From an uncultured delta proteobacterium (GTDB lineage Bacteria > Desulfobacterota > Binatia > UBA9968), in NCBI GenBank assembly GCA_963816145.1, contig CAWFJP010000011.1, positions 416,001 to 480,000 of the forward strand: a DNA stretch of 64,000 nucleotides. Reading direction: 5' to 3'. This document shows positions 1 through 64,000 of the stretch, piece by piece (positions within the stretch are counted from its first letter, which is position 1; each line of letters starts with the position of its first letter). The notes beneath the pieces were generated by a model. The model saw only the letters and a list, made by a program, of their open reading frames with translations. It searched no databases and was not told the origin of the DNA. Both the position numbers and the translations under genes were made by a program.

Positions 1-283
1 CCGTCGCGGACTGGTTTATCTCCATCAGCCGGTGGCTGCCCGCATGTTCGAGGTTTCGAATGGCGCGGGCGATGCGGGCATCGTCCAGCCAAGGTTTCCC
101 GTCGCGCAAATTGAGCTTCCGCAGCGCCGCCGCGAGTCGCCCGTTAAGCAGCACCTCGCGCGAACTAGCGCGCTCAGTGGACTCGGGTAAATCTGGATCG
201 CCCTCGATCCACTCCCAACCCATCGTCTTAAGCTGTTCGCAGAACGGCTTTTCGACGAGGTCGTATTCCCACTCGATTTTCAT
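1..283 (-). CDS. hsdR: Type I restriction endonuclease subunit R, N-terminal part (runs off the window edge)
   Basis: Manual translation from ATG at 283: MKIEWEYDLVEKPFCEQLKTMGWEWIEGD...ERASSREVLLNGRLAAALRKLN..., which resembles an HsdR N-terminus; lies downstream of hsdM-hsdS-fic; not in the ORF track. Confidence 0.8.
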   Translation of the reverse strand, partial: MKIEWEYDLVEKPFCEQLKTMGWEWIEGDPDLPESTERASSREVLLNGRLAAALRKLNLRDGKPWLDDARIARAIRNLEHAGSHRLMEINQSAT

Positions 284-362
284 GGCCCAAACCTGGCGAA
301 AAAATGGCGCGAGTCATGGCGCAAGTTTGTCGCAAGTTGTGTCGCGAGTCTGTCGCCAGTTT

Positions 363-1409
363 TCATAACAGCCTGTATTCGAGCAGGTTTGTGGCGCCGC
401 TGGCGACGACGAGGCCCGCTTTTACCAGGCCTTGGATGTCTCTTTGAAGGCTTCTCCGGTGAGCTTGGGGGCAGAGCGCCTCATAGTCTTGGATCGTCAA
501 TTTGCCGTGTTCCAAGAGAAACCCCAGTGCCGACTTTTGGCGCGCGTTGAAGCGATGCTTTGCCGCCAAGACATCCGCCTTGATCACCCGCTCGCCTCTT
601 TCCTTCACCTCGTCCATCTGCGTCGCCAATCCGTCGACGAAGTAGTCGAGCCAACCGGTCAAGTCCATCCCTTGCTCGCGCACGCCTTGAATGGCGGCAT
701 AAAAGCTCGCCCGGTCGCGGTCATAGTATTCGCTGATCGAGAACAGTCGCTTGAAATCGTAACCCGCCCGGTAGAGACAAAGCGTGGAGAGCAAACGCGA
801 GGTGCGCCCGTTGCCGTCCACAAAGGGATGAATGTGGACCAACTGAAATTGCGCGATACCGCTCGCAAGCACGGGATGAATTTCGGTCGGTGCGTTGAGC
901 CACGCGACCAGCTCCGCCATCAGCGGGGGCACGTTTAACGGCGGCGGTGGTGTGTAAATGATCTGCCCGGTTTTCGAATTGGCGACGAAGTTCTGCACGC
1001 GCCGGTATTCGCCCGGATGCGCCGCGCCGCCGCGTACGCCCTCGACCAGTCGGCGGTGAATCTCTCGGATCAACCCCTCGGTGATCGGCCCGCCGTCGTT
1101 CAGATAGCCGCTAACGAATTCGAAAGCGTCGCGATAGTTCAACAGCTCGCGCGCATCTTCCGGATCGGCCTCCGGCACCGCTTGTCCCGCGAACAAGCGC
1201 TCCGCCTGTTCCAGCGTTAGATGCGTACCCTCGATGTGCGTCGTGTGGTGGGCTTCTAACAACAACGCCCGCGAGCGCATCGTCGCCAGCCAATCTTCCG
1301 AAAGCTTCGCCGCATCGAGAAATCCCCGCGCCCGCTCGATACGCGTCAGCGCCGCCGTGGCATGGTTGCTGATGCGAAACGAGGGCCGAAACCCACTGGG
1401 ATTTTTCAT
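363..1409 (-). CDS. Fic family protein (class II-like) with C-terminal winged HTH
   Basis: Canonical [12 protein letters not shown] motif; N-terminal TTHIEG inhibitory-type motif; start overlaps the hsdS stop. Confidence 0.9.
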
Positions 1410-2701
1410 CCCGTCACCGCAATCCCCTCCGGTACACGCACGCGACCGGTGAGGAGATCGTTCATGAGGCCGGATTTAATCGACGTTAGTTTCTCACCAA
1501 CTTCTTCCTCAGTTTTGATTTCTTTATTCACGGCCTCAAAAACCTCAGAACATCTTTCTTGCTCGGTGGAACTTGGGACTGGAACAAGTAGCGGTCTGAG
1601 AAATTCTAGATTGATGTTCTTCTGAGCAGATTGAGGTGCGAGAGCGTTGAGTCGTTGTTTCGCACGTCGCAAGACCAACTCGACCCACCTGACAACGTTT
1701 GGCGAGGAAACAACTATACCCACGACGCTGTCCGGGAAGTACATCGGAAAACCCAAAATGGCTGTATCTCCGATGTTCGCCGCAATTGTCACGGCAATCG
1801 TTCCAACCGGAAATATTTTACTGACGGAGACCCCGCGCTCGTTCAGACTTTGACTTGCATTCGTGATGATTTCGCCGTTCGCTATTGCGACGTCGCCGGT
1901 TTGAATGAAGGGAAATTGACCGCCGTAGAAGTCCGGATCATTGCGGGGTCGGTGTCCAAACTTCCCACGATCAACGTCCGCGATTTCTGAGAGGGGTAGC
2001 AACTTCCACTCCTTCGGAATCCACCCGAGCGCCGAGTCTTGGAATTGTTCCGGGTGAGTGACGGGATCGCGGAGCTGGCCGTTTTCGTCGAGGCCACGGG
2101 TGAGAAGGTCGTGGAGCAGACCCGCGCGCACTTGCTTGAGTTTCGCAATCACCGCCTCCGTGTTCGCAATCGCCCCGTCCACCGTGTCCAGCACGCCGGC
2201 AATGCGGGTTTGTTCATGCGGAGGCGGAATGACAACGACCATCTTCTCTACATCGTTAAGGTTGAGACCGGGCTGTGCAGAACCTTTTTGGAATCTTCGC
2301 ACCTCTGGCGCAAACAGTTCAGATCTGAACTGATGAAGAAAGAACCTGGATTGGTTTGGCGATTTAACTGCAATCCGTGCGGTGGTCTGCGTGATGTTCG
2401 CACCGCTCAGGGTTGGTGGCACCACGGCAGTCTGGCCTAGGTAACCAACTATGGAAAAGAGAATATCACCACCCTTGAGCGACGAACGAGCATATGCCTC
2501 AGCGATATGTGGATGAATTAAGTAGAGATCGGAATCGTCGACGATGCCGCGACTATAGTCCTGACCGCGAATGATAGCGATGCCCTGCTTTAGACGTTCC
2601 CCTGGTTGGACAACACCATAAGTTATCGGTCTCGCTGGATCGACTATCGACCGAATGGAATCACTTTTCCAATCATCCGGGAACGAACTATTCGTTTGCA
2701 T
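1406..2701 (-). CDS. hsdS: Type I R-M specificity subunit S
   Basis: Two TRD plus conserved-helix repeats ([33 protein letters not shown]; [32 protein letters not shown]). Confidence 0.93.
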
Positions 2702-5384
2702 AGTGAAGCTGGTGAAAAATGGCTTCTAGCCGGTTTGATAGGGCGTTGCCGTCGTTCTTAATGTTACGGAACGTGATGTGATATTTGTCCCATAGTTCCT
2801 GGACAAACCGTACTACAGCCTGCTGCTTCTCGCTTACAGCGGCGTAAAGTCCTACCTGAACGTCGTACTCGAAAAGTTCGAGCACGAGCGCGCGTTTCTT
2901 CTCGTCACCCGTGAAGCCGCAGCGGTTTTTGAGTTCGGAAACAAACTCGTCGGTCAGCTTGCGGAAGCGGGCGCGGGCGACAGAGAGGTCAGTTTTAATT
3001 TTTTCGTAAGGCGCGAGCGTGGCTTCAAGCGTAGCGATTTGGTCGAGCGCGGGCTCTAGCGCAGCTTTAGCTGCGCATGCGGCGTGGCGGTCGGCGTCGG
3101 TTGCCTTTGGTTTTGCGCCGGCTTTTTCGAGTTTAGCGAGTTCCTTGAGCGCTTCTTTGTTCTCCGATTTCAGTTCGCGTATCTGACGTTCAAGATCTTT
3201 GGCATAGTTCCAGTTTTCCAGTTCCGCTTCGTCGCCGTCCTCTGGAGGATTACTTTGCTCGAAGGCTTCTTTCTCGCCTTTGAGGCGAGCAACGTCGGCC
3301 TTGGCGGCGGCGATTTGTTCGAGGTAGTCGGACATCACGCGTCGAACCAGCTTGTGCGCGAAGGGATCGAAGGTCGGGCCGGCGGCTTCGTCGTCTTCCA
3401 CGGCGTCGGCGATGGCGTCCACCCAGCCGTCGATCACACCGGGAAAACCGTTTTCCAAGAGCGTTTTGAAATCCGGCAGCGTTTCGGTCCACCAAGTCGC
3501 GATGACACCCGAAAGCTTGAAGCGATCGAGTGTGCCGAGCGGCGCGAGCGCGGTAACGAAACTATCGAGGAACTCGCTACGGACACGATTGAGTTCGCGG
3601 TGCCGCGGCAACTCGGCAAGCCGGGCTGAGTGGGCGACCCACCATGCGATGACGGCATCGCGGAGCGACTGCACGCGCACCTGCACGCCGGGATCGTTTT
3701 CAACGAGCGGCCTGATCGCTGAGCGCTCTGTGAGCGAGGGCGCGAAGTCGAGGTAATTCCCCCTCACCCCATCCCTCTCCCCCGTTTCCGGGGGCGAGGG
3801 GGTAGCAGCTGAGGATCGCGGGGCAAAGGCATGGGTCGGATCGAACCCTAATGCCTCCAAAAGTGCATGCTGCCCTTCGACTTCGGCAACCGGCACGCCG
3901 CCGAGCAGATGAGCGCGCACGTCGTGCGGCTCAGGAGGCGGCGAGTTGTCCACGTAGCGACGAATGTTGAGGTTCCAGTCGTTGGCTGGACTGTTGATTT
4001 CGTCGAGCGGCACGCGCCGCGCGTAGCCGGTGATGTCCTCGAAGCGGTCGTAGGTAGACACGATTTTTTCGACATGCTCCGGCCGCAAATAGTTCTGCGC
4101 CCGGCCGGCGTGGAACTCGGCGTCGGCGTTGATGAAGAGAACCTGGCCACGCCGGTTCTCGGGTTTATTCGGGTTGGGCAACTGGCCAGTGAGATTCGGC
4201 CGCATGACAAGAATACAAGCAGGAATGCCGGCGCCGTAGAAAAGATTGGGCGGCAAGCCGATGATCGCCTCGATCAGGTCTTGTTCGAGAAACTTCTTGC
4301 GAATCTCCTTCTCTGCGCCGCCGCGAAAGAGCACGCCGTGGGGCATGACCGTCGTAACCATTCCCGTCGGTTTGCAGGTCGCGAGCATGTGCTGGGCGAA
4401 CATCAGATCGCCCTTCTTGCCCGTCGTCGGCGCCCAACCCCAGCGGAACCGCTCGGGGTATTCCATGTTGCTCTTTGTATAGTTTTGGCTGAACGGCGGA
4501 TTGGCAATCACGCGGTCGAAGCGCTCTAACTCGCCTGCCTCGCGATGCATCGGGTGAAGCAGTGTATCCTCAAGCTCGATACGCGCACCGGGAATGCCGT
4601 GGAGCAGCATGTTGAGCTTGCAAATCGCCCAGGCGGATGCGTCATTCACTTGACCGCACAGATCGAGATTGGTGGGGTCGCCGCCGGATTGCTCAATAAA
4701 CTCGCGGCTGATGATGAGCATGCCACCCGAACCGCAACATGGATCGTAGACGCTCAAGCCAGGTTTCGGCTTTAGGATTCGCACCATTAACCGGATGACA
4801 TCGCGCGGGGTGTAAAAATCTCCGCCCTTTTTGCCCGCCGACTCGGCGAACATGTTGATAAGGAACTCATAAGCGGAACCGAGAAGATCGGAGAACTGAA
4901 AATCCTCGTTGTGCAAACGGTAACGGCTGAAGTGGCGCACGAGATCTTTGCAGGCGTCATCGGAAACAATGCGCTTGTTATTTTGCACCTTCATGAACTG
5001 GATATGATCCAGCACATGCTCAAGGGATTCGTTATGCTCCGCTATTCCGGCCAGCGCCTCATCGAGAACGCTGCCGTACGGCTTGGCTGCGTCGCCCATG
5101 TGCTCTTGTAAGTAAGCCCAGCGCGCCCGTTCCGGGATAAAAAATCCATCGTAGTAGTCGGAATCTTCCCCGTAGGCCTCGGCTTTTTCTTTGGCCATCC
5201 CCTCTTCAAGTCTAGTGCCGACAATCTTTTCGCGTTCCGCATCGAAAACATCCGAGCAGCGCTTCAGAAACAGCATTCCGAAGATGTAATCCTTGTAGGT
5301 CGCGGCATCGAGTCCCTCTTGGCGCAGTCGGTCCGCGGCAGAGTAGAGGTGGCGTTCGAGTTTAGCTAGGGAAAGTTTTGCCAT
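2688..5384 (-). CDS. hsdM: Type I R-M N6-adenine methyltransferase subunit M with long C-terminal extension
   Basis: HsdM N-terminus (YIFGMLFLKR), GDFYTPR, motif I YDPCCGSGGML, motif IV NPPF, PHGVLFRGG; 898 aa. Confidence 0.93.
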   Translation of the reverse strand: MAKLSLAKLERHLYSAADRLRQEGLDAATYKDYIFGMLFLKRCSDVFDAEREKIVGTRLEEGMAKEKAEAYGEDSDYYDGFFIPERARWAYLQEHMGDAAKPYGSVLDEALAGIAEHNESLEHVLDHIQFMKVQNNKRIVSDDACKDLVRHFSRYRLHNEDFQFSDLLGSAYEFLINMFAESAGKKGGDFYTPRDVIRLMVRILKPKPGLSVYDPCCGSGGMLIISREFIEQSGGDPTNLDLCGQVNDASAWAICKLNMLLHGIPGARIELEDTLLHPMHREAGELERFDRVIANPPFSQNYTKSNMEYPERFRWGWAPTTGKKGDLMFAQHMLATCKPTGMVTTVMPHGVLFRGGAEKEIRKKFLEQDLIEAIIGLPPNLFYGAGIPACILVMRPNLTGQLPNPNKPENRRGQVLFINADAEFHAGRAQNYLRPEHVEKIVSTYDRFEDITGYARRVPLDEINSPANDWNLNIRRYVDNSPPPEPHDVRAHLLGGVPVAEVEGQHALLEALGFDPTHAFAPRSSAATPSPPETGERDGVRGNYLDFAPSLTERSAIRPLVENDPGVQVRVQSLRDAVIAWWVAHSARLAELPRHRELNRVRSEFLDSFVTALAPLGTLDRFKLSGVIATWWTETLPDFKTLLENGFPGVIDGWVDAIADAVEDDEAAGPTFDPFAHKLVRRVMSDYLEQIAAAKADVARLKGEKEAFEQSNPPEDGDEAELENWNYAKDLERQIRELKSENKEALKELAKLEKAGAKPKATDADRHAACAAKAALEPALDQIATLEATLAPYEKIKTDLSVARARFRKLTDEFVSELKNRCGFTGDEKKRALVLELFEYDVQVGLYAAVSEKQQAVVRFVQELWDKYHITFRNIKNDGNALSNRLEAIFHQLHYANE
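3759..3802. repeat. REP-like palindromic element inside the hsdM coding sequence
   Basis: CCCTCACCCCAT-CCCTCTCCCCCG-TTTC-CGGGGGCGAGGG: 12-bp stem with one mismatch; read in frame as TPSPPETGERDGVRG. Confidence 0.7.
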
Positions 5385-5454
5385 AGTTCAAATGATGATG
5401 AAAAGTTTTCCGGATTTTACGTGAACTGGCCTTGCAAGAGCAAGGCTACCGGGG

Positions 5455-6460
5455 GCCAGATCGTTCTTCAATGCATCATGGACCTTCTCCACACTCCCAC
5501 AGCGCTCGCGCTGCCAGCGCAACAGTTCCTCGCCCTCGATCTCCCAACGGTTGGTGACCACCGCGTAGTAGTGATAGCTGTTGCCGTCTGAAAATAGCTC
5601 GGTCTGCCAGGGCCTGACTCGGATCGCTAAATAGCGGTCCGGCTTCATGGCCTTTTTCACCGATGCATCCGAGGGGATAAACTCGACCTCGGCCCACTCT
5701 TTTCTGCCTTCGATCCATCCCTTCTCGGTCAGTCTCCTCAACGGTTTCCACGCGGAGTCCGATAATGAGACGATCTTTCCCCGAAGCGCCTCGCTGACAT
5801 CGGCGCTGATGGCAAAATAGACTGGCACTTGCTTGCCATAAAGTTCTATCCCATCGCGCATCGCATCTAACAGCTTGTGCTGGTAGGCCGCGCTGTCGGA
5901 ACGAAAGTAAAGCGTCTCGATGCTCGCAGGCAGGGCCCGGGTCGTTCGCATAAACGAGCTCAGGCAATCCATCCCCGCCGGCACATTGCCATCGCGAAAC
6001 TCGTCGGCCAAAATCAAATCTTGCTCCACCCAGTAGTTGATCACCGGCTGATAGCCGCGCTCGCCCAAATACGTCATGCGGCTCTGTTCTTTGTGGCTCT
6101 CGACCACCGTGGCGTCCTGGTCGATGGTGGCCTGCTTAGGTTCTTCTTTGCGGCTTGCCTTTAACACCACTTCCCGTTGGACTTCCCACAGCCCCGCTAG
6201 CGGCTTGGTCTCCGGTGCGATAAAAGCTCCCTGTTCAGGTCTCTCCTCCAACAGCTTCTCATCGTGAAAGCCGTAGAGAAAAAATCGCACCGCTTCGGCC
6301 GACGGCAGCTCGCCCACCAACAGCTTTAACCCAGCATCGGTGCGCAGCCGCTCGATATCTTCCAGGCAATCCCCGCCGGCTGCCATCAGCGCGATCAAGC
6401 TTTGCACATACTGTGACTCGCTGTAGCCGCGTTGGCGCTGCTTGATCCGAACATGCTGCT
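5455..6460 (-). mobile_element. IS1380-family transposase, internal fragment (both ends missing)
   Basis: AAGGDCLEDIERLR, TIDQDAT, GYQP, FRDGNVPA, FRSDSA, VEKVHDALKNDLA motifs; similarity stops after KNDLA and before EQHVRIKQ; no terminal inverted repeats seen. Confidence 0.75.
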
Positions 6461-7970
6461 CACGATCAGTGGATTGCACTGTTGACGTTTTCAGCCGCCG
6501 CCTGGAAATGTGCCGTGCGCGATCAGTGGATCGGCTGGGACTTGCACCATCAGTACGACTACGACCGTTTAAAACTGATCGCCAACAACAGCCGGTTTTT
6601 AATCCTCCCCGATTGGCACCACCGTAATCTCGGCTCCAAGATTCTATCATTGTGTCACAAGCGGCTGTGCGCCGACTGGCAAGAGCGCTTTGGCCATTCC
6701 TTACTGCTGCTGGAGACCTTCGTCGACCCCCAACGTTTTGTCGGCACGGTCTATCAATCCGCCAACTGGAGCTATCTCGGGCTGACCCGTGGTTATCGGC
6801 GCACCCCTCAGGGCTACAGCAACACCGCTATCGCACCGAAAAAAGTCTTCGTTAAGTCCTTACACCAACAGGCCCGCTCCCTGCTCGCTGCCTGCGTCTT
6901 GCCAGTTCCGTATCGCCAAGGAGTTGTGAAAATGAAACTCACCGCGCAACAGATGCTCTCGCTTTGGGACTTCTTTGCCGATATCCCCGATCCGCGCCGC
7001 GCCCAAGGACGACGCCATTCGCTCGCTTGCGTCCTGGCCATTGTTTGTGCCGCTACTCTGTGTGGCATGCGCGGCTATAAGGCCATCGCCGACTGGGCCC
7101 ACAGCCTCTCGCCTCGGGCCCGCCAGAGATTTCGCTGCCGTTACGTGAACGGACTATACCTCGTCCCCAGCGAGTCGATCATCCGCGATGTCATGATCCG
7201 GGTGGCTCCCAGCGATCTCGAAAAAGCTCTAAACCGTTACAATCAAGCCTTTGCTCAACAGGACTCTACCCTCGCTATCGACGGCAAAACCATGCGCAAC
7301 GCCCTTGATCACAACGACCATCAAACTCACGTCATGAGCGTGGTCGGCCACCACTCCAAGATCTGCTACACCCAAAAAAAGTCGGCTCGCTGCCCGCCCA
7401 TGGCGACACCTCTGAGCTAAAACAAACCAACGAGATCGGCATGGCCATTCCACTCCTCGATGACCTCGATCTGTGTGGCAAAGACTTAACCGCCGATGCC
7501 CTTCTCACCCAACGTAAACTCGCCGACTACTTGGTCCGCACCCGCAAAGCCCACTACCACTTCACGGTTAAAGCCAATCAGCCCTCGCTCCTTGACGATC
7601 TCGTGCTGTTCTTCAACGATCGCCATCAACCCCAGTTTGTCATGCACGACCCGCCCGATCATGGCCGCATTGAAACTCGGCAAATCTGGACCACCACTGA
7701 ACTCAACGCTTATCTCAACTTCCCTCACCTCGGCCAAGCCTTTGCCATCGAACGGATTACCCTCAACAAAAAAACCGGCAAGACTTCCCGTGAAATCGCC
7801 TACGGTATTACCAGCCGTTCTCCTGGGCAGGCCTCGCCCCAGCGCTTGCTCGAAATCAACCGGGGCCATTGGACCATCGAAAACTGCTGCCACTACGTTC
7901 TCGATTGGGCCTTCGATGAGGACCGCTGTCGCATTCGCACCGGCTACGGCCCTGAGAATATTTCACGCGT
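6461..7970 (+). mobile_element. DUF4338 + ISAs1-family transposase, truncated at both ends, two ORFs joined by a -1 frameshift site
   Basis: RDQWIGW..NNSRFLILP..LLETFVDP..YQSANW (DUF4338); IPDPRRAQGRRH, AIDGKT, TADAL, TVKANQ, HGRIETR, RGHWTIEN, FDEDRCRIR (ISAs1/H-repeat); ORFs 6482-7420 and 7441 onward. Confidence 0.8.
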
Positions 7971-7980
7971 GTGCGATCAA

Positions 7981-8308
7981 TTACTTTTTCTTGAGTTGAC
8001 TTTGAATCGCCCGCTTCGCCCAGACGCAAAGTTCGTCGGGGTCTTCGAGAACCTCCACCGGCACCTGGTAATAACTCTTGAGCGTCTGCTTGGCGTTGGG
8101 CCGGAACGGTTTCATCTCTGTGCTTGCGGTATGCTCCGACGGTCGAATCGTCGACCTTGAAGAACAGCTTGCCCTTGTGGACGATGCCGAAGAAGGTCTC
8201 GTCTAGGTAAAGACCAAATCCGCCGAACATGCGCCGCGCCTCGACAGCAGCCAGATGCGTGAGCTGGTCGAGAATGAAATCTTTGAACGATTCATCCTTC
8301 CGATTCAT
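7981..8308 (-). pseudogene. TfoX/Sxy N-terminal-domain protein with a +1 frameshift near 8116 (or a sequencing error)
   Basis: MNRKDESFKDFILDQL..ARRMFGGFGLY..KLFFKVDD, continuing in another frame as MKPFRPNAKQTLKSYYQVPVEVLEDPDELCVWAKRAI..*. Confidence 0.75.
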
Positions 8309-8326
8309 TGTCCCCGAACTCTCCGG

Positions 8327-8371
8327 TCTGAACATTTTGAACGACTTGAACTATTTGAACGTTTTGAACGA
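8327..8371. repeat. Five imperfect 9-bp tandem units with TGAAC core
   Basis: tctgaacat tttgaacga cttgaacta tttgaacgt tttgaacga. Confidence 0.75.
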
Positions 8372-8373
8372 GT

Positions 8374-9234
8374 CTAACCAAGGGCCAGCGCCACAATCCC
8401 CAACACCATGGCGCTCGCTGCCGCAAGCCGCCGCCGCGCATCGCCTTCGGCGAGCAAGCGCGCGCCCATCAGCGTGCCGATGAGGATGGCGATCTCGCGC
8501 GCCGGCGCGACGTAGCTCACCGGCGTAAAGCTCATGGCGGTCAACACCAGAATATACGAGAGCGGGATCAGAATGGCGATCGAGATCGCTTCCCATTTAT
8601 GCTCGCGCCATTCGATCACGGCTTCCTCGGAATAGCGCAGCGCGAAGGGGGTCAATAGAATGGCCCGCCCGACATTGGCGCCCCAGTCCAAAACCATCGG
8701 CACGATGGCAAAATGGCTAACCGCCTGCTTGTCCCACAAGGTGTAAGCCGCGATGAAGATTCCGGTGATCAGCGCATAGCCGACCGCGTCGCGATGGCCG
8801 CCTTGGCGCAGCCGCGCGATGTTGCCGGTCAATATCATCACGCCCCCGGTGATCGACAGCGCTCCGGCGACGGCAATCGGCGACGGTCTTTCACCGAGAA
8901 AAATAATTGCCGCGAGACTCGACAGCAGCGGCCCGGTGCCGCGCGCCAGCGGATAGACCAGCGACAAGTCGCCGACCCGATATCCTTGATTGAGCAAGAG
9001 GAAATAGGCGGTGTGCAGCGCCGCGCTGCCGGCCATCATGCCGATCTCGACGGGAGTGAATCGAATCTGCCAAATCTCGATGATCGCAATCGTCGCCGGC
9101 GCGTAGAACAGCGCCGACAGCAAGGCGACGATCCAGGTGAACGTGCCGTGGCCGCCCGCCTGCTTGTTGAGCAGATTCCAGGTCGCGTGGATCACCGCCG
9201 CGGCGAGAATCAGCGTGAGCGCCAGACCGTTCAT
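8374..9234 (-). CDS. EamA/DMT family transporter
   Basis: About 10 hydrophobic helices; GDLSLVYPLARG and VSYVAPARE motifs. Confidence 0.88.
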   Translation of the reverse strand: MNGLALTLILAAAVIHATWNLLNKQAGGHGTFTWIVALLSALFYAPATIAIIEIWQIRFTPVEIGMMAGSAALHTAYFLLLNQGYRVGDLSLVYPLARGTGPLLSSLAAIIFLGERPSPIAVAGALSITGGVMILTGNIARLRQGGHRDAVGYALITGIFIAAYTLWDKQAVSHFAIVPMVLDWGANVGRAILLTPFALRYSEEAVIEWREHKWEAISIAILIPLSYILVLTAMSFTPVSYVAPAREIAILIGTLMGARLLAEGDARRRLAAASAMVLGIVALALG

Positions 9235-9263
9235 GAGTTCGCCAGAGTACGCGAAGCGCAGCG

Positions 9264-9734
9264 TCAGTCAACGACAGCAATGACGTCGCCGATTCGAATC
9301 ACGCCGCCCTTCACGATCTCGGCACGCAGCCCGCCGCGGTGAATCAGCCCCGGCGCCGCCCCTTTCGTAGTAAGCTTTTCCAAATGCAAGCAGGGCTCGC
9401 ACAAGCGCATGCCGCGCAAGACCACGGCGCCGACGGCAAAGATTTTGCCGACCAGATGATTCAAAGCGACGCCGCGAGTCACTAGGTTGCGGCGCGCCAA
9501 ACCCGCAGCCAGATGCACATCGTATTCGCGCGCCAGAGCTTCGATCGCTTCGATTTCAATGAGCGTGATGGCACGGCCGGTGCCGGGATGATTCGAGTAA
9601 GTGCCGGTTTGCGTGAAATAGCGGTCGCCCTCGAGTCCACGGCCCGGGACGCCAGTGACGGCGGAAACGCTCTGCATCGGCGCAGCCCCATGGCCGGCGA
9701 TATGCAACGAGACAACCAAAGCTTGCTGCGGCAT
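9264..9734 (-). CDS. MOSC domain protein
   Basis: GRGLEGDRY, RRNLVTRG, CEPC, RGGLRAEI..GG.I..GD. Confidence 0.9.
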   Translation of the reverse strand: MPQQALVVSLHIAGHGAAPMQSVSAVTGVPGRGLEGDRYFTQTGTYSNHPGTGRAITLIEIEAIEALAREYDVHLAAGLARRNLVTRGVALNHLVGKIFAVGAVVLRGMRLCEPCLHLEKLTTKGAAPGLIHRGGLRAEIVKGGVIRIGDVIAVVD

Positions 9735-9745
9735 GATTCCGGCGA

Positions 9746-11386
9746 TCAGACCGTGACCTTGTCCCGCGCTTCCAAAACTTTGTCGACAACGCTTTCAACG
9801 TTTTCCTCGTCGGTGAAAGGCGAGAGAATAAACGATTTCAACGCCGTCACCGGTTCGCCGTAGCTGCTTTCCCGGTAGGAGTCGGTGAGCGAGATCACCA
9901 CACCGCGGCCGGCCATCGCTTCGTCGTGAACGTAGTCGAAGATCTTTCGGTTATAAGCGTTGTGACGCACCAAGATGTCGCGATATTTTTCGTCGTCAAT
10001 CTCCTGGTCTTTGATTGAGAACGTATCGACACCGTCAGGGTAAGCACGGAATAGAGTTACCGTGCCGAAGTTATCGCGGTTGAGCACCGCGGTGGCCGCG
10101 TGGCCTTCGAGATGTTCGCGCAGAAGCTGGGTCATCTCGACGATGTGGCCGACCATGACGCGCAAACCTTCCTTGCCGAGCAGTTTCAAATTGGCCAAAG
10201 CCGTCAGCGCGCCCATGCCGCCGCGCGAGGTTTCGAGCGTGAACATGCCGGGACGGTGCTCGCCGAACTGATACAGATAAGGCATCTGCTCGTGGCTGCG
10301 CATCAACAAGCGCAGATCGTCCCGTTCTTTGAACAGCACCAGGCTCGATATATACGACGTGAAGCCAGTCTTGTGAAAGTCGATACCGATGGAGTCGGCT
10401 AGATGCAAATGGCGAATGCGCTGGCAGGCGCCGGCTAGCGCGCGCACCGTGCGCGGGCGAAATTCCAACGGGTTGTTTTCAAAATCGTAGTCAGCGAAGG
10501 CGTTCCAAGCCCAGCCGATCACCGCGTCGGCGTGCACATGAGGACGGTAAGGCAGATTGAATTCGCTGACCAGCTCGTCACGCAAATTGACCACGGCTGC
10601 GAGATCGTCGATGCCGAAAGCATCCGTGGTGCCCATGGTCGCTATGAAGGCCGCGATCGGCCAGCCGCTTTGCAAAGCGGCTCGTGCATGGTCGCGCAGC
10701 ACATCGATCTTGATCGCGTTGCGCGAGTCGGTGGGAATCGTAATGATATTCTTCGCACCTAGGCCGAGCCAACCAGCGACGTTGTAACGGCAGTAATGGC
10801 TACAGTCGCTGGCAAACATCACCGCCCCTGCGCCGACGCCGTTCTGCATCGCGCCAGGCACCGCTTTCTCCAGACCAACCTTGACACCATAGAGAGTCGT
10901 GGCCGTGCCGCCGAAAGTAAAGACGCCGGAAGCGCGCTGGGGATCGTAACCCATGAGCGTCGCGGTCATCGCCACCGCCTCAACCTCGGCGAGGGCGACT
11001 TTATGGCTGTATTCGTCCCAGGCCAGATTGGGATTGTAGAGTCCGGTCAAAACGGTCGCGATCAGCGACGAGATCGACGGCGGCGGCACGACATTGATCT
11101 GCGTGCGCGGGTGGCCCCAGATGGTCAACCCTTTGAAATAGTCGACCAAGTTCGCCGTCACGTCTTCCACTGTCGACGAATATTCCGGCAATCGCGCCGA
11201 TTGTGCCGCGCCGTAATCCAGCGGTTCCCGCGGTCCGAGCACCGGCACTTCGCTCTTTAAGCCGTCGACCATATCCAAGGCACGCATGATGCTATGAACG
11301 AAATAAGAATCATGCACACGGTCGGATACCGGTTGCGGGAAAGCCAGCCGAATCTTGTCTAACTTTCCTCGGTAGGCTGTCGCCAT
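9746..11386 (-). CDS. Group II PLP-dependent amino-acid decarboxylase
   Basis: FTFGGT, ATMGTTDAFGIDD, HVHADAVIG, ADSIGIDFHKTG (PLP lysine), TLETSR. Confidence 0.88.
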   Translation of the reverse strand: MATAYRGKLDKIRLAFPQPVSDRVHDSYFVHSIMRALDMVDGLKSEVPVLGPREPLDYGAAQSARLPEYSSTVEDVTANLVDYFKGLTIWGHPRTQINVVPPPSISSLIATVLTGLYNPNLAWDEYSHKVALAEVEAVAMTATLMGYDPQRASGVFTFGGTATTLYGVKVGLEKAVPGAMQNGVGAGAVMFASDCSHYCRYNVAGWLGLGAKNIITIPTDSRNAIKIDVLRDHARAALQSGWPIAAFIATMGTTDAFGIDDLAAVVNLRDELVSEFNLPYRPHVHADAVIGWAWNAFADYDFENNPLEFRPRTVRALAGACQRIRHLHLADSIGIDFHKTGFTSYISSLVLFKERDDLRLLMRSHEQMPYLYQFGEHRPGMFTLETSRGGMGALTALANLKLLGKEGLRVMVGHIVEMTQLLREHLEGHAATAVLNRDNFGTVTLFRAYPDGVDTFSIKDQEIDDEKYRDILVRHNAYNRKIFDYVHDEAMAGRGVVISLTDSYRESSYGEPVTALKSFILSPFTDEENVESVVDKVLEARDKVTV

Positions 11387-11394
11387 GATTTCTC

Positions 11395-12255
11395 CTAGCC
11401 GCGCTTTTTACTCACCAGCGCATTGATCTCGGGAGTTTGCACGCCGTCATTCAGCAAACTGCAGGTGCCTTTTTCGAGTATCTCCTGGGCCAGCTTCTTC
11501 GCGCCGGTGATCGCCGCCTTCATGAAACCCGAGCCATAACTCACCCGGGCGACGCCGAGATCTTGCAGTTCGCTGACGCTGGGGGACTGCGGCCCGGCGA
11601 GTATACTGATCGGCGCTTTCACCTCTTTCGCTATACGCCCAATAATTTCCGCCGAATGAAGGAACAGGTAAAAGATGCAGTCGCCGCCCGCTTCGGCGTA
11701 GGCGTTGCCGCGATGAATCGCTTCTTCGAGCGCCTTCTTCGGATCGTCGGGCATGACGTGGAAAGAGTCGACCCGCGCGTTGAGAAAAAATTCGCTGCCG
11801 AGCTCTCGCTTGGTTTCCATGACCGCTTTGATTTTTCGCAGTTGCTGAGATAGCTCGACCAACCCGCCCTTGCCCTTCTCCGCGCCGTCTTCGAGGTTCA
11901 TGCCGGCGACGCCGCGCGCGATCAACGCGCGCACCGTGTCGCGGACGCCGTTCTCGTCGCCGTAACCTCTTTCACCGTCGGCATTGAAAGGCACGCTCAC
12001 CGCCGCCGCGAAGTTGCCACTGAGCTCGATAAACTGCTCACGGCTCATCGCCTCGCCGTCGGGATAACCCAACGCCGCGGCGATGCCGCCGCTGGTGCCT
12101 TGAATCGCTTGAAAGCCCAACTGCTGGAAGAGCAGCGCACTCAAGACGTCATAAGCGCCAGGCATGACGAGAATCTCCGGCGCACGGACCAGCTCGCGCA
12201 AACGCGCACTCTTGACATTAGTCGCGGTCAAAATAGCTGCGGGTATCGGTTCCAT
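11395..12255 (-). CDS. Isocitrate lyase/PEP mutase family protein
   Basis: PGAYDVLSA, GYPDGE, NADGERGYG, NLEDG, NARVD, AYAEAGGD; start reassigned to ATG 12255 because of an upstream GAGGAGG RBS. Confidence 0.85.
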   Translation of the reverse strand: MEPIPAAILTATNVKSARLRELVRAPEILVMPGAYDVLSALLFQQLGFQAIQGTSGGIAAALGYPDGEAMSREQFIELSGNFAAAVSVPFNADGERGYGDENGVRDTVRALIARGVAGMNLEDGAEKGKGGLVELSQQLRKIKAVMETKRELGSEFFLNARVDSFHVMPDDPKKALEEAIHRGNAYAEAGGDCIFYLFLHSAEIIGRIAKEVKAPISILAGPQSPSVSELQDLGVARVSYGSGFMKAAITGAKKLAQEILEKGTCSLLNDGVQTPEINALVSKKRG

Positions 12256-12418
12256 ATCGGCCTCCTCACCATTAGAGCTGTGTTTGGTCTCCGCATGGTA
12301 AAGCCGATGGTCCGATGGATGCAAGAGAACCGGGCAGTGAACAAGAGAAAAGAATGAATCTTGCGACGATTGGAGCTTCGGTGAGACTGTAGCAGCGGTA
12401 GCGGCGGGGAGATTTACG

Positions 12419-12550
12419 GATAGTGGTTCAGTTTGAGGCGGGCACAAATCTTCATGAGACAGATTTCTCGCTGCGCTCGAGATGACAGCAGAACAGTCGC
12501 GTTGTCATCTCGAACGAAGTGAGAGATCTCGGTCTAACTGAACCACTACG
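12419..12550. mobile_element. MITE (132 bp) with IS1-like terminal repeats and an 8-bp target-site duplication
   Basis: Ends GATAGTGGTTCAGTT...AACTGAACCACTACG; flanked by GATTTACG at 12411-12418 and 12551-12558; internal REP-type palindrome. Confidence 0.75.
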
Positions 12551-12631
12551 GATTTACGCGATGCGTTCAAACCCTCGCAGTCCCCCGAACCCCGTCAAGC
12601 CAAGTATGATCTTAATCCGAGTATCGAATCT

Positions 12632-12663
12632 ATCTGTTGCCTGTTGCCTACTGCCTATTGCCT
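12632..12663. repeat. Heptamer tandem repeat (tTGCCTg/a-type)
   Basis: tctgttgcctgttgcctactgcctattgcct. Confidence 0.6.
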
Positions 12664-12668
12664 TCTTC

Positions 12669-13685
12669 TCACCCATTGATCGGCGTGACATATTCTTTTC
12701 TGATAAAGCCGGTCACACCGCCCTGGGCGGTTCGCACTTTGAGCCAGTCGCCGCGGTTTTCCAGAATACTTAGCTGCGTCGCTTCTTCCACCTCACGCAC
12801 GCTGTTGGCCGAATAGCGTGGGTTATCGCGGATTGCCAGTTGGCGGTTCGCTATGACAACGGGGAGAGGTTTCGCCTCGGCTTTCGGTTTGGGCGCGGGC
12901 GTGGCTGTAGCAGTAGCTATGGGCTTACGAGAGGTCGGCGGCGCCACCGGCGTAGCCGCTACGGCTTTCTGGTTTTCTTCAATTGTTCTCGGTGGCGCCG
13001 CGGGCAACAGCCTTTCGGGGCTGTTGTTGCGCGGCCCGCTGTGGACCTTGCGCTCCCACTGCACGATCATTTCCGGATCCATCCCTTTGGGAATAAACAA
13101 CAGGGGCACGGTGATCTCGGCCGCCTCGCTGCCGCTGTTGGGGAATTTCCACTCGCGCACATCGTCTATCACGGTTTTGATGAAGCTCGAGTCGTTGACC
13201 TGGGTATTCACCGGTTCGACGCGCACCACATTACCGGACGAATCGACAAAGAGTTTCAGAGAAACGCTGCCCATCAGTTCTTGATTGCGTTCGGACCAGC
13301 TGTTGAAGGTGTGATGCAATCTGGCGAGATGTTCCATCGCAGCTTGCTCGAAGAGCTCTTTGGTCGTGGGCGACGAACTTTTCGAGCGCACGCTGAGTCC
13401 CGCAGTATCGACAGCCAAAACCGAGCTTTGGGTCTTCGCCGCCCGTTCCGTTTCGACTAACGATTGGAGTTTCTCCCAGAGTTTTTCGTCGCCCGCCATC
13501 AGGCCCAAAAGGGGCATCGCCAATATGCCGGTCATGGCGATGGTCATGGCACGAATTTTCGCTGTCTGTCGGACCATATTCGGCGTCCGGGAATCGGCCG
13601 CCGCCACATCGGGGATCGAAACGATGGCATCTTCACTGAGTTCCACGACCGGTTTGCTTAGGTAGAGTTCGATGGCCTGTTCCAT
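12669..13685 (-). CDS. Membrane-anchored protein with TonB-C/AgmX-PglI-like domain and C-terminal SH3 domain
   Basis: Single TM helix; GSVSLKLFVDSSGNV..VREWKFP..ITVPLLF; IRDNPRYSA..RGDWLKVRT..GFIRKEY; start at 13685 behind GGAGGG. Confidence 0.7.
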   Translation of the reverse strand: MEQAIELYLSKPVVELSEDAIVSIPDVAAADSRTPNMVRQTAKIRAMTIAMTGILAMPLLGLMAGDEKLWEKLQSLVETERAAKTQSSVLAVDTAGLSVRSKSSSPTTKELFEQAAMEHLARLHHTFNSWSERNQELMGSVSLKLFVDSSGNVVRVEPVNTQVNDSSFIKTVIDDVREWKFPNSGSEAAEITVPLLFIPKGMDPEMIVQWERKVHSGPRNNSPERLLPAAPPRTIEENQKAVAATPVAPPTSRKPIATATATPAPKPKAEAKPLPVVIANRQLAIRDNPRYSANSVREVEEATQLSILENRGDWLKVRTAQGGVTGFIRKEYVTPING

Positions 13686-13822
13686 ATGTCCCTCCAATTT
13701 CCCACCTCGACCGCTTGAGCCCGCTGCGTTCAAATGACGCGCTCCCGGTAAGTTTGCGACTGCCGGCGACCGTTGTGAGTAGTTAGGAAACCTCGCGATT
13801 GAATTGTCATGCACACAAGATA

Positions 13823-13837
13823 GCAACGGCGAGGCCA
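13823..13837 (-). promoter_or_regulatory. Putative sigma-54 promoter
   Basis: Minus strand TGGCCTCGCCGTTGC (GG-N10-GC) about 140 bp upstream of the 13685 start. Confidence 0.45.
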
Positions 13838-14037
13838 ATTGGGCCTCGGTGGGACTAGTAAGAAATGAGCAATACCGAAAACTCTACGGATCGTTGACGG
13901 ACCGAAATGAACCGTCACCGGGAGAAACTGAACAAGCGGAGAAGCAATCGTGGAGCAATTTGGTGTGACCGAGGAATTTCTACCGCAGACTAAACTCGCT
14001 AGAGCTTGGCATTGACAAACGCTTCAGACTTCATCTT

Positions 14038-14592
14038 TTACGTCGGAGAAAACTTCTTTGCATCCCCCGGCTGATGCTTCTTCACCGACGCTTTGCTCCG
14101 GGGCATTCCGGCTAACTGCGGCCTGCGCCAAATCATTTTCCGATGCGCGATGCCGGCCTCGTCGAAGACCGGCCCGACGGCGTGAAAGTTCATGCGCTGG
14201 TAGAATCCGACCACAGCGACTTGCGCATGCAGGTAAATCTTGCGCGCTTTCATTCGCCGCGCCGCCGCGATCGCGTGCGCGAGCAACTTCGCCCCGACAC
14301 CTCTGCGCCGATAGCTTTTTAGCACCGCCATACGGCCGATCTTAGCCGCGCCATGATGTAACACGACCCTTGCCGTCCCAACGGCCCTAGTGCCGACGGT
14401 GGCAAGAAAATGCGCGGCCCGGCGATCGTCGTCATCCAGCTCGATGGCTCGCGGCACGCTCTGCTCTTTGACGAATACCCGGATACGGATAGCGAAGGCA
14501 CGTGCGAGTTCTGCCTCGCTCGAGATTCGCTTTACCGTCACTCCCGGCAGTTTCTTAGAACGCATTTTCACTTTTAGGTTTCGCTTGGCCAT
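14038..14592 (-). CDS. GNAT family N-acetyltransferase (ElaA/YjcF-like)
   Basis: IRIRVFVKEQ, KIGRMAVLKSYRRRGVG, LHAQ..FYQRM.F, FDEAGIAH. Confidence 0.88.
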   Translation of the reverse strand: MAKRNLKVKMRSKKLPGVTVKRISSEAELARAFAIRIRVFVKEQSVPRAIELDDDDRRAAHFLATVGTRAVGTARVVLHHGAAKIGRMAVLKSYRRRGVGAKLLAHAIAAARRMKARKIYLHAQVAVVGFYQRMNFHAVGPVFDEAGIAHRKMIWRRPQLAGMPRSKASVKKHQPGDAKKFSPT

Positions 14593-14689
14593 TTGCCCTG
14601 CTTGTCTGACGCCAGTTATTTTTCACCTTGGCAGTGCTTAACTTCGGAAAGACCCGACAATTCATCTGGGATGGCTGTCACTCAAAATT

Positions 14690-14760
14690 TGTCATTTCGA
14701 GCGAAGTGAGAAATCGATTCGGCTCGGTATTATAGGACGGCTATGAGACCGAACCACGAC
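14690..14760. repeat. Degenerate half copy of the MITE/REP element
   Basis: tgtcatttcgagcgaagtgagaaatc ... gaccgaaccacgac, resembling the REP core and right end of the 12419 and 31950 elements. Confidence 0.5.
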
Positions 14761-14833
14761 TTTCATTCCCATGATGTTGACACTGCCTGAAGTTCTCAGA
14801 TATTTACACTAGAGAAAAGGGGATATCACCACC

Positions 14834-15154
14834 ATGAAACAAACCTGTTTTGTCTGCCAAAATGTCGATTGCCTGAGCCGCGGCTCGGAAGCGCTGATGA
14901 AAGAACTCACCGATATGGTCGCCGCCAAAGCGGTCGATGCCGAAGTCAAACCCTATATCTGCTTCGGCGGCTGCGACTTCGGCCCCAACGTCGTCGTACA
15001 CCCGCAAAAAAACTGGTACGCCGGAGTTAAGAAAGAAGATCTACCGGAGATCGTCAACTCACTCGCTGACGGCCCCGCGGTCACCCGCCTCGACACCATC
15101 GACCCAGCGCTCAAAGATATCGTATATTCGCTGCTCGACGCCGGCGTCGCCTGA
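14834..15154 (+). CDS. Thioredoxin-like (2Fe-2S) ferredoxin
   Basis: VCQNVDC..RGS, CFGGCDFGP..VHP..WY. Confidence 0.85.
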   Translation: MKQTCFVCQNVDCLSRGSEALMKELTDMVAAKAVDAEVKPYICFGGCDFGPNVVVHPQKNWYAGVKKEDLPEIVNSLADGPAVTRLDTIDPALKDIVYSLLDAGVA

Positions 15155-15481
15155 ACCATAGAATGGCTCGGACGGCCAACAGAATCCCGGCGCGGCAATG
15201 GACCGATCGACCGCGTCGCCCCATTTACGCCGACCGCGGCCGATGATTGCGATTGCGCAGGTGCTGCTGCCGGAAAGATTCGACAGCACTAACATCGTCA
15301 CCCGGCAGCGTTACCTTCATAGCAGCGTGGGCAGAAACCTGACGCAACTCCGTTTGTCGATGGCCCAGGTGTCGGTTATTTTCGACGGTGGTCAAACATG
15401 TCCAGCATGGCAATCGCACCGGCGTATTTGCCAACCTGACCACCGAACGGCGGCCGGCAGAATCGGTCGAGGAGGGAGCCC

Positions 15482-16534
15482 ATGAAAGTACCGTTCATGA
15501 CTGCGGTTTTTACCGTCACGATTGGCAAACGCTTCAGGCCCGTAATCGTCGCCATCGCTGCACTCGCGGCGATATCGGCGGTCGTTACCTCGAACGCCGC
15601 CGCCCAGGAACGGCTTAAGATCATTTACAGCCAATTCACCATGACCAATTCGGCGACCTGGTTTGCCAAGGAAGCCGGACTCTTCGAGCGCCATGGACTG
15701 AACGCGGAATTGATCTACGTCGACTCTGCCCCCGCGGTACAAGCCCTCACGGCGGGGGCCGCGCCGCTTGCCACCATGTCCGGCGGCTTGGCCGTCGGTC
15801 CCTACTTGAACGGCCTCGACCTGGTCATGCTCGCCGGCTGGTGCAACTTGAATTCGTATCAGTTGATCACCCGCCCCGAGATCCGCCGGCCCGAAGACCT
15901 GCGCGGCAAGATCGTCGCTATCGGCCGGTTCGGCGCCGCCGCTGACTGGGGGCTGCGGCTGATTCTGCGTAAGCTCAACATCAACGAAACTAAAGACGTG
16001 CAGATCATTCAGGCCGGCGGCGGCGGTCCGTCGACGCGCCTCGCCGCCATGGAAGCAAAGAAGGTCGACGCTACGGTGCTCGATTCGCCGCAAACCGTGC
16101 AGGCGCGGCGCATGGGTTTCCGGGTTTTGGCGGACGGTGTGGAATTAGGAATTCCTTTTCTCCAAGGCGGTCTCGTCACCAGGCGCGCGTACGTTAAATC
16201 GAACGAAGACACCGTCCGGCGCATGATCCGCGTCATCGTCGAAGCGATTCATTATGCCAAGACCAATCGCGAAGCGGCGCTGAAGATCATGCAAAAATAT
16301 CTCCGCGTGAACGATCGCGATGCGCTGGAAGACGCCTACGAGTCTTTTGTCATCAAACAATTCCCCCGCGTGCCCTACGCCACACCCGCCGCCGTGCAGG
16401 TCATCTTCGACCTCGCCGCCGCCCGCGACCCGCGCGCCAAAAGCGCCGACCCCCAAGGGTTCATCGACGCCCGCTTCGTCCGCGAGCTCGAGCAGAGCGG
16501 CGCCATCGATCAACTTTACGGGCAGTCGCGCTAA
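15482..16534 (+). CDS. ABC transporter substrate-binding protein (SsuA/NMT1-like)
   Basis: Signal peptide; AKEAGLFERHGL, EDLRGK, C-terminal FIDARFVRELEQSG. Confidence 0.85.
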   Translation: MKVPFMTAVFTVTIGKRFRPVIVAIAALAAISAVVTSNAAAQERLKIIYSQFTMTNSATWFAKEAGLFERHGLNAELIYVDSAPAVQALTAGAAPLATMSGGLAVGPYLNGLDLVMLAGWCNLNSYQLITRPEIRRPEDLRGKIVAIGRFGAAADWGLRLILRKLNINETKDVQIIQAGGGGPSTRLAAMEAKKVDATVLDSPQTVQARRMGFRVLADGVELGIPFLQGGLVTRRAYVKSNEDTVRRMIRVIVEAIHYAKTNREAALKIMQKYLRVNDRDALEDAYESFVIKQFPRVPYATPAAVQVIFDLAAARDPRAKSADPQGFIDARFVRELEQSGAIDQLYGQSR

Positions 16535-16673
16535 GCCAGTCCCAATCTGGCGATCGCTTAACGCGCATTTTTTCATTGAGATTTGGAAAGCAACACAATC
16601 GGCGTTGTGAAATCAGTTAGAGTCGGGAGAGAGCAAATCAAGAAACTCATCCTAGCCAAAGAGGGAGGTTAAA

Positions 16674-17684
16674 TTGGCAACTCTGAGAGTCATAGATTCG
16701 GACGGACATGTCCAAGAGCGCGATGCCGACATAAGACCGCATTTGGAAGAGCCGTATTGCAAAAGACGAGGATCGCTTTTGCCGGGCGATGAGTGGGATT
16801 CCAGCATGTATGGTACCCTTGGGTTGAGGGTCAGCGATGTCGCGATGAGGCTTCGCGACATGGACAAAGAGACCATCGATACTTCAGTGCTCTTTCCGAC
16901 CAGCGCCTTTCACATGAGCCGTCTTACCGAGAAGGACTACGCGGCGGCGTATTGCCGTGCGTACAACAACTGGATCGCTGAACACTGTAAAGAAAGCCCG
17001 CGCATCAAGGGAGTGGCACTCGTTCCCTTTCAAAATGTCTCCGCCGCCCTGGAAGAAGTAAATCGTGCCGTGACTAAGCTGGGGCTGGCGGGAATTGCCA
17101 TAGCCTCTTTTGGCATGAAAGAGCATCTGGGCAAAGCGGAATTTTGGCCGATCTACGAGGAGATCCAGAGGCTGAACGTGCCGCTGCTAGTGCACAATTC
17201 CCGCCAAGGACCGGCGGGCGAGATTCGTTTCGATACTTTTCTGTTCAAGCATACCATTGGCCGCCCCGTCGAGACGCTGATTGATTGTGCAGCGCTAATG
17301 TACGGCGGCGTGCCGGAACAATTTCCCAAGCTGCGAATTGCCTTTCTCGAATGCGGCGCAGGGTGGGTGCCTTACTGGATGGATCGTATGGATGAGGAAT
17401 GGGAGAAAAGAAAATCCGAGGCGCCCCTGCTCAAGGCCAAGCCAAGCGAATACATGGCCCGCGGTAACTGGTTCTACGCCGCCGAGCCGGAAGAGGCGAC
17501 TCTACCGTTCGTGCTCGATCGAGTGGGCGAAGATGTCATTCTTTTCGCGTCAGACTATCCCCACTGGGACGGTAATTTTCCCTACATGGTCTCGACCCTT
17601 AAACAACGTAAGGATATTTCCGAAAGTGCGAAAAATAAAATTCTTAGTGCAAACGCCATGAGACTTTACGGCTGGGATCGCTAA
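16674..17684 (+). CDS. Amidohydrolase_2 family protein
   Basis: IDSDGH, AYNNW, RIAFLECGAGW, FASDYPHWD, ILSANAMRLY. Confidence 0.88.
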   Translation: MATLRVIDSDGHVQERDADIRPHLEEPYCKRRGSLLPGDEWDSSMYGTLGLRVSDVAMRLRDMDKETIDTSVLFPTSAFHMSRLTEKDYAAAYCRAYNNWIAEHCKESPRIKGVALVPFQNVSAALEEVNRAVTKLGLAGIAIASFGMKEHLGKAEFWPIYEEIQRLNVPLLVHNSRQGPAGEIRFDTFLFKHTIGRPVETLIDCAALMYGGVPEQFPKLRIAFLECGAGWVPYWMDRMDEEWEKRKSEAPLLKAKPSEYMARGNWFYAAEPEEATLPFVLDRVGEDVILFASDYPHWDGNFPYMVSTLKQRKDISESAKNKILSANAMRLYGWDR

Positions 17685-17891
17685 AGTTTCGCCTAGGCGG
17701 CGGTGCGCTGAGCTGTACAACTGCAAGCGTCCATGCCGGCGCAAAAGTATGGCCGGCTCTCGGTGCGTTGACAGCCGACAACGGCGTTGATTATAAGCGA
17801 CCTCAGAACGAAGTTTATAGCAACTCCGAAGGATTACTCCACGCCGATCTAAGAACGACCAGAGAATTTAACGATTCCACAAGCCGAGGAG

Positions 17892-19604
17892 ATGACCATG
17901 GCTTACGATGTAGTGATCAAAGGCGGGCGAATTTACGACGGCAGCGGGTTGCCTTCCTATTTCGGCGATGTCGCGATCAACGGCGATCGGATCGTCGAAG
18001 TGGGAAGGATTAATGATAGCGCGCGGCGCGTTGTCAACGCCGAGGGCTTGGCCGTATCGCCCGGCTTTATCGATTTTCACACCCATATGGATGCCCAGCT
18101 CCTGTGGGACCCGCTGGCAACTTCCTCCTGTTTCCACGGAGTGACAACCCTGATTCCAGGCAACTGCGGTCTCTCGCTCGCCCCTTGCCGCCCACAAGAC
18201 CGCGACAATGTGATCGGCAGCTTCGTTCGGGTCGAGGCGATGCCCTCTCAAGTGCTGCGCCAAGCGGTGAAATGGGAATGGACCAGCTTCCCACAATATC
18301 TCGACCGGCTGCAGGAGAAACTCGGCGTCAATGTCGCCGCGCTCATGGGACACTGCGCCGTGCGACAATTCGTCATGGGGGAGGAATCCTCGGAGCGAGC
18401 CGCGACGCCTGATGAAATCGCTCAGATGAAATCCCTCGTCAGAGAAGGCATCAAGGCCGGCGCGATCGGTTTTTCCACCAATCAAAATCGCCGCCATATG
18501 CGCGAGGATGGCCGGCCGATACCGAGCCGCTTGGCCACCGACGAGGAGATTGTCGAGCTGGCGAGCGTGCTCGGAGAACTCAATTGCGGCTCGATGCAGA
18601 TTTCGCGCGGCACCTTGGGAACTGCGCGCCCGGTGGAGGAAGATATCGATTTCTTTCGCCGCCTCGCCTCGACCTCGGGTCGGCCGGTGATCTGGCAAAG
18701 CATCGCCCATCGGTGGAACGCCCCTGAGCTGTGGCGCAAGTTGCTCGATTTGGCACAACACTCGCTCGCGTCGGGAGCCGCTTCTTATCCGCTCACCAAC
18801 GCCCGGCTGTTCAACGGCCGCTTCACACTCAAGAACGCGCAAACCTTCGATGACCTGCCGAGTTGGAAACAGGTGATGTTTGCCCCGGTCGAGCAACGGG
18901 GAAAACTTTTCAGCGATGCTGAACGGCGCCGCAAGCTTCGTTTCGAAGCGGTGGAAGACACAAGACCCACGACGTTTTCCCGGCGCTGGGATCAGATCTT
19001 TTTAATCAAAGCCGCCCAGCCGAAAAATCACCAGCTTGAGGGCAAGAGCATCGAAGCGATCGCCCAGTCGCTGAATAAGGATGTGATCGACACGTTTCTC
19101 GATATCGCGGTGGAAGAGAACCTCGAGACCCTGTTCCAGAATTCCGGCAGTCGCGATGAGGAAGCCACCGCCGAGATTCTCCGAAGCCCAATCACTTTGG
19201 TTGGCCAGTCGGATGCCGGCGCCCATCTCATCTACCACGCTGGCTACGGCTACGCGACCCGTTTTCTCGGTTACTGGGTGCGAGAAAAAGCCGTGATGCC
19301 TTTGGAAGAAGCGATCCGCAAGCTTACGTTCATGGTTGCTTTGGTCTTCGGTCTGCACGATCGCGGCCTGATTCGCCCAGGCATGGCCGCCGATCTGGTG
19401 CTCTTCGACCCGCAGACAATCCGCGAGTGCGAGCCTGAAATGGTCAACGATTTGCCGGGCGGTGAAAAGCGTCTCATCCAGCGCGCCATCGGCGTGAAAA
19501 CGACGATGGTCAATGGCGCAATCTTAGTGCAGGACGGCGAGCACACCGGCGCGTTTCCCGGCCGCGTCTTGAAAAACTACAACAACGATCACGCATCTGT
19601 GTAG
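17892..19604 (+). CDS. Amidohydrolase, N-acyl-D-amino-acid deacylase-like
   Basis: PGFIDFHTHMD, HGVTT..GNCG, SDAGAH, RGLIRPGMAADLVLFDP. Confidence 0.88.
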   Translation: MTMAYDVVIKGGRIYDGSGLPSYFGDVAINGDRIVEVGRINDSARRVVNAEGLAVSPGFIDFHTHMDAQLLWDPLATSSCFHGVTTLIPGNCGLSLAPCRPQDRDNVIGSFVRVEAMPSQVLRQAVKWEWTSFPQYLDRLQEKLGVNVAALMGHCAVRQFVMGEESSERAATPDEIAQMKSLVREGIKAGAIGFSTNQNRRHMREDGRPIPSRLATDEEIVELASVLGELNCGSMQISRGTLGTARPVEEDIDFFRRLASTSGRPVIWQSIAHRWNAPELWRKLLDLAQHSLASGAASYPLTNARLFNGRFTLKNAQTFDDLPSWKQVMFAPVEQRGKLFSDAERRRKLRFEAVEDTRPTTFSRRWDQIFLIKAAQPKNHQLEGKSIEAIAQSLNKDVIDTFLDIAVEENLETLFQNSGSRDEEATAEILRSPITLVGQSDAGAHLIYHAGYGYATRFLGYWVREKAVMPLEEAIRKLTFMVALVFGLHDRGLIRPGMAADLVLFDPQTIRECEPEMVNDLPGGEKRLIQRAIGVKTTMVNGAILVQDGEHTGAFPGRVLKNYNNDHASV

Positions 19605-19807
19605 AAGTCGGCGGCTTCGGCACAGAGGTCGGTGTCGAAGGCACGGCGCGCAGCGCACGCAATCTTGGTTACGACGTTATCGTCTTGAAAGATTGTATCG
19701 GCGAGCGCAAGCGCGAACTGCATGAGCTGGCGCTCAAGCTGATGGAGCAGACGTTGTTCGAAGTTGCCACAGCGGCGGACATCAGCGCTATTTGGAGTCG
19801 CAAATGA
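19604..19807 (+). pseudogene. Orphan 3' fragment of an isochorismatase/cysteine-hydrolase family gene
   Basis: Manual translation VGGFGTEVGVEGTARSARNLGYDVIVLKDCIG..HELALKLM..FEVATAADI..*; no start or N-terminal part; abuts the upstream stop. Confidence 0.7.
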
Positions 19808-20059
19808 GCGCCGCGGAAAAGACTTTCACTTTCGGAAAATAACAACCCCGCCGCCCGATGATGCGCGCGCTCGCCGAGCGTAAACGTAGCCCCCGATTCA
19901 CGTTAGATTTTCAGCGCCGGGCGGGTCTAAAGTTCGTCATTGCACCCAACGGACAGGCTTGCGAAGCGAAGTTTCCTGCCCATTGCGGCGAACCTTGGCG
20001 CCCTTTGCGCGAGATAGCAGCCTGGCCGCGATGCTTTTCGTACCAACTAATTTTACCGG

Positions 20060-20893
20060 CTAACCTTTAGCCGCGATAAATCCGCTGACGATATCGATGA
20101 AACGCATCGTTTCCGGCTCACTCGGCGACGGCACCATGCGATGCTCCGGCAGGCCGGCGAACGTATCCACTTCGATCGGGCCACCGCGTTTACGATAGGA
20201 TGCGATAAAGCGTTCCTGCATTTCCAGCGGATGATTCTTGTCGTCTTTTTTGAGCAAGAACAAAATCGGTGGCAGTTCGATCTGCGCGTCATGCTCGATA
20301 ATCGTCTGTGGGCTACCTTCGGCCATCGCTTCTTCGGTGCCCCAGTAATCGATATGGGCTTGAATATGTTGTTGGTTGTCGATCCGTTTGGCGTACTTGA
20401 AGCGATAGAGCGGACAAATCACCGGCCAGGCGGCGACGACATAGGCGACGCTGGCGTCGATGGCAGAATGATTTGCCAGCGGCAGCGTCGAATAAGCGGC
20501 GTGGCGCGGCCGCAGCGCGCTCAGCACCACTTGATGGCCGCCGCTGGAATTGCCGAATGCGCCGACAGTGGCGGTGCCATTGAACTCCGCGGCATGCGCC
20601 TTGAGCCAGCGAATAGCCAAGTTGACATCGCAGATTGACGCCGGATAACCCGCCTCCGGCGGCTGGCGGAAATCGATCGCCGCCACGAGGATGCCCTTGG
20701 CCGCCAGTGCGCGATCGACACCGGCGTTGTTCAGCCGATCGCCGTTGTGCCACGCGCCGCCGTGCACGTCGACGATGGTCGGAAACGGGCCGGCCCCCTT
20801 GGGTCGATAGATACGCGCGAGCCAAGGCTTGCCTGCCAGTCGTTGATACTCGACATCCTGCTCCGCGACTTCGTATTCGTTGTGGTTGGCCAT
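20060..20893 (-). CDS. Alpha/beta hydrolase (HSL-like esterase/lipase)
   Basis: HGGAW oxyanion motif and GNSSGG nucleophile motif. Confidence 0.88.
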   Translation of the reverse strand: MANHNEYEVAEQDVEYQRLAGKPWLARIYRPKGAGPFPTIVDVHGGAWHNGDRLNNAGVDRALAAKGILVAAIDFRQPPEAGYPASICDVNLAIRWLKAHAAEFNGTATVGAFGNSSGGHQVVLSALRPRHAAYSTLPLANHSAIDASVAYVVAAWPVICPLYRFKYAKRIDNQQHIQAHIDYWGTEEAMAEGSPQTIIEHDAQIELPPILFLLKKDDKNHPLEMQERFIASYRKRGGPIEVDTFAGLPEHRMVPSPSEPETMRFIDIVSGFIAAKG

Positions 20894-21170
20894 GGCGGGA
20901 ATCTACCGCCGTGCAGAGTCAATGTGCAAGTCCCGCAAACGACCGCCCCTTAGAAATTGCACAACCACTTTAGTTGCCATCGGCGCATTTCACCTCCACC
21001 CCTCGCGACAAATTCGATCGCAATGTTTTTTAACCCGCTACCTGCGTTGGCTTGACAATCGGCGAGGTATTTTCGTTCAAGCTACCAGCGAGCTTCATTG
21101 CGCCATGCTATAGTAATTTGCAGGAGCAGACGCGAAAGCGACAAAATTGAAGGATAAAAACCTTCCGAAT

Positions 21171-22734
21171 ATGAATATCAAAGAATTAGTCTTGACGCCG
21201 GCCGAAGCCTTCGACGAAGCCCTGTTCATTCCGACGTTGTATAAAAAACTTGCCCTGCCGAGTAATGGTAGTCGGGTCGTCGTGCCGCTCAAGCGCTCGG
21301 TGGATGCGCGCGGTCGTAACATAGTCGTCCGACTGCAATACGACATCGTCGAACGCACCAGCTTGCGGCCGCGGCGCACCAAGGACTACCCTTCGGTACA
21401 TGGCAAAGAGCCGGTCGTCATCATCGGTTCCGGTCCCGCCGGAATGTTTGCCGCACTCCGCTTGATCGAACTGGGCTATAAACCGATCGTGCTCGAGCGC
21501 GGCAAGGACGTGCAAGCACGCCGCTACGATCTCGCCGCCATCAACAGAGCACATATCGTCAATCCGGACTCGAATTATTGCTTCGGCGAAGGCGGCGCGG
21601 GCACTTATTCCGACGGCAAATTATATACCCGCTCCAAGAAACGCGGCGATGTCCAGCGCATCCTGGAAATCCTGGTCGCGCACGGCGCCAAGGATGACAT
21701 CCTCTTCGACGCCCACCCGCATATCGGCACCAACAAGCTGCCCAAGCTCGTCGCCGAACTGCGCGAAGAGCATCAAACAGGCAGGCGGAGAAATTTATTT
21801 CCAAACCCGCGTGACCGATTTTTTGCTCGCCGGAAACGAACTAAAAGGCGTGCGCACGCAGCAGAGCGATGTCATCGAAGGCCGAGCGACGATTTTGGCC
21901 ACCGGCCACTCCGCCCGGGATATTTTTCATTTACTGAACGACAGAAAAATCCTGATCGAACCCAAACCCTTTGCCTTGGGTGTGCGGGTCGAGCATCGGC
22001 AGCGGCTGATCGATAGCATTCAATACCATTGCCAGGGAGACCGAGGGCCGTATCTGCCCGCCGCCGCTTACGCCCTGGTGCATCAGGCCAAAATCAATGG
22101 CAAGGACAAAGGGGTGTTCTCGTTTTGCATGTGCCCCGGCGGCTTTATCGTCCCCGCTGCGACTGCGCCCGGCGAGTTGGTCGTCAACGGCATGAGCCCT
22201 TCGCAAAGAAACGCCCGCTTCGCCAACTCCGGTATAGTGGTCGCGGTGGATGAAAACGATTACCGGCATCTGCACCGCTTCGGTCCACTCGCCGCCATGC
22301 AGTTTCAGGCGGAAGTCGAACAAAAAGCCTGGGCCATCGCCGGCAAGACCCAGACAGCTCCGGCCCAGCGGCTGAGCGATTTCGTCGCTGGACGAGAGTC
22401 GTCGAGTTTGCTCGCGACTTCGTACCATCCCGGCCTAACCGCAGTCGATATGCGCGCCTTCCTCCCCGAGTTTATCGCTGATGCACTCCGTCAGGGCTTC
22501 AAAAGCTTCGGACAAAAAATGCCGGGATATCTTACCAATGACGCCCAGATCATCGGCGTCGAAAGCCGAACCTCTTCGCCGGTGCGCGTCCCGCGCGATA
22601 AGACCACCTTGCGGCACCCGCAGATCGTTAATTTGTTTCCCTGCGGCGAAGGCGCCGGTTATGCCGGCGGTATCGTCTCGGCAGCCATGGACGGCGAGCG
22701 CTGTGCCGAAGCCGCTGTGCGGATGTTGCAGTAA
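21171..22734 (+). pseudogene. NAD(P)/FAD-dependent oxidoreductase split by a +1 frameshift near 21768 (or a sequencing error)
   Basis: ORF 21147-22016 has GSGPAG, GEGGAGTYSDGKL, PHIGTNKL; ORF 21649-22734 continues with LATGHSARD, FCMCPGG, ESRTSSPVR, PCGEGAGYAGGIVSAAMDG. Confidence 0.8.
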
Positions 22735-22762
22735 ACTGGCTGTGGTTTCACTCTAATCTATC

Positions 22763-22792
22763 GGCTTTCCTGCTGAAGTGAGCAGGAAAGCC
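22763..22792. terminator. Perfect 12-bp hairpin after the oxidoreductase (no U-tract)
   Basis: GGCTTTCCTGCT-gaagtg-AGCAGGAAAGCC. Confidence 0.5.
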
Positions 22793-22808
22793 CTCATCCG
22801 AAACCCAC

Positions 22809-22836
22809 TTGACTGAAAGAACGTCAGAAGTAGGAT
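22809..22836 (+). promoter_or_regulatory. Putative sigma-70 promoter for the 23012 SBP gene
   Basis: TTGACT-N16-TAGGAT. Confidence 0.4.
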
Positions 22837-23011
22837 ACGCCGCATCCGGCAGGGCTGATATCGCGCTGCTCGTTACGACCGACGGTGATGAAGCGCATCC
22901 AGCGATCTATCAGTAACGCGTGCTGAAAATCCTGCTCGGCGAAAAATTAATATGATCTGATCCGCGTGTCGCAATTTATCGAACTGGCCCAAACGCGAAA
23001 GGATCCGTTTT

Positions 23012-23995
23012 ATGAATTACCAAAAGAACATGTGGAGTATTTTTCTTGGCTTAGGGCTTGCGCTCTGCGCCGCGCGTTCCAGCGCCGCGGCTGAAACTGT
23101 CCGGGTCGCCTATCCGTCGCTCAACACCTCGGTTTTCTGCATCATCATCGCCGACAAAGAAGGTTATCTCAAAGAAGAAGGTATCGACGTGCAGCTCCTG
23201 AGCATTCGCGGCGAGATCGCAATCCGGACCGCGCTCGCGGGCGAGATCGACTACTTCACGAATGCCGGCAGCGCGCTCGCCGCCGCGGTGAGAAACGTGC
23301 CGGTGAAAATTTTGACCGTGTTTCAGGACCGGCCGGCCTGGGATCTCATCGCCCAGCCAAACATCAAGTCGATCGAACAGCTGCGCGGGACCAATATTGC
23401 CATCATGTCTCCCGAAGGTTCCCTCGCGGTGGTGGCAAGAGATATTCTCAGGAAACATGGCTTGGACCCGGCCAAAGATGTGAATCTGATCGTCATGGGA
23501 AACGACGCGGTGCGCTTTCCCGCCTTGCAATCTAAATCCATCGACGCGACTCTATTTAACACCTCCATGAGCATCGCAGCGCAAAAGGAAGGCTTTGCCA
23601 AGCTGGCGAATGCCGGTGACTACGCGACGCTGATTCAAGGCGGCATCGCCGCGGCGACGACAAAGGTCAATGAAAACCCGCAAAAGCACGCCCGCTTCAT
23701 CCGCGCCAGCCTGAAAGGACTGCACTTTTTCTTGGATAAGCGGGAGCCCGCAATCAAATACATGATGGACGCGCTCAAAATGAAGGATCGCGCGCTTGCC
23801 AACGAAATTTACGATGTGGAGTCCAAACTCTTGCTCCGCGACGGTTATAGTGACGAGAAAGTTCTCCGCGGCATGATCGACGCGATGAAAAAGACCACCA
23901 AAGTGAAACGTGACATCAAAGTAACCGACATTTTCGAATTGGGCTTCGTCAAGAAAGCGGCGGCGGAGCTCAACGCGAGCGGCTGGAAGCCATAG
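23012..23995 (+). CDS. ABC transporter substrate-binding protein (SsuA/NMT1-like)
   Basis: Signal peptide; ADKEGYLKEEGIDV, ALAGEIDY, IEQLRG. Confidence 0.85.
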   Translation: MNYQKNMWSIFLGLGLALCAARSSAAAETVRVAYPSLNTSVFCIIIADKEGYLKEEGIDVQLLSIRGEIAIRTALAGEIDYFTNAGSALAAAVRNVPVKILTVFQDRPAWDLIAQPNIKSIEQLRGTNIAIMSPEGSLAVVARDILRKHGLDPAKDVNLIVMGNDAVRFPALQSKSIDATLFNTSMSIAAQKEGFAKLANAGDYATLIQGGIAAATTKVNENPQKHARFIRASLKGLHFFLDKREPAIKYMMDALKMKDRALANEIYDVESKLLLRDGYSDEKVLRGMIDAMKKTTKVKRDIKVTDIFELGFVKKAAAELNASGWKP

Positions 23996-24216
23996 CCCGT
24001 AATTCGAGATCTCGGCGTTAGGATTTCTAACTGTGGCTTTACCCGCCCCGTTAGCGTGACTGCCGCAGTGCGAAAATGACAAGGCCGCCGGACTGGCGCT
24101 TGGGAATTACGTTGTCCGACTGGAACAGACGGAGCTTTTCCGCGAGGCGGGGCCGTAGACACTAGGCTGCGATCATGCCACATGGCCGGCGATGTCCCTA
24201 GGGCGAAATACGACCT

Positions 24217-25002
24217 ATGAGTAAAACCATTCATTGGTTGACTCTGTTTGCCGTTGTTCTCAGTGTCGTCGTTGGCCTGTACCTGTGGCGAGCGAGCGAG
24301 ACGCCGGCACCGCAGTTAACGCAGCCGCCAACGGCTTCTCCGCCGAAGGAACCGGCGATCCGCTATCCGATCGAGGCGGCCGGGCCAGCGCAGGAGACCG
24401 ACGAGCCGTTACCGGCGCTGGCTGACAGCGACAAGGCTATGCAGGACGCGTTGGCGAAACTGTTCGGCCGGAATTTGGAAAAGTTTTTCAATCTGCAAGG
24501 GATCATTCATCGCCTGGTGGCCACGGTCGACAATTTGCCGCTAGGACATTTGCCAGCGCAGCTACTGCCGGTGAAATCTGTGCCGGGCTGGTTAGTCACG
24601 ACGGCCAAGGACGGCGAGCTCAGCATAAGCCCGAAGAACGCGGCGCGCTACCAGCCTTATGTACGATTTGCGAAGTCGGTGCCGATCGCGCCGCTGGTGG
24701 CGGTATACATAAGGTTTTACCCGCTGTTCCAGGAGCAGTACGAGAAGCTGGGCTACCCCGACAAGTACTTTAACGACCGACTGGTCCAGGTAATCGACCA
24801 TCTGCTGGCGACACCCGAAGTGAAAGGCCCCGTGCTGCTGACCCAGACCACCGTACTTTATCAGTTCACCGATCCAGAACTGGAGAAGTTATCGGCGGGG
24901 CAGAAAATTCTCGTGCGTATGGGCGGCGAGAACGCTGCCTTAGTAAAGACAAAACTCACAGAGATTCGAAGCGCCTTAGTGGCAAACCCGCCCAAGGGAT
25001 GA
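24217..25002 (+). CDS. DUF3014 domain protein
   Basis: N-terminal TM; LPALADSD, VATVDNL, NAARYQPYV, YPLFQEQYEKLGYPDKYFNDRL, LSAGQKILVRMG. Confidence 0.8.
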   Translation: MSKTIHWLTLFAVVLSVVVGLYLWRASETPAPQLTQPPTASPPKEPAIRYPIEAAGPAQETDEPLPALADSDKAMQDALAKLFGRNLEKFFNLQGIIHRLVATVDNLPLGHLPAQLLPVKSVPGWLVTTAKDGELSISPKNAARYQPYVRFAKSVPIAPLVAVYIRFYPLFQEQYEKLGYPDKYFNDRLVQVIDHLLATPEVKGPVLLTQTTVLYQFTDPELEKLSAGQKILVRMGGENAALVKTKLTEIRSALVANPPKG

Positions 25003-25335
25003 TCGCAACTCGCAACTACATAAGCGGTGCGCATGTTGCAATGACTTGTCTAAAATTTGCAGCGCGCCCTTTAAACACCCGCGCTTAATCGACAGATAAA
25101 ACTATTCCAACACACCATTTTGACCTCGTTTAGCGCGCCCGCCAAAATTTAAATCGTCAAGGAAACATTTACCGCGTAAAAATTACCCGCAAAAAGTCCT
25201 CGTCGAGTAACCCTACACACTTCAACTTACCCATTTTAGGCGGATACTTAGAAGTCGATTCCGTCCAACGCAGGTATTTTCATACAGATCAGTTATGGCC
25301 CAATGGCTGAGCGGTCAATCAAAAGGCGCCTAAAT

Positions 25336-25380
25336 TTGGCGTACTTAGGTAGGACTTACGCCAAGTGGTACGGCCCTTGC
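25336..25380 (+). promoter_or_regulatory. Putative sigma-54 promoter with an abutting 8-bp inverted repeat
   Basis: TTGGCGTA-N13-TACGCCAA followed by TGGTACGGCCCTTGC (GG-N10-GC). Confidence 0.5.
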
Positions 25381-25622
25381 GGTATCTCTCGATAGAAAGC
25401 GAAACCACAAAACACCAATTCGGAGGGTGGCAAGCTTGAATAGCGAATCATAGTTAAGACACTTTCCCGCCGCGTTCTCAGCGGAGTTCATGGCATAGCG
25501 ATCGAGGAGCAATCGGCGATGACTGAAAAAATCGTCGCGTTGGAAAAGTGCGCCTACTGCTCTTGTAAGTGTGTCGGCGCTATCGAGCGCTAAATCAAAA
25601 TCAATCGGTGATGGAGGACAAA

Positions 25623-25817
25623 ATGAACCGACAACTAACATCGGAAACCACTCTCGGCGATCTGATCTACGCATTGACCGAAGAGGTGCGGCGCGACATC
25701 TGCGACGAAAAGCAGGTTTATGAGATCGTTGCCGATTTGCTCGCGGGCATGACCACATCGCACGGCAAGATCAACTATTCCGACAGTCCAATGGAACTGG
25801 CGCGACTGGCATCTTAG
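25623..25817 (+). CDS. Small hypothetical protein
   Basis: GGAGG RBS; MNRQLTSETTLGDLIYALTEEV.. Confidence 0.55.
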   Translation: MNRQLTSETTLGDLIYALTEEVRRDICDEKQVYEIVADLLAGMTTSHGKINYSDSPMELARLAS

Positions 25818-25875
25818 CCGGCTGACAGCATGAGCACCGGCATGCATCGGCAAGAACAGATCGGAGGAAAAACAA

Positions 25876-26247
25876 ATGAAAACATTTTTAACCAAGACCA
25901 TAATCACGACGCTAGTCTTGCTGTCGTTCACGACGCTCCCAGCAAGCGCGCTGAACGCGGAAGAGAATTGGCAGGCTCTCGACGGTTTTACGCCGGTGCC
26001 GAGCAAAATGATCCGATTCAGCGAAGACTATGTCGTGATCCCATACGTCAATCGCGAACAATCGTTGATGGCGGCAGTATTTTTCGCCGCCACCTGCGAT
26101 ATCGCGAGCTGTGAGCTGGAGCGGCGCGCCGGCTACGCGATCTCCAATGCCGAGGGCTCCGACGTAAAACTGTACATCGATCCGCGCGACCGCGCGCTGA
26201 TCGCCCTGGTGCATCAATTTAGCTTGACCAGACTCGATCGCGACTAA
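25876..26247 (+). CDS. Secreted hypothetical protein
   Basis: GGAGG RBS; signal peptide ending in ASA. Confidence 0.6.
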   Translation: MKTFLTKTIITTLVLLSFTTLPASALNAEENWQALDGFTPVPSKMIRFSEDYVVIPYVNREQSLMAAVFFAATCDIASCELERRAGYAISNAEGSDVKLYIDPRDRALIALVHQFSLTRLDRD

Positions 26248-26269
26248 CTTCAAGAGAAAGGATGATTTT

Positions 26270-26623
26270 ATGAAGAACCCTCGAACGGCTCCGAAAAAGA
26301 CGGCCTTTCTACTCACGGCAACCCTGCTGTTCGGCGGCTGCGCCAGCGGCTCTCTGACCACTAGAGAAAAAGGCGCCGGCATCGGCGCGCTGGGTGGCGC
26401 CGCTGTCGGCGGCATCATCGGGTCGGCGGTCGGACATCCAGCCGCCGGTGCCGCCATTGGCGGCGGCCTCGGCTTAGGCACCGGCGCCTTGATCGGCGAT
26501 CAAATCCAGGGCCAGGATAACCAGAACTCCCGACAAGACAGCGAGATTCGTAACAACCAGGCAGAGATCGATCGGCAGCGTTACGAGTTGGAAAGGCTGC
26601 GGCGCGAGCGCGGCGAGTATTAG
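26270..26623 (+). CDS. Glycine-zipper lipoprotein
   Basis: Lipobox FGGC; GAGIGALGGAAVGGIIG..GAAIGGGLGLGTGALIG; coiled-coil tail. Confidence 0.82.
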   Translation: MKNPRTAPKKTAFLLTATLLFGGCASGSLTTREKGAGIGALGGAAVGGIIGSAVGHPAAGAAIGGGLGLGTGALIGDQIQGQDNQNSRQDSEIRNNQAEIDRQRYELERLRRERGEY

Positions 26624-27112
26624 TCGGTAGTTTCGTCGCGGACCGGTGTTTGGGCACCAAACCAGACCGAGGTTTGGCGTCCAGCAGTCATTTAACTGAT
26701 ATCCAACGTTTCGGCCTTCATGACATCGGGCAATCTAGTCAAATTCCGCCTCAGCCCGATTCGACGCGGCGGGAGGATTTATGCGAACCATTTCAGACAG
26801 CCTTGTGTTATCTTTTTTGCTATTGCGCGCATCAAAGGGCGCTGTGGCGGAGCGCGTCGCCGATAGCGTCTTGTTCGCCCTGTTTGTCCTCAGTGTCTTG
26901 TTCCGTGGTTCGGCGCGGCTGGACAATGCGAACTAGCAACCGCTTCTCGACAGGATATGGCAATCACTCGGTGAAATATCGAGTATTGGCGGCTCGGCTG
27001 GGATGTTTTGCTGTGGAGAATCTCGCAGATGAGGGTTAGCGCTGGAGTGCTTGCCACTACTCAGACTCGCTACCGTCACTGCAAAAATTTAATTTCGCTG
27101 ACATAGCGACCG

Positions 27113-27436
27113 CTATTTAACTTCAAGACTGTTGACGACGCTCTGCACGCCGCGCACTTCCCAGGCGAGCTTGATCGCTTGCTGGCGCGCATCGAGAGAA
27201 TGCACGAGCCCGCTCAGGTAGACGGTCCCGTTGTTTGACACCACCTTGATGCCGGATAGATCCACTTTCTTATCCGCGAGCAGCCGATCCATCACGGATT
27301 TTGACAGCGCCTGATCTTGCGCCGTTTCCACAGCCGGAATTGCCACCGTGGTTTCGGGCTGCGTGGTTTGGCAACCGAACCCAAACGGCAGCATTGATAA
27401 AGCAGCGAAGAGAACAATTTGCTTAGTAAATCGCAT
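27113..27436 (-). CDS. BON domain lipoprotein
   Basis: Lipobox GFGC; IKVVSNNGTVYLSGLV..VRGVQSVVNSLEV. Confidence 0.85.
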   Translation of the reverse strand: MRFTKQIVLFAALSMLPFGFGCQTTQPETTVAIPAVETAQDQALSKSVMDRLLADKKVDLSGIKVVSNNGTVYLSGLVHSLDARQQAIKLAWEVRGVQSVVNSLEVK

Positions 27437-27708
27437 TCCCAACCCCCTAGCACAAATGGCAATTTCATACTAGGAACAGAAACCGCCGCCGACCAAAGAA
27501 CGTTTGGCCTGCCAACGCGCAGCCCGCGCGACAGATCACCCGACAACACCGCCCAAGCAGCCATGGATCTAGAGCGCTGTGCCGCAGCGGTTCACGTCTG
27601 TTGCAATAAGCTGCCAGCAAATTAGTCTGGACCCAATAGGCGTCTCTGCGGAAGAGGAAGCTTATCCGCAGGGAACGAAAATTAGGCGAGACCTCGCGGA
27701 GGTAAATC

Positions 27709-28425
27709 ATGCGCTACGAATTGTATTATTGGCCGGGGATACAGGGACGCGGAGAATTTATTCGGCTCGCTTTGGAAGACGCTGGTGCGGATTACGTGGA
27801 AGTAGCGCGTCAACCCCAAGGGATGGCGTCGATGTCGCGCTTAATGGAAAGCCCGTCGGTCAAGCGGCCCCCCTTCGCGCCGCCGTTTTTGAAAGCCGGC
27901 AAGCTGGTCATTGGCCAGACGGCGAACATTCTCTTATTTCTTGGCCCGCGCCTCCGACTCGCACCGAAACAAGACGCCGGCCGGCTTTGGGCGCATCAAT
28001 TACAACTGACCATCGCCGATTGGGTCGCCGAAGTGCACGACAGCCACCATCCGATCGGGGGCGGTTTGTATTACGAAGATCAAAAGCGTGAAGCCAAACG
28101 GCGGGCGGGGGATTTCACCGCCGAGCGGCTGCCGAAGTTCCTGAGTTACTTCGAACAGGTCTTAGAGCGCAACGCCAGCCGCGTGCTCGTCGGCAACGCG
28201 GTTTCCTACGTCGACCTTTCGCTCTTTCAAATGATCGAAGGGCTGCGCTATGCATTTCCCCGCGCGATGACCAAGCAAGAACGCAAACACCGGCGCGTGA
28301 TCGCGCTGCACGACCGAGTTGCAGCACGACCACGGCTCGCCAAATATCTTGCGTCCGAGCGGCGCTTGCCCTTCAATCAGGATGGGATCTTTCGCCACTA
28401 TCCCGAGTTGGACGATAGGTCGTAA
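27709..28425 (+). CDS. Glutathione S-transferase
   Basis: YELYYWPGIQGRGEFIRLALE, PFAPPFL, GQTANIL, SYVDLSLFQ. Confidence 0.9.
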   Translation: MRYELYYWPGIQGRGEFIRLALEDAGADYVEVARQPQGMASMSRLMESPSVKRPPFAPPFLKAGKLVIGQTANILLFLGPRLRLAPKQDAGRLWAHQLQLTIADWVAEVHDSHHPIGGGLYYEDQKREAKRRAGDFTAERLPKFLSYFEQVLERNASRVLVGNAVSYVDLSLFQMIEGLRYAFPRAMTKQERKHRRVIALHDRVAARPRLAKYLASERRLPFNQDGIFRHYPELDDRS

Positions 28426-28441
28426 CCTATGTCGACGGCGC

Positions 28442-28972
28442 TCACGACCGAGCATAAGCCGAGCGCCGGATTATTCCAGAATGAGGCCACGACTCGAAAA
28501 CGGGCAGCTTAAGCAGCACGGGACAGGGTAATCTCGAGATCATTTTCAGTAGCTTTCCGCGCGCCATCAGGCGGGGGAAGAACGGTTTCTTTCCATCCGC
28601 AAGCACCACCAGATCGATTCTCTCGGTATTGGCGACTTCCACAATTTTGTCCTCTTTGTTGCCGAGGACTACCCTTCTACTGATTTTCAGCCGGCCGGGG
28701 TTTCTCACAACCTCCTCGATAAATCGGTAAAGATCCAATGCTTTCTCGCGCAACAAGCGATCGAGGGGGATCCCGGCGGGACGATTTAGTGCAGGCAATC
28801 CTTCCATCACGGCCAGAAAGTCCAAGAATGTTTCCGCTTCCTTCTTTTGCGCCACGTGCAGTACTAAGAGTTCAGCTTGGGTTTCCTTGGCCAAGGAGAC
28901 CGCGTATTTGAGTCCGTCAGCGGAATCCTCCGAAAAGTTGACGGGAATAAGAATTTTTTGAACTTCGGGCAT
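28442..28972 (-). CDS. Universal stress protein
   Basis: KILIPVNFSEDS..LLVLHV..IDLVVL..LPCPVLL. Confidence 0.82.
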   Translation of the reverse strand: MPEVQKILIPVNFSEDSADGLKYAVSLAKETQAELLVLHVAQKKEAETFLDFLAVMEGLPALNRPAGIPLDRLLREKALDLYRFIEEVVRNPGRLKISRRVVLGNKEDKIVEVANTERIDLVVLADGKKPFFPRLMARGKLLKMISRLPCPVLLKLPVFESWPHSGIIRRSAYARS

Positions 28973-29068
28973 AAACCTAACCTCCTAATTGACTTAAGAA
29001 ACAACTATCCAAATCGACTACAGCCGATGACTTGAAGAAGCAGACGTTCCGGACGAGAACCGGTGAAG

Positions 29069-29434
29069 TCAGATATTGAGAACCGATTTTGAAATGTAAC
29101 GAGAGACTTTAGGTGCAAGAATCCCTAGAAATACATGTGGGACGACGATGACACTTGGCCGCGCGACGCCGGCGTTTTCACTGGTAGTTAAAAAACCTTC
29201 CGAGCGCGGCGGCAGTTCGCCATACATTTCAAGAATGAATTGGGCGGCCGTCGTCGCCGGAATATTTATTTTAGCTTTGGCGGCGCCAGCATTGTCGTGC
29301 GAGGTTGCCTTTAGCACTGCCGGAATAGGCTGTGCGCTCCGGTCGATAGCCCCGCTGGTGAAAAGGCTGGGAGAGAGAAATGCAAGGCTTAACAAAACCA
29401 ACGCAGCCAATAATATTGTCTTCACGCGTGACAT
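29069..29434 (-). CDS. Hypothetical protein
   Basis: 121-aa ORF with N-terminal hydrophobic segment; no recognised motif. Confidence 0.4.
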   Translation of the reverse strand: MSRVKTILLAALVLLSLAFLSPSLFTSGAIDRSAQPIPAVLKATSHDNAGAAKAKINIPATTAAQFILEMYGELPPRSEGFLTTSENAGVARPSVIVVPHVFLGILAPKVSRYISKSVLNI

Positions 29435-29567
29435 AAAAACATAACGATAGACTCAAGCGTAACATTGATTCGGGCGGTATCAAGACACTCAAGCCTCGAA
29501 AACAAATTGTCATCGAAATGTAACATGTCGCTCGAAACGTAAGATTATTGAGGGCAGGAACAGGGGC

Positions 29568-29866
29568 GCGGCTGCTGAAATTCCCGAGTTATTTCGAGCA
29601 CATCTTCGAGCGCAACGGCATCCGCGTGCTCGTCGGCAACACGGTCTGCTACGTCGACCTGTCGCTCTTCCAGATGATCGAAGGACCGCGCTACGCGTTT
29701 CCCCGCGCCGTGATCAAGCAGGAACGTAAACACCGGCGCCTGATCGTGCTGCGCGATCGAGTGGCGGCGCGCCCGAGGCTCGCGGCCTATCTAGCGTCCG
29801 AGCGTCGCTTGCCCTTCAATCAGGAAGAGATCTTTCGCCGCTATCCGGAGTTGGATGATCGGTCGT
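29568..29866 (+). pseudogene. Diverged copy of the 3' part of the GST gene (about 28125-28423)
   Basis: RLLKFPSYFEHIFERNGIRVLVGNTVCYVDLSLFQMIEGPRYAFPR..YPELDDRS aligns to the GST C-terminus. Confidence 0.88.
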
Positions 29867-30197
29867 GCGGCTGGTCTCAACTTCCCTGTCCAAACAAATT
29901 GGCAAAAATGCAAGCTGTCATCGTCTGACTCGATTTGTTCACACCTCGCCGCCTCTAACGCCAAAAATTTTTTCATCAGCCATCTGGCATGGCCAAAAGA
30001 ATCTGGACTTTTCTACCGCATCGCTGTAGGATTTCGGCTGCGACTTTGCAGGTTCGTTTCCGCATCTCGAGCAAACATTCATTTCGATTCGATGTGGGGC
30101 AGTCGTTTAGCCACTCGCCAGGTGGATAGTTAGATTTAGCCGTCTTTCTTTCCCGCAGCCCGTCTCCATCCTTAGCAAGCGTCGCGGTTTAAACGCC

Positions 30198-31337
30198 GTG
30201 GACAGGTTAATGTCACTGCTAATTCTAGTTCTGTGCCTTTGCCGCACCTTGGCATTCGCACAAGCGGAAGTTTCCGACGCGTTTCCATCGGAAATTCCCG
30301 ATGCGACAGAACTCTTTGCAAAATCGTTCGCCGGCATCAGTGGGGCGCAAATCAATCTCACGCCGCCGTCGTCGAAGCAACTTCTTGCCTTGGAGTTCGG
30401 CTCCAAGCTAGTGGAATTGAAAGCGACCTACTTTGAGAACCGTCTGGAGCAACCGGCGCTCCTCGGCAGCGTGGGCGATCATGGTGATCTCAAAGGGCGG
30501 GGGAAATATGCCGATTTACTGGCCGTATCCTCACAATTTGGCGGCAAACTCATCGGCGAGGCCGAAGCCGCCTACAGCACGCTCGGCTTCCCGGCATCGA
30601 GCGATCAGCTACCCATAATGACCAGGTTAGAAGTTCACGGAAGCTGGGGAAAGGCGGGTTATGGATTGTCCAATCGCTCTTCCGGCCCCGGTTATGTATC
30701 GCCCGCTGGCGTCAAGATCGACCACGCGCGCGATGAACGGCAACTCTGGGCGGACTATGACTTGAGCCCATATCGGGTTCGCGGCGCCGTTGGTGAAATG
30801 TGGGAAGAAAACGCTACAACCCATCAATTGACCCTTACCAGAACGACGGCGACATCCCTTTACCTGAACAAACCGAGCTGGAACGCCGATTTGTCGTCGA
30901 GTTATTCAACGGTAGCGAACAGCGAACATTTGGATCAAAGGACTCTGGCGTTCACCAATCGACTTTCCTTCACCTACCGGTTCACTTCGCTGTTTACGCT
31001 TGAGCCCAACCTGAGCTTCAAGCAGGAATGGGCGCCGATCACGGGACTTAAGACCGACACAGGTTCGGCAGGTTTCGGTTTAACTTTTACGCCTTCTCGC
31101 GACCTGCAATTGATCGGACGCGTTTCTTACGCCCGCGACTCGAGCGATGACCCGCTGAGAGCGGGATCGATGGTAAATGGCGCCACTGCTTTGAATTGGA
31201 TACTCGGTAAATCTTTTTTGGGCGAGCAATCGCTGTCGCTGCAACTGGAATACAAGAACGAATCCCGACTTACGATACCGGACAATCAGCAGGCAAATTT
31301 CACCGGATCGGTTCAGTTCAAGCTCCTGGGCTTTTGA
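30198..31337 (+). CDS. Secreted hypothetical protein, probable outer-membrane beta-barrel
   Basis: Signal peptide (AFA); alternating amphipathic strands; C-terminal GSVQFKLLGF ending in Phe. Confidence 0.55.
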   Translation: MDRLMSLLILVLCLCRTLAFAQAEVSDAFPSEIPDATELFAKSFAGISGAQINLTPPSSKQLLALEFGSKLVELKATYFENRLEQPALLGSVGDHGDLKGRGKYADLLAVSSQFGGKLIGEAEAAYSTLGFPASSDQLPIMTRLEVHGSWGKAGYGLSNRSSGPGYVSPAGVKIDHARDERQLWADYDLSPYRVRGAVGEMWEENATTHQLTLTRTTATSLYLNKPSWNADLSSSYSTVANSEHLDQRTLAFTNRLSFTYRFTSLFTLEPNLSFKQEWAPITGLKTDTGSAGFGLTFTPSRDLQLIGRVSYARDSSDDPLRAGSMVNGATALNWILGKSFLGEQSLSLQLEYKNESRLTIPDNQQANFTGSVQFKLLGF

Positions 31338-31599
31338 GCGGCAGACTCTCCGTCGAGAGCAATGACGGTCAGGACTCCTGATTCCTTATTTATCGCTGGG
31401 TAGCTGAGGAGATTCCAACTGCGCCGTCCAATTTTGAGTTTGTCCTCATCGAGGATTCCCGTTCGGCATACTGGTCAGACGATTCATCGGCGCAAGATAC
31501 TCCGACCCGGCGGCCTTAAACCCGCGCATTCGCCAAGTCTAACCTGAGCGAGGCTAAGAAAATGCAACGTCCTGCTCGACGTCGATAGTTTTCCGCACT

Positions 31600-31836
31600 G
31601 TCGGCAACACGGTCTGCTACGTCGACCTGTCGCTCTTCCAGATGATCGAAGGACCGTGCTACGCGTTTCCCCGCGCCGTGATCAAGCTGGAGCGCATACA
31701 CCGGCGCGTGCTCGCGCTACACGACCGAGTCGCAACGCGCCCCCGCCTCGCCGCCTATCTCGCGTCCGACCGGCGCTTGTCCTTCAATCAGGAAGAGATC
31801 TTTCGCCGCTATCCGGAGTTGGATGATCGGTCGTAA
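31600..31836 (+). pseudogene. Second diverged copy of the GST 3' part (about 28189-28425)
   Basis: VGNTVCYVDLSLFQMIEGPCYAFPR..FNQEEIFRRYPELDDRS*. Confidence 0.88.
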
Positions 31837-31949
31837 GAGAGCGACCGCATGTCCGATAACGGCACTGGGAACTGAATCAAAACTTGGGCTCGAGTCGAAC
31901 AACCAAAAACACCGATTGGTTCGAGAATAGTCAAGCTGCAAGCGTCCGG

Positions 31950-32084
31950 TGTAGTGATTCGGTTCGACCGAGATCTCTCACTGCGTTGGATATCACAAAT
32001 CGACTAGTCTGCTGTCAGTTCGAGCGCAGCGAGAAATCTTTCTCCGGATGAAGACGCATGGCGGACTCGAACTGAACCACTACC
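31950..32084. mobile_element. MITE, inverted relative of the 12419 element
   Basis: tGTAGTGATTCGGTTCGA...TCGAACTGAACCACTACC; flanks GCGTCCGG / GAGTCTGG (6 of 8 match, decayed TSD); same internal REP palindrome. Confidence 0.7.
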
Positions 32085-32253
32085 GAGTCTGGCCCGATGC
32101 CCTATCGACTCCCTGTTCTATTCCTTCGTTGTGCCAAGTTCCGGCGGGAAGTTTGCTGACCAATGTTGCTGTAAGCCGGGTGTAATGCTAGCCATCAGCT
32201 ATGTTTGGCTGAATCTCTACTGTAGTGAGCCAGGCACGTCCAGGGGGTTGCTC

Positions 32254-34380
32254 ATGGGGTTGAAAGATCAGCAGACGCGACAGAATAGCGATTTGGCGCC
32301 GGCGGCGCGCGGCCAACCGGCCAGCGCCAGACCGGGAGGCCCGAAGGGTGCCGTGCAGGCGAAGCTGCCGCCGAGCAAGACCTGGTTATGGTTCCTAGGC
32401 GCCTTGCTCGCCAACTACTTGCTAATGCGGTTCCTGTTTCCGGCCACTGCAGGACCCATCACAGTGCCCTACACGCTCTTCAAGGAAGAGGTCGGCAAGG
32501 GCAACGTCGAGGCAATCTATAGCCGCGGCGAGAGCCTCACCGGCCGCTTCGTGAAGCCGGTCACCTATCCCCCGGCGGACGCAAAGGATGCGGCGCCCGG
32601 AGGTAAGGACAAACCGACGAGCGAGCCCAAGGCGATGCGCGCCGGCCCGCCAAGAACCGGAAGTACCTTCACGACCACACTTCCCTCCTTCGTCGACCCC
32701 GGTCTAGAAGCGTTTCTGATCGATCACCATGTCGAGATCAGCGCCCAACCGATCGAAGAAGGGGGGAGCTTGTGGTCGACGATTCTTTTCGGGTTCGGCC
32801 CGGCGCTGCTCTTCATCGGCTTTTACGTCTGGATGTTTCGGCGGGCAGCGCAACAGGGCGGCGGCCTAGGCGGCGGGCTCATGGGCATCGGCAAGAGTCG
32901 CGCGCGCCGCTACGACCAGGAGAAGGATACAAAGGTCACCTTCGACGACGTCGCCGGTATTGATGAAGCCGAGAACGAACTGGTCGAGATCGTCGATTTC
33001 CTCAAGGACCCGGCGAAGTACACCCGCCTGGGCGGGGCCGCTCCGAAAGGCGTGCTGCTGGTCGGCGCGCCGGGCACAGGAAAGACGCTGCTGGCAAAGG
33101 CCGTCGCAGGAGAGGCTGGGGTGCCGTTCTTCTCGATGAGCGCTGCCGAGTTCGTCGAGATGATCGTCGGTGTCGGGGCAGCGCGCGTGCGAGATCTCTT
33201 TACAGAAGCTCGCAAGAACGCGCCGGCAATCATCTTCATCGACGAGCTCGATGCCATCGGTCGCGCCCGCGGGCAGGTGGTGATCGGCGGGTCGAGCGAG
33301 CAGGAGCAAACCTTGAACCAAATCCTCACCGAAATGGACGGCTTCTCCAGCCGGGAAGGCATCATCGTGCTGGCAGCGACCAACCAGCCGGAGGTGCTCG
33401 ACAAAGCGCTTCTGCGGCCTGGGCGCTTCGACCGGCGCGTTGTGGTTAACCTACCGGACAAGACCGGTCGCGAGGCGATCCTCAAAGTTCACACCCGCGC
33501 CATGCCACTGGCGAAGGACGCAAACTTAGGAGAAATCGCCGCCACGACGCCGGGCTTCTCAGGAGCGGATTTGAAAAATCTGGTTAACGAGGCGGCGCTG
33601 CTGGCGGCGCGGCGCGCGCAGAATGACGTCCGTTACAAAGATTTTCTCGATGCGCTGGAGAAAATCGTGCTCGGCCCCGAGCGGCCGCTGCTCTTGAGTC
33701 GCGCCGACAAGGAGCGCATTGCCTACCACGAGGGCGGACACGCGATCCTCGGTCTGGTGGTGCCCGGCGCCGATCCGGTGAATCGGGTGACGATCGTGCC
33801 GCGTGGTCAGGCGCTCGGTGTGACCTACCAGCGACCTGAGAGCGACCGCTACAACTATCCGGAAGCCTACCTGCGCGCGCGGATCGTCGGCATGCTCGGC
33901 GGCCGCGCCGCCGAAGAGATTGTCTACGGCACCAAGACGACGGGAGCAGAAAGCGACATCGAACAAGCCACCAGCCTGGCCCGCCAGATGGTCACGCGCT
34001 GGGGCATGAGTGAGCGGCTCGGGTTAGTCCAGCTTGCGCCGCGGGAGAACCCCTATCTTGGCAGCCCCGGCGGTTACGGCGCCTCGAAGCCATTTAGCGA
34101 GGATACCGCCGAAGCCATCGATGCCGAGATCCGGAAGATCATCGGCGAGAGCCACGAGGAGGCCAAGCGCCTGCTGACGGTGCATCGCAGACAACTCGAC
34201 GCGCTCGCCGAAGCTTTGGTGGCGTGCGAGACTCTCAACGAGCAGGAGATCCTCGACGTCACGGGACTGCCGCCGGCGCCTGCTTTGGAAACCCGGATCC
34301 TGTCGGCAACAAATGGCGACGGCGCAAGCGCTGCCCCCGCTCACGAGGACGCGAAGTCGCGGCTATCCGACAAACCGTGA
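32254..34380 (+). CDS. ftsH: ATP-dependent zinc metalloprotease FtsH (probably an accessory paralog)
   Basis: Two TM helices, VTFDDVAG, Walker [30 protein letters not shown] zinc motif, LGGRAAEE. Confidence 0.93.
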
Positions 34381-34437
34381 CCTGGCGCATGAGTCGCTTG
34401 GAAACTAGCCTACGAACGTAAGCTCGTATCTTCGAGG

Positions 34438-34830
34438 ATGTCCGTTATGGAAAAAACTCTTGCTCCGTTTGCACCCTACGCCTTCGCCATCTTGCGGATC
34501 ATCGCCGGGCTGTTGTTCGTTGCGCACGGCGGGCAGAAAGTCTTTGGCTGGTTCGGCGGCCAGCCGTTTCCTCTCGGTTCGCTCTTCGGTCTGGCGGGAA
34601 TCATCGAAATAGTTTTCGGCATCCTCATTACCATCGGTCTCCTCACCAGCTTTGCAGCTTTCATCGCCAGCGGCCAAATGGCGGTCGCTTATTTCATCGG
34701 CCATCTCCCAAAAAGTTTCTGGCCGCTCGAAAACGAAGGCGAGCCGGCAGTGCTGTTCTGCTTCATTTTTTTGTTTATCGCTACTCACGGTGCGGGGATC
34801 TGGAGTGTCGACACCGCACGGGGCCGGTAA
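34438..34830 (+). CDS. DoxX family membrane protein
   Basis: LRIIAGLLFVAHGGQKVFG, ASGQMAVAYF, PLENEGE, GAGIWSVD. Confidence 0.88.
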   Translation: MSVMEKTLAPFAPYAFAILRIIAGLLFVAHGGQKVFGWFGGQPFPLGSLFGLAGIIEIVFGILITIGLLTSFAAFIASGQMAVAYFIGHLPKSFWPLENEGEPAVLFCFIFLFIATHGAGIWSVDTARGR

Positions 34831-34893
34831 CGGTTTGCCGTACGTGTCGTAGGTGCGCTCGAGAATCACCGGATCTTTTTGCCGGGCCAACTC
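34829..34893 (-). pseudogene. Short remnant of the 3' region of the SBP gene at 37962-38960
   Basis: 34844-34893 matches 38149-38198 at 48 of 50 nt; 34829-34841 resembles 38110-38122. Confidence 0.8.
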
Positions 34894-35026
34894 GTGGGGC
34901 GCAGTGCAAATTTAACTGGAAGATCCCGCCTTCTAGCTCCCGGACCCTGGCCCCAAATTACCAGCCAACACAAGTTGCAATCCCGGGCGGCTATCAAATA
35001 TTGTGGCCGAGGTGCTTGGAGGTTCG

Positions 35027-36385
35027 ATGCCGGAGTTGGATTCGGTCGACAGCGATATCCTCGTCATCGGTGCCGGAGGGTGCGGTCTCATGGCTGCTCT
35101 CGTGGCGGCGAAAAAGGGCGCGCGGGTGCTCCTGTTGGAGAAGACTGACAAACCGGGAGGCGGGACTGCTTTCTCCTCCAAGGGCATCCGCGCCGCCGGC
35201 AGCCGCCGGCAGCGCGAGTTGAAGATCGCCGACAGTCCGGCACTCTACGCCCAGGATATCCTGCGCCGGAACAACGACGAGAGCGATCCAGTCCTGACCC
35301 AGCGGCTCGCGGAAACTTCTGGGCGTGTGGCCGATTTCCTGGCCGATACGGCGGGAATCGAATTTCAACTCGGCGAGTTTGCCTTTGGTCACGGGGCGCA
35401 GCGATCGCACTCGTGGAAGGCGGATAAAACCATCACCGATTTTCTCTTCGAAGCAGTTGAGCGGGAAAAAAATATCCAGGTGCGATTCTCGACGCCGGTA
35501 TTGTCGCTCCAACAGGACACGGGCGGCGCGGTAACCGGCGCGGCGACAAAAGACGGCGCGCTCTCAGCGCGAAAAATTATTCTCGCCTCGGGCGGCTTCG
35601 GCGCGAGCGCGGAGTTGTTGGCCCGCTACATTCCCAAAGCGCTGGACATTCCTTTTCCAGGTCACCACGGCAGCACCGGCGACGGCATCAAGATGGGTTT
35701 GGCGATCGGCGCGGCGGCGGAAAACATGGGCGCCTTCCAGCCATACCCCGCATACATCGGCCCGGGAAAACGCGCGGTGGCGCCAGAGGTGGCTCTATCG
35801 GGCGGCATCATGGTCGACGCCGGCGGCAAGCGTTTCGTCGACGAAACCCGATATCCCGGTGGGCTCGGCATCAAAATGCTCGATCTGCCCGGCAAGCTGG
35901 CTTACGAAATCTGCGACGAGCGTATCTACCAGCTGCATCGAAACGCGCCGGGACTGAGAAACCTATCGATCTACTTCGACGCGGGACTTTTGCTCAAGGC
36001 CGACACGCCGGAACAACTCGCAGGCAAATTGGCCATCGACGCCGAAGGCCTGAAGCGAACCATTCAAGAGTATAACGACAGCGCGGCAAGCGGCGCCAAG
36101 GACGCTTTCGGTCGCGCGCTGCCGCAACCGTTCCAAGGACCCTTCTATGGCATCAAAGTCACGGTGGCGCTGTACCACACCCAAGGCGGGTTGAAGGTAA
36201 CCCCCGACGGCCAAGTCCTGCGCAACGACGGCTCGATCATCCCCAACCTTTACGCCGGCGGCGGCGTGGCCGTCGGCGTATCCGGCAAGGGTTTGGAAGG
36301 GTATCTACCGGGCAACGGGTTGCTCGCTTCTCTGGGTCTCGGCATGAGAGCGGCGGAGCACGCGGCGACCTCGCTCGATAAATAA
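35027..36385 (+). CDS. FAD-dependent oxidoreductase (flavocytochrome c / FAD_binding_2 family)
   Basis: VIGAGGCG, LLEK..PGGGT, LASGGFG, STGDG, RFVDE, HTQGGL, PNLYAGG, GNGL. Confidence 0.85.
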   Translation: MPELDSVDSDILVIGAGGCGLMAALVAAKKGARVLLLEKTDKPGGGTAFSSKGIRAAGSRRQRELKIADSPALYAQDILRRNNDESDPVLTQRLAETSGRVADFLADTAGIEFQLGEFAFGHGAQRSHSWKADKTITDFLFEAVEREKNIQVRFSTPVLSLQQDTGGAVTGAATKDGALSARKIILASGGFGASAELLARYIPKALDIPFPGHHGSTGDGIKMGLAIGAAAENMGAFQPYPAYIGPGKRAVAPEVALSGGIMVDAGGKRFVDETRYPGGLGIKMLDLPGKLAYEICDERIYQLHRNAPGLRNLSIYFDAGLLLKADTPEQLAGKLAIDAEGLKRTIQEYNDSAASGAKDAFGRALPQPFQGPFYGIKVTVALYHTQGGLKVTPDGQVLRNDGSIIPNLYAGGGVAVGVSGKGLEGYLPGNGLLASLGLGMRAAEHAATSLDK

Positions 36386-36496
36386 CCCGCGGCGTGCGCG
36401 GATCGTGGATCGGGGCACTTTGGACTTAATGCTCGGAGTTTACTTTTTTCGTCCTTTGCGTTCTTCGCGGTCAATCTTATCGGCCCATTTTATCAC

Positions 36497-37726
36497 TCAA
36501 CGGTTGGCTGCAGGCGTTATGCGCAATATCTGGCCGTCGCGTGAGTCGGTGAGAAGATAGAGCGATCCATCCGGCGCCTGGCACACGTCGCGGATGCGTT
36601 CTCGTAAATCACCCAGGTAACGCTCTTCTTGGGCGACCTTGCCGTCCTTCATCACCAGCCGCACCAACCCTCCCGGAGTGAGCGAGCCGATCAGAAAATC
36701 GTTCTTCCAGCTGGAGAAGAGATCGCCGGTATAAATCGCCATACCTGAGGGCGCGATCACCGGATCCCAATAGTAGACCGGCTGCTCCATCCCGGGTTTC
36801 GCCGTGCCTTCGCCGATCTTCAAATAAGTGTAGTGGGTACCGTAAGAGATGACCGGCCAGCCGTAATTTTTCCCCGCTTCCGGATGGTTCAGCTCGTCGC
36901 CGCCGCGCGCGCCATGCTCCACGGTCCAGAGCTGGCCGGTCTCAGGATGAAGCGCCGCGGCTTGGACGTTGCGATGGCCATACGACCAGATCTCCGGGCG
37001 CGCGCCGGCGCGATTGACAAACGGATTGTCGCGCGGCACCGAGCCGTCCGAGTTGATGCGCACGACCTTGCCGAGCGTCGCCGACAGGTCCTGGGCCCGC
37101 TCGGAGTGATTGAACCGCTCGCCCAAAGTGACGAACAGCGTGCCGTCGCGATGAAAAACAATCCTCGACCCCCAGTGATTGGCGCCACCGACCTTGGGCT
37201 GCTGACGCCAGATCACCTTGGTGTCTTCCAGCCCGCGCTCGCCCAACCGCCCGCGGGCGACCGCGGTGCCTGCGCCGCCGTCGCCGGCTTCAGCAAACGA
37301 TAGGTAAACGAGCCGATCCTTGGCGAACGTCGGGCTGACGGCAACGTCCAGAAGCCCGCCCTGCCCGCTCGCGTAAACCTCCGGCACTCCGGTGAGCGGC
37401 GCGGAAACGCGGCCGTCCGCTCCGACCAAACGCAAGCGACCTGGACGTTCGGTGACCAGCATCCGCTTGTCCGGCAGGAATTCGAGGCCCCAGGGATGTT
37501 CCAGCCCTTTGGCGATCGATTGGACTTGAACAATTTGATTCACCGAGGCTGGCGTTGGCGAGCGCGGTGCCTGACCTTGCACCGGCCCGGGCGCACACCC
37601 CGTGAGCCAAACAAATAGCAGAGACAGTTTGACGCAATCGGCGCTAGACAACTTGCGAAAAGTTTTCGACTTCAACTGTTCTGGGCGGGCGCTGAAGAGC
37701 GAAACAGAGCGTTTATTCGGAAGCAT
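36497..37726 (-). CDS. PQQ-dependent sugar dehydrogenase (soluble glucose/sorbosone DH family)
   Basis: LEHPWGL, VTERPGRL, GQGGLLD, HWGSR, SYGHRN, EHGARGGDELN, NYGWP, APSG. Confidence 0.9.
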   Translation of the reverse strand: MLPNKRSVSLFSARPEQLKSKTFRKLSSADCVKLSLLFVWLTGCAPGPVQGQAPRSPTPASVNQIVQVQSIAKGLEHPWGLEFLPDKRMLVTERPGRLRLVGADGRVSAPLTGVPEVYASGQGGLLDVAVSPTFAKDRLVYLSFAEAGDGGAGTAVARGRLGERGLEDTKVIWRQQPKVGGANHWGSRIVFHRDGTLFVTLGERFNHSERAQDLSATLGKVVRINSDGSVPRDNPFVNRAGARPEIWSYGHRNVQAAALHPETGQLWTVEHGARGGDELNHPEAGKNYGWPVISYGTHYTYLKIGEGTAKPGMEQPVYYWDPVIAPSGMAIYTGDLFSSWKNDFLIGSLTPGGLVRLVMKDGKVAQEERYLGDLRERIRDVCQAPDGSLYLLTDSRDGQILRITPAANR

Positions 37727-37961
37727 GAATTTCCCTCCTGAGATACCCTCGCTGCAAATGGCTGCGTAGCACACCTGTGCCATACGCTCAGAGCATAAAA
37801 TGTGAAGTAGGGTGGGATCAACCAGCGATTTGATTTAGGCCGTCGTCAGACAGAAAATAACGCGATGTCGATTGGAACAGAAAATTGGAAGGCGCGAGTG
37901 GGTCTGCGCCCGAGTATTCAGTTGGGTTGCTGCAAAATTTGCCGACGATCTTTGTCGCGGA

Positions 37962-38960
37962 TTATTTCTTGCCGAGCTTTAGCCTCTCTGCGGCTTTCTG
38001 CACGAAAGAGGGATCGAGAGATGCCGAAGCATCGCGGTTCTTGATGCCCTGCGGATTGAAGCGCTCGTGGAAGCCGGTGATCATGCTCTCGATACCTGCT
38101 TGCCAGGGAAACGGCAGGCCGTCGATGGCCTCATATTGTTTATAATAGGTGTCGTAGGTGCGCTCGAGAATCACCGGATCTTTTTGGCGGGTCAACTCCA
38201 CGATGGCTTTGAAAGCCAATTGCTTGTTGGTGCGAAACAACTGCATGCCGGCGACATGGGCGGTCATGTAATCTTCCAAGACGCGGCGATTGCGATCGCG
38301 AAAAGCCCGGTTCACCGTGTGCGGCACGCCGGCGTAGGGCATTTTTAAATCGAGGAAGTTGACCAGCTCGCGATAGCCGGCCTTTTCAAGCTCGTATTCA
38401 TTGGGCGGATTGACCGCCACGCCGTCGATCAGCCCCTGCTTCATCGCCGCCACCCGGCTGGGAATTCCGCCGGCAAGATAGACCATCTGCACGTCTTTTC
38501 CCGCGACGAGGCCGAGTTTGTCCAAATAGAGCAGGGTCGCGTACTCGTCGAGACCGGCGCGGCCGGCGCCAAGTTTCTTGCCTTTCAGATCGGCAGGGGT
38601 GCGGATCGACGCATTGACCATCAAGCGCACCGGCACATAGCGGGTTTCGGTGGCGATCACCATGACATCGAAATCTTTGGTCGCAATCGCCCGCGACACC
38701 GCGGTGCCGCCGCCATAAAGCACCTGAATGTTACCATTGGCCAACGCCGGCATATAGGCCGACGCACCCTGCATCAAAACCATCTCCACGTCCAAGTTGT
38801 ATTTAGCAAAGATCCCCTCGCGCCGGGCGATCCAACCGGGACAGAAAGTCGCCGCCGGCGAAGCATAGGCAACGACGAGCTTGGTCGCCTCGCCGTAGGC
38901 GGCGCCGAAATCCGCCCGCAGCGAAAACAACAGAAAAATTACAAGCGCTCTTTTGGTCAT
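37962..38960 (-). CDS. ABC transporter substrate-binding protein (SsuA/NMT1-like)
   Basis: Signal peptide; ARREGIFAKYNLDV, ADLKGKKLG. Confidence 0.85.
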   Translation of the reverse strand: MTKRALVIFLLFSLRADFGAAYGEATKLVVAYASPAATFCPGWIARREGIFAKYNLDVEMVLMQGASAYMPALANGNIQVLYGGGTAVSRAIATKDFDVMVIATETRYVPVRLMVNASIRTPADLKGKKLGAGRAGLDEYATLLYLDKLGLVAGKDVQMVYLAGGIPSRVAAMKQGLIDGVAVNPPNEYELEKAGYRELVNFLDLKMPYAGVPHTVNRAFRDRNRRVLEDYMTAHVAGMQLFRTNKQLAFKAIVELTRQKDPVILERTYDTYYKQYEAIDGLPFPWQAGIESMITGFHERFNPQGIKNRDASASLDPSFVQKAAERLKLGKK

Positions 38961-39124
38961 CTTCTCTCGCCTCAATCCGCGTCCTGATCGATCGGTATCG
39001 CCGCCGTCACGCGGAAACTAATATCGGCACGCAACTTAGTCCAAGCGCAGCGGGCATGTCCAGGATCACATGAGCAGCAGATCCGACCGCCCTACTTCAG
39101 TGTCAATGAATCTTTGAGGCACGA

Positions 39125-40144
39125 TCACTTTGCGGGGTAAAGACTATACATGCGGTCGATAAAGCCGCTGTCTTCGAGCTTGCGCATGAGGCTACGGTCG
39201 ACAACCTCCTCCAGCTTCACCTCGCCGATGCGGGGGTTGCTGATCTGCATCAGGCGCTGCACGTTGCGCACTCCGTCCATGGAGGGATGCGGCCGCTTTT
39301 CGAGGCCTCCTCGTGTCAGCAGTTCCTGATAACCCTCTTCGGCGAGAGCGGTATCTGTGATTCGCAGACGGCGCATGACGCTCTTGAGCACGGCGTTTTT
39401 GCTTTTCGGCGACCAGGTAAACGCTAAACCCTCGACGAGCGCGCGCAAAACGTTATCGACGACCTCCGGCTGGCGCTGCAGATAACTTTTCTTGACGGCC
39501 ATCAGATGGTTCATGATCGGTATATTTGCATTAGAAAAATCCGCCAGGCTGACGAAGCCTTTGGCTTTCGCCTTGCGGCTGAAGACCCCGTCGAGAGACG
39601 TGGCGTCGATGGTGCCGCCTTCGAGCGCTTGACCGCGCACGGTGTTATCGCCGATGACCAGCATGCGGATATCGTCGCGTTTGGGATCCAGTCCCAACGA
39701 CTCTAAGCCGAGCATCACGCCCATCCAACCGCCGCCGCCGATGCTCTGTACGCCAAAGCGTTTGCCGCGCAGATCTTCCGGCCGCTTGATGCCGGGTCGG
39801 ACGATCAGTTCGTCGGTGACCCGGTTGTTGAATCCGGCGACGATCACGAAGTCGGCGCCTTCGGCGATCGGCGCGATGATGCCGCTAGCAGTCCAGCCGA
39901 CTTGGATGTCGCCCGACAACATGCCGGACAACAACGTCGGCCCGCCGCGCATGTAGATGACCTCCGAGTCGATGCCGTATTTATTAAAGAACCCTTGATC
40001 CTGCGCGACCCAAAGTGGTGCCACGCGAAAATTCATCGCGGCATGGGCGATGACCACTTTCGGCCTTGCCGCCGCAGCGCGCAGCTCTGTGCAATTGATG
40101 AGAGAAAAATAGAGACCGAATAGTGCTGCGAGTAACTTCATCAT
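39125..40144 (-). CDS. ABC transporter substrate-binding protein (SsuA/NMT1-like)
   Basis: PLWVAQDQGFFNKYGID, EDLRGKRFG, VDRSLMRKLEDSGFID. Confidence 0.87.
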   Translation of the reverse strand: MMKLLAALFGLYFSLINCTELRAAAARPKVVIAHAAMNFRVAPLWVAQDQGFFNKYGIDSEVIYMRGGPTLLSGMLSGDIQVGWTASGIIAPIAEGADFVIVAGFNNRVTDELIVRPGIKRPEDLRGKRFGVQSIGGGGWMGVMLGLESLGLDPKRDDIRMLVIGDNTVRGQALEGGTIDATSLDGVFSRKAKAKGFVSLADFSNANIPIMNHLMAVKKSYLQRQPEVVDNVLRALVEGLAFTWSPKSKNAVLKSVMRRLRITDTALAEEGYQELLTRGGLEKRPHPSMDGVRNVQRLMQISNPRIGEVKLEEVVDRSLMRKLEDSGFIDRMYSLYPAK

Positions 40145-40182
40145 CAGCGGTTCTTGAGTGGAAGAGTCGGATTCGGAAATTT

Positions 40183-40313
40183 TTCCCGCAAAGACGCTAA
40201 GTGACGAGCGGACCTGTCATCCCAAGCGAATGGAGAGCACTAAGAAAGATTTCTCCCTTTGGTCGAAATGACATTTCCTTCTTAGCTTTGCGTCTTCGCG
40301 CCTTTGCGGGAGA
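40183..40313. repeat. Composite REP-like element (outer CGCAAAG..CTTTGCG inverted repeat around an inner TGTCAT..ATGACA palindrome)
   Basis: tcccgcaaagacgctaag...tgtcatccc...ggtcgaaatgaca...cttcgcgcctttgcgggaga. Confidence 0.7.
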
Positions 40314-40322
40314 TCATTCCCC

Positions 40323-41135
40323 CTAGTCGCAAATATCCACCAGCACACCGTCCGGGTCGGCAAAGGCGTGTTTACCGATGGGACAAGCTTCGAGATCTTT
40401 GGCGATGGCGCCGCCCTGGACGCCGCCGGCGATTTTTTTCGCGGCGCATTCAGGGAACACGGCGGCGAGATCCGCTAGCTCCTTAGTGGTTTGCTCGACG
40501 CTGTCGACTTTGAAGCCGATGTGATCGAAGCCTTGGCGCATGGTGCGATAAAAGCCGTTGTGGCAGCGCCGAATGATCAACCGCACCTTGCCGTCGGTGA
40601 GCATGATCGATCCCGCTTCGCCGCCGGCTTCCACGCCTTCGAGCTCCAAGATTTTATGGTAAAACTCGGCGACTCTTTCCGGCTCCCGGGCGCGTAGCGC
40701 GATGTGGTTGAGCCAGCGCGGTTGCTCCCAGCCGTCGCTTAAATAACCTTCTCGTACGTTGGCCTGGCCTTTTTGCGCCAGATCGAACTGAACGCCGATG
40801 GGGTCCTGGGCGCGGATGCCGGCGAAGGGCACGTAGGCCAACGCTTTGGTATGCAGGAGCTCGGGGTAAAACCGATCGATCCGGTCGACCGCTTCGCGGA
40901 CATCTTCGACTTCGAAGCCGAAGTGATCGAGCCCCTGGCCGCTGCCGGCACGCTTGGCCAGTAGCGCCATGCCGATGACGCCGTCGCTAATATGGCCGCG
41001 TTCGGCGTTGGCTTTGCTGTTCTCGTCCATCAACCCGGTGGTGATCTGCTTCATGCCAAAAATAGTGCCGTAAAACTTGGCCATGGTGTCGTAACGTTCC
41101 GTATGGCTGGCGAGATGGCGAATGCGGGCGAACAT
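40323..41135 (-). CDS. VOC/glyoxalase family protein (two domains)
   Basis: IRHLA..FYGTIFG..GLDHFGFEV..DPIG; LNHIAL..FY..GFDHIGFKV..DPDGVLVDI. Confidence 0.85.
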   Translation of the reverse strand: MFARIRHLASHTERYDTMAKFYGTIFGMKQITTGLMDENSKANAERGHISDGVIGMALLAKRAGSGQGLDHFGFEVEDVREAVDRIDRFYPELLHTKALAYVPFAGIRAQDPIGVQFDLAQKGQANVREGYLSDGWEQPRWLNHIALRAREPERVAEFYHKILELEGVEAGGEAGSIMLTDGKVRLIIRRCHNGFYRTMRQGFDHIGFKVDSVEQTTKELADLAAVFPECAAKKIAGGVQGGAIAKDLEACPIGKHAFADPDGVLVDICD

Positions 41136-41240
41136 AGGCGCGCTCCTTGGTTTGCCGATAGTTTGGCTAACATCTAGTTCGCTCTCGGTTGGCTTGTCAA
41201 GGAACGGATGACGTGATCGGAGGGCTCTCGGGTTCGGAAT

Positions 41241-41385
41241 TTCTCCCGCAAAGGCGCAAACTCGCTAAGGCAAGAAAGAAATGTCATTTCGACCGAAGGG
41301 AGAAAGCTGTCATAGATCCCTTGCATTCACTCGGGATGACGGGCATCAGCCCGTCACCTTTGCGCCTTGGCGCCTTTGCAAGAGA
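41241..41385. repeat. Composite REP-like element, inverted relative to the 40183 copy
   Basis: ctcccgcaaaggcgcaaa...tgtcatttcgaccgaagggagaaa...cgggatgac...ctttgcgccttggcgcctttgcaagaga. Confidence 0.7.
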
Positions 41386-41461
41386 TCCTCCGGTCTTTCG
41401 GTGGTTTAATTGACGGCGATTAGACACCTTGCTAGGGTTCGCAATTGTCGACGGTTAGTAA

Positions 41462-42433
41462 ATGACCATGCAGAAAACGATCACAACTTTGTTTATCGCG
41501 CTCGTTTTACTTCTCTCTGCCACGCCGGCGGCGGCGCAGCTAAAAAAAGTGCGTTTGTCGGCGACCTCTATTGCCGTGACGGAATTACAATTTCGCATCG
41601 CCCTGCTCAAAGGCTTTTATCGCGACGAGGGGCTCGACGTTGAAATTATTCTGATTCGCGGCGCCGTCGGCATGCAGGCGCTGCTCGGCGGATCGGTGGA
41701 TTATACCTCGGCGGCGGGATCGATCATTGCCGGGGCCGTACGCGGCGTGCCGGTGCGGCTCGTCCTGGTCGTCAACACCAAACCGCAATTCGATCTGGTC
41801 GGCCAGCCGGACATCAAAACCGTGGCGCAGTTGAAGGGCAAGGTCGTCGGCATCTCGTCGCGCGGCGGAGCGGTGGACATCCTAACGCAAACGATTCTTT
41901 CCCAGCATGGAGTGACGGCGAACAAGGATGCGACCTTAATCGTCATCGGCAGTCCCGAAGAGTTGGTGACCGCGCTGCGCACCGGCCGCATCGCCGCCTG
42001 TCTGCTCACCCAGCCGCGCCAACTGATCCTTTACCGCGACGGCTTCACCAAGCTGGCCTATTCGGGCGATTATCTGAGCAGCTATCCCACCGGCGGCGTC
42101 GGCACGACGGAAGAGAAAATCAAAAATAATCCCGCCGAAGTCATGGGCTTCGTCCGCGCCAGCTTGAAGGGGCAGCACTACTTCGCCCAGCATCGCAGCG
42201 AATCCATCGATCTCATTTCCAAATATCTCGGCATCAAGGACCGTTCCTTGGCCACGGAAGTCTACGATCTCCAACTCAGCCGTCTTGGCGGAGCGACTTA
42301 TCTCGACGAAATCTGGATGCGCGGCGCCATCGAGTTCACCAAGAAGAGCATGGGCTTGACCAAAGAAGTTGCGCCCAACCAAGTGTTCGATTTTAGTTTC
42401 GCCGCGAAGGCGTTGGGACGTGGCAAGAGTTAA
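41462..42433 (+). CDS. ABC transporter substrate-binding protein (SsuA/NMT1-like)
   Basis: Signal peptide; KGFYRDEGLDVE, ALLGGSVDY, QLKGKVVG, VFDFSF. Confidence 0.87.
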   Translation: MTMQKTITTLFIALVLLLSATPAAAQLKKVRLSATSIAVTELQFRIALLKGFYRDEGLDVEIILIRGAVGMQALLGGSVDYTSAAGSIIAGAVRGVPVRLVLVVNTKPQFDLVGQPDIKTVAQLKGKVVGISSRGGAVDILTQTILSQHGVTANKDATLIVIGSPEELVTALRTGRIAACLLTQPRQLILYRDGFTKLAYSGDYLSSYPTGGVGTTEEKIKNNPAEVMGFVRASLKGQHYFAQHRSESIDLISKYLGIKDRSLATEVYDLQLSRLGGATYLDEIWMRGAIEFTKKSMGLTKEVAPNQVFDFSFAAKALGRGKS

Positions 42434-42477
42434 CCATTATCAATTCAATACGACCGACCGATCTTTTGAGAGATGAC

Positions 42478-43443
42478 ATGGCTTACTCGATCAAACTCAC
42501 CTTGGGCATGGCGATAACTCCGCGCACCCGCGCTCTATTCGACGGCACGGTTCGCCCTGAAGCGATCGAGCTGCGCTGCGAGAGCCAATTCGGCGACGGC
42601 CTGGATAATACCGGCGCGCGCCACCGGGCGATCCTCGGCGGCGCCATCGACGGCGGCGAATGTTCGACCTCCTCGCTGATTCTGGCGCGCATGAGAGGCA
42701 TGTCGATTCGCGGCCTGCCGGTTTTTCCGGCGCGCCAGTTTCGCCACCGCTGCATTTACTGCGCGACGGCATCGAACCTGGTCCATCCATCCGAGCTCGC
42801 AGGCAAACGCGTGACCGCCCATCGCTACAACGCCACCACCGCGGTTTGGTTGCGCGCCCTATTGCAGGACGAATACGGCGTCGCGCCGCAAGCGATGCAG
42901 TGGTATGTGGCGGAACCGGATGTCGGCGAGGAAGCCGGCGTGCCGCCGCCTGCGTCGGTGGCCGTAAACTTCATTGCGCCGCCGCGAACTCGCGAGCATG
43001 CCATTGAATTGGTGGAGAACGGCGGAATCGACGCCGCATTGGAACCCTACGGCTCGCTCGCCAAAAATCCGCAACTGCGCCGCTTGCTCAAGGACCACCG
43101 GCGCGAGGAAGCCGCCTACTTTCGCCGCACCCAGGTGATCCCGGTGATCCATACGCTGGTCCTGCGGGAAAAGCTGGCCGAAAACCACCCTTGGATCATC
43201 GACAGCCTGCTCGCCGCTTTCCGCAAGGCGCGCGCTCTGGAAGAGAAGTACATGAGCGCCGACGAGAAAGACGAAGCGCGCTGGTTGAGCGCTGCTATCG
43301 GTTACGACCCGTACGCCTACACTTTTGATGAATCGACGCGCAAGTCGCTCGACGCTTTGATCCGCTGCCAGATCCAGCAGGGACTGCTCCAACGCGCGCC
43401 CGCGCTGGAAGAATTGTTTTTTCAGCAAACCTTGAACGCTTAA
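42478..43443 (+). CDS. 4,5-dihydroxyphthalate decarboxylase-like (OphC-like) protein
   Basis: RTRALFDGTV, LPVFPARQFRH, LAGKRV, TTAVWLRALLQDEYGV, IPVIHTLVLR, DPYAY. Confidence 0.7.
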   Translation: MAYSIKLTLGMAITPRTRALFDGTVRPEAIELRCESQFGDGLDNTGARHRAILGGAIDGGECSTSSLILARMRGMSIRGLPVFPARQFRHRCIYCATASNLVHPSELAGKRVTAHRYNATTAVWLRALLQDEYGVAPQAMQWYVAEPDVGEEAGVPPPASVAVNFIAPPRTREHAIELVENGGIDAALEPYGSLAKNPQLRRLLKDHRREEAAYFRRTQVIPVIHTLVLREKLAENHPWIIDSLLAAFRKARALEEKYMSADEKDEARWLSAAIGYDPYAYTFDESTRKSLDALIRCQIQQGLLQRAPALEELFFQQTLNA

Positions 43444-43509
43444 ATTTATTTGTTGCGCTTTCAGCGCAAGTCTCCGCCACAATATAAAGTGCGCATTAGG
43501 ATCAGCGTT

Positions 43510-44643
43510 ATGAAAATGAAATTTATCTTCGTGATGCTTTGGCTTATTGCCGGGGCGCATAGCGGCGTGCTGCTTTTGGCGAACCCGGCGCTATCTCAAA
43601 CCGGCGCCTCGACCGACTGGGAGCGCACAGTGGCGGCGGCGAAGAAAGAAGGCAAAGTCGTCGCCGGTATTCCGGCCAGCGCCGACCTGCGCAAACAGCT
43701 TGAAACGGCGTTCAAAGCGAAATTCCCCGCCATCGAGATTGAATTGTCGCCCAGCCGCGGGCCGCAGAACGTGAGAAAAATCGCCGAAGAGTACAAAGCC
43801 GGTATCCACAACTTCGACCTCAGCATCGGCGGCACCGACACGATGCTGTACGGTTTCGTCGAGCCGGGGATCGCCGAACCGTTTGAACCGTATATGCTTC
43901 TGCCGGAAGTCAAAGATCCCAAGCAATGGTGGGGCGGCCATATCTGGGGCGATAATCAGAGCGGCAAACGGTTTATCTATTCCTTCGAAGCTTTCACCAG
44001 CGACAATCTCTGGCACAACACCGAACTGGTGAAAGCCGAAGAGATCCGTTCCTACGACGACCTGCTGCAGCCCAAGTGGAAAGGCAAAATCGGCATACTC
44101 GATCCTCGCAACCCGGGAGCCGGCCACTCGACCTGGACGTTTTTATGGATGATCAAGGGCGAGGACTATCTCAAGAAACTGGTGCAGCAGGATCTCCTGA
44201 TCAGCACTAATCAAAGACTGCTCGGCGAGGGTCTCGCCAAAGGAAAACTCTCGCTTACCATCGGTATTTCCTACTACACGCTGGAGCCGTTTCTAAAAGC
44301 CAAGCTACCCGTCAAAGCGCTTCCCGTGCCCAAAGAAGGCACCCACACGAGCAACGGCAGCGGCACGATAACCATCGTCAAGAATCCGCCCCACCCGAAC
44401 GCGACAAAAGTGTTTATCAACTGGCTCCTCGGCAAAGAAGGGCAAGAGACCTTCGGCAAAGCGATCGGCCAGGCGACGCGCCAGCTCGACGTCGACACCA
44501 AGTGGCTCCAGTCCATCGGCGTCTATGCCGCCAAGGACTCGCTCACCATCGAGAGTTATTACAAGTTACAAAATCACCTGGAGGACGCCATCAACCAGTA
44601 TCGCCGGCCGGCCATGGAGATTGCGCGCCAGCTGATCCGCTAG
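43510..44643 (+). CDS. Extracellular solute-binding protein (Fe3+/polyamine-type fold)
   Basis: WERTVAAAKKEGKV, SYDDLLQPKWKGKI, PPHPNATKVFINWLL..EGQ. Confidence 0.85.
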   Translation: MKMKFIFVMLWLIAGAHSGVLLLANPALSQTGASTDWERTVAAAKKEGKVVAGIPASADLRKQLETAFKAKFPAIEIELSPSRGPQNVRKIAEEYKAGIHNFDLSIGGTDTMLYGFVEPGIAEPFEPYMLLPEVKDPKQWWGGHIWGDNQSGKRFIYSFEAFTSDNLWHNTELVKAEEIRSYDDLLQPKWKGKIGILDPRNPGAGHSTWTFLWMIKGEDYLKKLVQQDLLISTNQRLLGEGLAKGKLSLTIGISYYTLEPFLKAKLPVKALPVPKEGTHTSNGSGTITIVKNPPHPNATKVFINWLLGKEGQETFGKAIGQATRQLDVDTKWLQSIGVYAAKDSLTIESYYKLQNHLEDAINQYRRPAMEIARQLIR

Positions 44644-44705
44644 CCGCATCCAATTAACCTCCGTGCGCTATCTGTTTTCGCACAAATCTCGGTCTGCGCC
44701 ATTCT

Positions 44706-45926
44706 TCACGCCGCCACCAACTTCAGATGCGCGAAACGATCGCGCCATTGAACATTTGCCGGGATGGTTTGCGCGAAGGTGTCGATGTGCGGGAAGCGAT
44801 TGCGCGCCGCGTCGCGGACAATGTGCGGCGGCTCCTTGCCAGCCTGGAATTCATTGACCGCATTGATGAGGTATTTGCGCACGGCGATCACCGCCTTGTC
44901 GCTCACCCCTAAGTGCTCGCGCGAGCGGTCGTAGATCGGCCCCATGGTTTCGGTGGCGCAGCCGTCGTGGTTGATGAAATTTTCAATGCCGGTGTAGTTG
45001 GTGGTCTTCTGGATCTGGCGGTCTTGCAAATAGTTATTCTTTAAATTGCGGATTTTGCGGTAGTCGGGGGCGATCTGGGTTTTACGATTCCAGTCGTCTT
45101 CGGTCGGCTTGCGGTCGTGCAGAAAGCCCAGATCGTAGCGCCACGCGTGCTCGTCATCCGCGGGCACGTAGATATGCGCCTCGCGGTTGCGCGCCGGCAC
45201 CCAGCAAGAGATCGGCATGACGAAGCTCGACACGCGCACATATTGGGTGTCGGGACCGGCGTTGCGCGTCGCGATCAAGCGCACGCCGAAGTCGGTCTCC
45301 TCGGTTTCATAGGCCGGCGCGGAGTCTAGGGCAAAAAGTTGGCGGCGCCCCAAAACGCCAAACTCGCGGTGCAGGAACGACAAGTGCGAAGAATCGCATT
45401 CGCCTTCAAGCCCCTGCAAGTAGTTGCAGTCCATCAGCGCTTTGGTGACGTAGGTTTGCTCCTTCGGTATCTGCGTCCATTCGTAGTTGGGGAACAGCGG
45501 CATCTGTTCGCGCGGACCAAGATAGGCGAAGACGATACCCGCCGTCTCCACCGTCCGATAGGCGACCTGCTTGAGCTTGGACTTGAAGTCGCTGCCGGCC
45601 GGTTCCGCCGGCGTGTCGAGGACGTTACCTTCGATGTCGTACTTCCAACCATGGTAAATGCACCTGATACCGCATTCCTCGTTGCGGCCGAAAAACAGCG
45701 ACGTGCCGCGATGCAAGCAGTGCTCGCCCAACAGCCCCGCTCGTCCCTGGCTATCGCGGAACGCAACTAACTTCTCGCTTAAGATGCGCACCCGCACCGG
45801 CGGACAATCAGGTTCCGGGATCTCCTCGGATAATAATGCGGGAATCCAATAGCGCCGCATTAACTCCCCCATCGGCGTCCCTACCGCGGTCTTGGTCAAA
45901 AGTTCATTCTGTTCTGTAGGCAGCAT
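44706..45926 (-). CDS. Rieske non-heme iron oxygenase alpha subunit (phthalate 4,5-dioxygenase-like)
   Basis: TPMGELMRRYWIP, CLHRG..CIYHGW Rieske ligands, EGECDSSHLSFLH, EHLGVSD. Confidence 0.88.
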   Translation of the reverse strand: MLPTEQNELLTKTAVGTPMGELMRRYWIPALLSEEIPEPDCPPVRVRILSEKLVAFRDSQGRAGLLGEHCLHRGTSLFFGRNEECGIRCIYHGWKYDIEGNVLDTPAEPAGSDFKSKLKQVAYRTVETAGIVFAYLGPREQMPLFPNYEWTQIPKEQTYVTKALMDCNYLQGLEGECDSSHLSFLHREFGVLGRRQLFALDSAPAYETEETDFGVRLIATRNAGPDTQYVRVSSFVMPISCWVPARNREAHIYVPADDEHAWRYDLGFLHDRKPTEDDWNRKTQIAPDYRKIRNLKNNYLQDRQIQKTTNYTGIENFINHDGCATETMGPIYDRSREHLGVSDKAVIAVRKYLINAVNEFQAGKEPPHIVRDAARNRFPHIDTFAQTIPANVQWRDRFAHLKLVAA

Positions 45927-46204
45927 GTCGTATTTCCCCTTCGCCGAGCAGAATAATCATTACGACAGCAGTTTCCAACACTCGAACGCTCTGCGACTCT
46001 CACCAGTCGCACGGGCTTAAACACCCGCAATTCGATTTCTCGACGGAATCGAGGCAGGTCAACAATGGACGTCCATGGAACAATTATGGCTTTTTGCGCC
46101 ATCCTTGTGAAAATTACCAATATCGTTTTTCGGCATTGGAGTTGCTGTCCCTTCAGTAAATCGTCAAGGACATATACGTGGCGATCACGGACCCTCTTTG
46201 ATCC

Positions 46205-46546
46205 GTGCTGATACTGGTGATGACGGAAGGGAGCATGTTTATGATAGCCGGAGGTTTTGGTCTCTATCATTTGTTGGCGTTGGCGTTGTTCCTCATCTTG
46301 GCGGCTTGGATGGCGAAAAAACCCTTCGGCGCTTTTTTCAAACCGCATACAGCGGGGAGTGCGCTTACGAACAATCTACTTGTCGAGCGACTGTTCGCGG
46401 CTAAGGCCATCTCGCCACAGAAGAACTGTCCGAACTGCGCCAAACCAACGTCGCTCTCAGCGCTAATTTGCGATGCTTGCGAATTCAATTTTCTTTCTGG
46501 AATGGTCGGAACAAAACTAAAGTCGCTACCCGCACCGAAGCTATGA
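46205..46546 (+). CDS. Small membrane protein with C-terminal zinc ribbon
   Basis: TM helix plus CPNC-x10-CDAC. Confidence 0.55.
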   Translation: MLILVMTEGSMFMIAGGFGLYHLLALALFLILAAWMAKKPFGAFFKPHTAGSALTNNLLVERLFAAKAISPQKNCPNCAKPTSLSALICDACEFNFLSGMVGTKLKSLPAPKL

Positions 46547-46927
46547 CCGCCGAGAATCGAAACCGCATTTAACGTCTCCTTCGCTTTGATCTAAAGACTT
46601 CACAAGGCTTTTTTCCGGTCATTGATTGCCGTGGCCGACTTATCCACTTTCACGGTCCGATTCCCCTCGCAACGACCCGAGTCCCGGTTCGATTTCGGGT
46701 ATCCCGCCTCAATATCAACGCCATCTTAAGAACAACCAAGCCACACACACCTCCCTCGCCGGCTCGACGTTTGCGATTGGGTCCAAGGCCCCTCCATGTT
46801 AGCGTGATCCCTGATGGTGCGCTTGATCATAGCGCGTGAACCGGCCACTCTTCGATCAGGCCGGCCACCCGCATGAATCGGCACGGTCACACGCAGATAA
46901 ATGAATCCCCCGGCAAAGGAGCGGAAA

Positions 46928-47125
46928 ATGGATGACAAAGCACAGATTCAAGACGCCTACGGTGCGATGATACAATTGAAGTTCAAAGTGTTCTTCGAAT
47001 CATTCACGGCCGCTCATGGCGACTCCGAACAGGAGCGCAGCGCAGAAGAGCGCTTCAAGGGTGGTATTGTGCATGCTCTCTACATCCGATACCGGGCCAT
47101 CGCGCTGTTGCAGCCGGGCGCGTGA
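46928..47125 (+). CDS. Small hypothetical protein
   Basis: AAGGAG RBS; MDDKAQIQDAYGAMIQLKF.. Confidence 0.45.
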   Translation: MDDKAQIQDAYGAMIQLKFKVFFESFTAAHGDSEQERSAEERFKGGIVHALYIRYRAIALLQPGA

Positions 47126-47133
47126 GTGAGACT

Positions 47134-47335
47134 CTACCCATGCCGCGACGGCCGGCCAAACCCGCAATCGGTTCGCGCATCCCGATCCTGTGCAACGCCT
47201 TCCAGGTCCAAGCCTGGATGTTGGCGACGACCGGTTTATCGCTCGCCTTCTCGATCCGTTCGATGACTGAGACCGTGCGCCACTTGTTGGACTGCATGTA
47301 GACGCCGTCAACATCGGGATATTCGCGCAAGTGCG
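47134..47335 (-). pseudogene. Diverged copy of the 3' end of the 51596-52303 gene
   Basis: LREYPDVDGVYMQSNKWRTVSVIERIEKASDKPVVANIQAWTWKALHRIGMR vs LREHPDVDGVYMPCNKWRTVSVIERIEKESGKPVVTNTQAWTREALHGMGMR. Confidence 0.88.
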
Positions 47336-47672
47336 AGAATCCTGATAGGGCAACCTGACGTTAAGGACCGGAAGGATTATGTTGCCGATATCATCCTTCC
47401 GTGCTGCTTCGCTTGCCGCAACATCACTCAGGTTACCTGTTACGTTTGTCCGCGGTTAACAATGAATTATCGATTGCGATCCTGTCGGAGGGTATGCGCA
47501 CCTGAGGTAGATTCGAATGATCCGCCACAGCCTTGGCAACTGTTCTGCTCCGAGTGCTCTTTTAGTCCCTTTGCTGAAACCCGCGCCAATTCTTGTCGGC
47601 TTCCTGCTGTGTAGTTTACTCCTATAAGTTCTCTAATTGTTTAGAACCCTCCCTGAGTTCCAACGAGTCATT

Positions 47673-47687
47673 TGGTGCGGCGTTTGC
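47673..47687 (+). promoter_or_regulatory. Putative sigma-54 promoter upstream of the histidine kinase
   Basis: TGGTGCGGCGTTTGC (GG-N10-GC) 60 bp before ATG 47747. Confidence 0.5.
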
Positions 47688-47746
47688 TGTAAGACTCGCG
47701 AGAGTATTGTCTAGCGTCATCTCGTTTTCGCGAGAACCGGCAGAAA

Positions 47747-50164
47747 ATGATTGAGTTTGCCTCAAGTCTCAGGGGTCGTTTAATCGCACTTGTGCTGCTG
47801 GCGCTTCTGCCAGCTTTCTGCGTTATCTTATTCACCGATCAAAGACACCGCGCTTCTATCGCTACCCAGGTGCAGAAGAGCGCTCTCGGATCTGCCCGCG
47901 TCATCGCCACCGAACAACGGCGGATATTCGAGAATGCCCATCAGTTACTCATTACCCTGGCGCGGTTGCCCCAGATCCGCGAGCACAATAGCGTCGCATG
48001 CGAAAAGATTCTGGTTGGATTATTGGAGCCGCTGTATATCGATCTCGGAGTCTTTGATCCCAAGGGCAATTTGCTGTGTAATGCATCGGGCGCCAGCGCC
48101 TACCAAGGCCGCCACCTAAACAACTCTCTCATCCGCCGCGTCGTTGAAACCCAAGATCTAACGGTGGGTGAAATCCAACAGGATGCGTCGAACGGCAAGA
48201 CGGTCATCGAGTTGGGGTTTCCCGTTAGCGATGCGCCAGGCATTCTTCGCGGCATCGCATTCGTCGTCTTGGATTATTCCTGGATTGTCCGAATTACCGC
48301 CGTAAATCATTTACCTTCAGAAGCGTCATTTACGCTCTTCGACGACCAGGGTAGGGTCTTTCTGCGTTACCCGGAAGAAGCAATAGCGGTCGTTACGCGT
48401 ATTCACGCCGGGGTTCCCGTTGGTGCAAACCTCGTTCGAGGAGTCGAGGGGAACATCGAATCCCTCGGCGTGGACCGCGTGGCGCGCCTCTTTACCTACC
48501 GGCAATTGGACAACCGTATAGCCGGGAACATTTATTACGTAGGGATCGACATCCCAGCTCGGGCAGCGTTTAGCGAATCGGAGCGCATACTTCGGCAAAA
48601 CCTCCTGGTTCTCGGCGGCTTGGCAACGTTAACTTTGGTCGCAGCCTGGTTCGGCGCCGATCTGTTCGTATTGCGCCGAGTGCGTGATTTGATGAGTGCC
48701 ACAAGGGAACTAGCCTCGGGCAATTTGACGGCACGCACGGGTCTGCCCTACGGCGAGAGTGAGCTCGGACAGCTTTCCCGGACCTTCGACGATTTGGCAC
48801 AGACACTGGAGCAACGCGCGGCAGACGCCAGAGTGGCAGAAACGAAAATTCAAACGCAGCACCTACGCCAAAGCGCCATTCATGAAATCAGTGCGGCAAT
48901 GACCTCCAGTCTCGATGTCGGCAATGTTTTAAATGCTCTTCTCAACGGTGTCGCCGCCCTGTTTCCCTCGTCATATGCGACTCTGAGCTGGTTGGATGAG
49001 CATAGCGGAATGATCGAGACCGTTGGTCAGCCGACGCGAAACGAAGCTACGGACAAGCAAATTTCCGCCAATAGCGAACTAGGTCTCCCTAAGGAAGTCG
49101 TCAAACTAAAGTCTCCCCTGCTGATCCCGAATGTTCAGTTGGATTCGCGGGTGTCGGCCCCGGATTACCTGCGCGCCGCGGGCTTTGTCACGTACCTAGG
49201 CCTGCCGATGATCGTCAAAGATGAAGTATTGGGCGTCCTATCTTTCTATTCAACGGAAGCTATCGACCTAAGACCCGAAGAAGAGATTTTTCTAACTGAC
49301 ATCACGCAACAGGCGGCCATCGCGCTTCACAACTCACGTCTGTACGAGCAGACCAAGAATCAAGCTACCGAGCTCGAGAAATCGAACCGGATCAAAGACG
49401 AATTCCTGGGAGTGATCTCTCACGAACTGCGCACACCGCTCAATATCATTATGAACTGCGCGGAAGCACTGAAGATGGGTGTGTTTGGCGAGATCACCGC
49501 GGAGCACGAAAAAGGCACGGAAAAAATTAGAACCCAGGCAAGCCATCTGCTGTCGCTGATCAACGGCATATTGGAAATCACCAAAATCGAAACCGGCGGA
49601 ACCAGCCTCAACCTCGAACCCATCGATCTCAATGCGCTCAGCAGCGAGTTAGAATCCGACTATGCCATGGTGTCTAAGGAAAAACATTTGGCGGTTAATT
49701 GGCACATGCCGGCCAATCTGCCCCGCATCACTTGCGACCGCATCAAACTGCGCCAGGTAATAATCAACCTGGTCAATAATGCCATCAAATTCACGGACGA
49801 GGGTTCGGTGGACATATTCTTCCGTAGCGTCGCGGACGAACCGTTCTTCGAGGTCTCGGTAGCGGACACGGGCATCGGCATGGCTGATGAGTTTTTGCCA
49901 CACATTTTCGATAAATTTCGCCAGATAGACAACTCCACCACGCGAAACTACTCCGGCACCGGGCTTGGGCTTTACCTGGTCAAGGGCTTCCTCGACCTAC
50001 TGGGCGGGACGATCGGCGTAAAGAGCAAGGTCGGTGAAGGAACGATTTTCACCGTACGGATACCGGTTCGTACGGCGGTTAGCATTCGCGCAGACCAGGG
50101 TCTACCGCGCAAGCTATCCACTGGCGGCGACGTTTCACAGCCATACATTGAAGGAGAGTTGTGA
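47747..50164 (+). CDS. Sensor histidine kinase (dCache-HAMP-GAF-HisKA-HATPase)
   Basis: Two TM helices; HAMP (ELGQLSRTFD); GAF; SHELRTPL H-box; NLVNNAIKFT, DTGIG, GTGLGL. Confidence 0.92.
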   Translation: MIEFASSLRGRLIALVLLALLPAFCVILFTDQRHRASIATQVQKSALGSARVIATEQRRIFENAHQLLITLARLPQIREHNSVACEKILVGLLEPLYIDLGVFDPKGNLLCNASGASAYQGRHLNNSLIRRVVETQDLTVGEIQQDASNGKTVIELGFPVSDAPGILRGIAFVVLDYSWIVRITAVNHLPSEASFTLFDDQGRVFLRYPEEAIAVVTRIHAGVPVGANLVRGVEGNIESLGVDRVARLFTYRQLDNRIAGNIYYVGIDIPARAAFSESERILRQNLLVLGGLATLTLVAAWFGADLFVLRRVRDLMSATRELASGNLTARTGLPYGESELGQLSRTFDDLAQTLEQRAADARVAETKIQTQHLRQSAIHEISAAMTSSLDVGNVLNALLNGVAALFPSSYATLSWLDEHSGMIETVGQPTRNEATDKQISANSELGLPKEVVKLKSPLLIPNVQLDSRVSAPDYLRAAGFVTYLGLPMIVKDEVLGVLSFYSTEAIDLRPEEEIFLTDITQQAAIALHNSRLYEQTKNQATELEKSNRIKDEFLGVISHELRTPLNIIMNCAEALKMGVFGEITAEHEKGTEKIRTQASHLLSLINGILEITKIETGGTSLNLEPIDLNALSSELESDYAMVSKEKHLAVNWHMPANLPRITCDRIKLRQVIINLVNNAIKFTDEGSVDIFFRSVADEPFFEVSVADTGIGMADEFLPHIFDKFRQIDNSTTRNYSGTGLGLYLVKGFLDLLGGTIGVKSKVGEGTIFTVRIPVRTAVSIRADQGLPRKLSTGGDVSQPYIEGEL

Positions 50165-50883
50165 TGGGACCAATCATCCTACGTAACTTCATGACGGGCT
50201 ATTCGTCGATGCTCATCCTGATGGTGGCCATCTCGGGCTATTCGTCGATTCAATTGGGCAAACTCAGCGAATCCGCGAACCTCGCAGTCAACGTCGAACA
50301 GCGCATGATCGACCACTCGGAAAAACTCGCCGATGCTTTCCTGTCCGAAGTAAGATACGCGGGCAAATTCATTGTTACCCACGCCGCCGTACACCAAGAT
50401 CAGTCTAAACAATTCAAAGGTGACTTCGATCGCTACCTGGCCCAATTAAAGGCTCTACACGGGCCAAAGGATGCGGTTCAGCGCTTGGCTCGCACTGAAG
50501 AATATCATGCGCAGTTTTATCAACTGTTCGAGAAGGAAATTGATTACATCAACAACAAGCAGCCCTATGCCGAAAGCCGCTACCGGGAAGAAAGAGAGCG
50601 CCTTGTTGATTATTTGCTCAGAGAACTTGATGCATTTAAGAACGATCTCCACGAGAGTTTGCAGCAAAGAATCGCGGATATTGAACAGGCAGCGCTCAAA
50701 AGCCGAAGGATCACTTTAGGCGCCACTCTGCTACTGGTTGGTTTGGGCGCTATCTTCGCCTATCGCCTATATAGCAAAATCTCCAGTGAAGGGACGACCT
50801 CCAGTGCCGCTCGCGAGAATGCGCTGTTGGGTGGATGGTTGCGGTCCATGTCCTGGCGGAAAGGGTTTGGTATGTCGAAATGA
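50161..50883 (+). CDS. Two-TM protein with periplasmic four-helix-bundle sensor domain and no cytoplasmic kinase
   Basis: TM - helical periplasmic region - TM - short tail. Confidence 0.6.
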   Translation: MMGPIILRNFMTGYSSMLILMVAISGYSSIQLGKLSESANLAVNVEQRMIDHSEKLADAFLSEVRYAGKFIVTHAAVHQDQSKQFKGDFDRYLAQLKALHGPKDAVQRLARTEEYHAQFYQLFEKEIDYINNKQPYAESRYREERERLVDYLLRELDAFKNDLHESLQQRIADIEQAALKSRRITLGATLLLVGLGAIFAYRLYSKISSEGTTSSAARENALLGGWLRSMSWRKGFGMSK

Positions 50884-51413
50884 AGATTCGACGATTACGG
50901 CGTTATTTGTGGTTTGCGGCACTATTGGGGTCAGTTTGGATACCCGGCTGCACGCCCTTAAGCGGGGGACCGGATACGCTCGTTCCCGAGGGTAAAAAAC
51001 CAACCGGGCCCTTCGAGCAAAGCAATGCGTTATTTTCCCACGGACAATACGAGGCCGCCTACAACGAAAACCAAAAAATACTTCAGGAAGGTCGGGGCGC
51101 GCCCGACGTGGCACTGTTCAACATGGGAATGATTTCAGCCCATTCGGCAAATCCCAAAAAAAATTATCCACGTGCCCTTGCAGCGTTTCGCACACTCGTC
51201 GTGGAGTATCCTCAGAGTCCGATGATCGAACCTGCCAAGACTTGGATTCAAGTTCTTGAGGAGTATCAAAAACTGGCCGATGAGAAGCGTGTCCTGATGA
51301 GGGAACGAGAAGCGTTGGGGCAAGAAAAGGACAAGCTCAGGTTTAGCGTCGAGAGGTCACGGCAGGTCGATGTCGATATCGAAAAAAGAAGGCGGGATGC
51401 TTTGCGAAAATAG
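50880..51413 (+). CDS. TPR-containing lipoprotein with coiled-coil tail
   Basis: Lipobox-like IPGC; ALFNMG..KNYPRALAAFRTLVVEYPQSP. Confidence 0.7.
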   Translation: MKIRRLRRYLWFAALLGSVWIPGCTPLSGGPDTLVPEGKKPTGPFEQSNALFSHGQYEAAYNENQKILQEGRGAPDVALFNMGMISAHSANPKKNYPRALAAFRTLVVEYPQSPMIEPAKTWIQVLEEYQKLADEKRVLMREREALGQEKDKLRFSVERSRQVDVDIEKRRRDALRK

Positions 51414-51595
51414 CCATGGGGTGATTATTCTCGCCGATTTAGCAGATTTGCGGATCGAGGCTAAGTCCTGACTGGTTCTTCTTGTCGATTAACTGCGCCT
51501 GCGCACTCAGAATCGGTCAGATCTCCTCTGCCCGGTACGCGAAAGACTTTTTCCTAGAGTTGGCATACTTCAACGCAGTTTGGTGGGCTCACGCT

Positions 51596-52303
51596 TCATC
51601 CTAACCGCAACAGCCGGCCAAAGCCCGGGATAGAGTCGCGCATACCCATTCCATGCAGCGCCTCCCGGGTCCACGCCTGGGTGTTGGTGACCACCGGTTT
51701 GCCGCTCTCCTTCTCGATCCGCTCGATGACTGAAACCGTGCGCCACTTATTGCATGGCATGTAGACACCGTCGACATCGGGATGTTCGCGCAAGAGCGCC
51801 ATCGACAAATCGTAACCGGTCTCCGGCGCCAACTGCCAAATCACGTTGGCGTTGGGACAGCCCAAGCCGCGAAACGCGACGACCTCGATACCGTCGTGGG
51901 CGAGGAATTTGACCAGCCGCTCGTCTTGGTCCTCGGGAAACGGCGAAGCCATCACCACACGCTTGAGTCCCAGCGCGCGGCAACCGCGCGTCACTGCGGT
52001 CAAAACCGTCGAAGCCGGCGTCGGCGTGATCTGTTTGACCAGTCCAAGGATCTCGCGATCCGAACCCGGTCCTTTGTACGAAAGAAACAGCTCGCCAGTC
52101 ACCATCAAAAAATCCAACGGCTGCTTGACCAAGTCGTGCACGAGTCCTTGGAACATTAATTCTGCTCGGTGAAACTCGTCGTCGGTGTACTTGCCGACAT
52201 GTAACGTCCGTGCTTCGATGCGAATGTCCTTGGGAAAGATCTTGTAAACATCCGCCAAAGTCTCTTCACTCGAATTCGGTGAAATCAGTCCGATCAGTTT
52301 CAT
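51596..52303 (-). CDS. Asp/Glu racemase superfamily protein (arylmalonate decarboxylase/maleate isomerase-like)
   Basis: IGLISP, ALGLKRVVMASPF, DGVYMPC, IEKESGKPVVTNTQA, PGFGRLL; start may be further upstream (ORF to 52366). Confidence 0.82.
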   Translation of the reverse strand: MKLIGLISPNSSEETLADVYKIFPKDIRIEARTLHVGKYTDDEFHRAELMFQGLVHDLVKQPLDFLMVTGELFLSYKGPGSDREILGLVKQITPTPASTVLTAVTRGCRALGLKRVVMASPFPEDQDERLVKFLAHDGIEVVAFRGLGCPNANVIWQLAPETGYDLSMALLREHPDVDGVYMPCNKWRTVSVIERIEKESGKPVVTNTQAWTREALHGMGMRDSIPGFGRLLRLG

Positions 52304-52362
52304 TATTGGCCTCCCGGGTTTGCCTCGCCGTTCGGCGTGATGATTTTTGTTGCTTGCCATGC

Positions 52363-53259
52363 TCACACCAGATTCCGTGTCACATCGTCGAACAAATCGT
52401 CCAAGGGGATCTGCGTTGGAATCAATCCTTGCTGTGTCGAATAGCCAATGATCAGCTCCAGGCTGCGCCGAATGTTCGCCAAACCGAATTGTAGAGGATC
52501 GAGCGAAGTTCCTACCGGCGGCATCGCCAGCTTACTTTCGCGAACCAGCCGGAAGACTTCCTTCACCGCGGATGGATTTGCTTTCGCCAGTGACCCTTTG
52601 ACCACCAGCATGTGATTGATCGGCAACGCGCGGTGTTTTTTGCACCATGCTAGGGCGGCGTCATTGGGATTGGCGATCACTGGCTGCAACCGCAAATCTT
52701 TGAGATCGGCACCGCCGACCACACCGGCGTCGATCTCGCCGTCGATGAGCATTTGCACAATCGACTTGCCGGCGGGCGCGCGAACAGCGGTCGGCGGATC
52801 GGAATATTCAGCGACGTGGGGGTCTTCGAAAGTCACCCACTGAATACCGTCCAAATCCACGCCGTGATCATTCTGTAAAACACCGCGAACCCACGCAGCG
52901 GTGGTCACCGAGTAAGCGCGAATGCCAACGCGCTTGCCCTTGAGATCCGCAGGTGAAATCCGGCGGCGCTCGGCATTGTAAACCAGAAACGGATGCGGCA
53001 ACGCGCCGACCACCACCGCGGGCAACAACACCAGCGGTTTACCATGCACCTTCGCCTGCAAGAAAGTAACGATCGCCAACTCGGCAACGTCGTACTTTAA
53101 ATGGCGCACGACATCCTTGAACGCCGTATTTGGCACCTTCACATCGGCGAAATCGAATGCGACGCTGGCCGAGCGAATCTCGCCGCTCTTGAGCGCCTTG
53201 GTGTTAGGGTAATCGCCGAGCAAGGTGGGCAAACGTAAAACATTCTCTTCGTGAATCAT
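52363..53259 (-). CDS. 4,5-dihydroxyphthalate decarboxylase-like (OphC-like) protein
   Basis: LGDYPNTKALKSG, YDVAELAIVTFLQA, DLKGKRVGIRAYSVTTAAWVRG, PINHMLVV. Confidence 0.72.
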   Translation of the reverse strand: MIHEENVLRLPTLLGDYPNTKALKSGEIRSASVAFDFADVKVPNTAFKDVVRHLKYDVAELAIVTFLQAKVHGKPLVLLPAVVVGALPHPFLVYNAERRRISPADLKGKRVGIRAYSVTTAAWVRGVLQNDHGVDLDGIQWVTFEDPHVAEYSDPPTAVRAPAGKSIVQMLIDGEIDAGVVGGADLKDLRLQPVIANPNDAALAWCKKHRALPINHMLVVKGSLAKANPSAVKEVFRLVRESKLAMPPVGTSLDPLQFGLANIRRSLELIIGYSTQQGLIPTQIPLDDLFDDVTRNLV

Positions 53260-53269
53260 AAACTCTTCC

Positions 53270-53310
53270 TTTCCGAACTTTGCGCCTTGGCGCCTTTGCG
53301 GGAGAAATTT
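53270..53310. repeat. Half copy of the CTTTGCGCCTTGGCGCCTTTGCG repeat family
   Basis: aactttgcgccttggcgcctttgcgggagaaa; related copies near 19990-20015, 36450-36472 and 60589-60670. Confidence 0.65.
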
Positions 53311-53410
53311 CCACGCTGCTTTCGACAGTCGTAACACTGCGGCTTCACGCGGGCAATCGAATTGACAGTTCGGAAGCCAGCGTAATATACCGAGCATGGA
53401 GGAAGTCTCT

Positions 53411-54886
53411 ATGTCAGCCAACGATTCCAAATCCGCCAAAGTCCGAGCGCGGCTCAATCACCCGATCATCGACACCGACGGCCACACCGTCGAACTCACG
53501 CCTGTCTATTTCGATTACCTCAAGGAGATCGGCGGCGCCGGCATGATCGAGCGCTACAAAAAGGCCGTCGGCAGCCGGGCCAACAACCGCTGGATGGAAC
53601 TGACCGACGACGAGCGCCGCCACACCCGCGCGACCTGTCCGCCCTGGTGGGCGCGACCGGCGAAAAATACCTTCGACCGCGCCACTGCATCGCTGCCGCG
53701 CTTGCTGTACCAGCGCATGGATGAGCTGGGCATGGACTTCACCGTTCTCTATCCGACCTTCGGTCTCACCGAACCGCCGCGCATCGAAGAGGAAGAAGTG
53801 CGCCGGGTGGCGTGCCGCGCCTTGAATGCTTTCCACTCGGACATCTATCGCGACTACGCTGATCGCATGACACCGGTGGCGGTGATCCCGGTGCACACGC
53901 CGCAAGAAGGCATCGAAGAGTTAACCTACGCGGTCCAACACCAGGGTTTCAAAGCCACGGTGATCTCTCATGTGCAACGGCCGGTGCCGAAAATGTTGCA
54001 GGAGTACCCAGAGCTGGCCGCCAACATGCCCTATCTCGATCTGCTCGCTCTCGACAGCGAATATGACTATGATCCGTTCTGGGCCAAATGCGTCGAACTC
54101 AAAGTTGCCGTCACCACCCACGCCACCGGCCAAGGCTGGGGTAGCCGCCGCTCGGTGTCGAATTATATGTTCAATCACATCGGCCACTTCGGCGCCGCCG
54201 GCGAAGCGATGTGCAAAGCGCTGTTTTTCGGCGGCGTGACGCGGCGCTTTCCCAATTTGAATTTCGCTTTTCTCGAGGGCGGAGTGCACTGGGCCTGCGG
54301 CGTCTACTCCGACATCGTCGGCCACTGGAAAAAGCGCAACGCCAAAGCGATCCACGATCTCGATCCCGCCAATATGGATCGCGACCTCATGCGCCGGCTG
54401 ATCCAGGAGCATGGAAATGCCAAAATGACCGCCAAGGTCGACGACATCATGCAATGGCTGAACCAGCCGCAGCGCCATCCGAAGAATCTTGACGACTGGT
54501 CGGCATGCCGGGCAGAGAAGCTGGAAGATCTGCGCGATCTATTCGTGCCGAATTTTTACTTTGGCTGCGAAGCCGACGACCCGATGGTGACTTGGGCTTT
54601 TAACGCGAAAACCAATCCCATGGGCGCCAAATTGAAAGCGATGATGAGTTCCGACATCGGCCATTGGGATGTCACCGATATGAACGAAGTCGTCGAGGAA
54701 GCCCACGAACTGGTTGACGATGGCTTGATCACCGAGGACGATTTCCGCGACTATACGTTTACCAACGCGGCCTCACTGTACGCCGGGATGAATCCCGATT
54801 TCTTCAAAGCCACCATATGTGAAACCGCTGTGGCGCGGATGTTAAAAAGCCAGGCTTCGAAGTTGCCGCAAGGGGCTCCAGCATGA
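53411..54886 (+). CDS. Amidohydrolase family protein
   Basis: HPIIDTDGH, YDPFWAKCVEL, NHIGHF, FAFLEGG, YFGCEADD, SSDIGHWD. Confidence 0.88.
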   Translation: MSANDSKSAKVRARLNHPIIDTDGHTVELTPVYFDYLKEIGGAGMIERYKKAVGSRANNRWMELTDDERRHTRATCPPWWARPAKNTFDRATASLPRLLYQRMDELGMDFTVLYPTFGLTEPPRIEEEEVRRVACRALNAFHSDIYRDYADRMTPVAVIPVHTPQEGIEELTYAVQHQGFKATVISHVQRPVPKMLQEYPELAANMPYLDLLALDSEYDYDPFWAKCVELKVAVTTHATGQGWGSRRSVSNYMFNHIGHFGAAGEAMCKALFFGGVTRRFPNLNFAFLEGGVHWACGVYSDIVGHWKKRNAKAIHDLDPANMDRDLMRRLIQEHGNAKMTAKVDDIMQWLNQPQRHPKNLDDWSACRAEKLEDLRDLFVPNFYFGCEADDPMVTWAFNAKTNPMGAKLKAMMSSDIGHWDVTDMNEVVEEAHELVDDGLITEDDFRDYTFTNAASLYAGMNPDFFKATICETAVARMLKSQASKLPQGAPA

Positions 54887-55950
54887 AACGGTGCATCTGG
54901 CTATCCATCATTGCTTCATTGCTGCTTTTCGCGAGCGACCTGCGCGCGCAGAAAAGCCCGGAAGATCTGCTCGAAGAAATCAACCGGCTTCCTGCCAGCG
55001 ATCGGCAGCGCCGTTTAGAGGATGGCGCGAAAAAGGAACGCGAAGTGGTCTGGTACTCGACGATGAATCGCGAGGATTCGAACGAGCTGATTCGCGCCTT
55101 TGAGACCAACTATCCCTATGTCAAAGTGAACTTCGTCACCGCCGGTGGACCGAAAACGTTGAATCGCATCACTGCCGAGTACCGCGCCGGCGCTTATCTC
55201 TACGACGCCACCGGCTACCGCGCGACTTTTCTCACGCCCACTCGCAAAGCCGGCGTCATCATGCGCTACCGCACGCCGCTGCGGGAATTTCTCCGCCCTG
55301 GCTTTGTCGATCAAGAGGGATACTTCAACGCCACGTTCACGCGCGCTTTCATGTTCATCGTCAACAAGAATCTGGTCGCCGCCAAGGATTACCCGAAATC
55401 GTTTGCCAATCTGCTCGAGCCTAAATGGAAGGGCACGCTCGCCATGGACAACGAGTCCTACGATCTCCTCGCCGCGATGCTCGATCATTACGGCGACAGC
55501 GAAGGGCGGCGCATGGCCGAAGCGTTGGGTAAACAAGAGCCGAGTTTTCGCCGCGGCACGACATTGGTCGGTCAACTAGTCGCCGCCGGAGAATTTCCCG
55601 TCATGGTCGACGGCTCGAATCACTTGGCCTACGAGTTAAAAAGGAAAGGCGCGCCGATTGAATACCTGTTTCCCGAGCCGTTCATCCCGGTGATGATTCC
55701 CCAGGGTTTTTGGGTCGCCGCTCGCCCGCCCCACCCGCACACTGCGGCGCTTTTTGTCGACTTCATGCTGTCGAAGAAAGGGCAAGAGATCATGGCCAAC
55801 CAGGGCCGCTGGGTAAGCCGCAAAGACGTCAAGTATCAAGTCGATCCAGGACAGCGTAAACTCCAAGTCGTGTCCCAAGAGAAATGGGGCGAGCGAACCA
55901 CTGAACTGGTTCAGCTCTACAACCGGCTGATCATGCGCGAGGCAAAATAA
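54883..55950 (+). CDS. Extracellular solute-binding protein (Fe3+-type fold)
   Basis: [48 protein letters not shown]. Confidence 0.85.
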
Positions 55951-55952
55951 TT

Positions 55953-56747
55953 ATGACCATCCGCAAAGCCCTCACCATCGCGGGCTCGGACTCCGGCGCC
56001 GGCGCCGGCATCCAAGCCGATCTGAAAACTTTCGCCGCCCATGGCGTCTACGGCACCTCGGCGATCACCGCGATTACGGCACAGAACACCATCGGCGTCA
56101 GCGCAGTCATGGCGCTCAAACCCAAACTGGTCGGCGCGCAGATCGACGCGATTCTTGCCGACATCGGCGCCCATGCGGTGAAAACCGGCATGCTCGCCAA
56201 CGCCGCGATCATCGAACTGGTGGCGCGGAAAATCGCCGAGCATCGCTTGAAAAATATCGTCGTCGATCCGGTGATGATGGCGACATCGGGCGATTTGCTG
56301 ATTCAGAAAAGCGCCGTCACGCTGCTGCGCGGCAAACTAATGCCGTTAGCGACCGTCGTCACCCCTAACATTCCCGAGGCCGAAGTCCTCACTGGTATGA
56401 AGCTTCGAACCGCGGAGGAAATCAAGGAAGCGGCGCGGCGAATCGTTAAGATGGGGGCAAAAACTGTTCTCGTCAAAGGCGGTCACCTCAAAGGTCCGGC
56501 GACGGATCTTTTTTTCGACGGCAAGACATTTACCGCGCTCAAAGCCCCGCGAATTCGAACCAACAACACCCATGGCACCGGCTGCACGCTCTCCGCCGCC
56601 ATCGCGGCTAATCTCGCCAAAGGCCAGAAGGTCGCAACCGCTGTTGCAAACGCCAAACGCTATATCACCGGCGCGTTGCGCCACAGCTATCGCATCGGTT
56701 CAGGTCACAGCCCGGTGCATCATTTTTATAAAATTTGGAAAGCGTAA
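55953..56747 (+). CDS. thiD: Hydroxymethylpyrimidine/phosphomethylpyrimidine kinase
   Basis: [46 protein letters not shown]. Confidence 0.95.
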
Positions 56748-56810
56748 CAGGCGATTCTCAGCTTGCCAAAATTTGAAATCTGAAATTTGGAATGAATCGC
56801 GCCAGCGAGG

Positions 56811-57566
56811 TCATTTGCCGCCAAGCTGCATGTCGGCGACGATGGCGCGGGCGGCGGCTACCGGATCTTTGGCTTCGATGATCGGCCGGCCGACGACGAT
56901 GTAGTCGACGCCGCCGCGCACGGCTTCTTGCGGCGTCATGACGCGCTGTTGGTCGTTGCGACTGCCATCTGACGGGCGAATCCCCGGCGTGACGATAACA
57001 AACCGCCTGCCGCAGGCCTCGCGGATGTCCGCCACTTCGTGCGGCGAGGCGACCACGCCGTCCATGCCGGCTTCTTTCGTAAGCAAAGCCAAACGCACCA
57101 CTTGATCGGCGACCTTGCGCTCGACGCCGACGCGCTCGAGATCGTCCTGGTTCAAGCTCGTCAGCACGGTGACCGCCAGCATGATCGGCTTGCGCAGATT
57201 TTGCTGGCGGCACACCCGCTTCACTTCCTTGACGGTCATGCGCATCATTTCAAGGCTGCCCGAAGCGTGCACGTTGAACATCTTGACACCGAGCCGGGTC
57301 GCTTCGATGGCCGCTTTCGCGACCGTATTGGGAATGTCGTGAAACTTGAGGTCGAGAAAAATTTCTCCGCCCAGTTCTTGAATCTGCCGCACCGCCTGCG
57401 GTCCGGCGTGGGTGAACAGCTGCTTGCCGATCTTGAACATACCGACTTCGCCGGCGAGCTGCCGCACTAAGTCGGTGGCTTGTTCGGAGCTGTCGACGTC
57501 AAGGGCGACGATCAATCGCTCGCGCATGGAACCCTGCTTACGTACCAGCTCGAGCTTCGAGGTCAT
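56811..57566 (-). CDS. pyrF: Orotidine-5'-phosphate decarboxylase
   Basis: LIVALD, FLDLKFHDIPNTV, AVTVLTS, VTPGIRP, IVVGRPI. Confidence 0.96.
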   Translation of the reverse strand: MTSKLELVRKQGSMRERLIVALDVDSSEQATDLVRQLAGEVGMFKIGKQLFTHAGPQAVRQIQELGGEIFLDLKFHDIPNTVAKAAIEATRLGVKMFNVHASGSLEMMRMTVKEVKRVCRQQNLRKPIMLAVTVLTSLNQDDLERVGVERKVADQVVRLALLTKEAGMDGVVASPHEVADIREACGRRFVIVTPGIRPSDGSRNDQQRVMTPQEAVRGGVDYIVVGRPIIEAKDPVAAARAIVADMQLGGK

Positions 57567-57569
57567 CGT

Positions 57570-59297
<1,728 letters not shown>

Positions 59298-59342
59298 AGT
59301 AACTCGATGGCAAACTGGAATTGGCGAACGAGAACGAAAAGA

Positions 59343-60437
59343 TCAGTTGGCCGCCGCCGAGGCCTCAGCGGCTTTTTCCGCGGCGAATTTTTCGACTTCT
59401 TCCATCAGCGCGTCGACGATTTGCGCTTCGGGAACTTTGCGAATCACTTCACCGCGCTTGAAGATGAGACCGATGCCCTTGCCGCCGGCGACACCGAGAT
59501 CCGCCGCCCGCGCTTCGCCCGGACCGTTGACTTCGCAACCCATGACGGCAACGTGAATGTTATGATTGCTGTACGGCAGCATGCGCTCTTCCACGGCTTT
59601 CGCCAGCGACACCAGATCGACATCGGCGCGACCGCAGGAAGGACAGGCGACGAAGGTCATACCGTCCTTGCGCAGCTTGAGTGCTTTGAGAATTTCCAAT
59701 CCGACGCGCACTTCTTCGACCGGATCGGCGGCCAGCGACACGCGAATGGTATCGCCGATGCCTTCAGCCAAGAGCGTTCCTAAGCCCACGGCGGATTTGA
59801 TCGTGCCAATACCGGGAGTCCCCGCTTCGGTCACGCCGAGATGAAAAGCGTAGTTCACCTGATCGGCGAGCATGCGATAGGCCTCGATCATCATCAGCGG
59901 ATCGGAAGCCTTGAGCGAAATCTTGATCTCGGGATAACCGACATCTTCGAGGATATGAATATGGCGCAGCCCGCTCTCCACCATGCCCGCCGCCGTCGGG
60001 CCGTTGTACTTTTGCAATAAATCTTTTTCCAGCGAACCGGCGTTAACCCCGATGCGGATCGGAATCTTGCGCTCCGAGGCCGCCTTGACCACTTCTTCGA
60101 CGTACTTGCGCGCGCCGATATTGCCGGGATTGAGCCGCAGACCGTCGACGCCCTGCGCGATGGCGATGAGCGCAAGCTTGTAATTGAAATGGATGTCGGC
60201 GACTAAGGGTATGCGGATTTTTTTCTTGATCTCGCCCAGCTGCTCCGCCGCTTCGCGCACCGGCACGGCGCAGCGGACGATTTCGCAGCCGGCCGCTTCC
60301 AAAGACCATATCTGCTGCACGGTTGCGCGTACGTCACGGGTATCGGTTTTGGTCATCGACTGGACGGTGATCGGCGCGTCGCCTCCGACTTTCACCTTGC
60401 CCAGCTGAATTTGCCTAGTCTTGCGCCGTTCAATCAT
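59343..60437 (-). CDS. ispG: 4-hydroxy-3-methylbut-2-en-1-yl diphosphate synthase
   Basis: VQSMT, PLVADIHF, RLNPGNIG, HLGVTEAG, GIGDTIRVSL, CPSCGR, MGCEVNGPGE. Confidence 0.97.
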   Translation of the reverse strand: MIERRKTRQIQLGKVKVGGDAPITVQSMTKTDTRDVRATVQQIWSLEAAGCEIVRCAVPVREAAEQLGEIKKKIRIPLVADIHFNYKLALIAIAQGVDGLRLNPGNIGARKYVEEVVKAASERKIPIRIGVNAGSLEKDLLQKYNGPTAAGMVESGLRHIHILEDVGYPEIKISLKASDPLMMIEAYRMLADQVNYAFHLGVTEAGTPGIGTIKSAVGLGTLLAEGIGDTIRVSLAADPVEEVRVGLEILKALKLRKDGMTFVACPSCGRADVDLVSLAKAVEERMLPYSNHNIHVAVMGCEVNGPGEARAADLGVAGGKGIGLIFKRGEVIRKVPEAQIVDALMEEVEKFAAEKAAEASAAAN

Positions 60438-60588
60438 GGCCCAACTATAGAGAACCGAATCATTGGGGTCAACTTAGACAATTTCCTGACCGAAAAGTCT
60501 CTTCTTATCCTTGCCGGATGGGCTGTAATCGTCGTCGGCTTTGCCCGCACAAAATTTCTCAGCCGGAGCGTTTCGGATTCGGATATGG

Positions 60589-60675
60589 CTCGCGCAAAGG
60601 ACGCCAAGATCGCAAAGTTGGGAATTTACTTTTCTGTTCCTTCGCGGCCTTAGCGTGCTGTGCGCGGGATATTCG
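60589..60675. repeat. REP-like inverted repeat (CGCAAAG family)
   Basis: ctcgcgcaaaggacgccaagatcgcaaag...ccttcgcggccttagcgtgctgtgcgcggg. Confidence 0.6.
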
Positions 60676-60700
60676 GAATTCCGCTTGCGCCTGCGCTAGG

Positions 60701-61735
60701 TTATACATCACTGTCATCTTCCTCTGGCCGCGGCGGGTTAGGCCGTCCGCCTCGCTGCGTTCGTCCGCCGTCGCGATCTTGCGCTGCTGCATTGTTTTCT
60801 TCCCTAATTTTCCGATCGCCCTCGGGAATGATCAGCAGCCGCCGATAGGCGCCTTGCCCAAGACTGCGCGTGGTTAACCATGGGTCGTCTTGTAATGCCG
60901 CATGCACGATTTTCCGGTCCGCGGCGCTAAGCGCGTCGATGGTCACGGTTTTGCGCTGACGTTTGGCCTTTTCGCCCAAGCGCAGCGCCATGTCTTGCAG
61001 GGTCTGCCGCCGCCGTTCGTGATAATTCTCGATATCGATGACGATATGCGGCGCTTCGTTGCCAGGCCGTTCGCCGGCGATGCGGCTGACCAGGTATTGC
61101 AACGCTTCTAGTGTTTGGCCTTTGCGACCGATGATCAAGCCGCTGTTGTCGCTCTTGACCTCAAGAATCGTTTCATCGGCGTCGACGCCGGCTTTCTGTT
61201 CCACCGACGCGTTCATGCCCATCAGGTTGAGAATCTCCGCCAGCGCCACCTTGGCCTTCTCGACCATCGCCGCCACTTCAGCTGATGTCGGCGGGGGCGG
61301 CGCATCGACCGGCCGCGTTTCCGCCTGTGGCCGCGGCGCCACCGAGGGACGCGGTGCGGCATCCACATGGGGCTCGGGTCTAGGGCGATCGGAAGTGCGC
61401 GGCCTCGATTCCTGCGCTTTGGCTCTGGGCTCGGGTCTCGGCGGTTCCGGCCGGCGCGGTTCAGGTGCACGCCGCTCCGGCGGCCGCGGGCGCGGTTCCG
61501 CCGCTCTTGTCGGGGCTTGCACAGCCTGCGGTTTGGCCGGTGCGGCATCGGGTTCGATATTTAGTTTGCGTAACGAGGCGCGAATCTTTGCTTTCTGCGC
61601 GCCGAATCCAAGTATTCCTTTGCGCCCTTCGGAAATAATCTCGACCGTGATCTTTTCGCGCCCCACGCCGAGCGCTTTGAGCGCGTTTTCGATGGCGGTG
61701 TCAATGTTATCGCCTTCGGTTTCGACGAAATCCAT
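60701..61735 (-). CDS. jag: RNA-binding protein Jag/KhpB/EloR (Jag_N, KH, R3H)
   Basis: GRKGILGFG, GLIIGRKGQTLEALQYL, DRKIVHAAL; Pro/Arg-rich linker; follows yidC. Confidence 0.92.
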   Translation of the reverse strand: MDFVETEGDNIDTAIENALKALGVGREKITVEIISEGRKGILGFGAQKAKIRASLRKLNIEPDAAPAKPQAVQAPTRAAEPRPRPPERRAPEPRRPEPPRPEPRAKAQESRPRTSDRPRPEPHVDAAPRPSVAPRPQAETRPVDAPPPPTSAEVAAMVEKAKVALAEILNLMGMNASVEQKAGVDADETILEVKSDNSGLIIGRKGQTLEALQYLVSRIAGERPGNEAPHIVIDIENYHERRRQTLQDMALRLGEKAKRQRKTVTIDALSAADRKIVHAALQDDPWLTTRSLGQGAYRRLLIIPEGDRKIREENNAAAQDRDGGRTQRGGRPNPPRPEEDDSDV

Positions 61736-61751
61736 AGCTGACCTTCCTCGG

Positions 61752-63383
61752 CTACTTATCGCTGCGGTTGATCCAGTACTGCTGGGCGATACCCAGAACA
61801 TTGTTCACCAGCCAGTAAACGGTCAAGCCCGCAGGAAATGACACGAACATGAAGGTAAACATCAGCGGCATCAACATCATCATCTTTTTTTGATTGGGAT
61901 CGCCCGCCGAGGGCGTCATCCATTGTTGGATAAACATGGTGGCGCCCATAATGATGGTTAGAATCGGAACGCCCAGATGCCAGCCGTTAAACGTGAACGG
62001 CAGCGCCTGCCAATCGGGGCGCGACAGATCTGGAATCCACAGGAACGGCGCATGGCGCAACTCGATCGGCGTGCTGAGCGCATTGTAAAGCCCGATGAAG
62101 ACCGGAAACTGCAGCGCCATCGGCAAACAACCGCCCAACGGGTTGACGCCGTTGCGCTTGTACAGATCCATGATTTCTTTATTGAGTTTCTCTTTGTCGT
62201 TGGCGTAGCGTTCCTTGAGCTTCTCCATCTGCGGCCCGAGCTTTTGCATCGCTTTCATGGAGGTAAAACTCTTGTGCGTCAACGGCCACATGATCAGCTT
62301 GATGAGCACCGTCAAAATGATGATGTCGATGCCGTAGCTGCGGGTGAAGCGATGAAAAAAGTGCAGCACATAGAGCAGCGGCACCGAGATAAATCCGAAA
62401 TAGCCATGGTCGATGGCGCGATCGATGTCCTTGCCCGCAGACTTCAGAATGTCGAGTTCTTTGGGTCCGATATACAGCTTATAGCGATCGCTGGCCGCGG
62501 CGCCGCTCACCGATGCGATCAAAGCCGCACCGTCTTGGCGCACGGAAACCTTGTGACCTGCACCATTCTCCGGCATCAAGGCGAAGAAAAAATAAGTGTG
62601 GCCAAAACCCGCCCAAGCAATGTCACCGCTAAATTCGTGACCTTTGATCGCCTCGGCTGGCGCTTCGCGTTTGATCTTGTTGTCGATCAGGGCGATGAAG
62701 CCCTCGAACGGCGCACCAGGCGTAGCAACCGTATGATCGCTTTTATCGGTCAGTAAGATCTCTGGAACCGGCGCATTGCCCGAGGCGGCCTGGACGGCGA
62801 CATCGAACTGTATCGGATAAAGATTGCCGGTAAACGTCAACGACTTACTGATCGTCAGGCCGTCTGCGGTTTGGGCCTGAAAGACCAGTGTGCCCTTGGC
62901 ATCGCCGGTGAGTTTAAGATCGGCACCCTGGGCCGAATAAGATAGGGCTGCGTCATCGAAGGCCGCCGGCGCTTGCCAACGCACTCCGAGAGGCAACGGC
63001 ACGTCTTTCGCCGCCGCAATGATTTCAAAGGGCGGACTTTTGGGTTCCGCGCTGGCGCGATAGTTTTTGAACTGAAAGCTTTTGAGCCGCGCACCCTGGG
63101 TGGTAAAGACCGCGATGTAGTTGTCGGTTTCGACTTGAATGTTTTTTGCCGGTTGGCCAGTAGGCGCGCTAACCGGTGCGGCTGGAGCCGTGACCGCGGA
63201 AGCAGCAGCGGGCGCAGTGGCGGTTTGCGCCGGAGTGCCGGACGTCGGAGCCGCTTCTTTCTTCTCCGCGACCGGCGCTTGGCTAGCGGGAGGCGGGGGG
63301 CCATAATAGCGGCTAATAAACTCCTGGTAACCGACTAACACGAGGACCGACAATGCTATGCCTATGAGTGCGCGTTTATCCAT
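61752..63383 (-). CDS. yidC: Membrane protein insertase YidC
   Basis: YIGPK, IILTVLIK, SMKAMQKL.P, NPLGGCLP, FPAGLTVYW. Confidence 0.96.
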   Translation of the reverse strand: MDKRALIGIALSVLVLVGYQEFISRYYGPPPPASQAPVAEKKEAAPTSGTPAQTATAPAAASAVTAPAAPVSAPTGQPAKNIQVETDNYIAVFTTQGARLKSFQFKNYRASAEPKSPPFEIIAAAKDVPLPLGVRWQAPAAFDDAALSYSAQGADLKLTGDAKGTLVFQAQTADGLTISKSLTFTGNLYPIQFDVAVQAASGNAPVPEILLTDKSDHTVATPGAPFEGFIALIDNKIKREAPAEAIKGHEFSGDIAWAGFGHTYFFFALMPENGAGHKVSVRQDGAALIASVSGAAASDRYKLYIGPKELDILKSAGKDIDRAIDHGYFGFISVPLLYVLHFFHRFTRSYGIDIIILTVLIKLIMWPLTHKSFTSMKAMQKLGPQMEKLKERYANDKEKLNKEIMDLYKRNGVNPLGGCLPMALQFPVFIGLYNALSTPIELRHAPFLWIPDLSRPDWQALPFTFNGWHLGVPILTIIMGATMFIQQWMTPSAGDPNQKKMMMLMPLMFTFMFVSFPAGLTVYWLVNNVLGIAQQYWINRSDK

Positions 63384-63392
63384 TGATTAGGT

Positions 63393-63605
63393 TCATCCAA
63401 CCGGATCGTAACCACCGGCGCTCCAGGGATGGCAGCGGCAGAAACGCTTTAGAGAATAAAGCAGTCCTTTGAGTGCGCCGTGACGGCGGATTGCGGTTTG
63501 AGCATAATCCGAGCAAGTAGGGTAAAACCGGCATGCGGGCGGCAGCCATGGCGAGATCGCCAGGCGATAGGCGCGAATCGGCAAGATTAACAACCAGCGG
63601 ATCAT
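63393..63605 (-). CDS. yidD: Membrane protein insertion efficiency factor YidD
   Basis: [29 protein letters not shown]. Confidence 0.93.
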
Positions 63606-63609
63606 CGGG

Positions 63610-63969
63610 TCATACCTGCCGGCGCCCGCGTTGCGGTGAGAAACTCTTGGCCAACTCATTGTCGAGCGCACTTGACGGCAGATCCACCGCGCTCTTGCGC
63701 GCAATGACCAGAAAATCCATCCCAGGCGGCAACGCCGCACGGCTGCGCCGGAAAAACTCCCGTACCTGCCGTTTGATCCGATTACGGATCACTGAATTGC
63801 CAACCTTGCCGCTAACGGTGATACCCACGCGGGATTCAGCATGATCGTTGGTCTTGCTGATAACGACAAAATTTTCGGAATGGATCTTGTAACCGGATCG
63901 CGATAATCGCAAAAATTCGGGTCGTTTTCTCAGGCGGGCCGATTTCGGGAACGCTTGTTTACCCTTCAG
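63610..63969 (-). CDS. rnpA: Ribonuclease P protein component (probable CTG start)
   Basis: [38 protein letters not shown] (RNR motif); rnpA-yidD-yidC synteny. Confidence 0.9.
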
Positions 63970-64000
63970 GGCCTTCCCCCGCGGTTATGTGCGCGCCCGC

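Follow-up and report, generated by a model that had tools for sequence, protein, structure and literature searches.

Displaced 3' tails of ordinary genes in a soil Binatia genome as candidate scars of integrase-free insertion

In a 64,000-nt stretch of the genome of a soil Binatia bacterium (G000; the whole stretch is referred to as the window), three intact genes, coding for a GST, an NMT1-type SBP, and an arylmalonate-decarboxylase-like protein (AMDase), are each accompanied by diverged copies of their own 3' part that lie beyond other genes. How pieces of ordinary genes came to lie there is the question raised by this locus. The original prediction proposed that incoming DNA carrying a homologous allele and its downstream neighbours had recombined into each resident gene, replaced its tail, and pushed the old tail beyond the new cargo. 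The parent genes, tails, and intervening genes in the window are the following.

27709-28425, plus strand: intact GST gene, parent 1 (Pfam GST_C_3, E 1.6e-30)
28442-29434, minus strand: USP gene (28442-28972, minus; Pfam Usp, E 6.7e-16) and 121-aa ORF (h121; 29069-29434, minus), between GST and tail 1
29568-29866, plus strand: GST tail 1, gene nt 417-715 of 717, stop codon lost
30198-31337, plus strand: cargo 2, a 379-aa ORF with no Pfam family
31600-31836, plus strand: GST tail 2, gene nt 481-717, same stop codon as the gene
34841-34893, minus strand: SBP remnant, gene nt 778-830 of 1014, short of the stop codon
35003-37783: SBP cargo, FAD_binding_2 gene (35003-36385, plus) and GSDH gene (36497-37783, minus), from Pfam
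37962-38975, minus strand: intact NMT1-type SBP gene, parent 3 (Pfam NMT1, E 5e-10)
46901-47125, plus strand: 74-aa ORF (h74), conserved neighbour of the AMDase tail
47143-47335, minus strand: AMDase tail, gene nt 569-762 of 771
47747-51413, plus strand: AMDase cargo, histidine kinase (47747-50164), CHASE3 protein (50161-50883), and 192-aa ORF (50835-51413), from Pfam
51596-52366, minus strand: intact AMDase gene, parent 2 (Pfam Amdase, E 6e-26)

When the window was searched by BLASTN with the three genes, every copy lay downstream of its parent and on the same strand, as predicted. The GST tails match the gene at 84.3% over 299 nt (tail 1, E 1e-91) and 84.0% over 237 nt (tail 2, E 1.5e-70), the AMDase tail at 83.0% over 194 nt (E 1e-52), and the SBP remnant at 94.3% over 53 nt (E 1e-17). 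Both GST tails and the AMDase tail were located where they had been predicted, the proposed AMDase start at 47134 lying a few bases beyond the BLAST limit of 47143. The SBP remnant exists, yet it comes from inside the gene, close to the 3' end, and does not include the terminus, and its proposed start at 34829 was a few bases too wide; by tblastn it corresponds to aa 257-297 (54% identity, 34804-34902). In the related genome G003, a terminal SBP tail of 165 nt lies on the corresponding side of the FAD gene. Self-BLAST of the window (E<=1e-5) returned seven non-self pairs, five of which are the GST, AMDase, and SBP tails, including the match between GST tails 1 and 2 (90.6% identity). The tails are picked up as short ORFs, among them 29548-29928 and 31642-31836. 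The predicted lack of an integrase, recombinase, or tRNA in the window was borne out by profile searches (PF00589 and PF00239) and a tRNA scan, and an Rfam scan of the window had no matches.

Tails of this kind could arise if the assembly had merged co-occurring strains within a metagenome bin into a chimera, and the contamination estimate for this genome is 6.7%. We consider this extremely unlikely, since the GST and SBP junctions are spanned, at 95-99% identity, by Logan contigs from four other runs, belonging to four studies, and tails are present at the same loci in related species. Half or more of the words sampled from the GST-locus stretch occur in 19 metagenome studies. The bridging contigs, which are short-read assemblies, cover 27796-29676 (X2 record 17), 27500-29536 (X5 record 25), 29659-31644 (X2 record 18 and X5 record 26), 31627-32175 (X14 record 6), and 34304-34924 (X2 record 24); these GST and SBP junctions are thus real. 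Run X17 had no cover at 28568-29368 and 29369-29635, with bin 29102-29368 at only 0.72, and no contig joins across this gap, so nothing follows from that run.

The recurrence of the pattern is likewise real, but the three loci, which had been predicted to be independent, lie in one 25-kb variable region and are therefore not fully so. A genome-wide scan identified 102 partial gene copies within 15 kb of their parent. Among these are 33 same-strand 3' tails of 29 genes, each situated 0.27-9.5 kb away on the downstream side of its parent. Six copies show the mirror arrangement, with a 5' head upstream of the parent, and in 2 others a 5' head lies downstream (binomial, 1.4e-5 for 33 tails vs 6 upstream heads and 3.7e-8 vs 2 downstream heads), which agrees with the 3' polarity expected in the original prediction. 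Copies far from the parent show no such asymmetry (30 of 3' type vs 24 of 5' type). Four of the parents have two-tail arrays. The parents include GST, AMDase, SBP, MFS, and amidohydrolase genes (NMT1 SBPs account for 5 of 15), and together with the cargo they comprise metabolic, transport, and signalling genes. No family is common to 52 cargo proteins, and a scan of 20 of them revealed no recombinase, transposase, or reverse transcriptase. The genome has 11 PF00589 (tyrosine-recombinase) matches, none inside the 33 tail loci, and no PF00239 match.

Both junctions of the tails are abrupt. In all 33, homology to the parent ends between -17 and +11 nt relative to the stop codon, and it stops there even where identity is 92-96%; about 12 more tails, with overhangs of 17-160 nt, pass a looser filter. 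The cargo is never duplicated. Identity between a tail and the present tail of its gene ranges from 74% to 96%, and frameshifts or stops are found in 14 of the 33 tails and not in the other 19. The differences are mainly synonymous, with a median dN/dS of 0.23 (0.20 for GST tail 1; 0.28 for the AMDase tail, which has one 1-nt indel) and a median dS of 0.49, equal to the between-species median of 25 orthologue pairs. Since tail and gene have diverged mostly under purifying selection, two once-working alleles are needed to account for them. At the left edge of the tails, identical runs span 2-25 nt (median 7) and reach at least 15 nt in 6 of 33; later divergence could have eroded a core. Dispersed short repeats were considered as cassette borders and rejected, as they occur at 7 of 33 loci vs 7.5 expected. 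Template repeats of the DGR type were also rejected, because adenine makes up 23.9% of 934 mismatches vs 23.3% of aligned bases, with no adenine bias.

Related genomes contain sites without the cargo, as had been predicted. At locus C3, gene X adjoins gene D in G038, G000 has the order X, cargo, tail, D, and G004 has a tail of its own; G000 and G004 differ in the cargo that precedes the tail of one gene. At locus C30 there is no tail in G003, G037, and G038, while G040 has one tail and cargo unlike that of G000. Four of six further loci (L096, L097, L099, and L101) are too rearranged in the relatives to reveal an empty site. At the GST locus (orthologues in G003, G004, G038, and G040, 83-86% nt identity), GST adjoins USP in G000 and G010, with a single alignment to G010 across 27688-28768, and in G003 an ACT gene and a tail lie between the two. 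The USP-h121 block, which is 83% identical to that of G003, had been taken for cargo and is probably a long-standing GST neighbour. Orthologues of the 379-aa ORF lie downstream of GST at variable distance in G003, G004, and G040. The ACT gene and GST tail form a 718-nt unit that occurs at 89-92% identity in four genomes and four contexts, one of them remote from any GST gene. None of 80 more distant GST loci has a 3' tail, and two have short N-terminal fragments.

The other two genes in the window have closely related orthologues in G003 and G004 (92-94% aa identity for AMDase, 91-94% for SBP). The AMDase tail adjoins h74 in G000 and, in decayed form, in G003 and G004; this junction is common to the three species with three different cargoes, and the AMDase tail is older than the split from G003 and G004. 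The best matches of the G000 AMDase cargo in those two genomes are on other contigs (70-72%). In the SBP cargo, the FAD gene has a dS of 0.15 to G003 and 0.23 to G004, compared with the orthologue median of 0.49. The tail pattern is also seen in a genome from a sister family. G004 has three tails downstream and three upstream, and 800 kb of G020, from another family, contains two tails and two heads, so we do not claim that the pattern is unique to this lineage.

Phylogenetic trees did not reveal the breakpoint between 5' and 3' halves that the original prediction called for. The displaced tail is sister to the present tail of its own gene at two of three tree loci (support 100/100 and 88/91), and GST tails 1 and 2 are sisters (99/98). 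In a test for a foreign origin of the present GST tail, the 5'/3' discordance was not significant (AU p 0.135). No donor was found, and the trees gave none.

The capture of genes by tail replacement is thus upheld in its recurrence, insertion polarity, lack of a recombinase, and two alleles, and not in its breakpoint or donor. We judge it somewhat probable that the tails are scars of homology-anchored, integrase-free insertion through either a single crossover with a circle or an HFIR-like route. Incoming DNA consisting of the 3' part of a homologous allele and neighbouring genes, presumably from unsampled close relatives, would pair with the resident gene. One homologous exchange would then insert it, either as a circular intermediate through a single crossover or with one homologous end as in HFIR. 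The resident gene would stay whole and gain a new tail with the cargo next to it, and the old tail, still attached to the old downstream flank, would be displaced beyond the cargo. Events that broke the gene or severed its promoter would be lost, and a 3' bias would result; we infer selection of this sort as the cause of the asymmetry.

The loci may instead be remnants or satellites of site-specific elements, such as an integrase island like e14 in icd or a homing-endonuclease-type ORF, that inserted into a gene at its 3' end, bringing a replacement tail, and whose enzyme has since been lost or acts in trans. The layout of Escherichia coli K-12 is alike (icd, e14 with intE, and a 165-nt icdC fragment, e14 beginning 165 nt before the end of icd), and both the 15-25 identical bases at the start of 6 of the 33 tails and a 46-nt remnant on contig C15 near an integrase gene are in its favour. 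However, e14 measures 15 kb and carries intE and xisE, whereas the cargo here is 0.27-9.5 kb without a recombinase, in some cases as short as 0.27-0.9 kb. The empty PF00589 search at all 33 loci, the lack of PF00239 in the genome, the median left-edge run of 7 nt, the lack of a shared cargo family, and the 29 differing target genes set against only 11 tyrosine-recombinase matches make such an origin unlikely.

In-place duplication, tandem or partial, followed by deletion and decay of one copy would require no foreign DNA. It is consistent with the single clade formed by gene and tails at two loci, with parents that often belong to large families such as the NMT1 SBPs, and with an NMT1c 3' fragment in G004, most readily interpreted as what a plain deletion left behind. 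Random decay, however, predicts equal numbers of downstream 5' heads and 3' tails, not 2 and 33, and it leaves unexplained the unduplicated cargo and the end of homology at the stop codon in even the most similar tails. Simulated duplication and decay gave a median dN/dS of 0.41; the observed value was lower in 27 of 28 loci (p<=0.05 in 14), and we regard this origin as very unlikely. The low dN/dS, the 19 tails free of frameshifts and stops, and the two-tail arrays would also be compatible with silent cassettes kept under selection and at times recombined into the gene, as in pilE/pilS. Little credence can be given to this explanation, since 14 tails are disrupted, the tails of G003 and G004 are badly decayed, and there is no known need for variation in the enzymes, transporters, and binding proteins encoded by the parents.

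Homology-anchored insertion has counterparts in known systems. At Rhs loci, too, an intact gene is followed by 5'-truncated, same-strand copies of its 3' part, sometimes in rows and with no integrase, and the CDI and MafB orphans and T6SS effector-immunity arrays are relatives of this arrangement. The displaced tips of Rhs and CDI, however, are non-homologous toxin domains with immunity genes, the variety of which is selected, while the tails here are ordinary alleles of 29 genes and the genes in between make up the payload. In HFIR, the recipient usually loses DNA, whereas the present loci would have retained the old tail. Ku was not found in the genome, and an HFIR route would have to rely on some other pathway for its illegitimate step. 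The likeness to HFIR is that one homologous anchor allows non-homologous DNA to insert (de Vries and Wackernagel 2002; Prudhomme et al. 2002; both as cited in excerpts of PMC5361080). For Rhs C-terminal displacement, excerpts of Jackson et al. (2009, PMC2935791) propose homologous recombination via a circular intermediate, or HFIR, and the related T6SS effector-immunity arrays are described in excerpts of Kirchberger et al. (2017, PMC5361080). The loci are also like integrons in having rows of one- or few-gene units with a repeated element between them and new units beside a fixed point; unlike in integrons, there is no IntI at the loci and no attC-like repeat across them, the repeat being the parent gene's own tail. 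They differ from DGRs in the lack of adenine-biased mismatches and of a reverse transcriptase among the scanned cargo. In the excerpts of literature on HFIR, C-terminal displacement, Binatia horizontal gene transfer, and gene remnants, we found no account of genome-wide, integrase-free tail displacement at ordinary genes.

More tentatively, the tails may be not passive scars but portable sites of homology in an integrase-free cassette system of the RecA type, which we see as possible though rather doubtful. A unit of cargo and tail would loop out between two tails, pass from one related genome to another, and insert again at the parent gene, and one docking site could collect, swap, and lose cargo in an integron-like manner at dozens of ordinary genes. 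Such a system would fit the three cargoes at the AMDase tail-h74 junction in three species, the differing cargo before a tail of the same gene in G000 compared with G040 and with G004, the two-tail arrays of four parents, and the 718-nt unit of ACT gene and GST tail.

If the tails do record homology-anchored insertion, gene-tail scars would allow integrase-free gene gain to be found and dated from sequence in uncultured bacteria, and the displacement route known from toxin loci would also work on ordinary metabolic genes genome-wide. Intact genes at tail sites may then be chimeric, each built from two alleles, with consequences for gene trees and annotation.

In the window, BLASTN self-comparison re-found all the partial copies on which the original prediction had based gene capture by tail replacement without an integrase at the GST, AMDase, and SBP loci. 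These tails account for five of the seven non-self pairs at E<=1e-5. Here, the intact gene is the parent, a 5'-truncated copy of its 3' part is the tail, and the genes between the two are the cargo.

Parents and their copies in the window (identities from BLASTN)
27709-28425, + strand: GST gene, parent of two 5'-truncated downstream copies on the same strand
29568-29866, + strand: GST tail 1, 84.3% identity, gene nt 417-715 of 717
31600-31836, + strand: GST tail 2, 84.0% identity, gene nt 481-717
34841-34893: SBP remnant of 53 nt, 94.3% identity, gene nt 778-830 of 1014
37962-38975, - strand: NMT1-type SBP gene, parent
47143-47335: AMDase tail, 83.0% identity, gene nt 569-762 of 771
51596-52366, - strand: AMDase-like gene, parent

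The cargo at the GST locus consists of a USP gene and a 121-aa ORF (h121) before tail 1 and a 379-aa ORF (h379) between the tails, which are 90.6% alike. The SBP cargo comprises an FAD-binding oxidoreductase gene and a glucose/sorbosone dehydrogenase gene, and the AMDase cargo a histidine kinase gene, a CHASE3 gene, and a 192-aa ORF. The SBP copy derives from sequence near the 3' end of its parent, as claimed, but does not reach the gene terminus. Searches for tRNAs and for tyrosine or serine recombinases gave no match in the window, confirming their reported absence. The window also holds a dispersed repeat of ~135 nt (31951-32082 and 12421-12549), of which the genome has >25 copies and related species have others; its fold is a long imperfect hairpin (-51.9 kcal/mol, z -2.4), no Rfam family matches it, and tail loci show no enrichment for it. 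An inverted repeat pair (40187-40313 and 41242-41372; 127-131 nt, 79% alike) flanks a glyoxalase-family gene (40323-41135).

The studied genome, G000, comprises 7.82 Mb in 31 contigs, with the window at C11:416001-480000. Among named records, its GST locus has its best relatives in MAGs that carry the label Candidatus Binatia or 'uncultured delta proteobacterium'. At least half of the sampled words from 27500-32200 are present in 19 of the 24 runs listed. Contigs of four runs from four studies bridge the SBP remnant and the GST-locus junctions (GST to USP, h121 to tail 1, tail 1 to h379, h379 to tail 2, and tail 2 to flank), which rules out the assembly chimera that the original prediction had named as one possible refutation. 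The bridging contigs end inside tails, as expected because tails are repeats. One run, X17, covers GST and h379 but almost nothing of the USP-h121 block (28568-29635), where one of four depth bins has a cover of 0.72 and the others 0; no X17 contig spans this gap, so it may be an assembly gap or a strain without the block.

Genes were called with a codon model trained on G000 itself (6742 genes), and every contig was searched against itself for partial copies. Parents of at least 450 nt were considered, with copies of at most 75% of the parent and at most 15 kb from it; copies inside a comparable paralogue and repeat families were dropped, leaving 102 partial copies.

Partial copies in the G000 genome by type, position relative to the parent, and strand
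3' tail, downstream, same strand: 33
3' tail, upstream, same strand: 2
3' tail, downstream, opposite strand: 3
5' head, upstream, same strand: 6
5' head, downstream, same strand: 2
5' head, upstream, opposite strand: 4
internal piece, any position and strand: 52

As the original prediction anticipated for the whole genome, 3' tails are in excess downstream on the same strand, with 33 against 6 mirror cases (binomial test, 1.4e-5; 33 against 2, 3.7e-8). They belong to 29 parents, four with two tails each, at a median distance of 1749 bp (range 270-9519) and a median identity of 84.3%. About 12 internal pieces resemble the SBP remnant, coming from the last gene quarter and lying downstream on the same strand. 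Copies farther away or on other contigs show symmetry between 3' (30) and 5' (24) types, besides 133 internal pieces, so the 3' bias near parents is not a detection artefact. We suggest that it is caused by selection against severing a gene from its promoter.

The edges of the 33 tails are abrupt on both sides. Homology ends between -17 and +11 nt of the stop-codon end in every case (exactly there in 11), even in tails at 92-96% identity. The first filter was biased against long overhangs past the stop, and a looser one added ~12 tails with overhangs of 17-160 nt; the true distribution of ends peaks sharply at the stop codon and has a one-sided tail. Blocks shared between G000 and the related genome G003 likewise show a tendency to stop within ~10 nt of a stop codon, and extend 30-200 nt upstream of start codons. 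We infer that repeated turnover wears shared sequence down to the part protected by selection.

Tail-parent pairs (n=33) have a median dN/dS of 0.23 and a median dS of 0.49, the latter being the same median that 25 orthologue pairs give when G000 is compared with its nearest species; 19 of the tails are free of frameshifts and stops. We simulated in-place duplication with neutral tail decay and the gene at omega 0.1, matching divergence per pair, and obtained a median dN/dS of 0.41. Of the 28 loci with sufficient length for this test, 27 have an observed value below the simulation (p<=0.05 in 14), and the divergence therefore arose mostly while both sequences belonged to working genes. Since a genome has one such gene per site, the second allele must have resided elsewhere. 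This selection signal is the main support for a putative incoming homologous allele.

The nearest species representatives (G003, G004, G038, and G040) share 82-86% DNA identity with G000. In G003, GST is followed by a 144-aa ACT-domain gene, a short GST tail, USP-h121, 7.7 kb, a 220-nt tail, and h379. USP directly follows GST in G000 and in another relative, G010, which thus represent the empty site for the ACT unit. G040 has a single 84-nt GST tail 5.3 kb downstream of GST, and none was found in G004 or G038. The ACT-domain gene, short tail, and ~67 nt past it form a 718-nt unit kept at 89-92% identity in four genomes and four contexts (G000:C18:125513-126228 and extracted loci L009:15894-16610, L117:10968-11688, and L011:7327-7928), GST itself being at ~85%. 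The G000 copy lies outside the window on contig C18, without a GST gene nearby, and shares 91.6% identity with the G003 copy and 91.1% with that of G040. The G038 GST orthologue (L116:14136-14852) aligns as two pieces (aa 1-211 and 213-236), suggesting a frameshift or sequencing error near its 3' end.

A decayed AMDase tail beside the same 74-aa ORF also occurs in G003 and G004 (scores 41-45; shuffle maxima 14-16), with different cargo: SBPb-glyoxalase-NMT1c in G003, an NMT1c 3' fragment in G004, and the kinase block in G000. NMT1c is whole in G000 (41462-42433) and G003; the G004 fragment (L013:3503-4078; aa 132-323, 92% identity) shows that plain deletion also yields 3' fragments here. At the SBP locus of G003, a 165-nt terminal SBP tail adjoins the same FAD gene. 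The dS of this FAD_binding_2 gene (35003-36385) is 0.15 to G003 and 0.23 to G004. The 25 orthologue pairs of the region have a median dS of 0.49, and the lower values suggest recent exchange of this gene between species. At the C3 locus (parent 411506-412594), the G038 parent is followed by 157 nt and then the gene that in G000 follows the tail, so that the proposed comparison with relatives yielded an empty site here as well as for the ACT unit. G004 has its own 181-nt tail at C3; neither G003 nor G040 has one, and both carry other inserts. At the C30 locus, where the parent (218640-219158) has two tails, G040 has one tail after different cargo, and tails are missing from G003, G037, and G038. 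Relatives are too rearranged to read at four more loci (L096, L097, L099, and L101); cargo homologues lie elsewhere in their genomes for the first three, with no match reported for L101.

Across 26 tail loci, 52 cargo proteins were predicted, and none resembles another at E<=1e-5. A family scan of 20 cargo proteins from 12 further loci identified, among others, UPF0182, NMT1 SBP, CinA, a MazE-like antitoxin, a PemK/MazF-like toxin, a DnaJ-domain protein, carbonic anhydrase, DUF1353, META, and an AAA ATPase, with seven lacking a family and no recombinase or transposase among the 20. Toxin-antitoxin parts occur in two of these 12 blocks, as the MazE-like antitoxin (L099:2947-3294, contig C31) and the PemK/MazF-like toxin with a 76-aa partner ORF (L103:2786-3327, C14). 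Parents include NMT1 SBP (five), MFS transporter (two), 3-HAO cupin, TPR/LysM protein, adenylate cyclase, amidohydrolase, caspase-like peptidase, GST, AMDase, and one without a family.

We lean slightly towards an insertion anchored by homology in the parent's 3' part, which would leave the gene whole and displace the old tail. Gene layout, empty sites, and selection signal all fit it. Jackson et al. (PMC2935791) proposed the same for rhs, by a circular intermediate and a single crossover, and Kirchberger et al. (PMC5361080) proposed it for T6SS arrays through homology-facilitated illegitimate recombination. Both the configuration counts and dN/dS reject the decay of tandem paralogues. A site-specific element of the icd/e14 type known from E. 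coli is an improbable source: unlike that system, none of the 33 loci, in 29 different genes, carries an integration enzyme. None of the 11 PF00589 matches in the genome falls within them, one lying near a 46-nt remnant on C15, and the genome has no match to PF00239 or Ku. Tail loci show no enrichment of short dispersed repeats, and tail-parent mismatches show no adenine bias.

The displaced-tail pattern is not unique to G000, whose contigs hold 0-7 tails each. With the same pipeline on 800-kb stretches, G004 (same genus) has three tails downstream and three upstream, and G020 (another family of the order) two tails and two heads. Among the papers listed by our literature searches, none describes genome-wide tail displacement at ordinary genes. 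The present analysis contributes a count over the whole genome, tests of asymmetry and selection, and a comparison across species.

In trees, present gene tail and displaced tail are sisters at C3 (100/100; displaced branch 0.11 versus 0.009), and gene and both tails form one clade at C30 (88/91). The breakpoint that the original prediction expected between 5' and 3' halves did not emerge. The GST tails are sisters (99/98) and group with other species' alleles, apart from the present G000 tail (83-85/94), but by the AU test a single G000 clade remains acceptable (p 0.135). No donor was found among the sampled species. If the insertion reading is right, the donors would be closer relatives of G000, outside the 31 species representatives.
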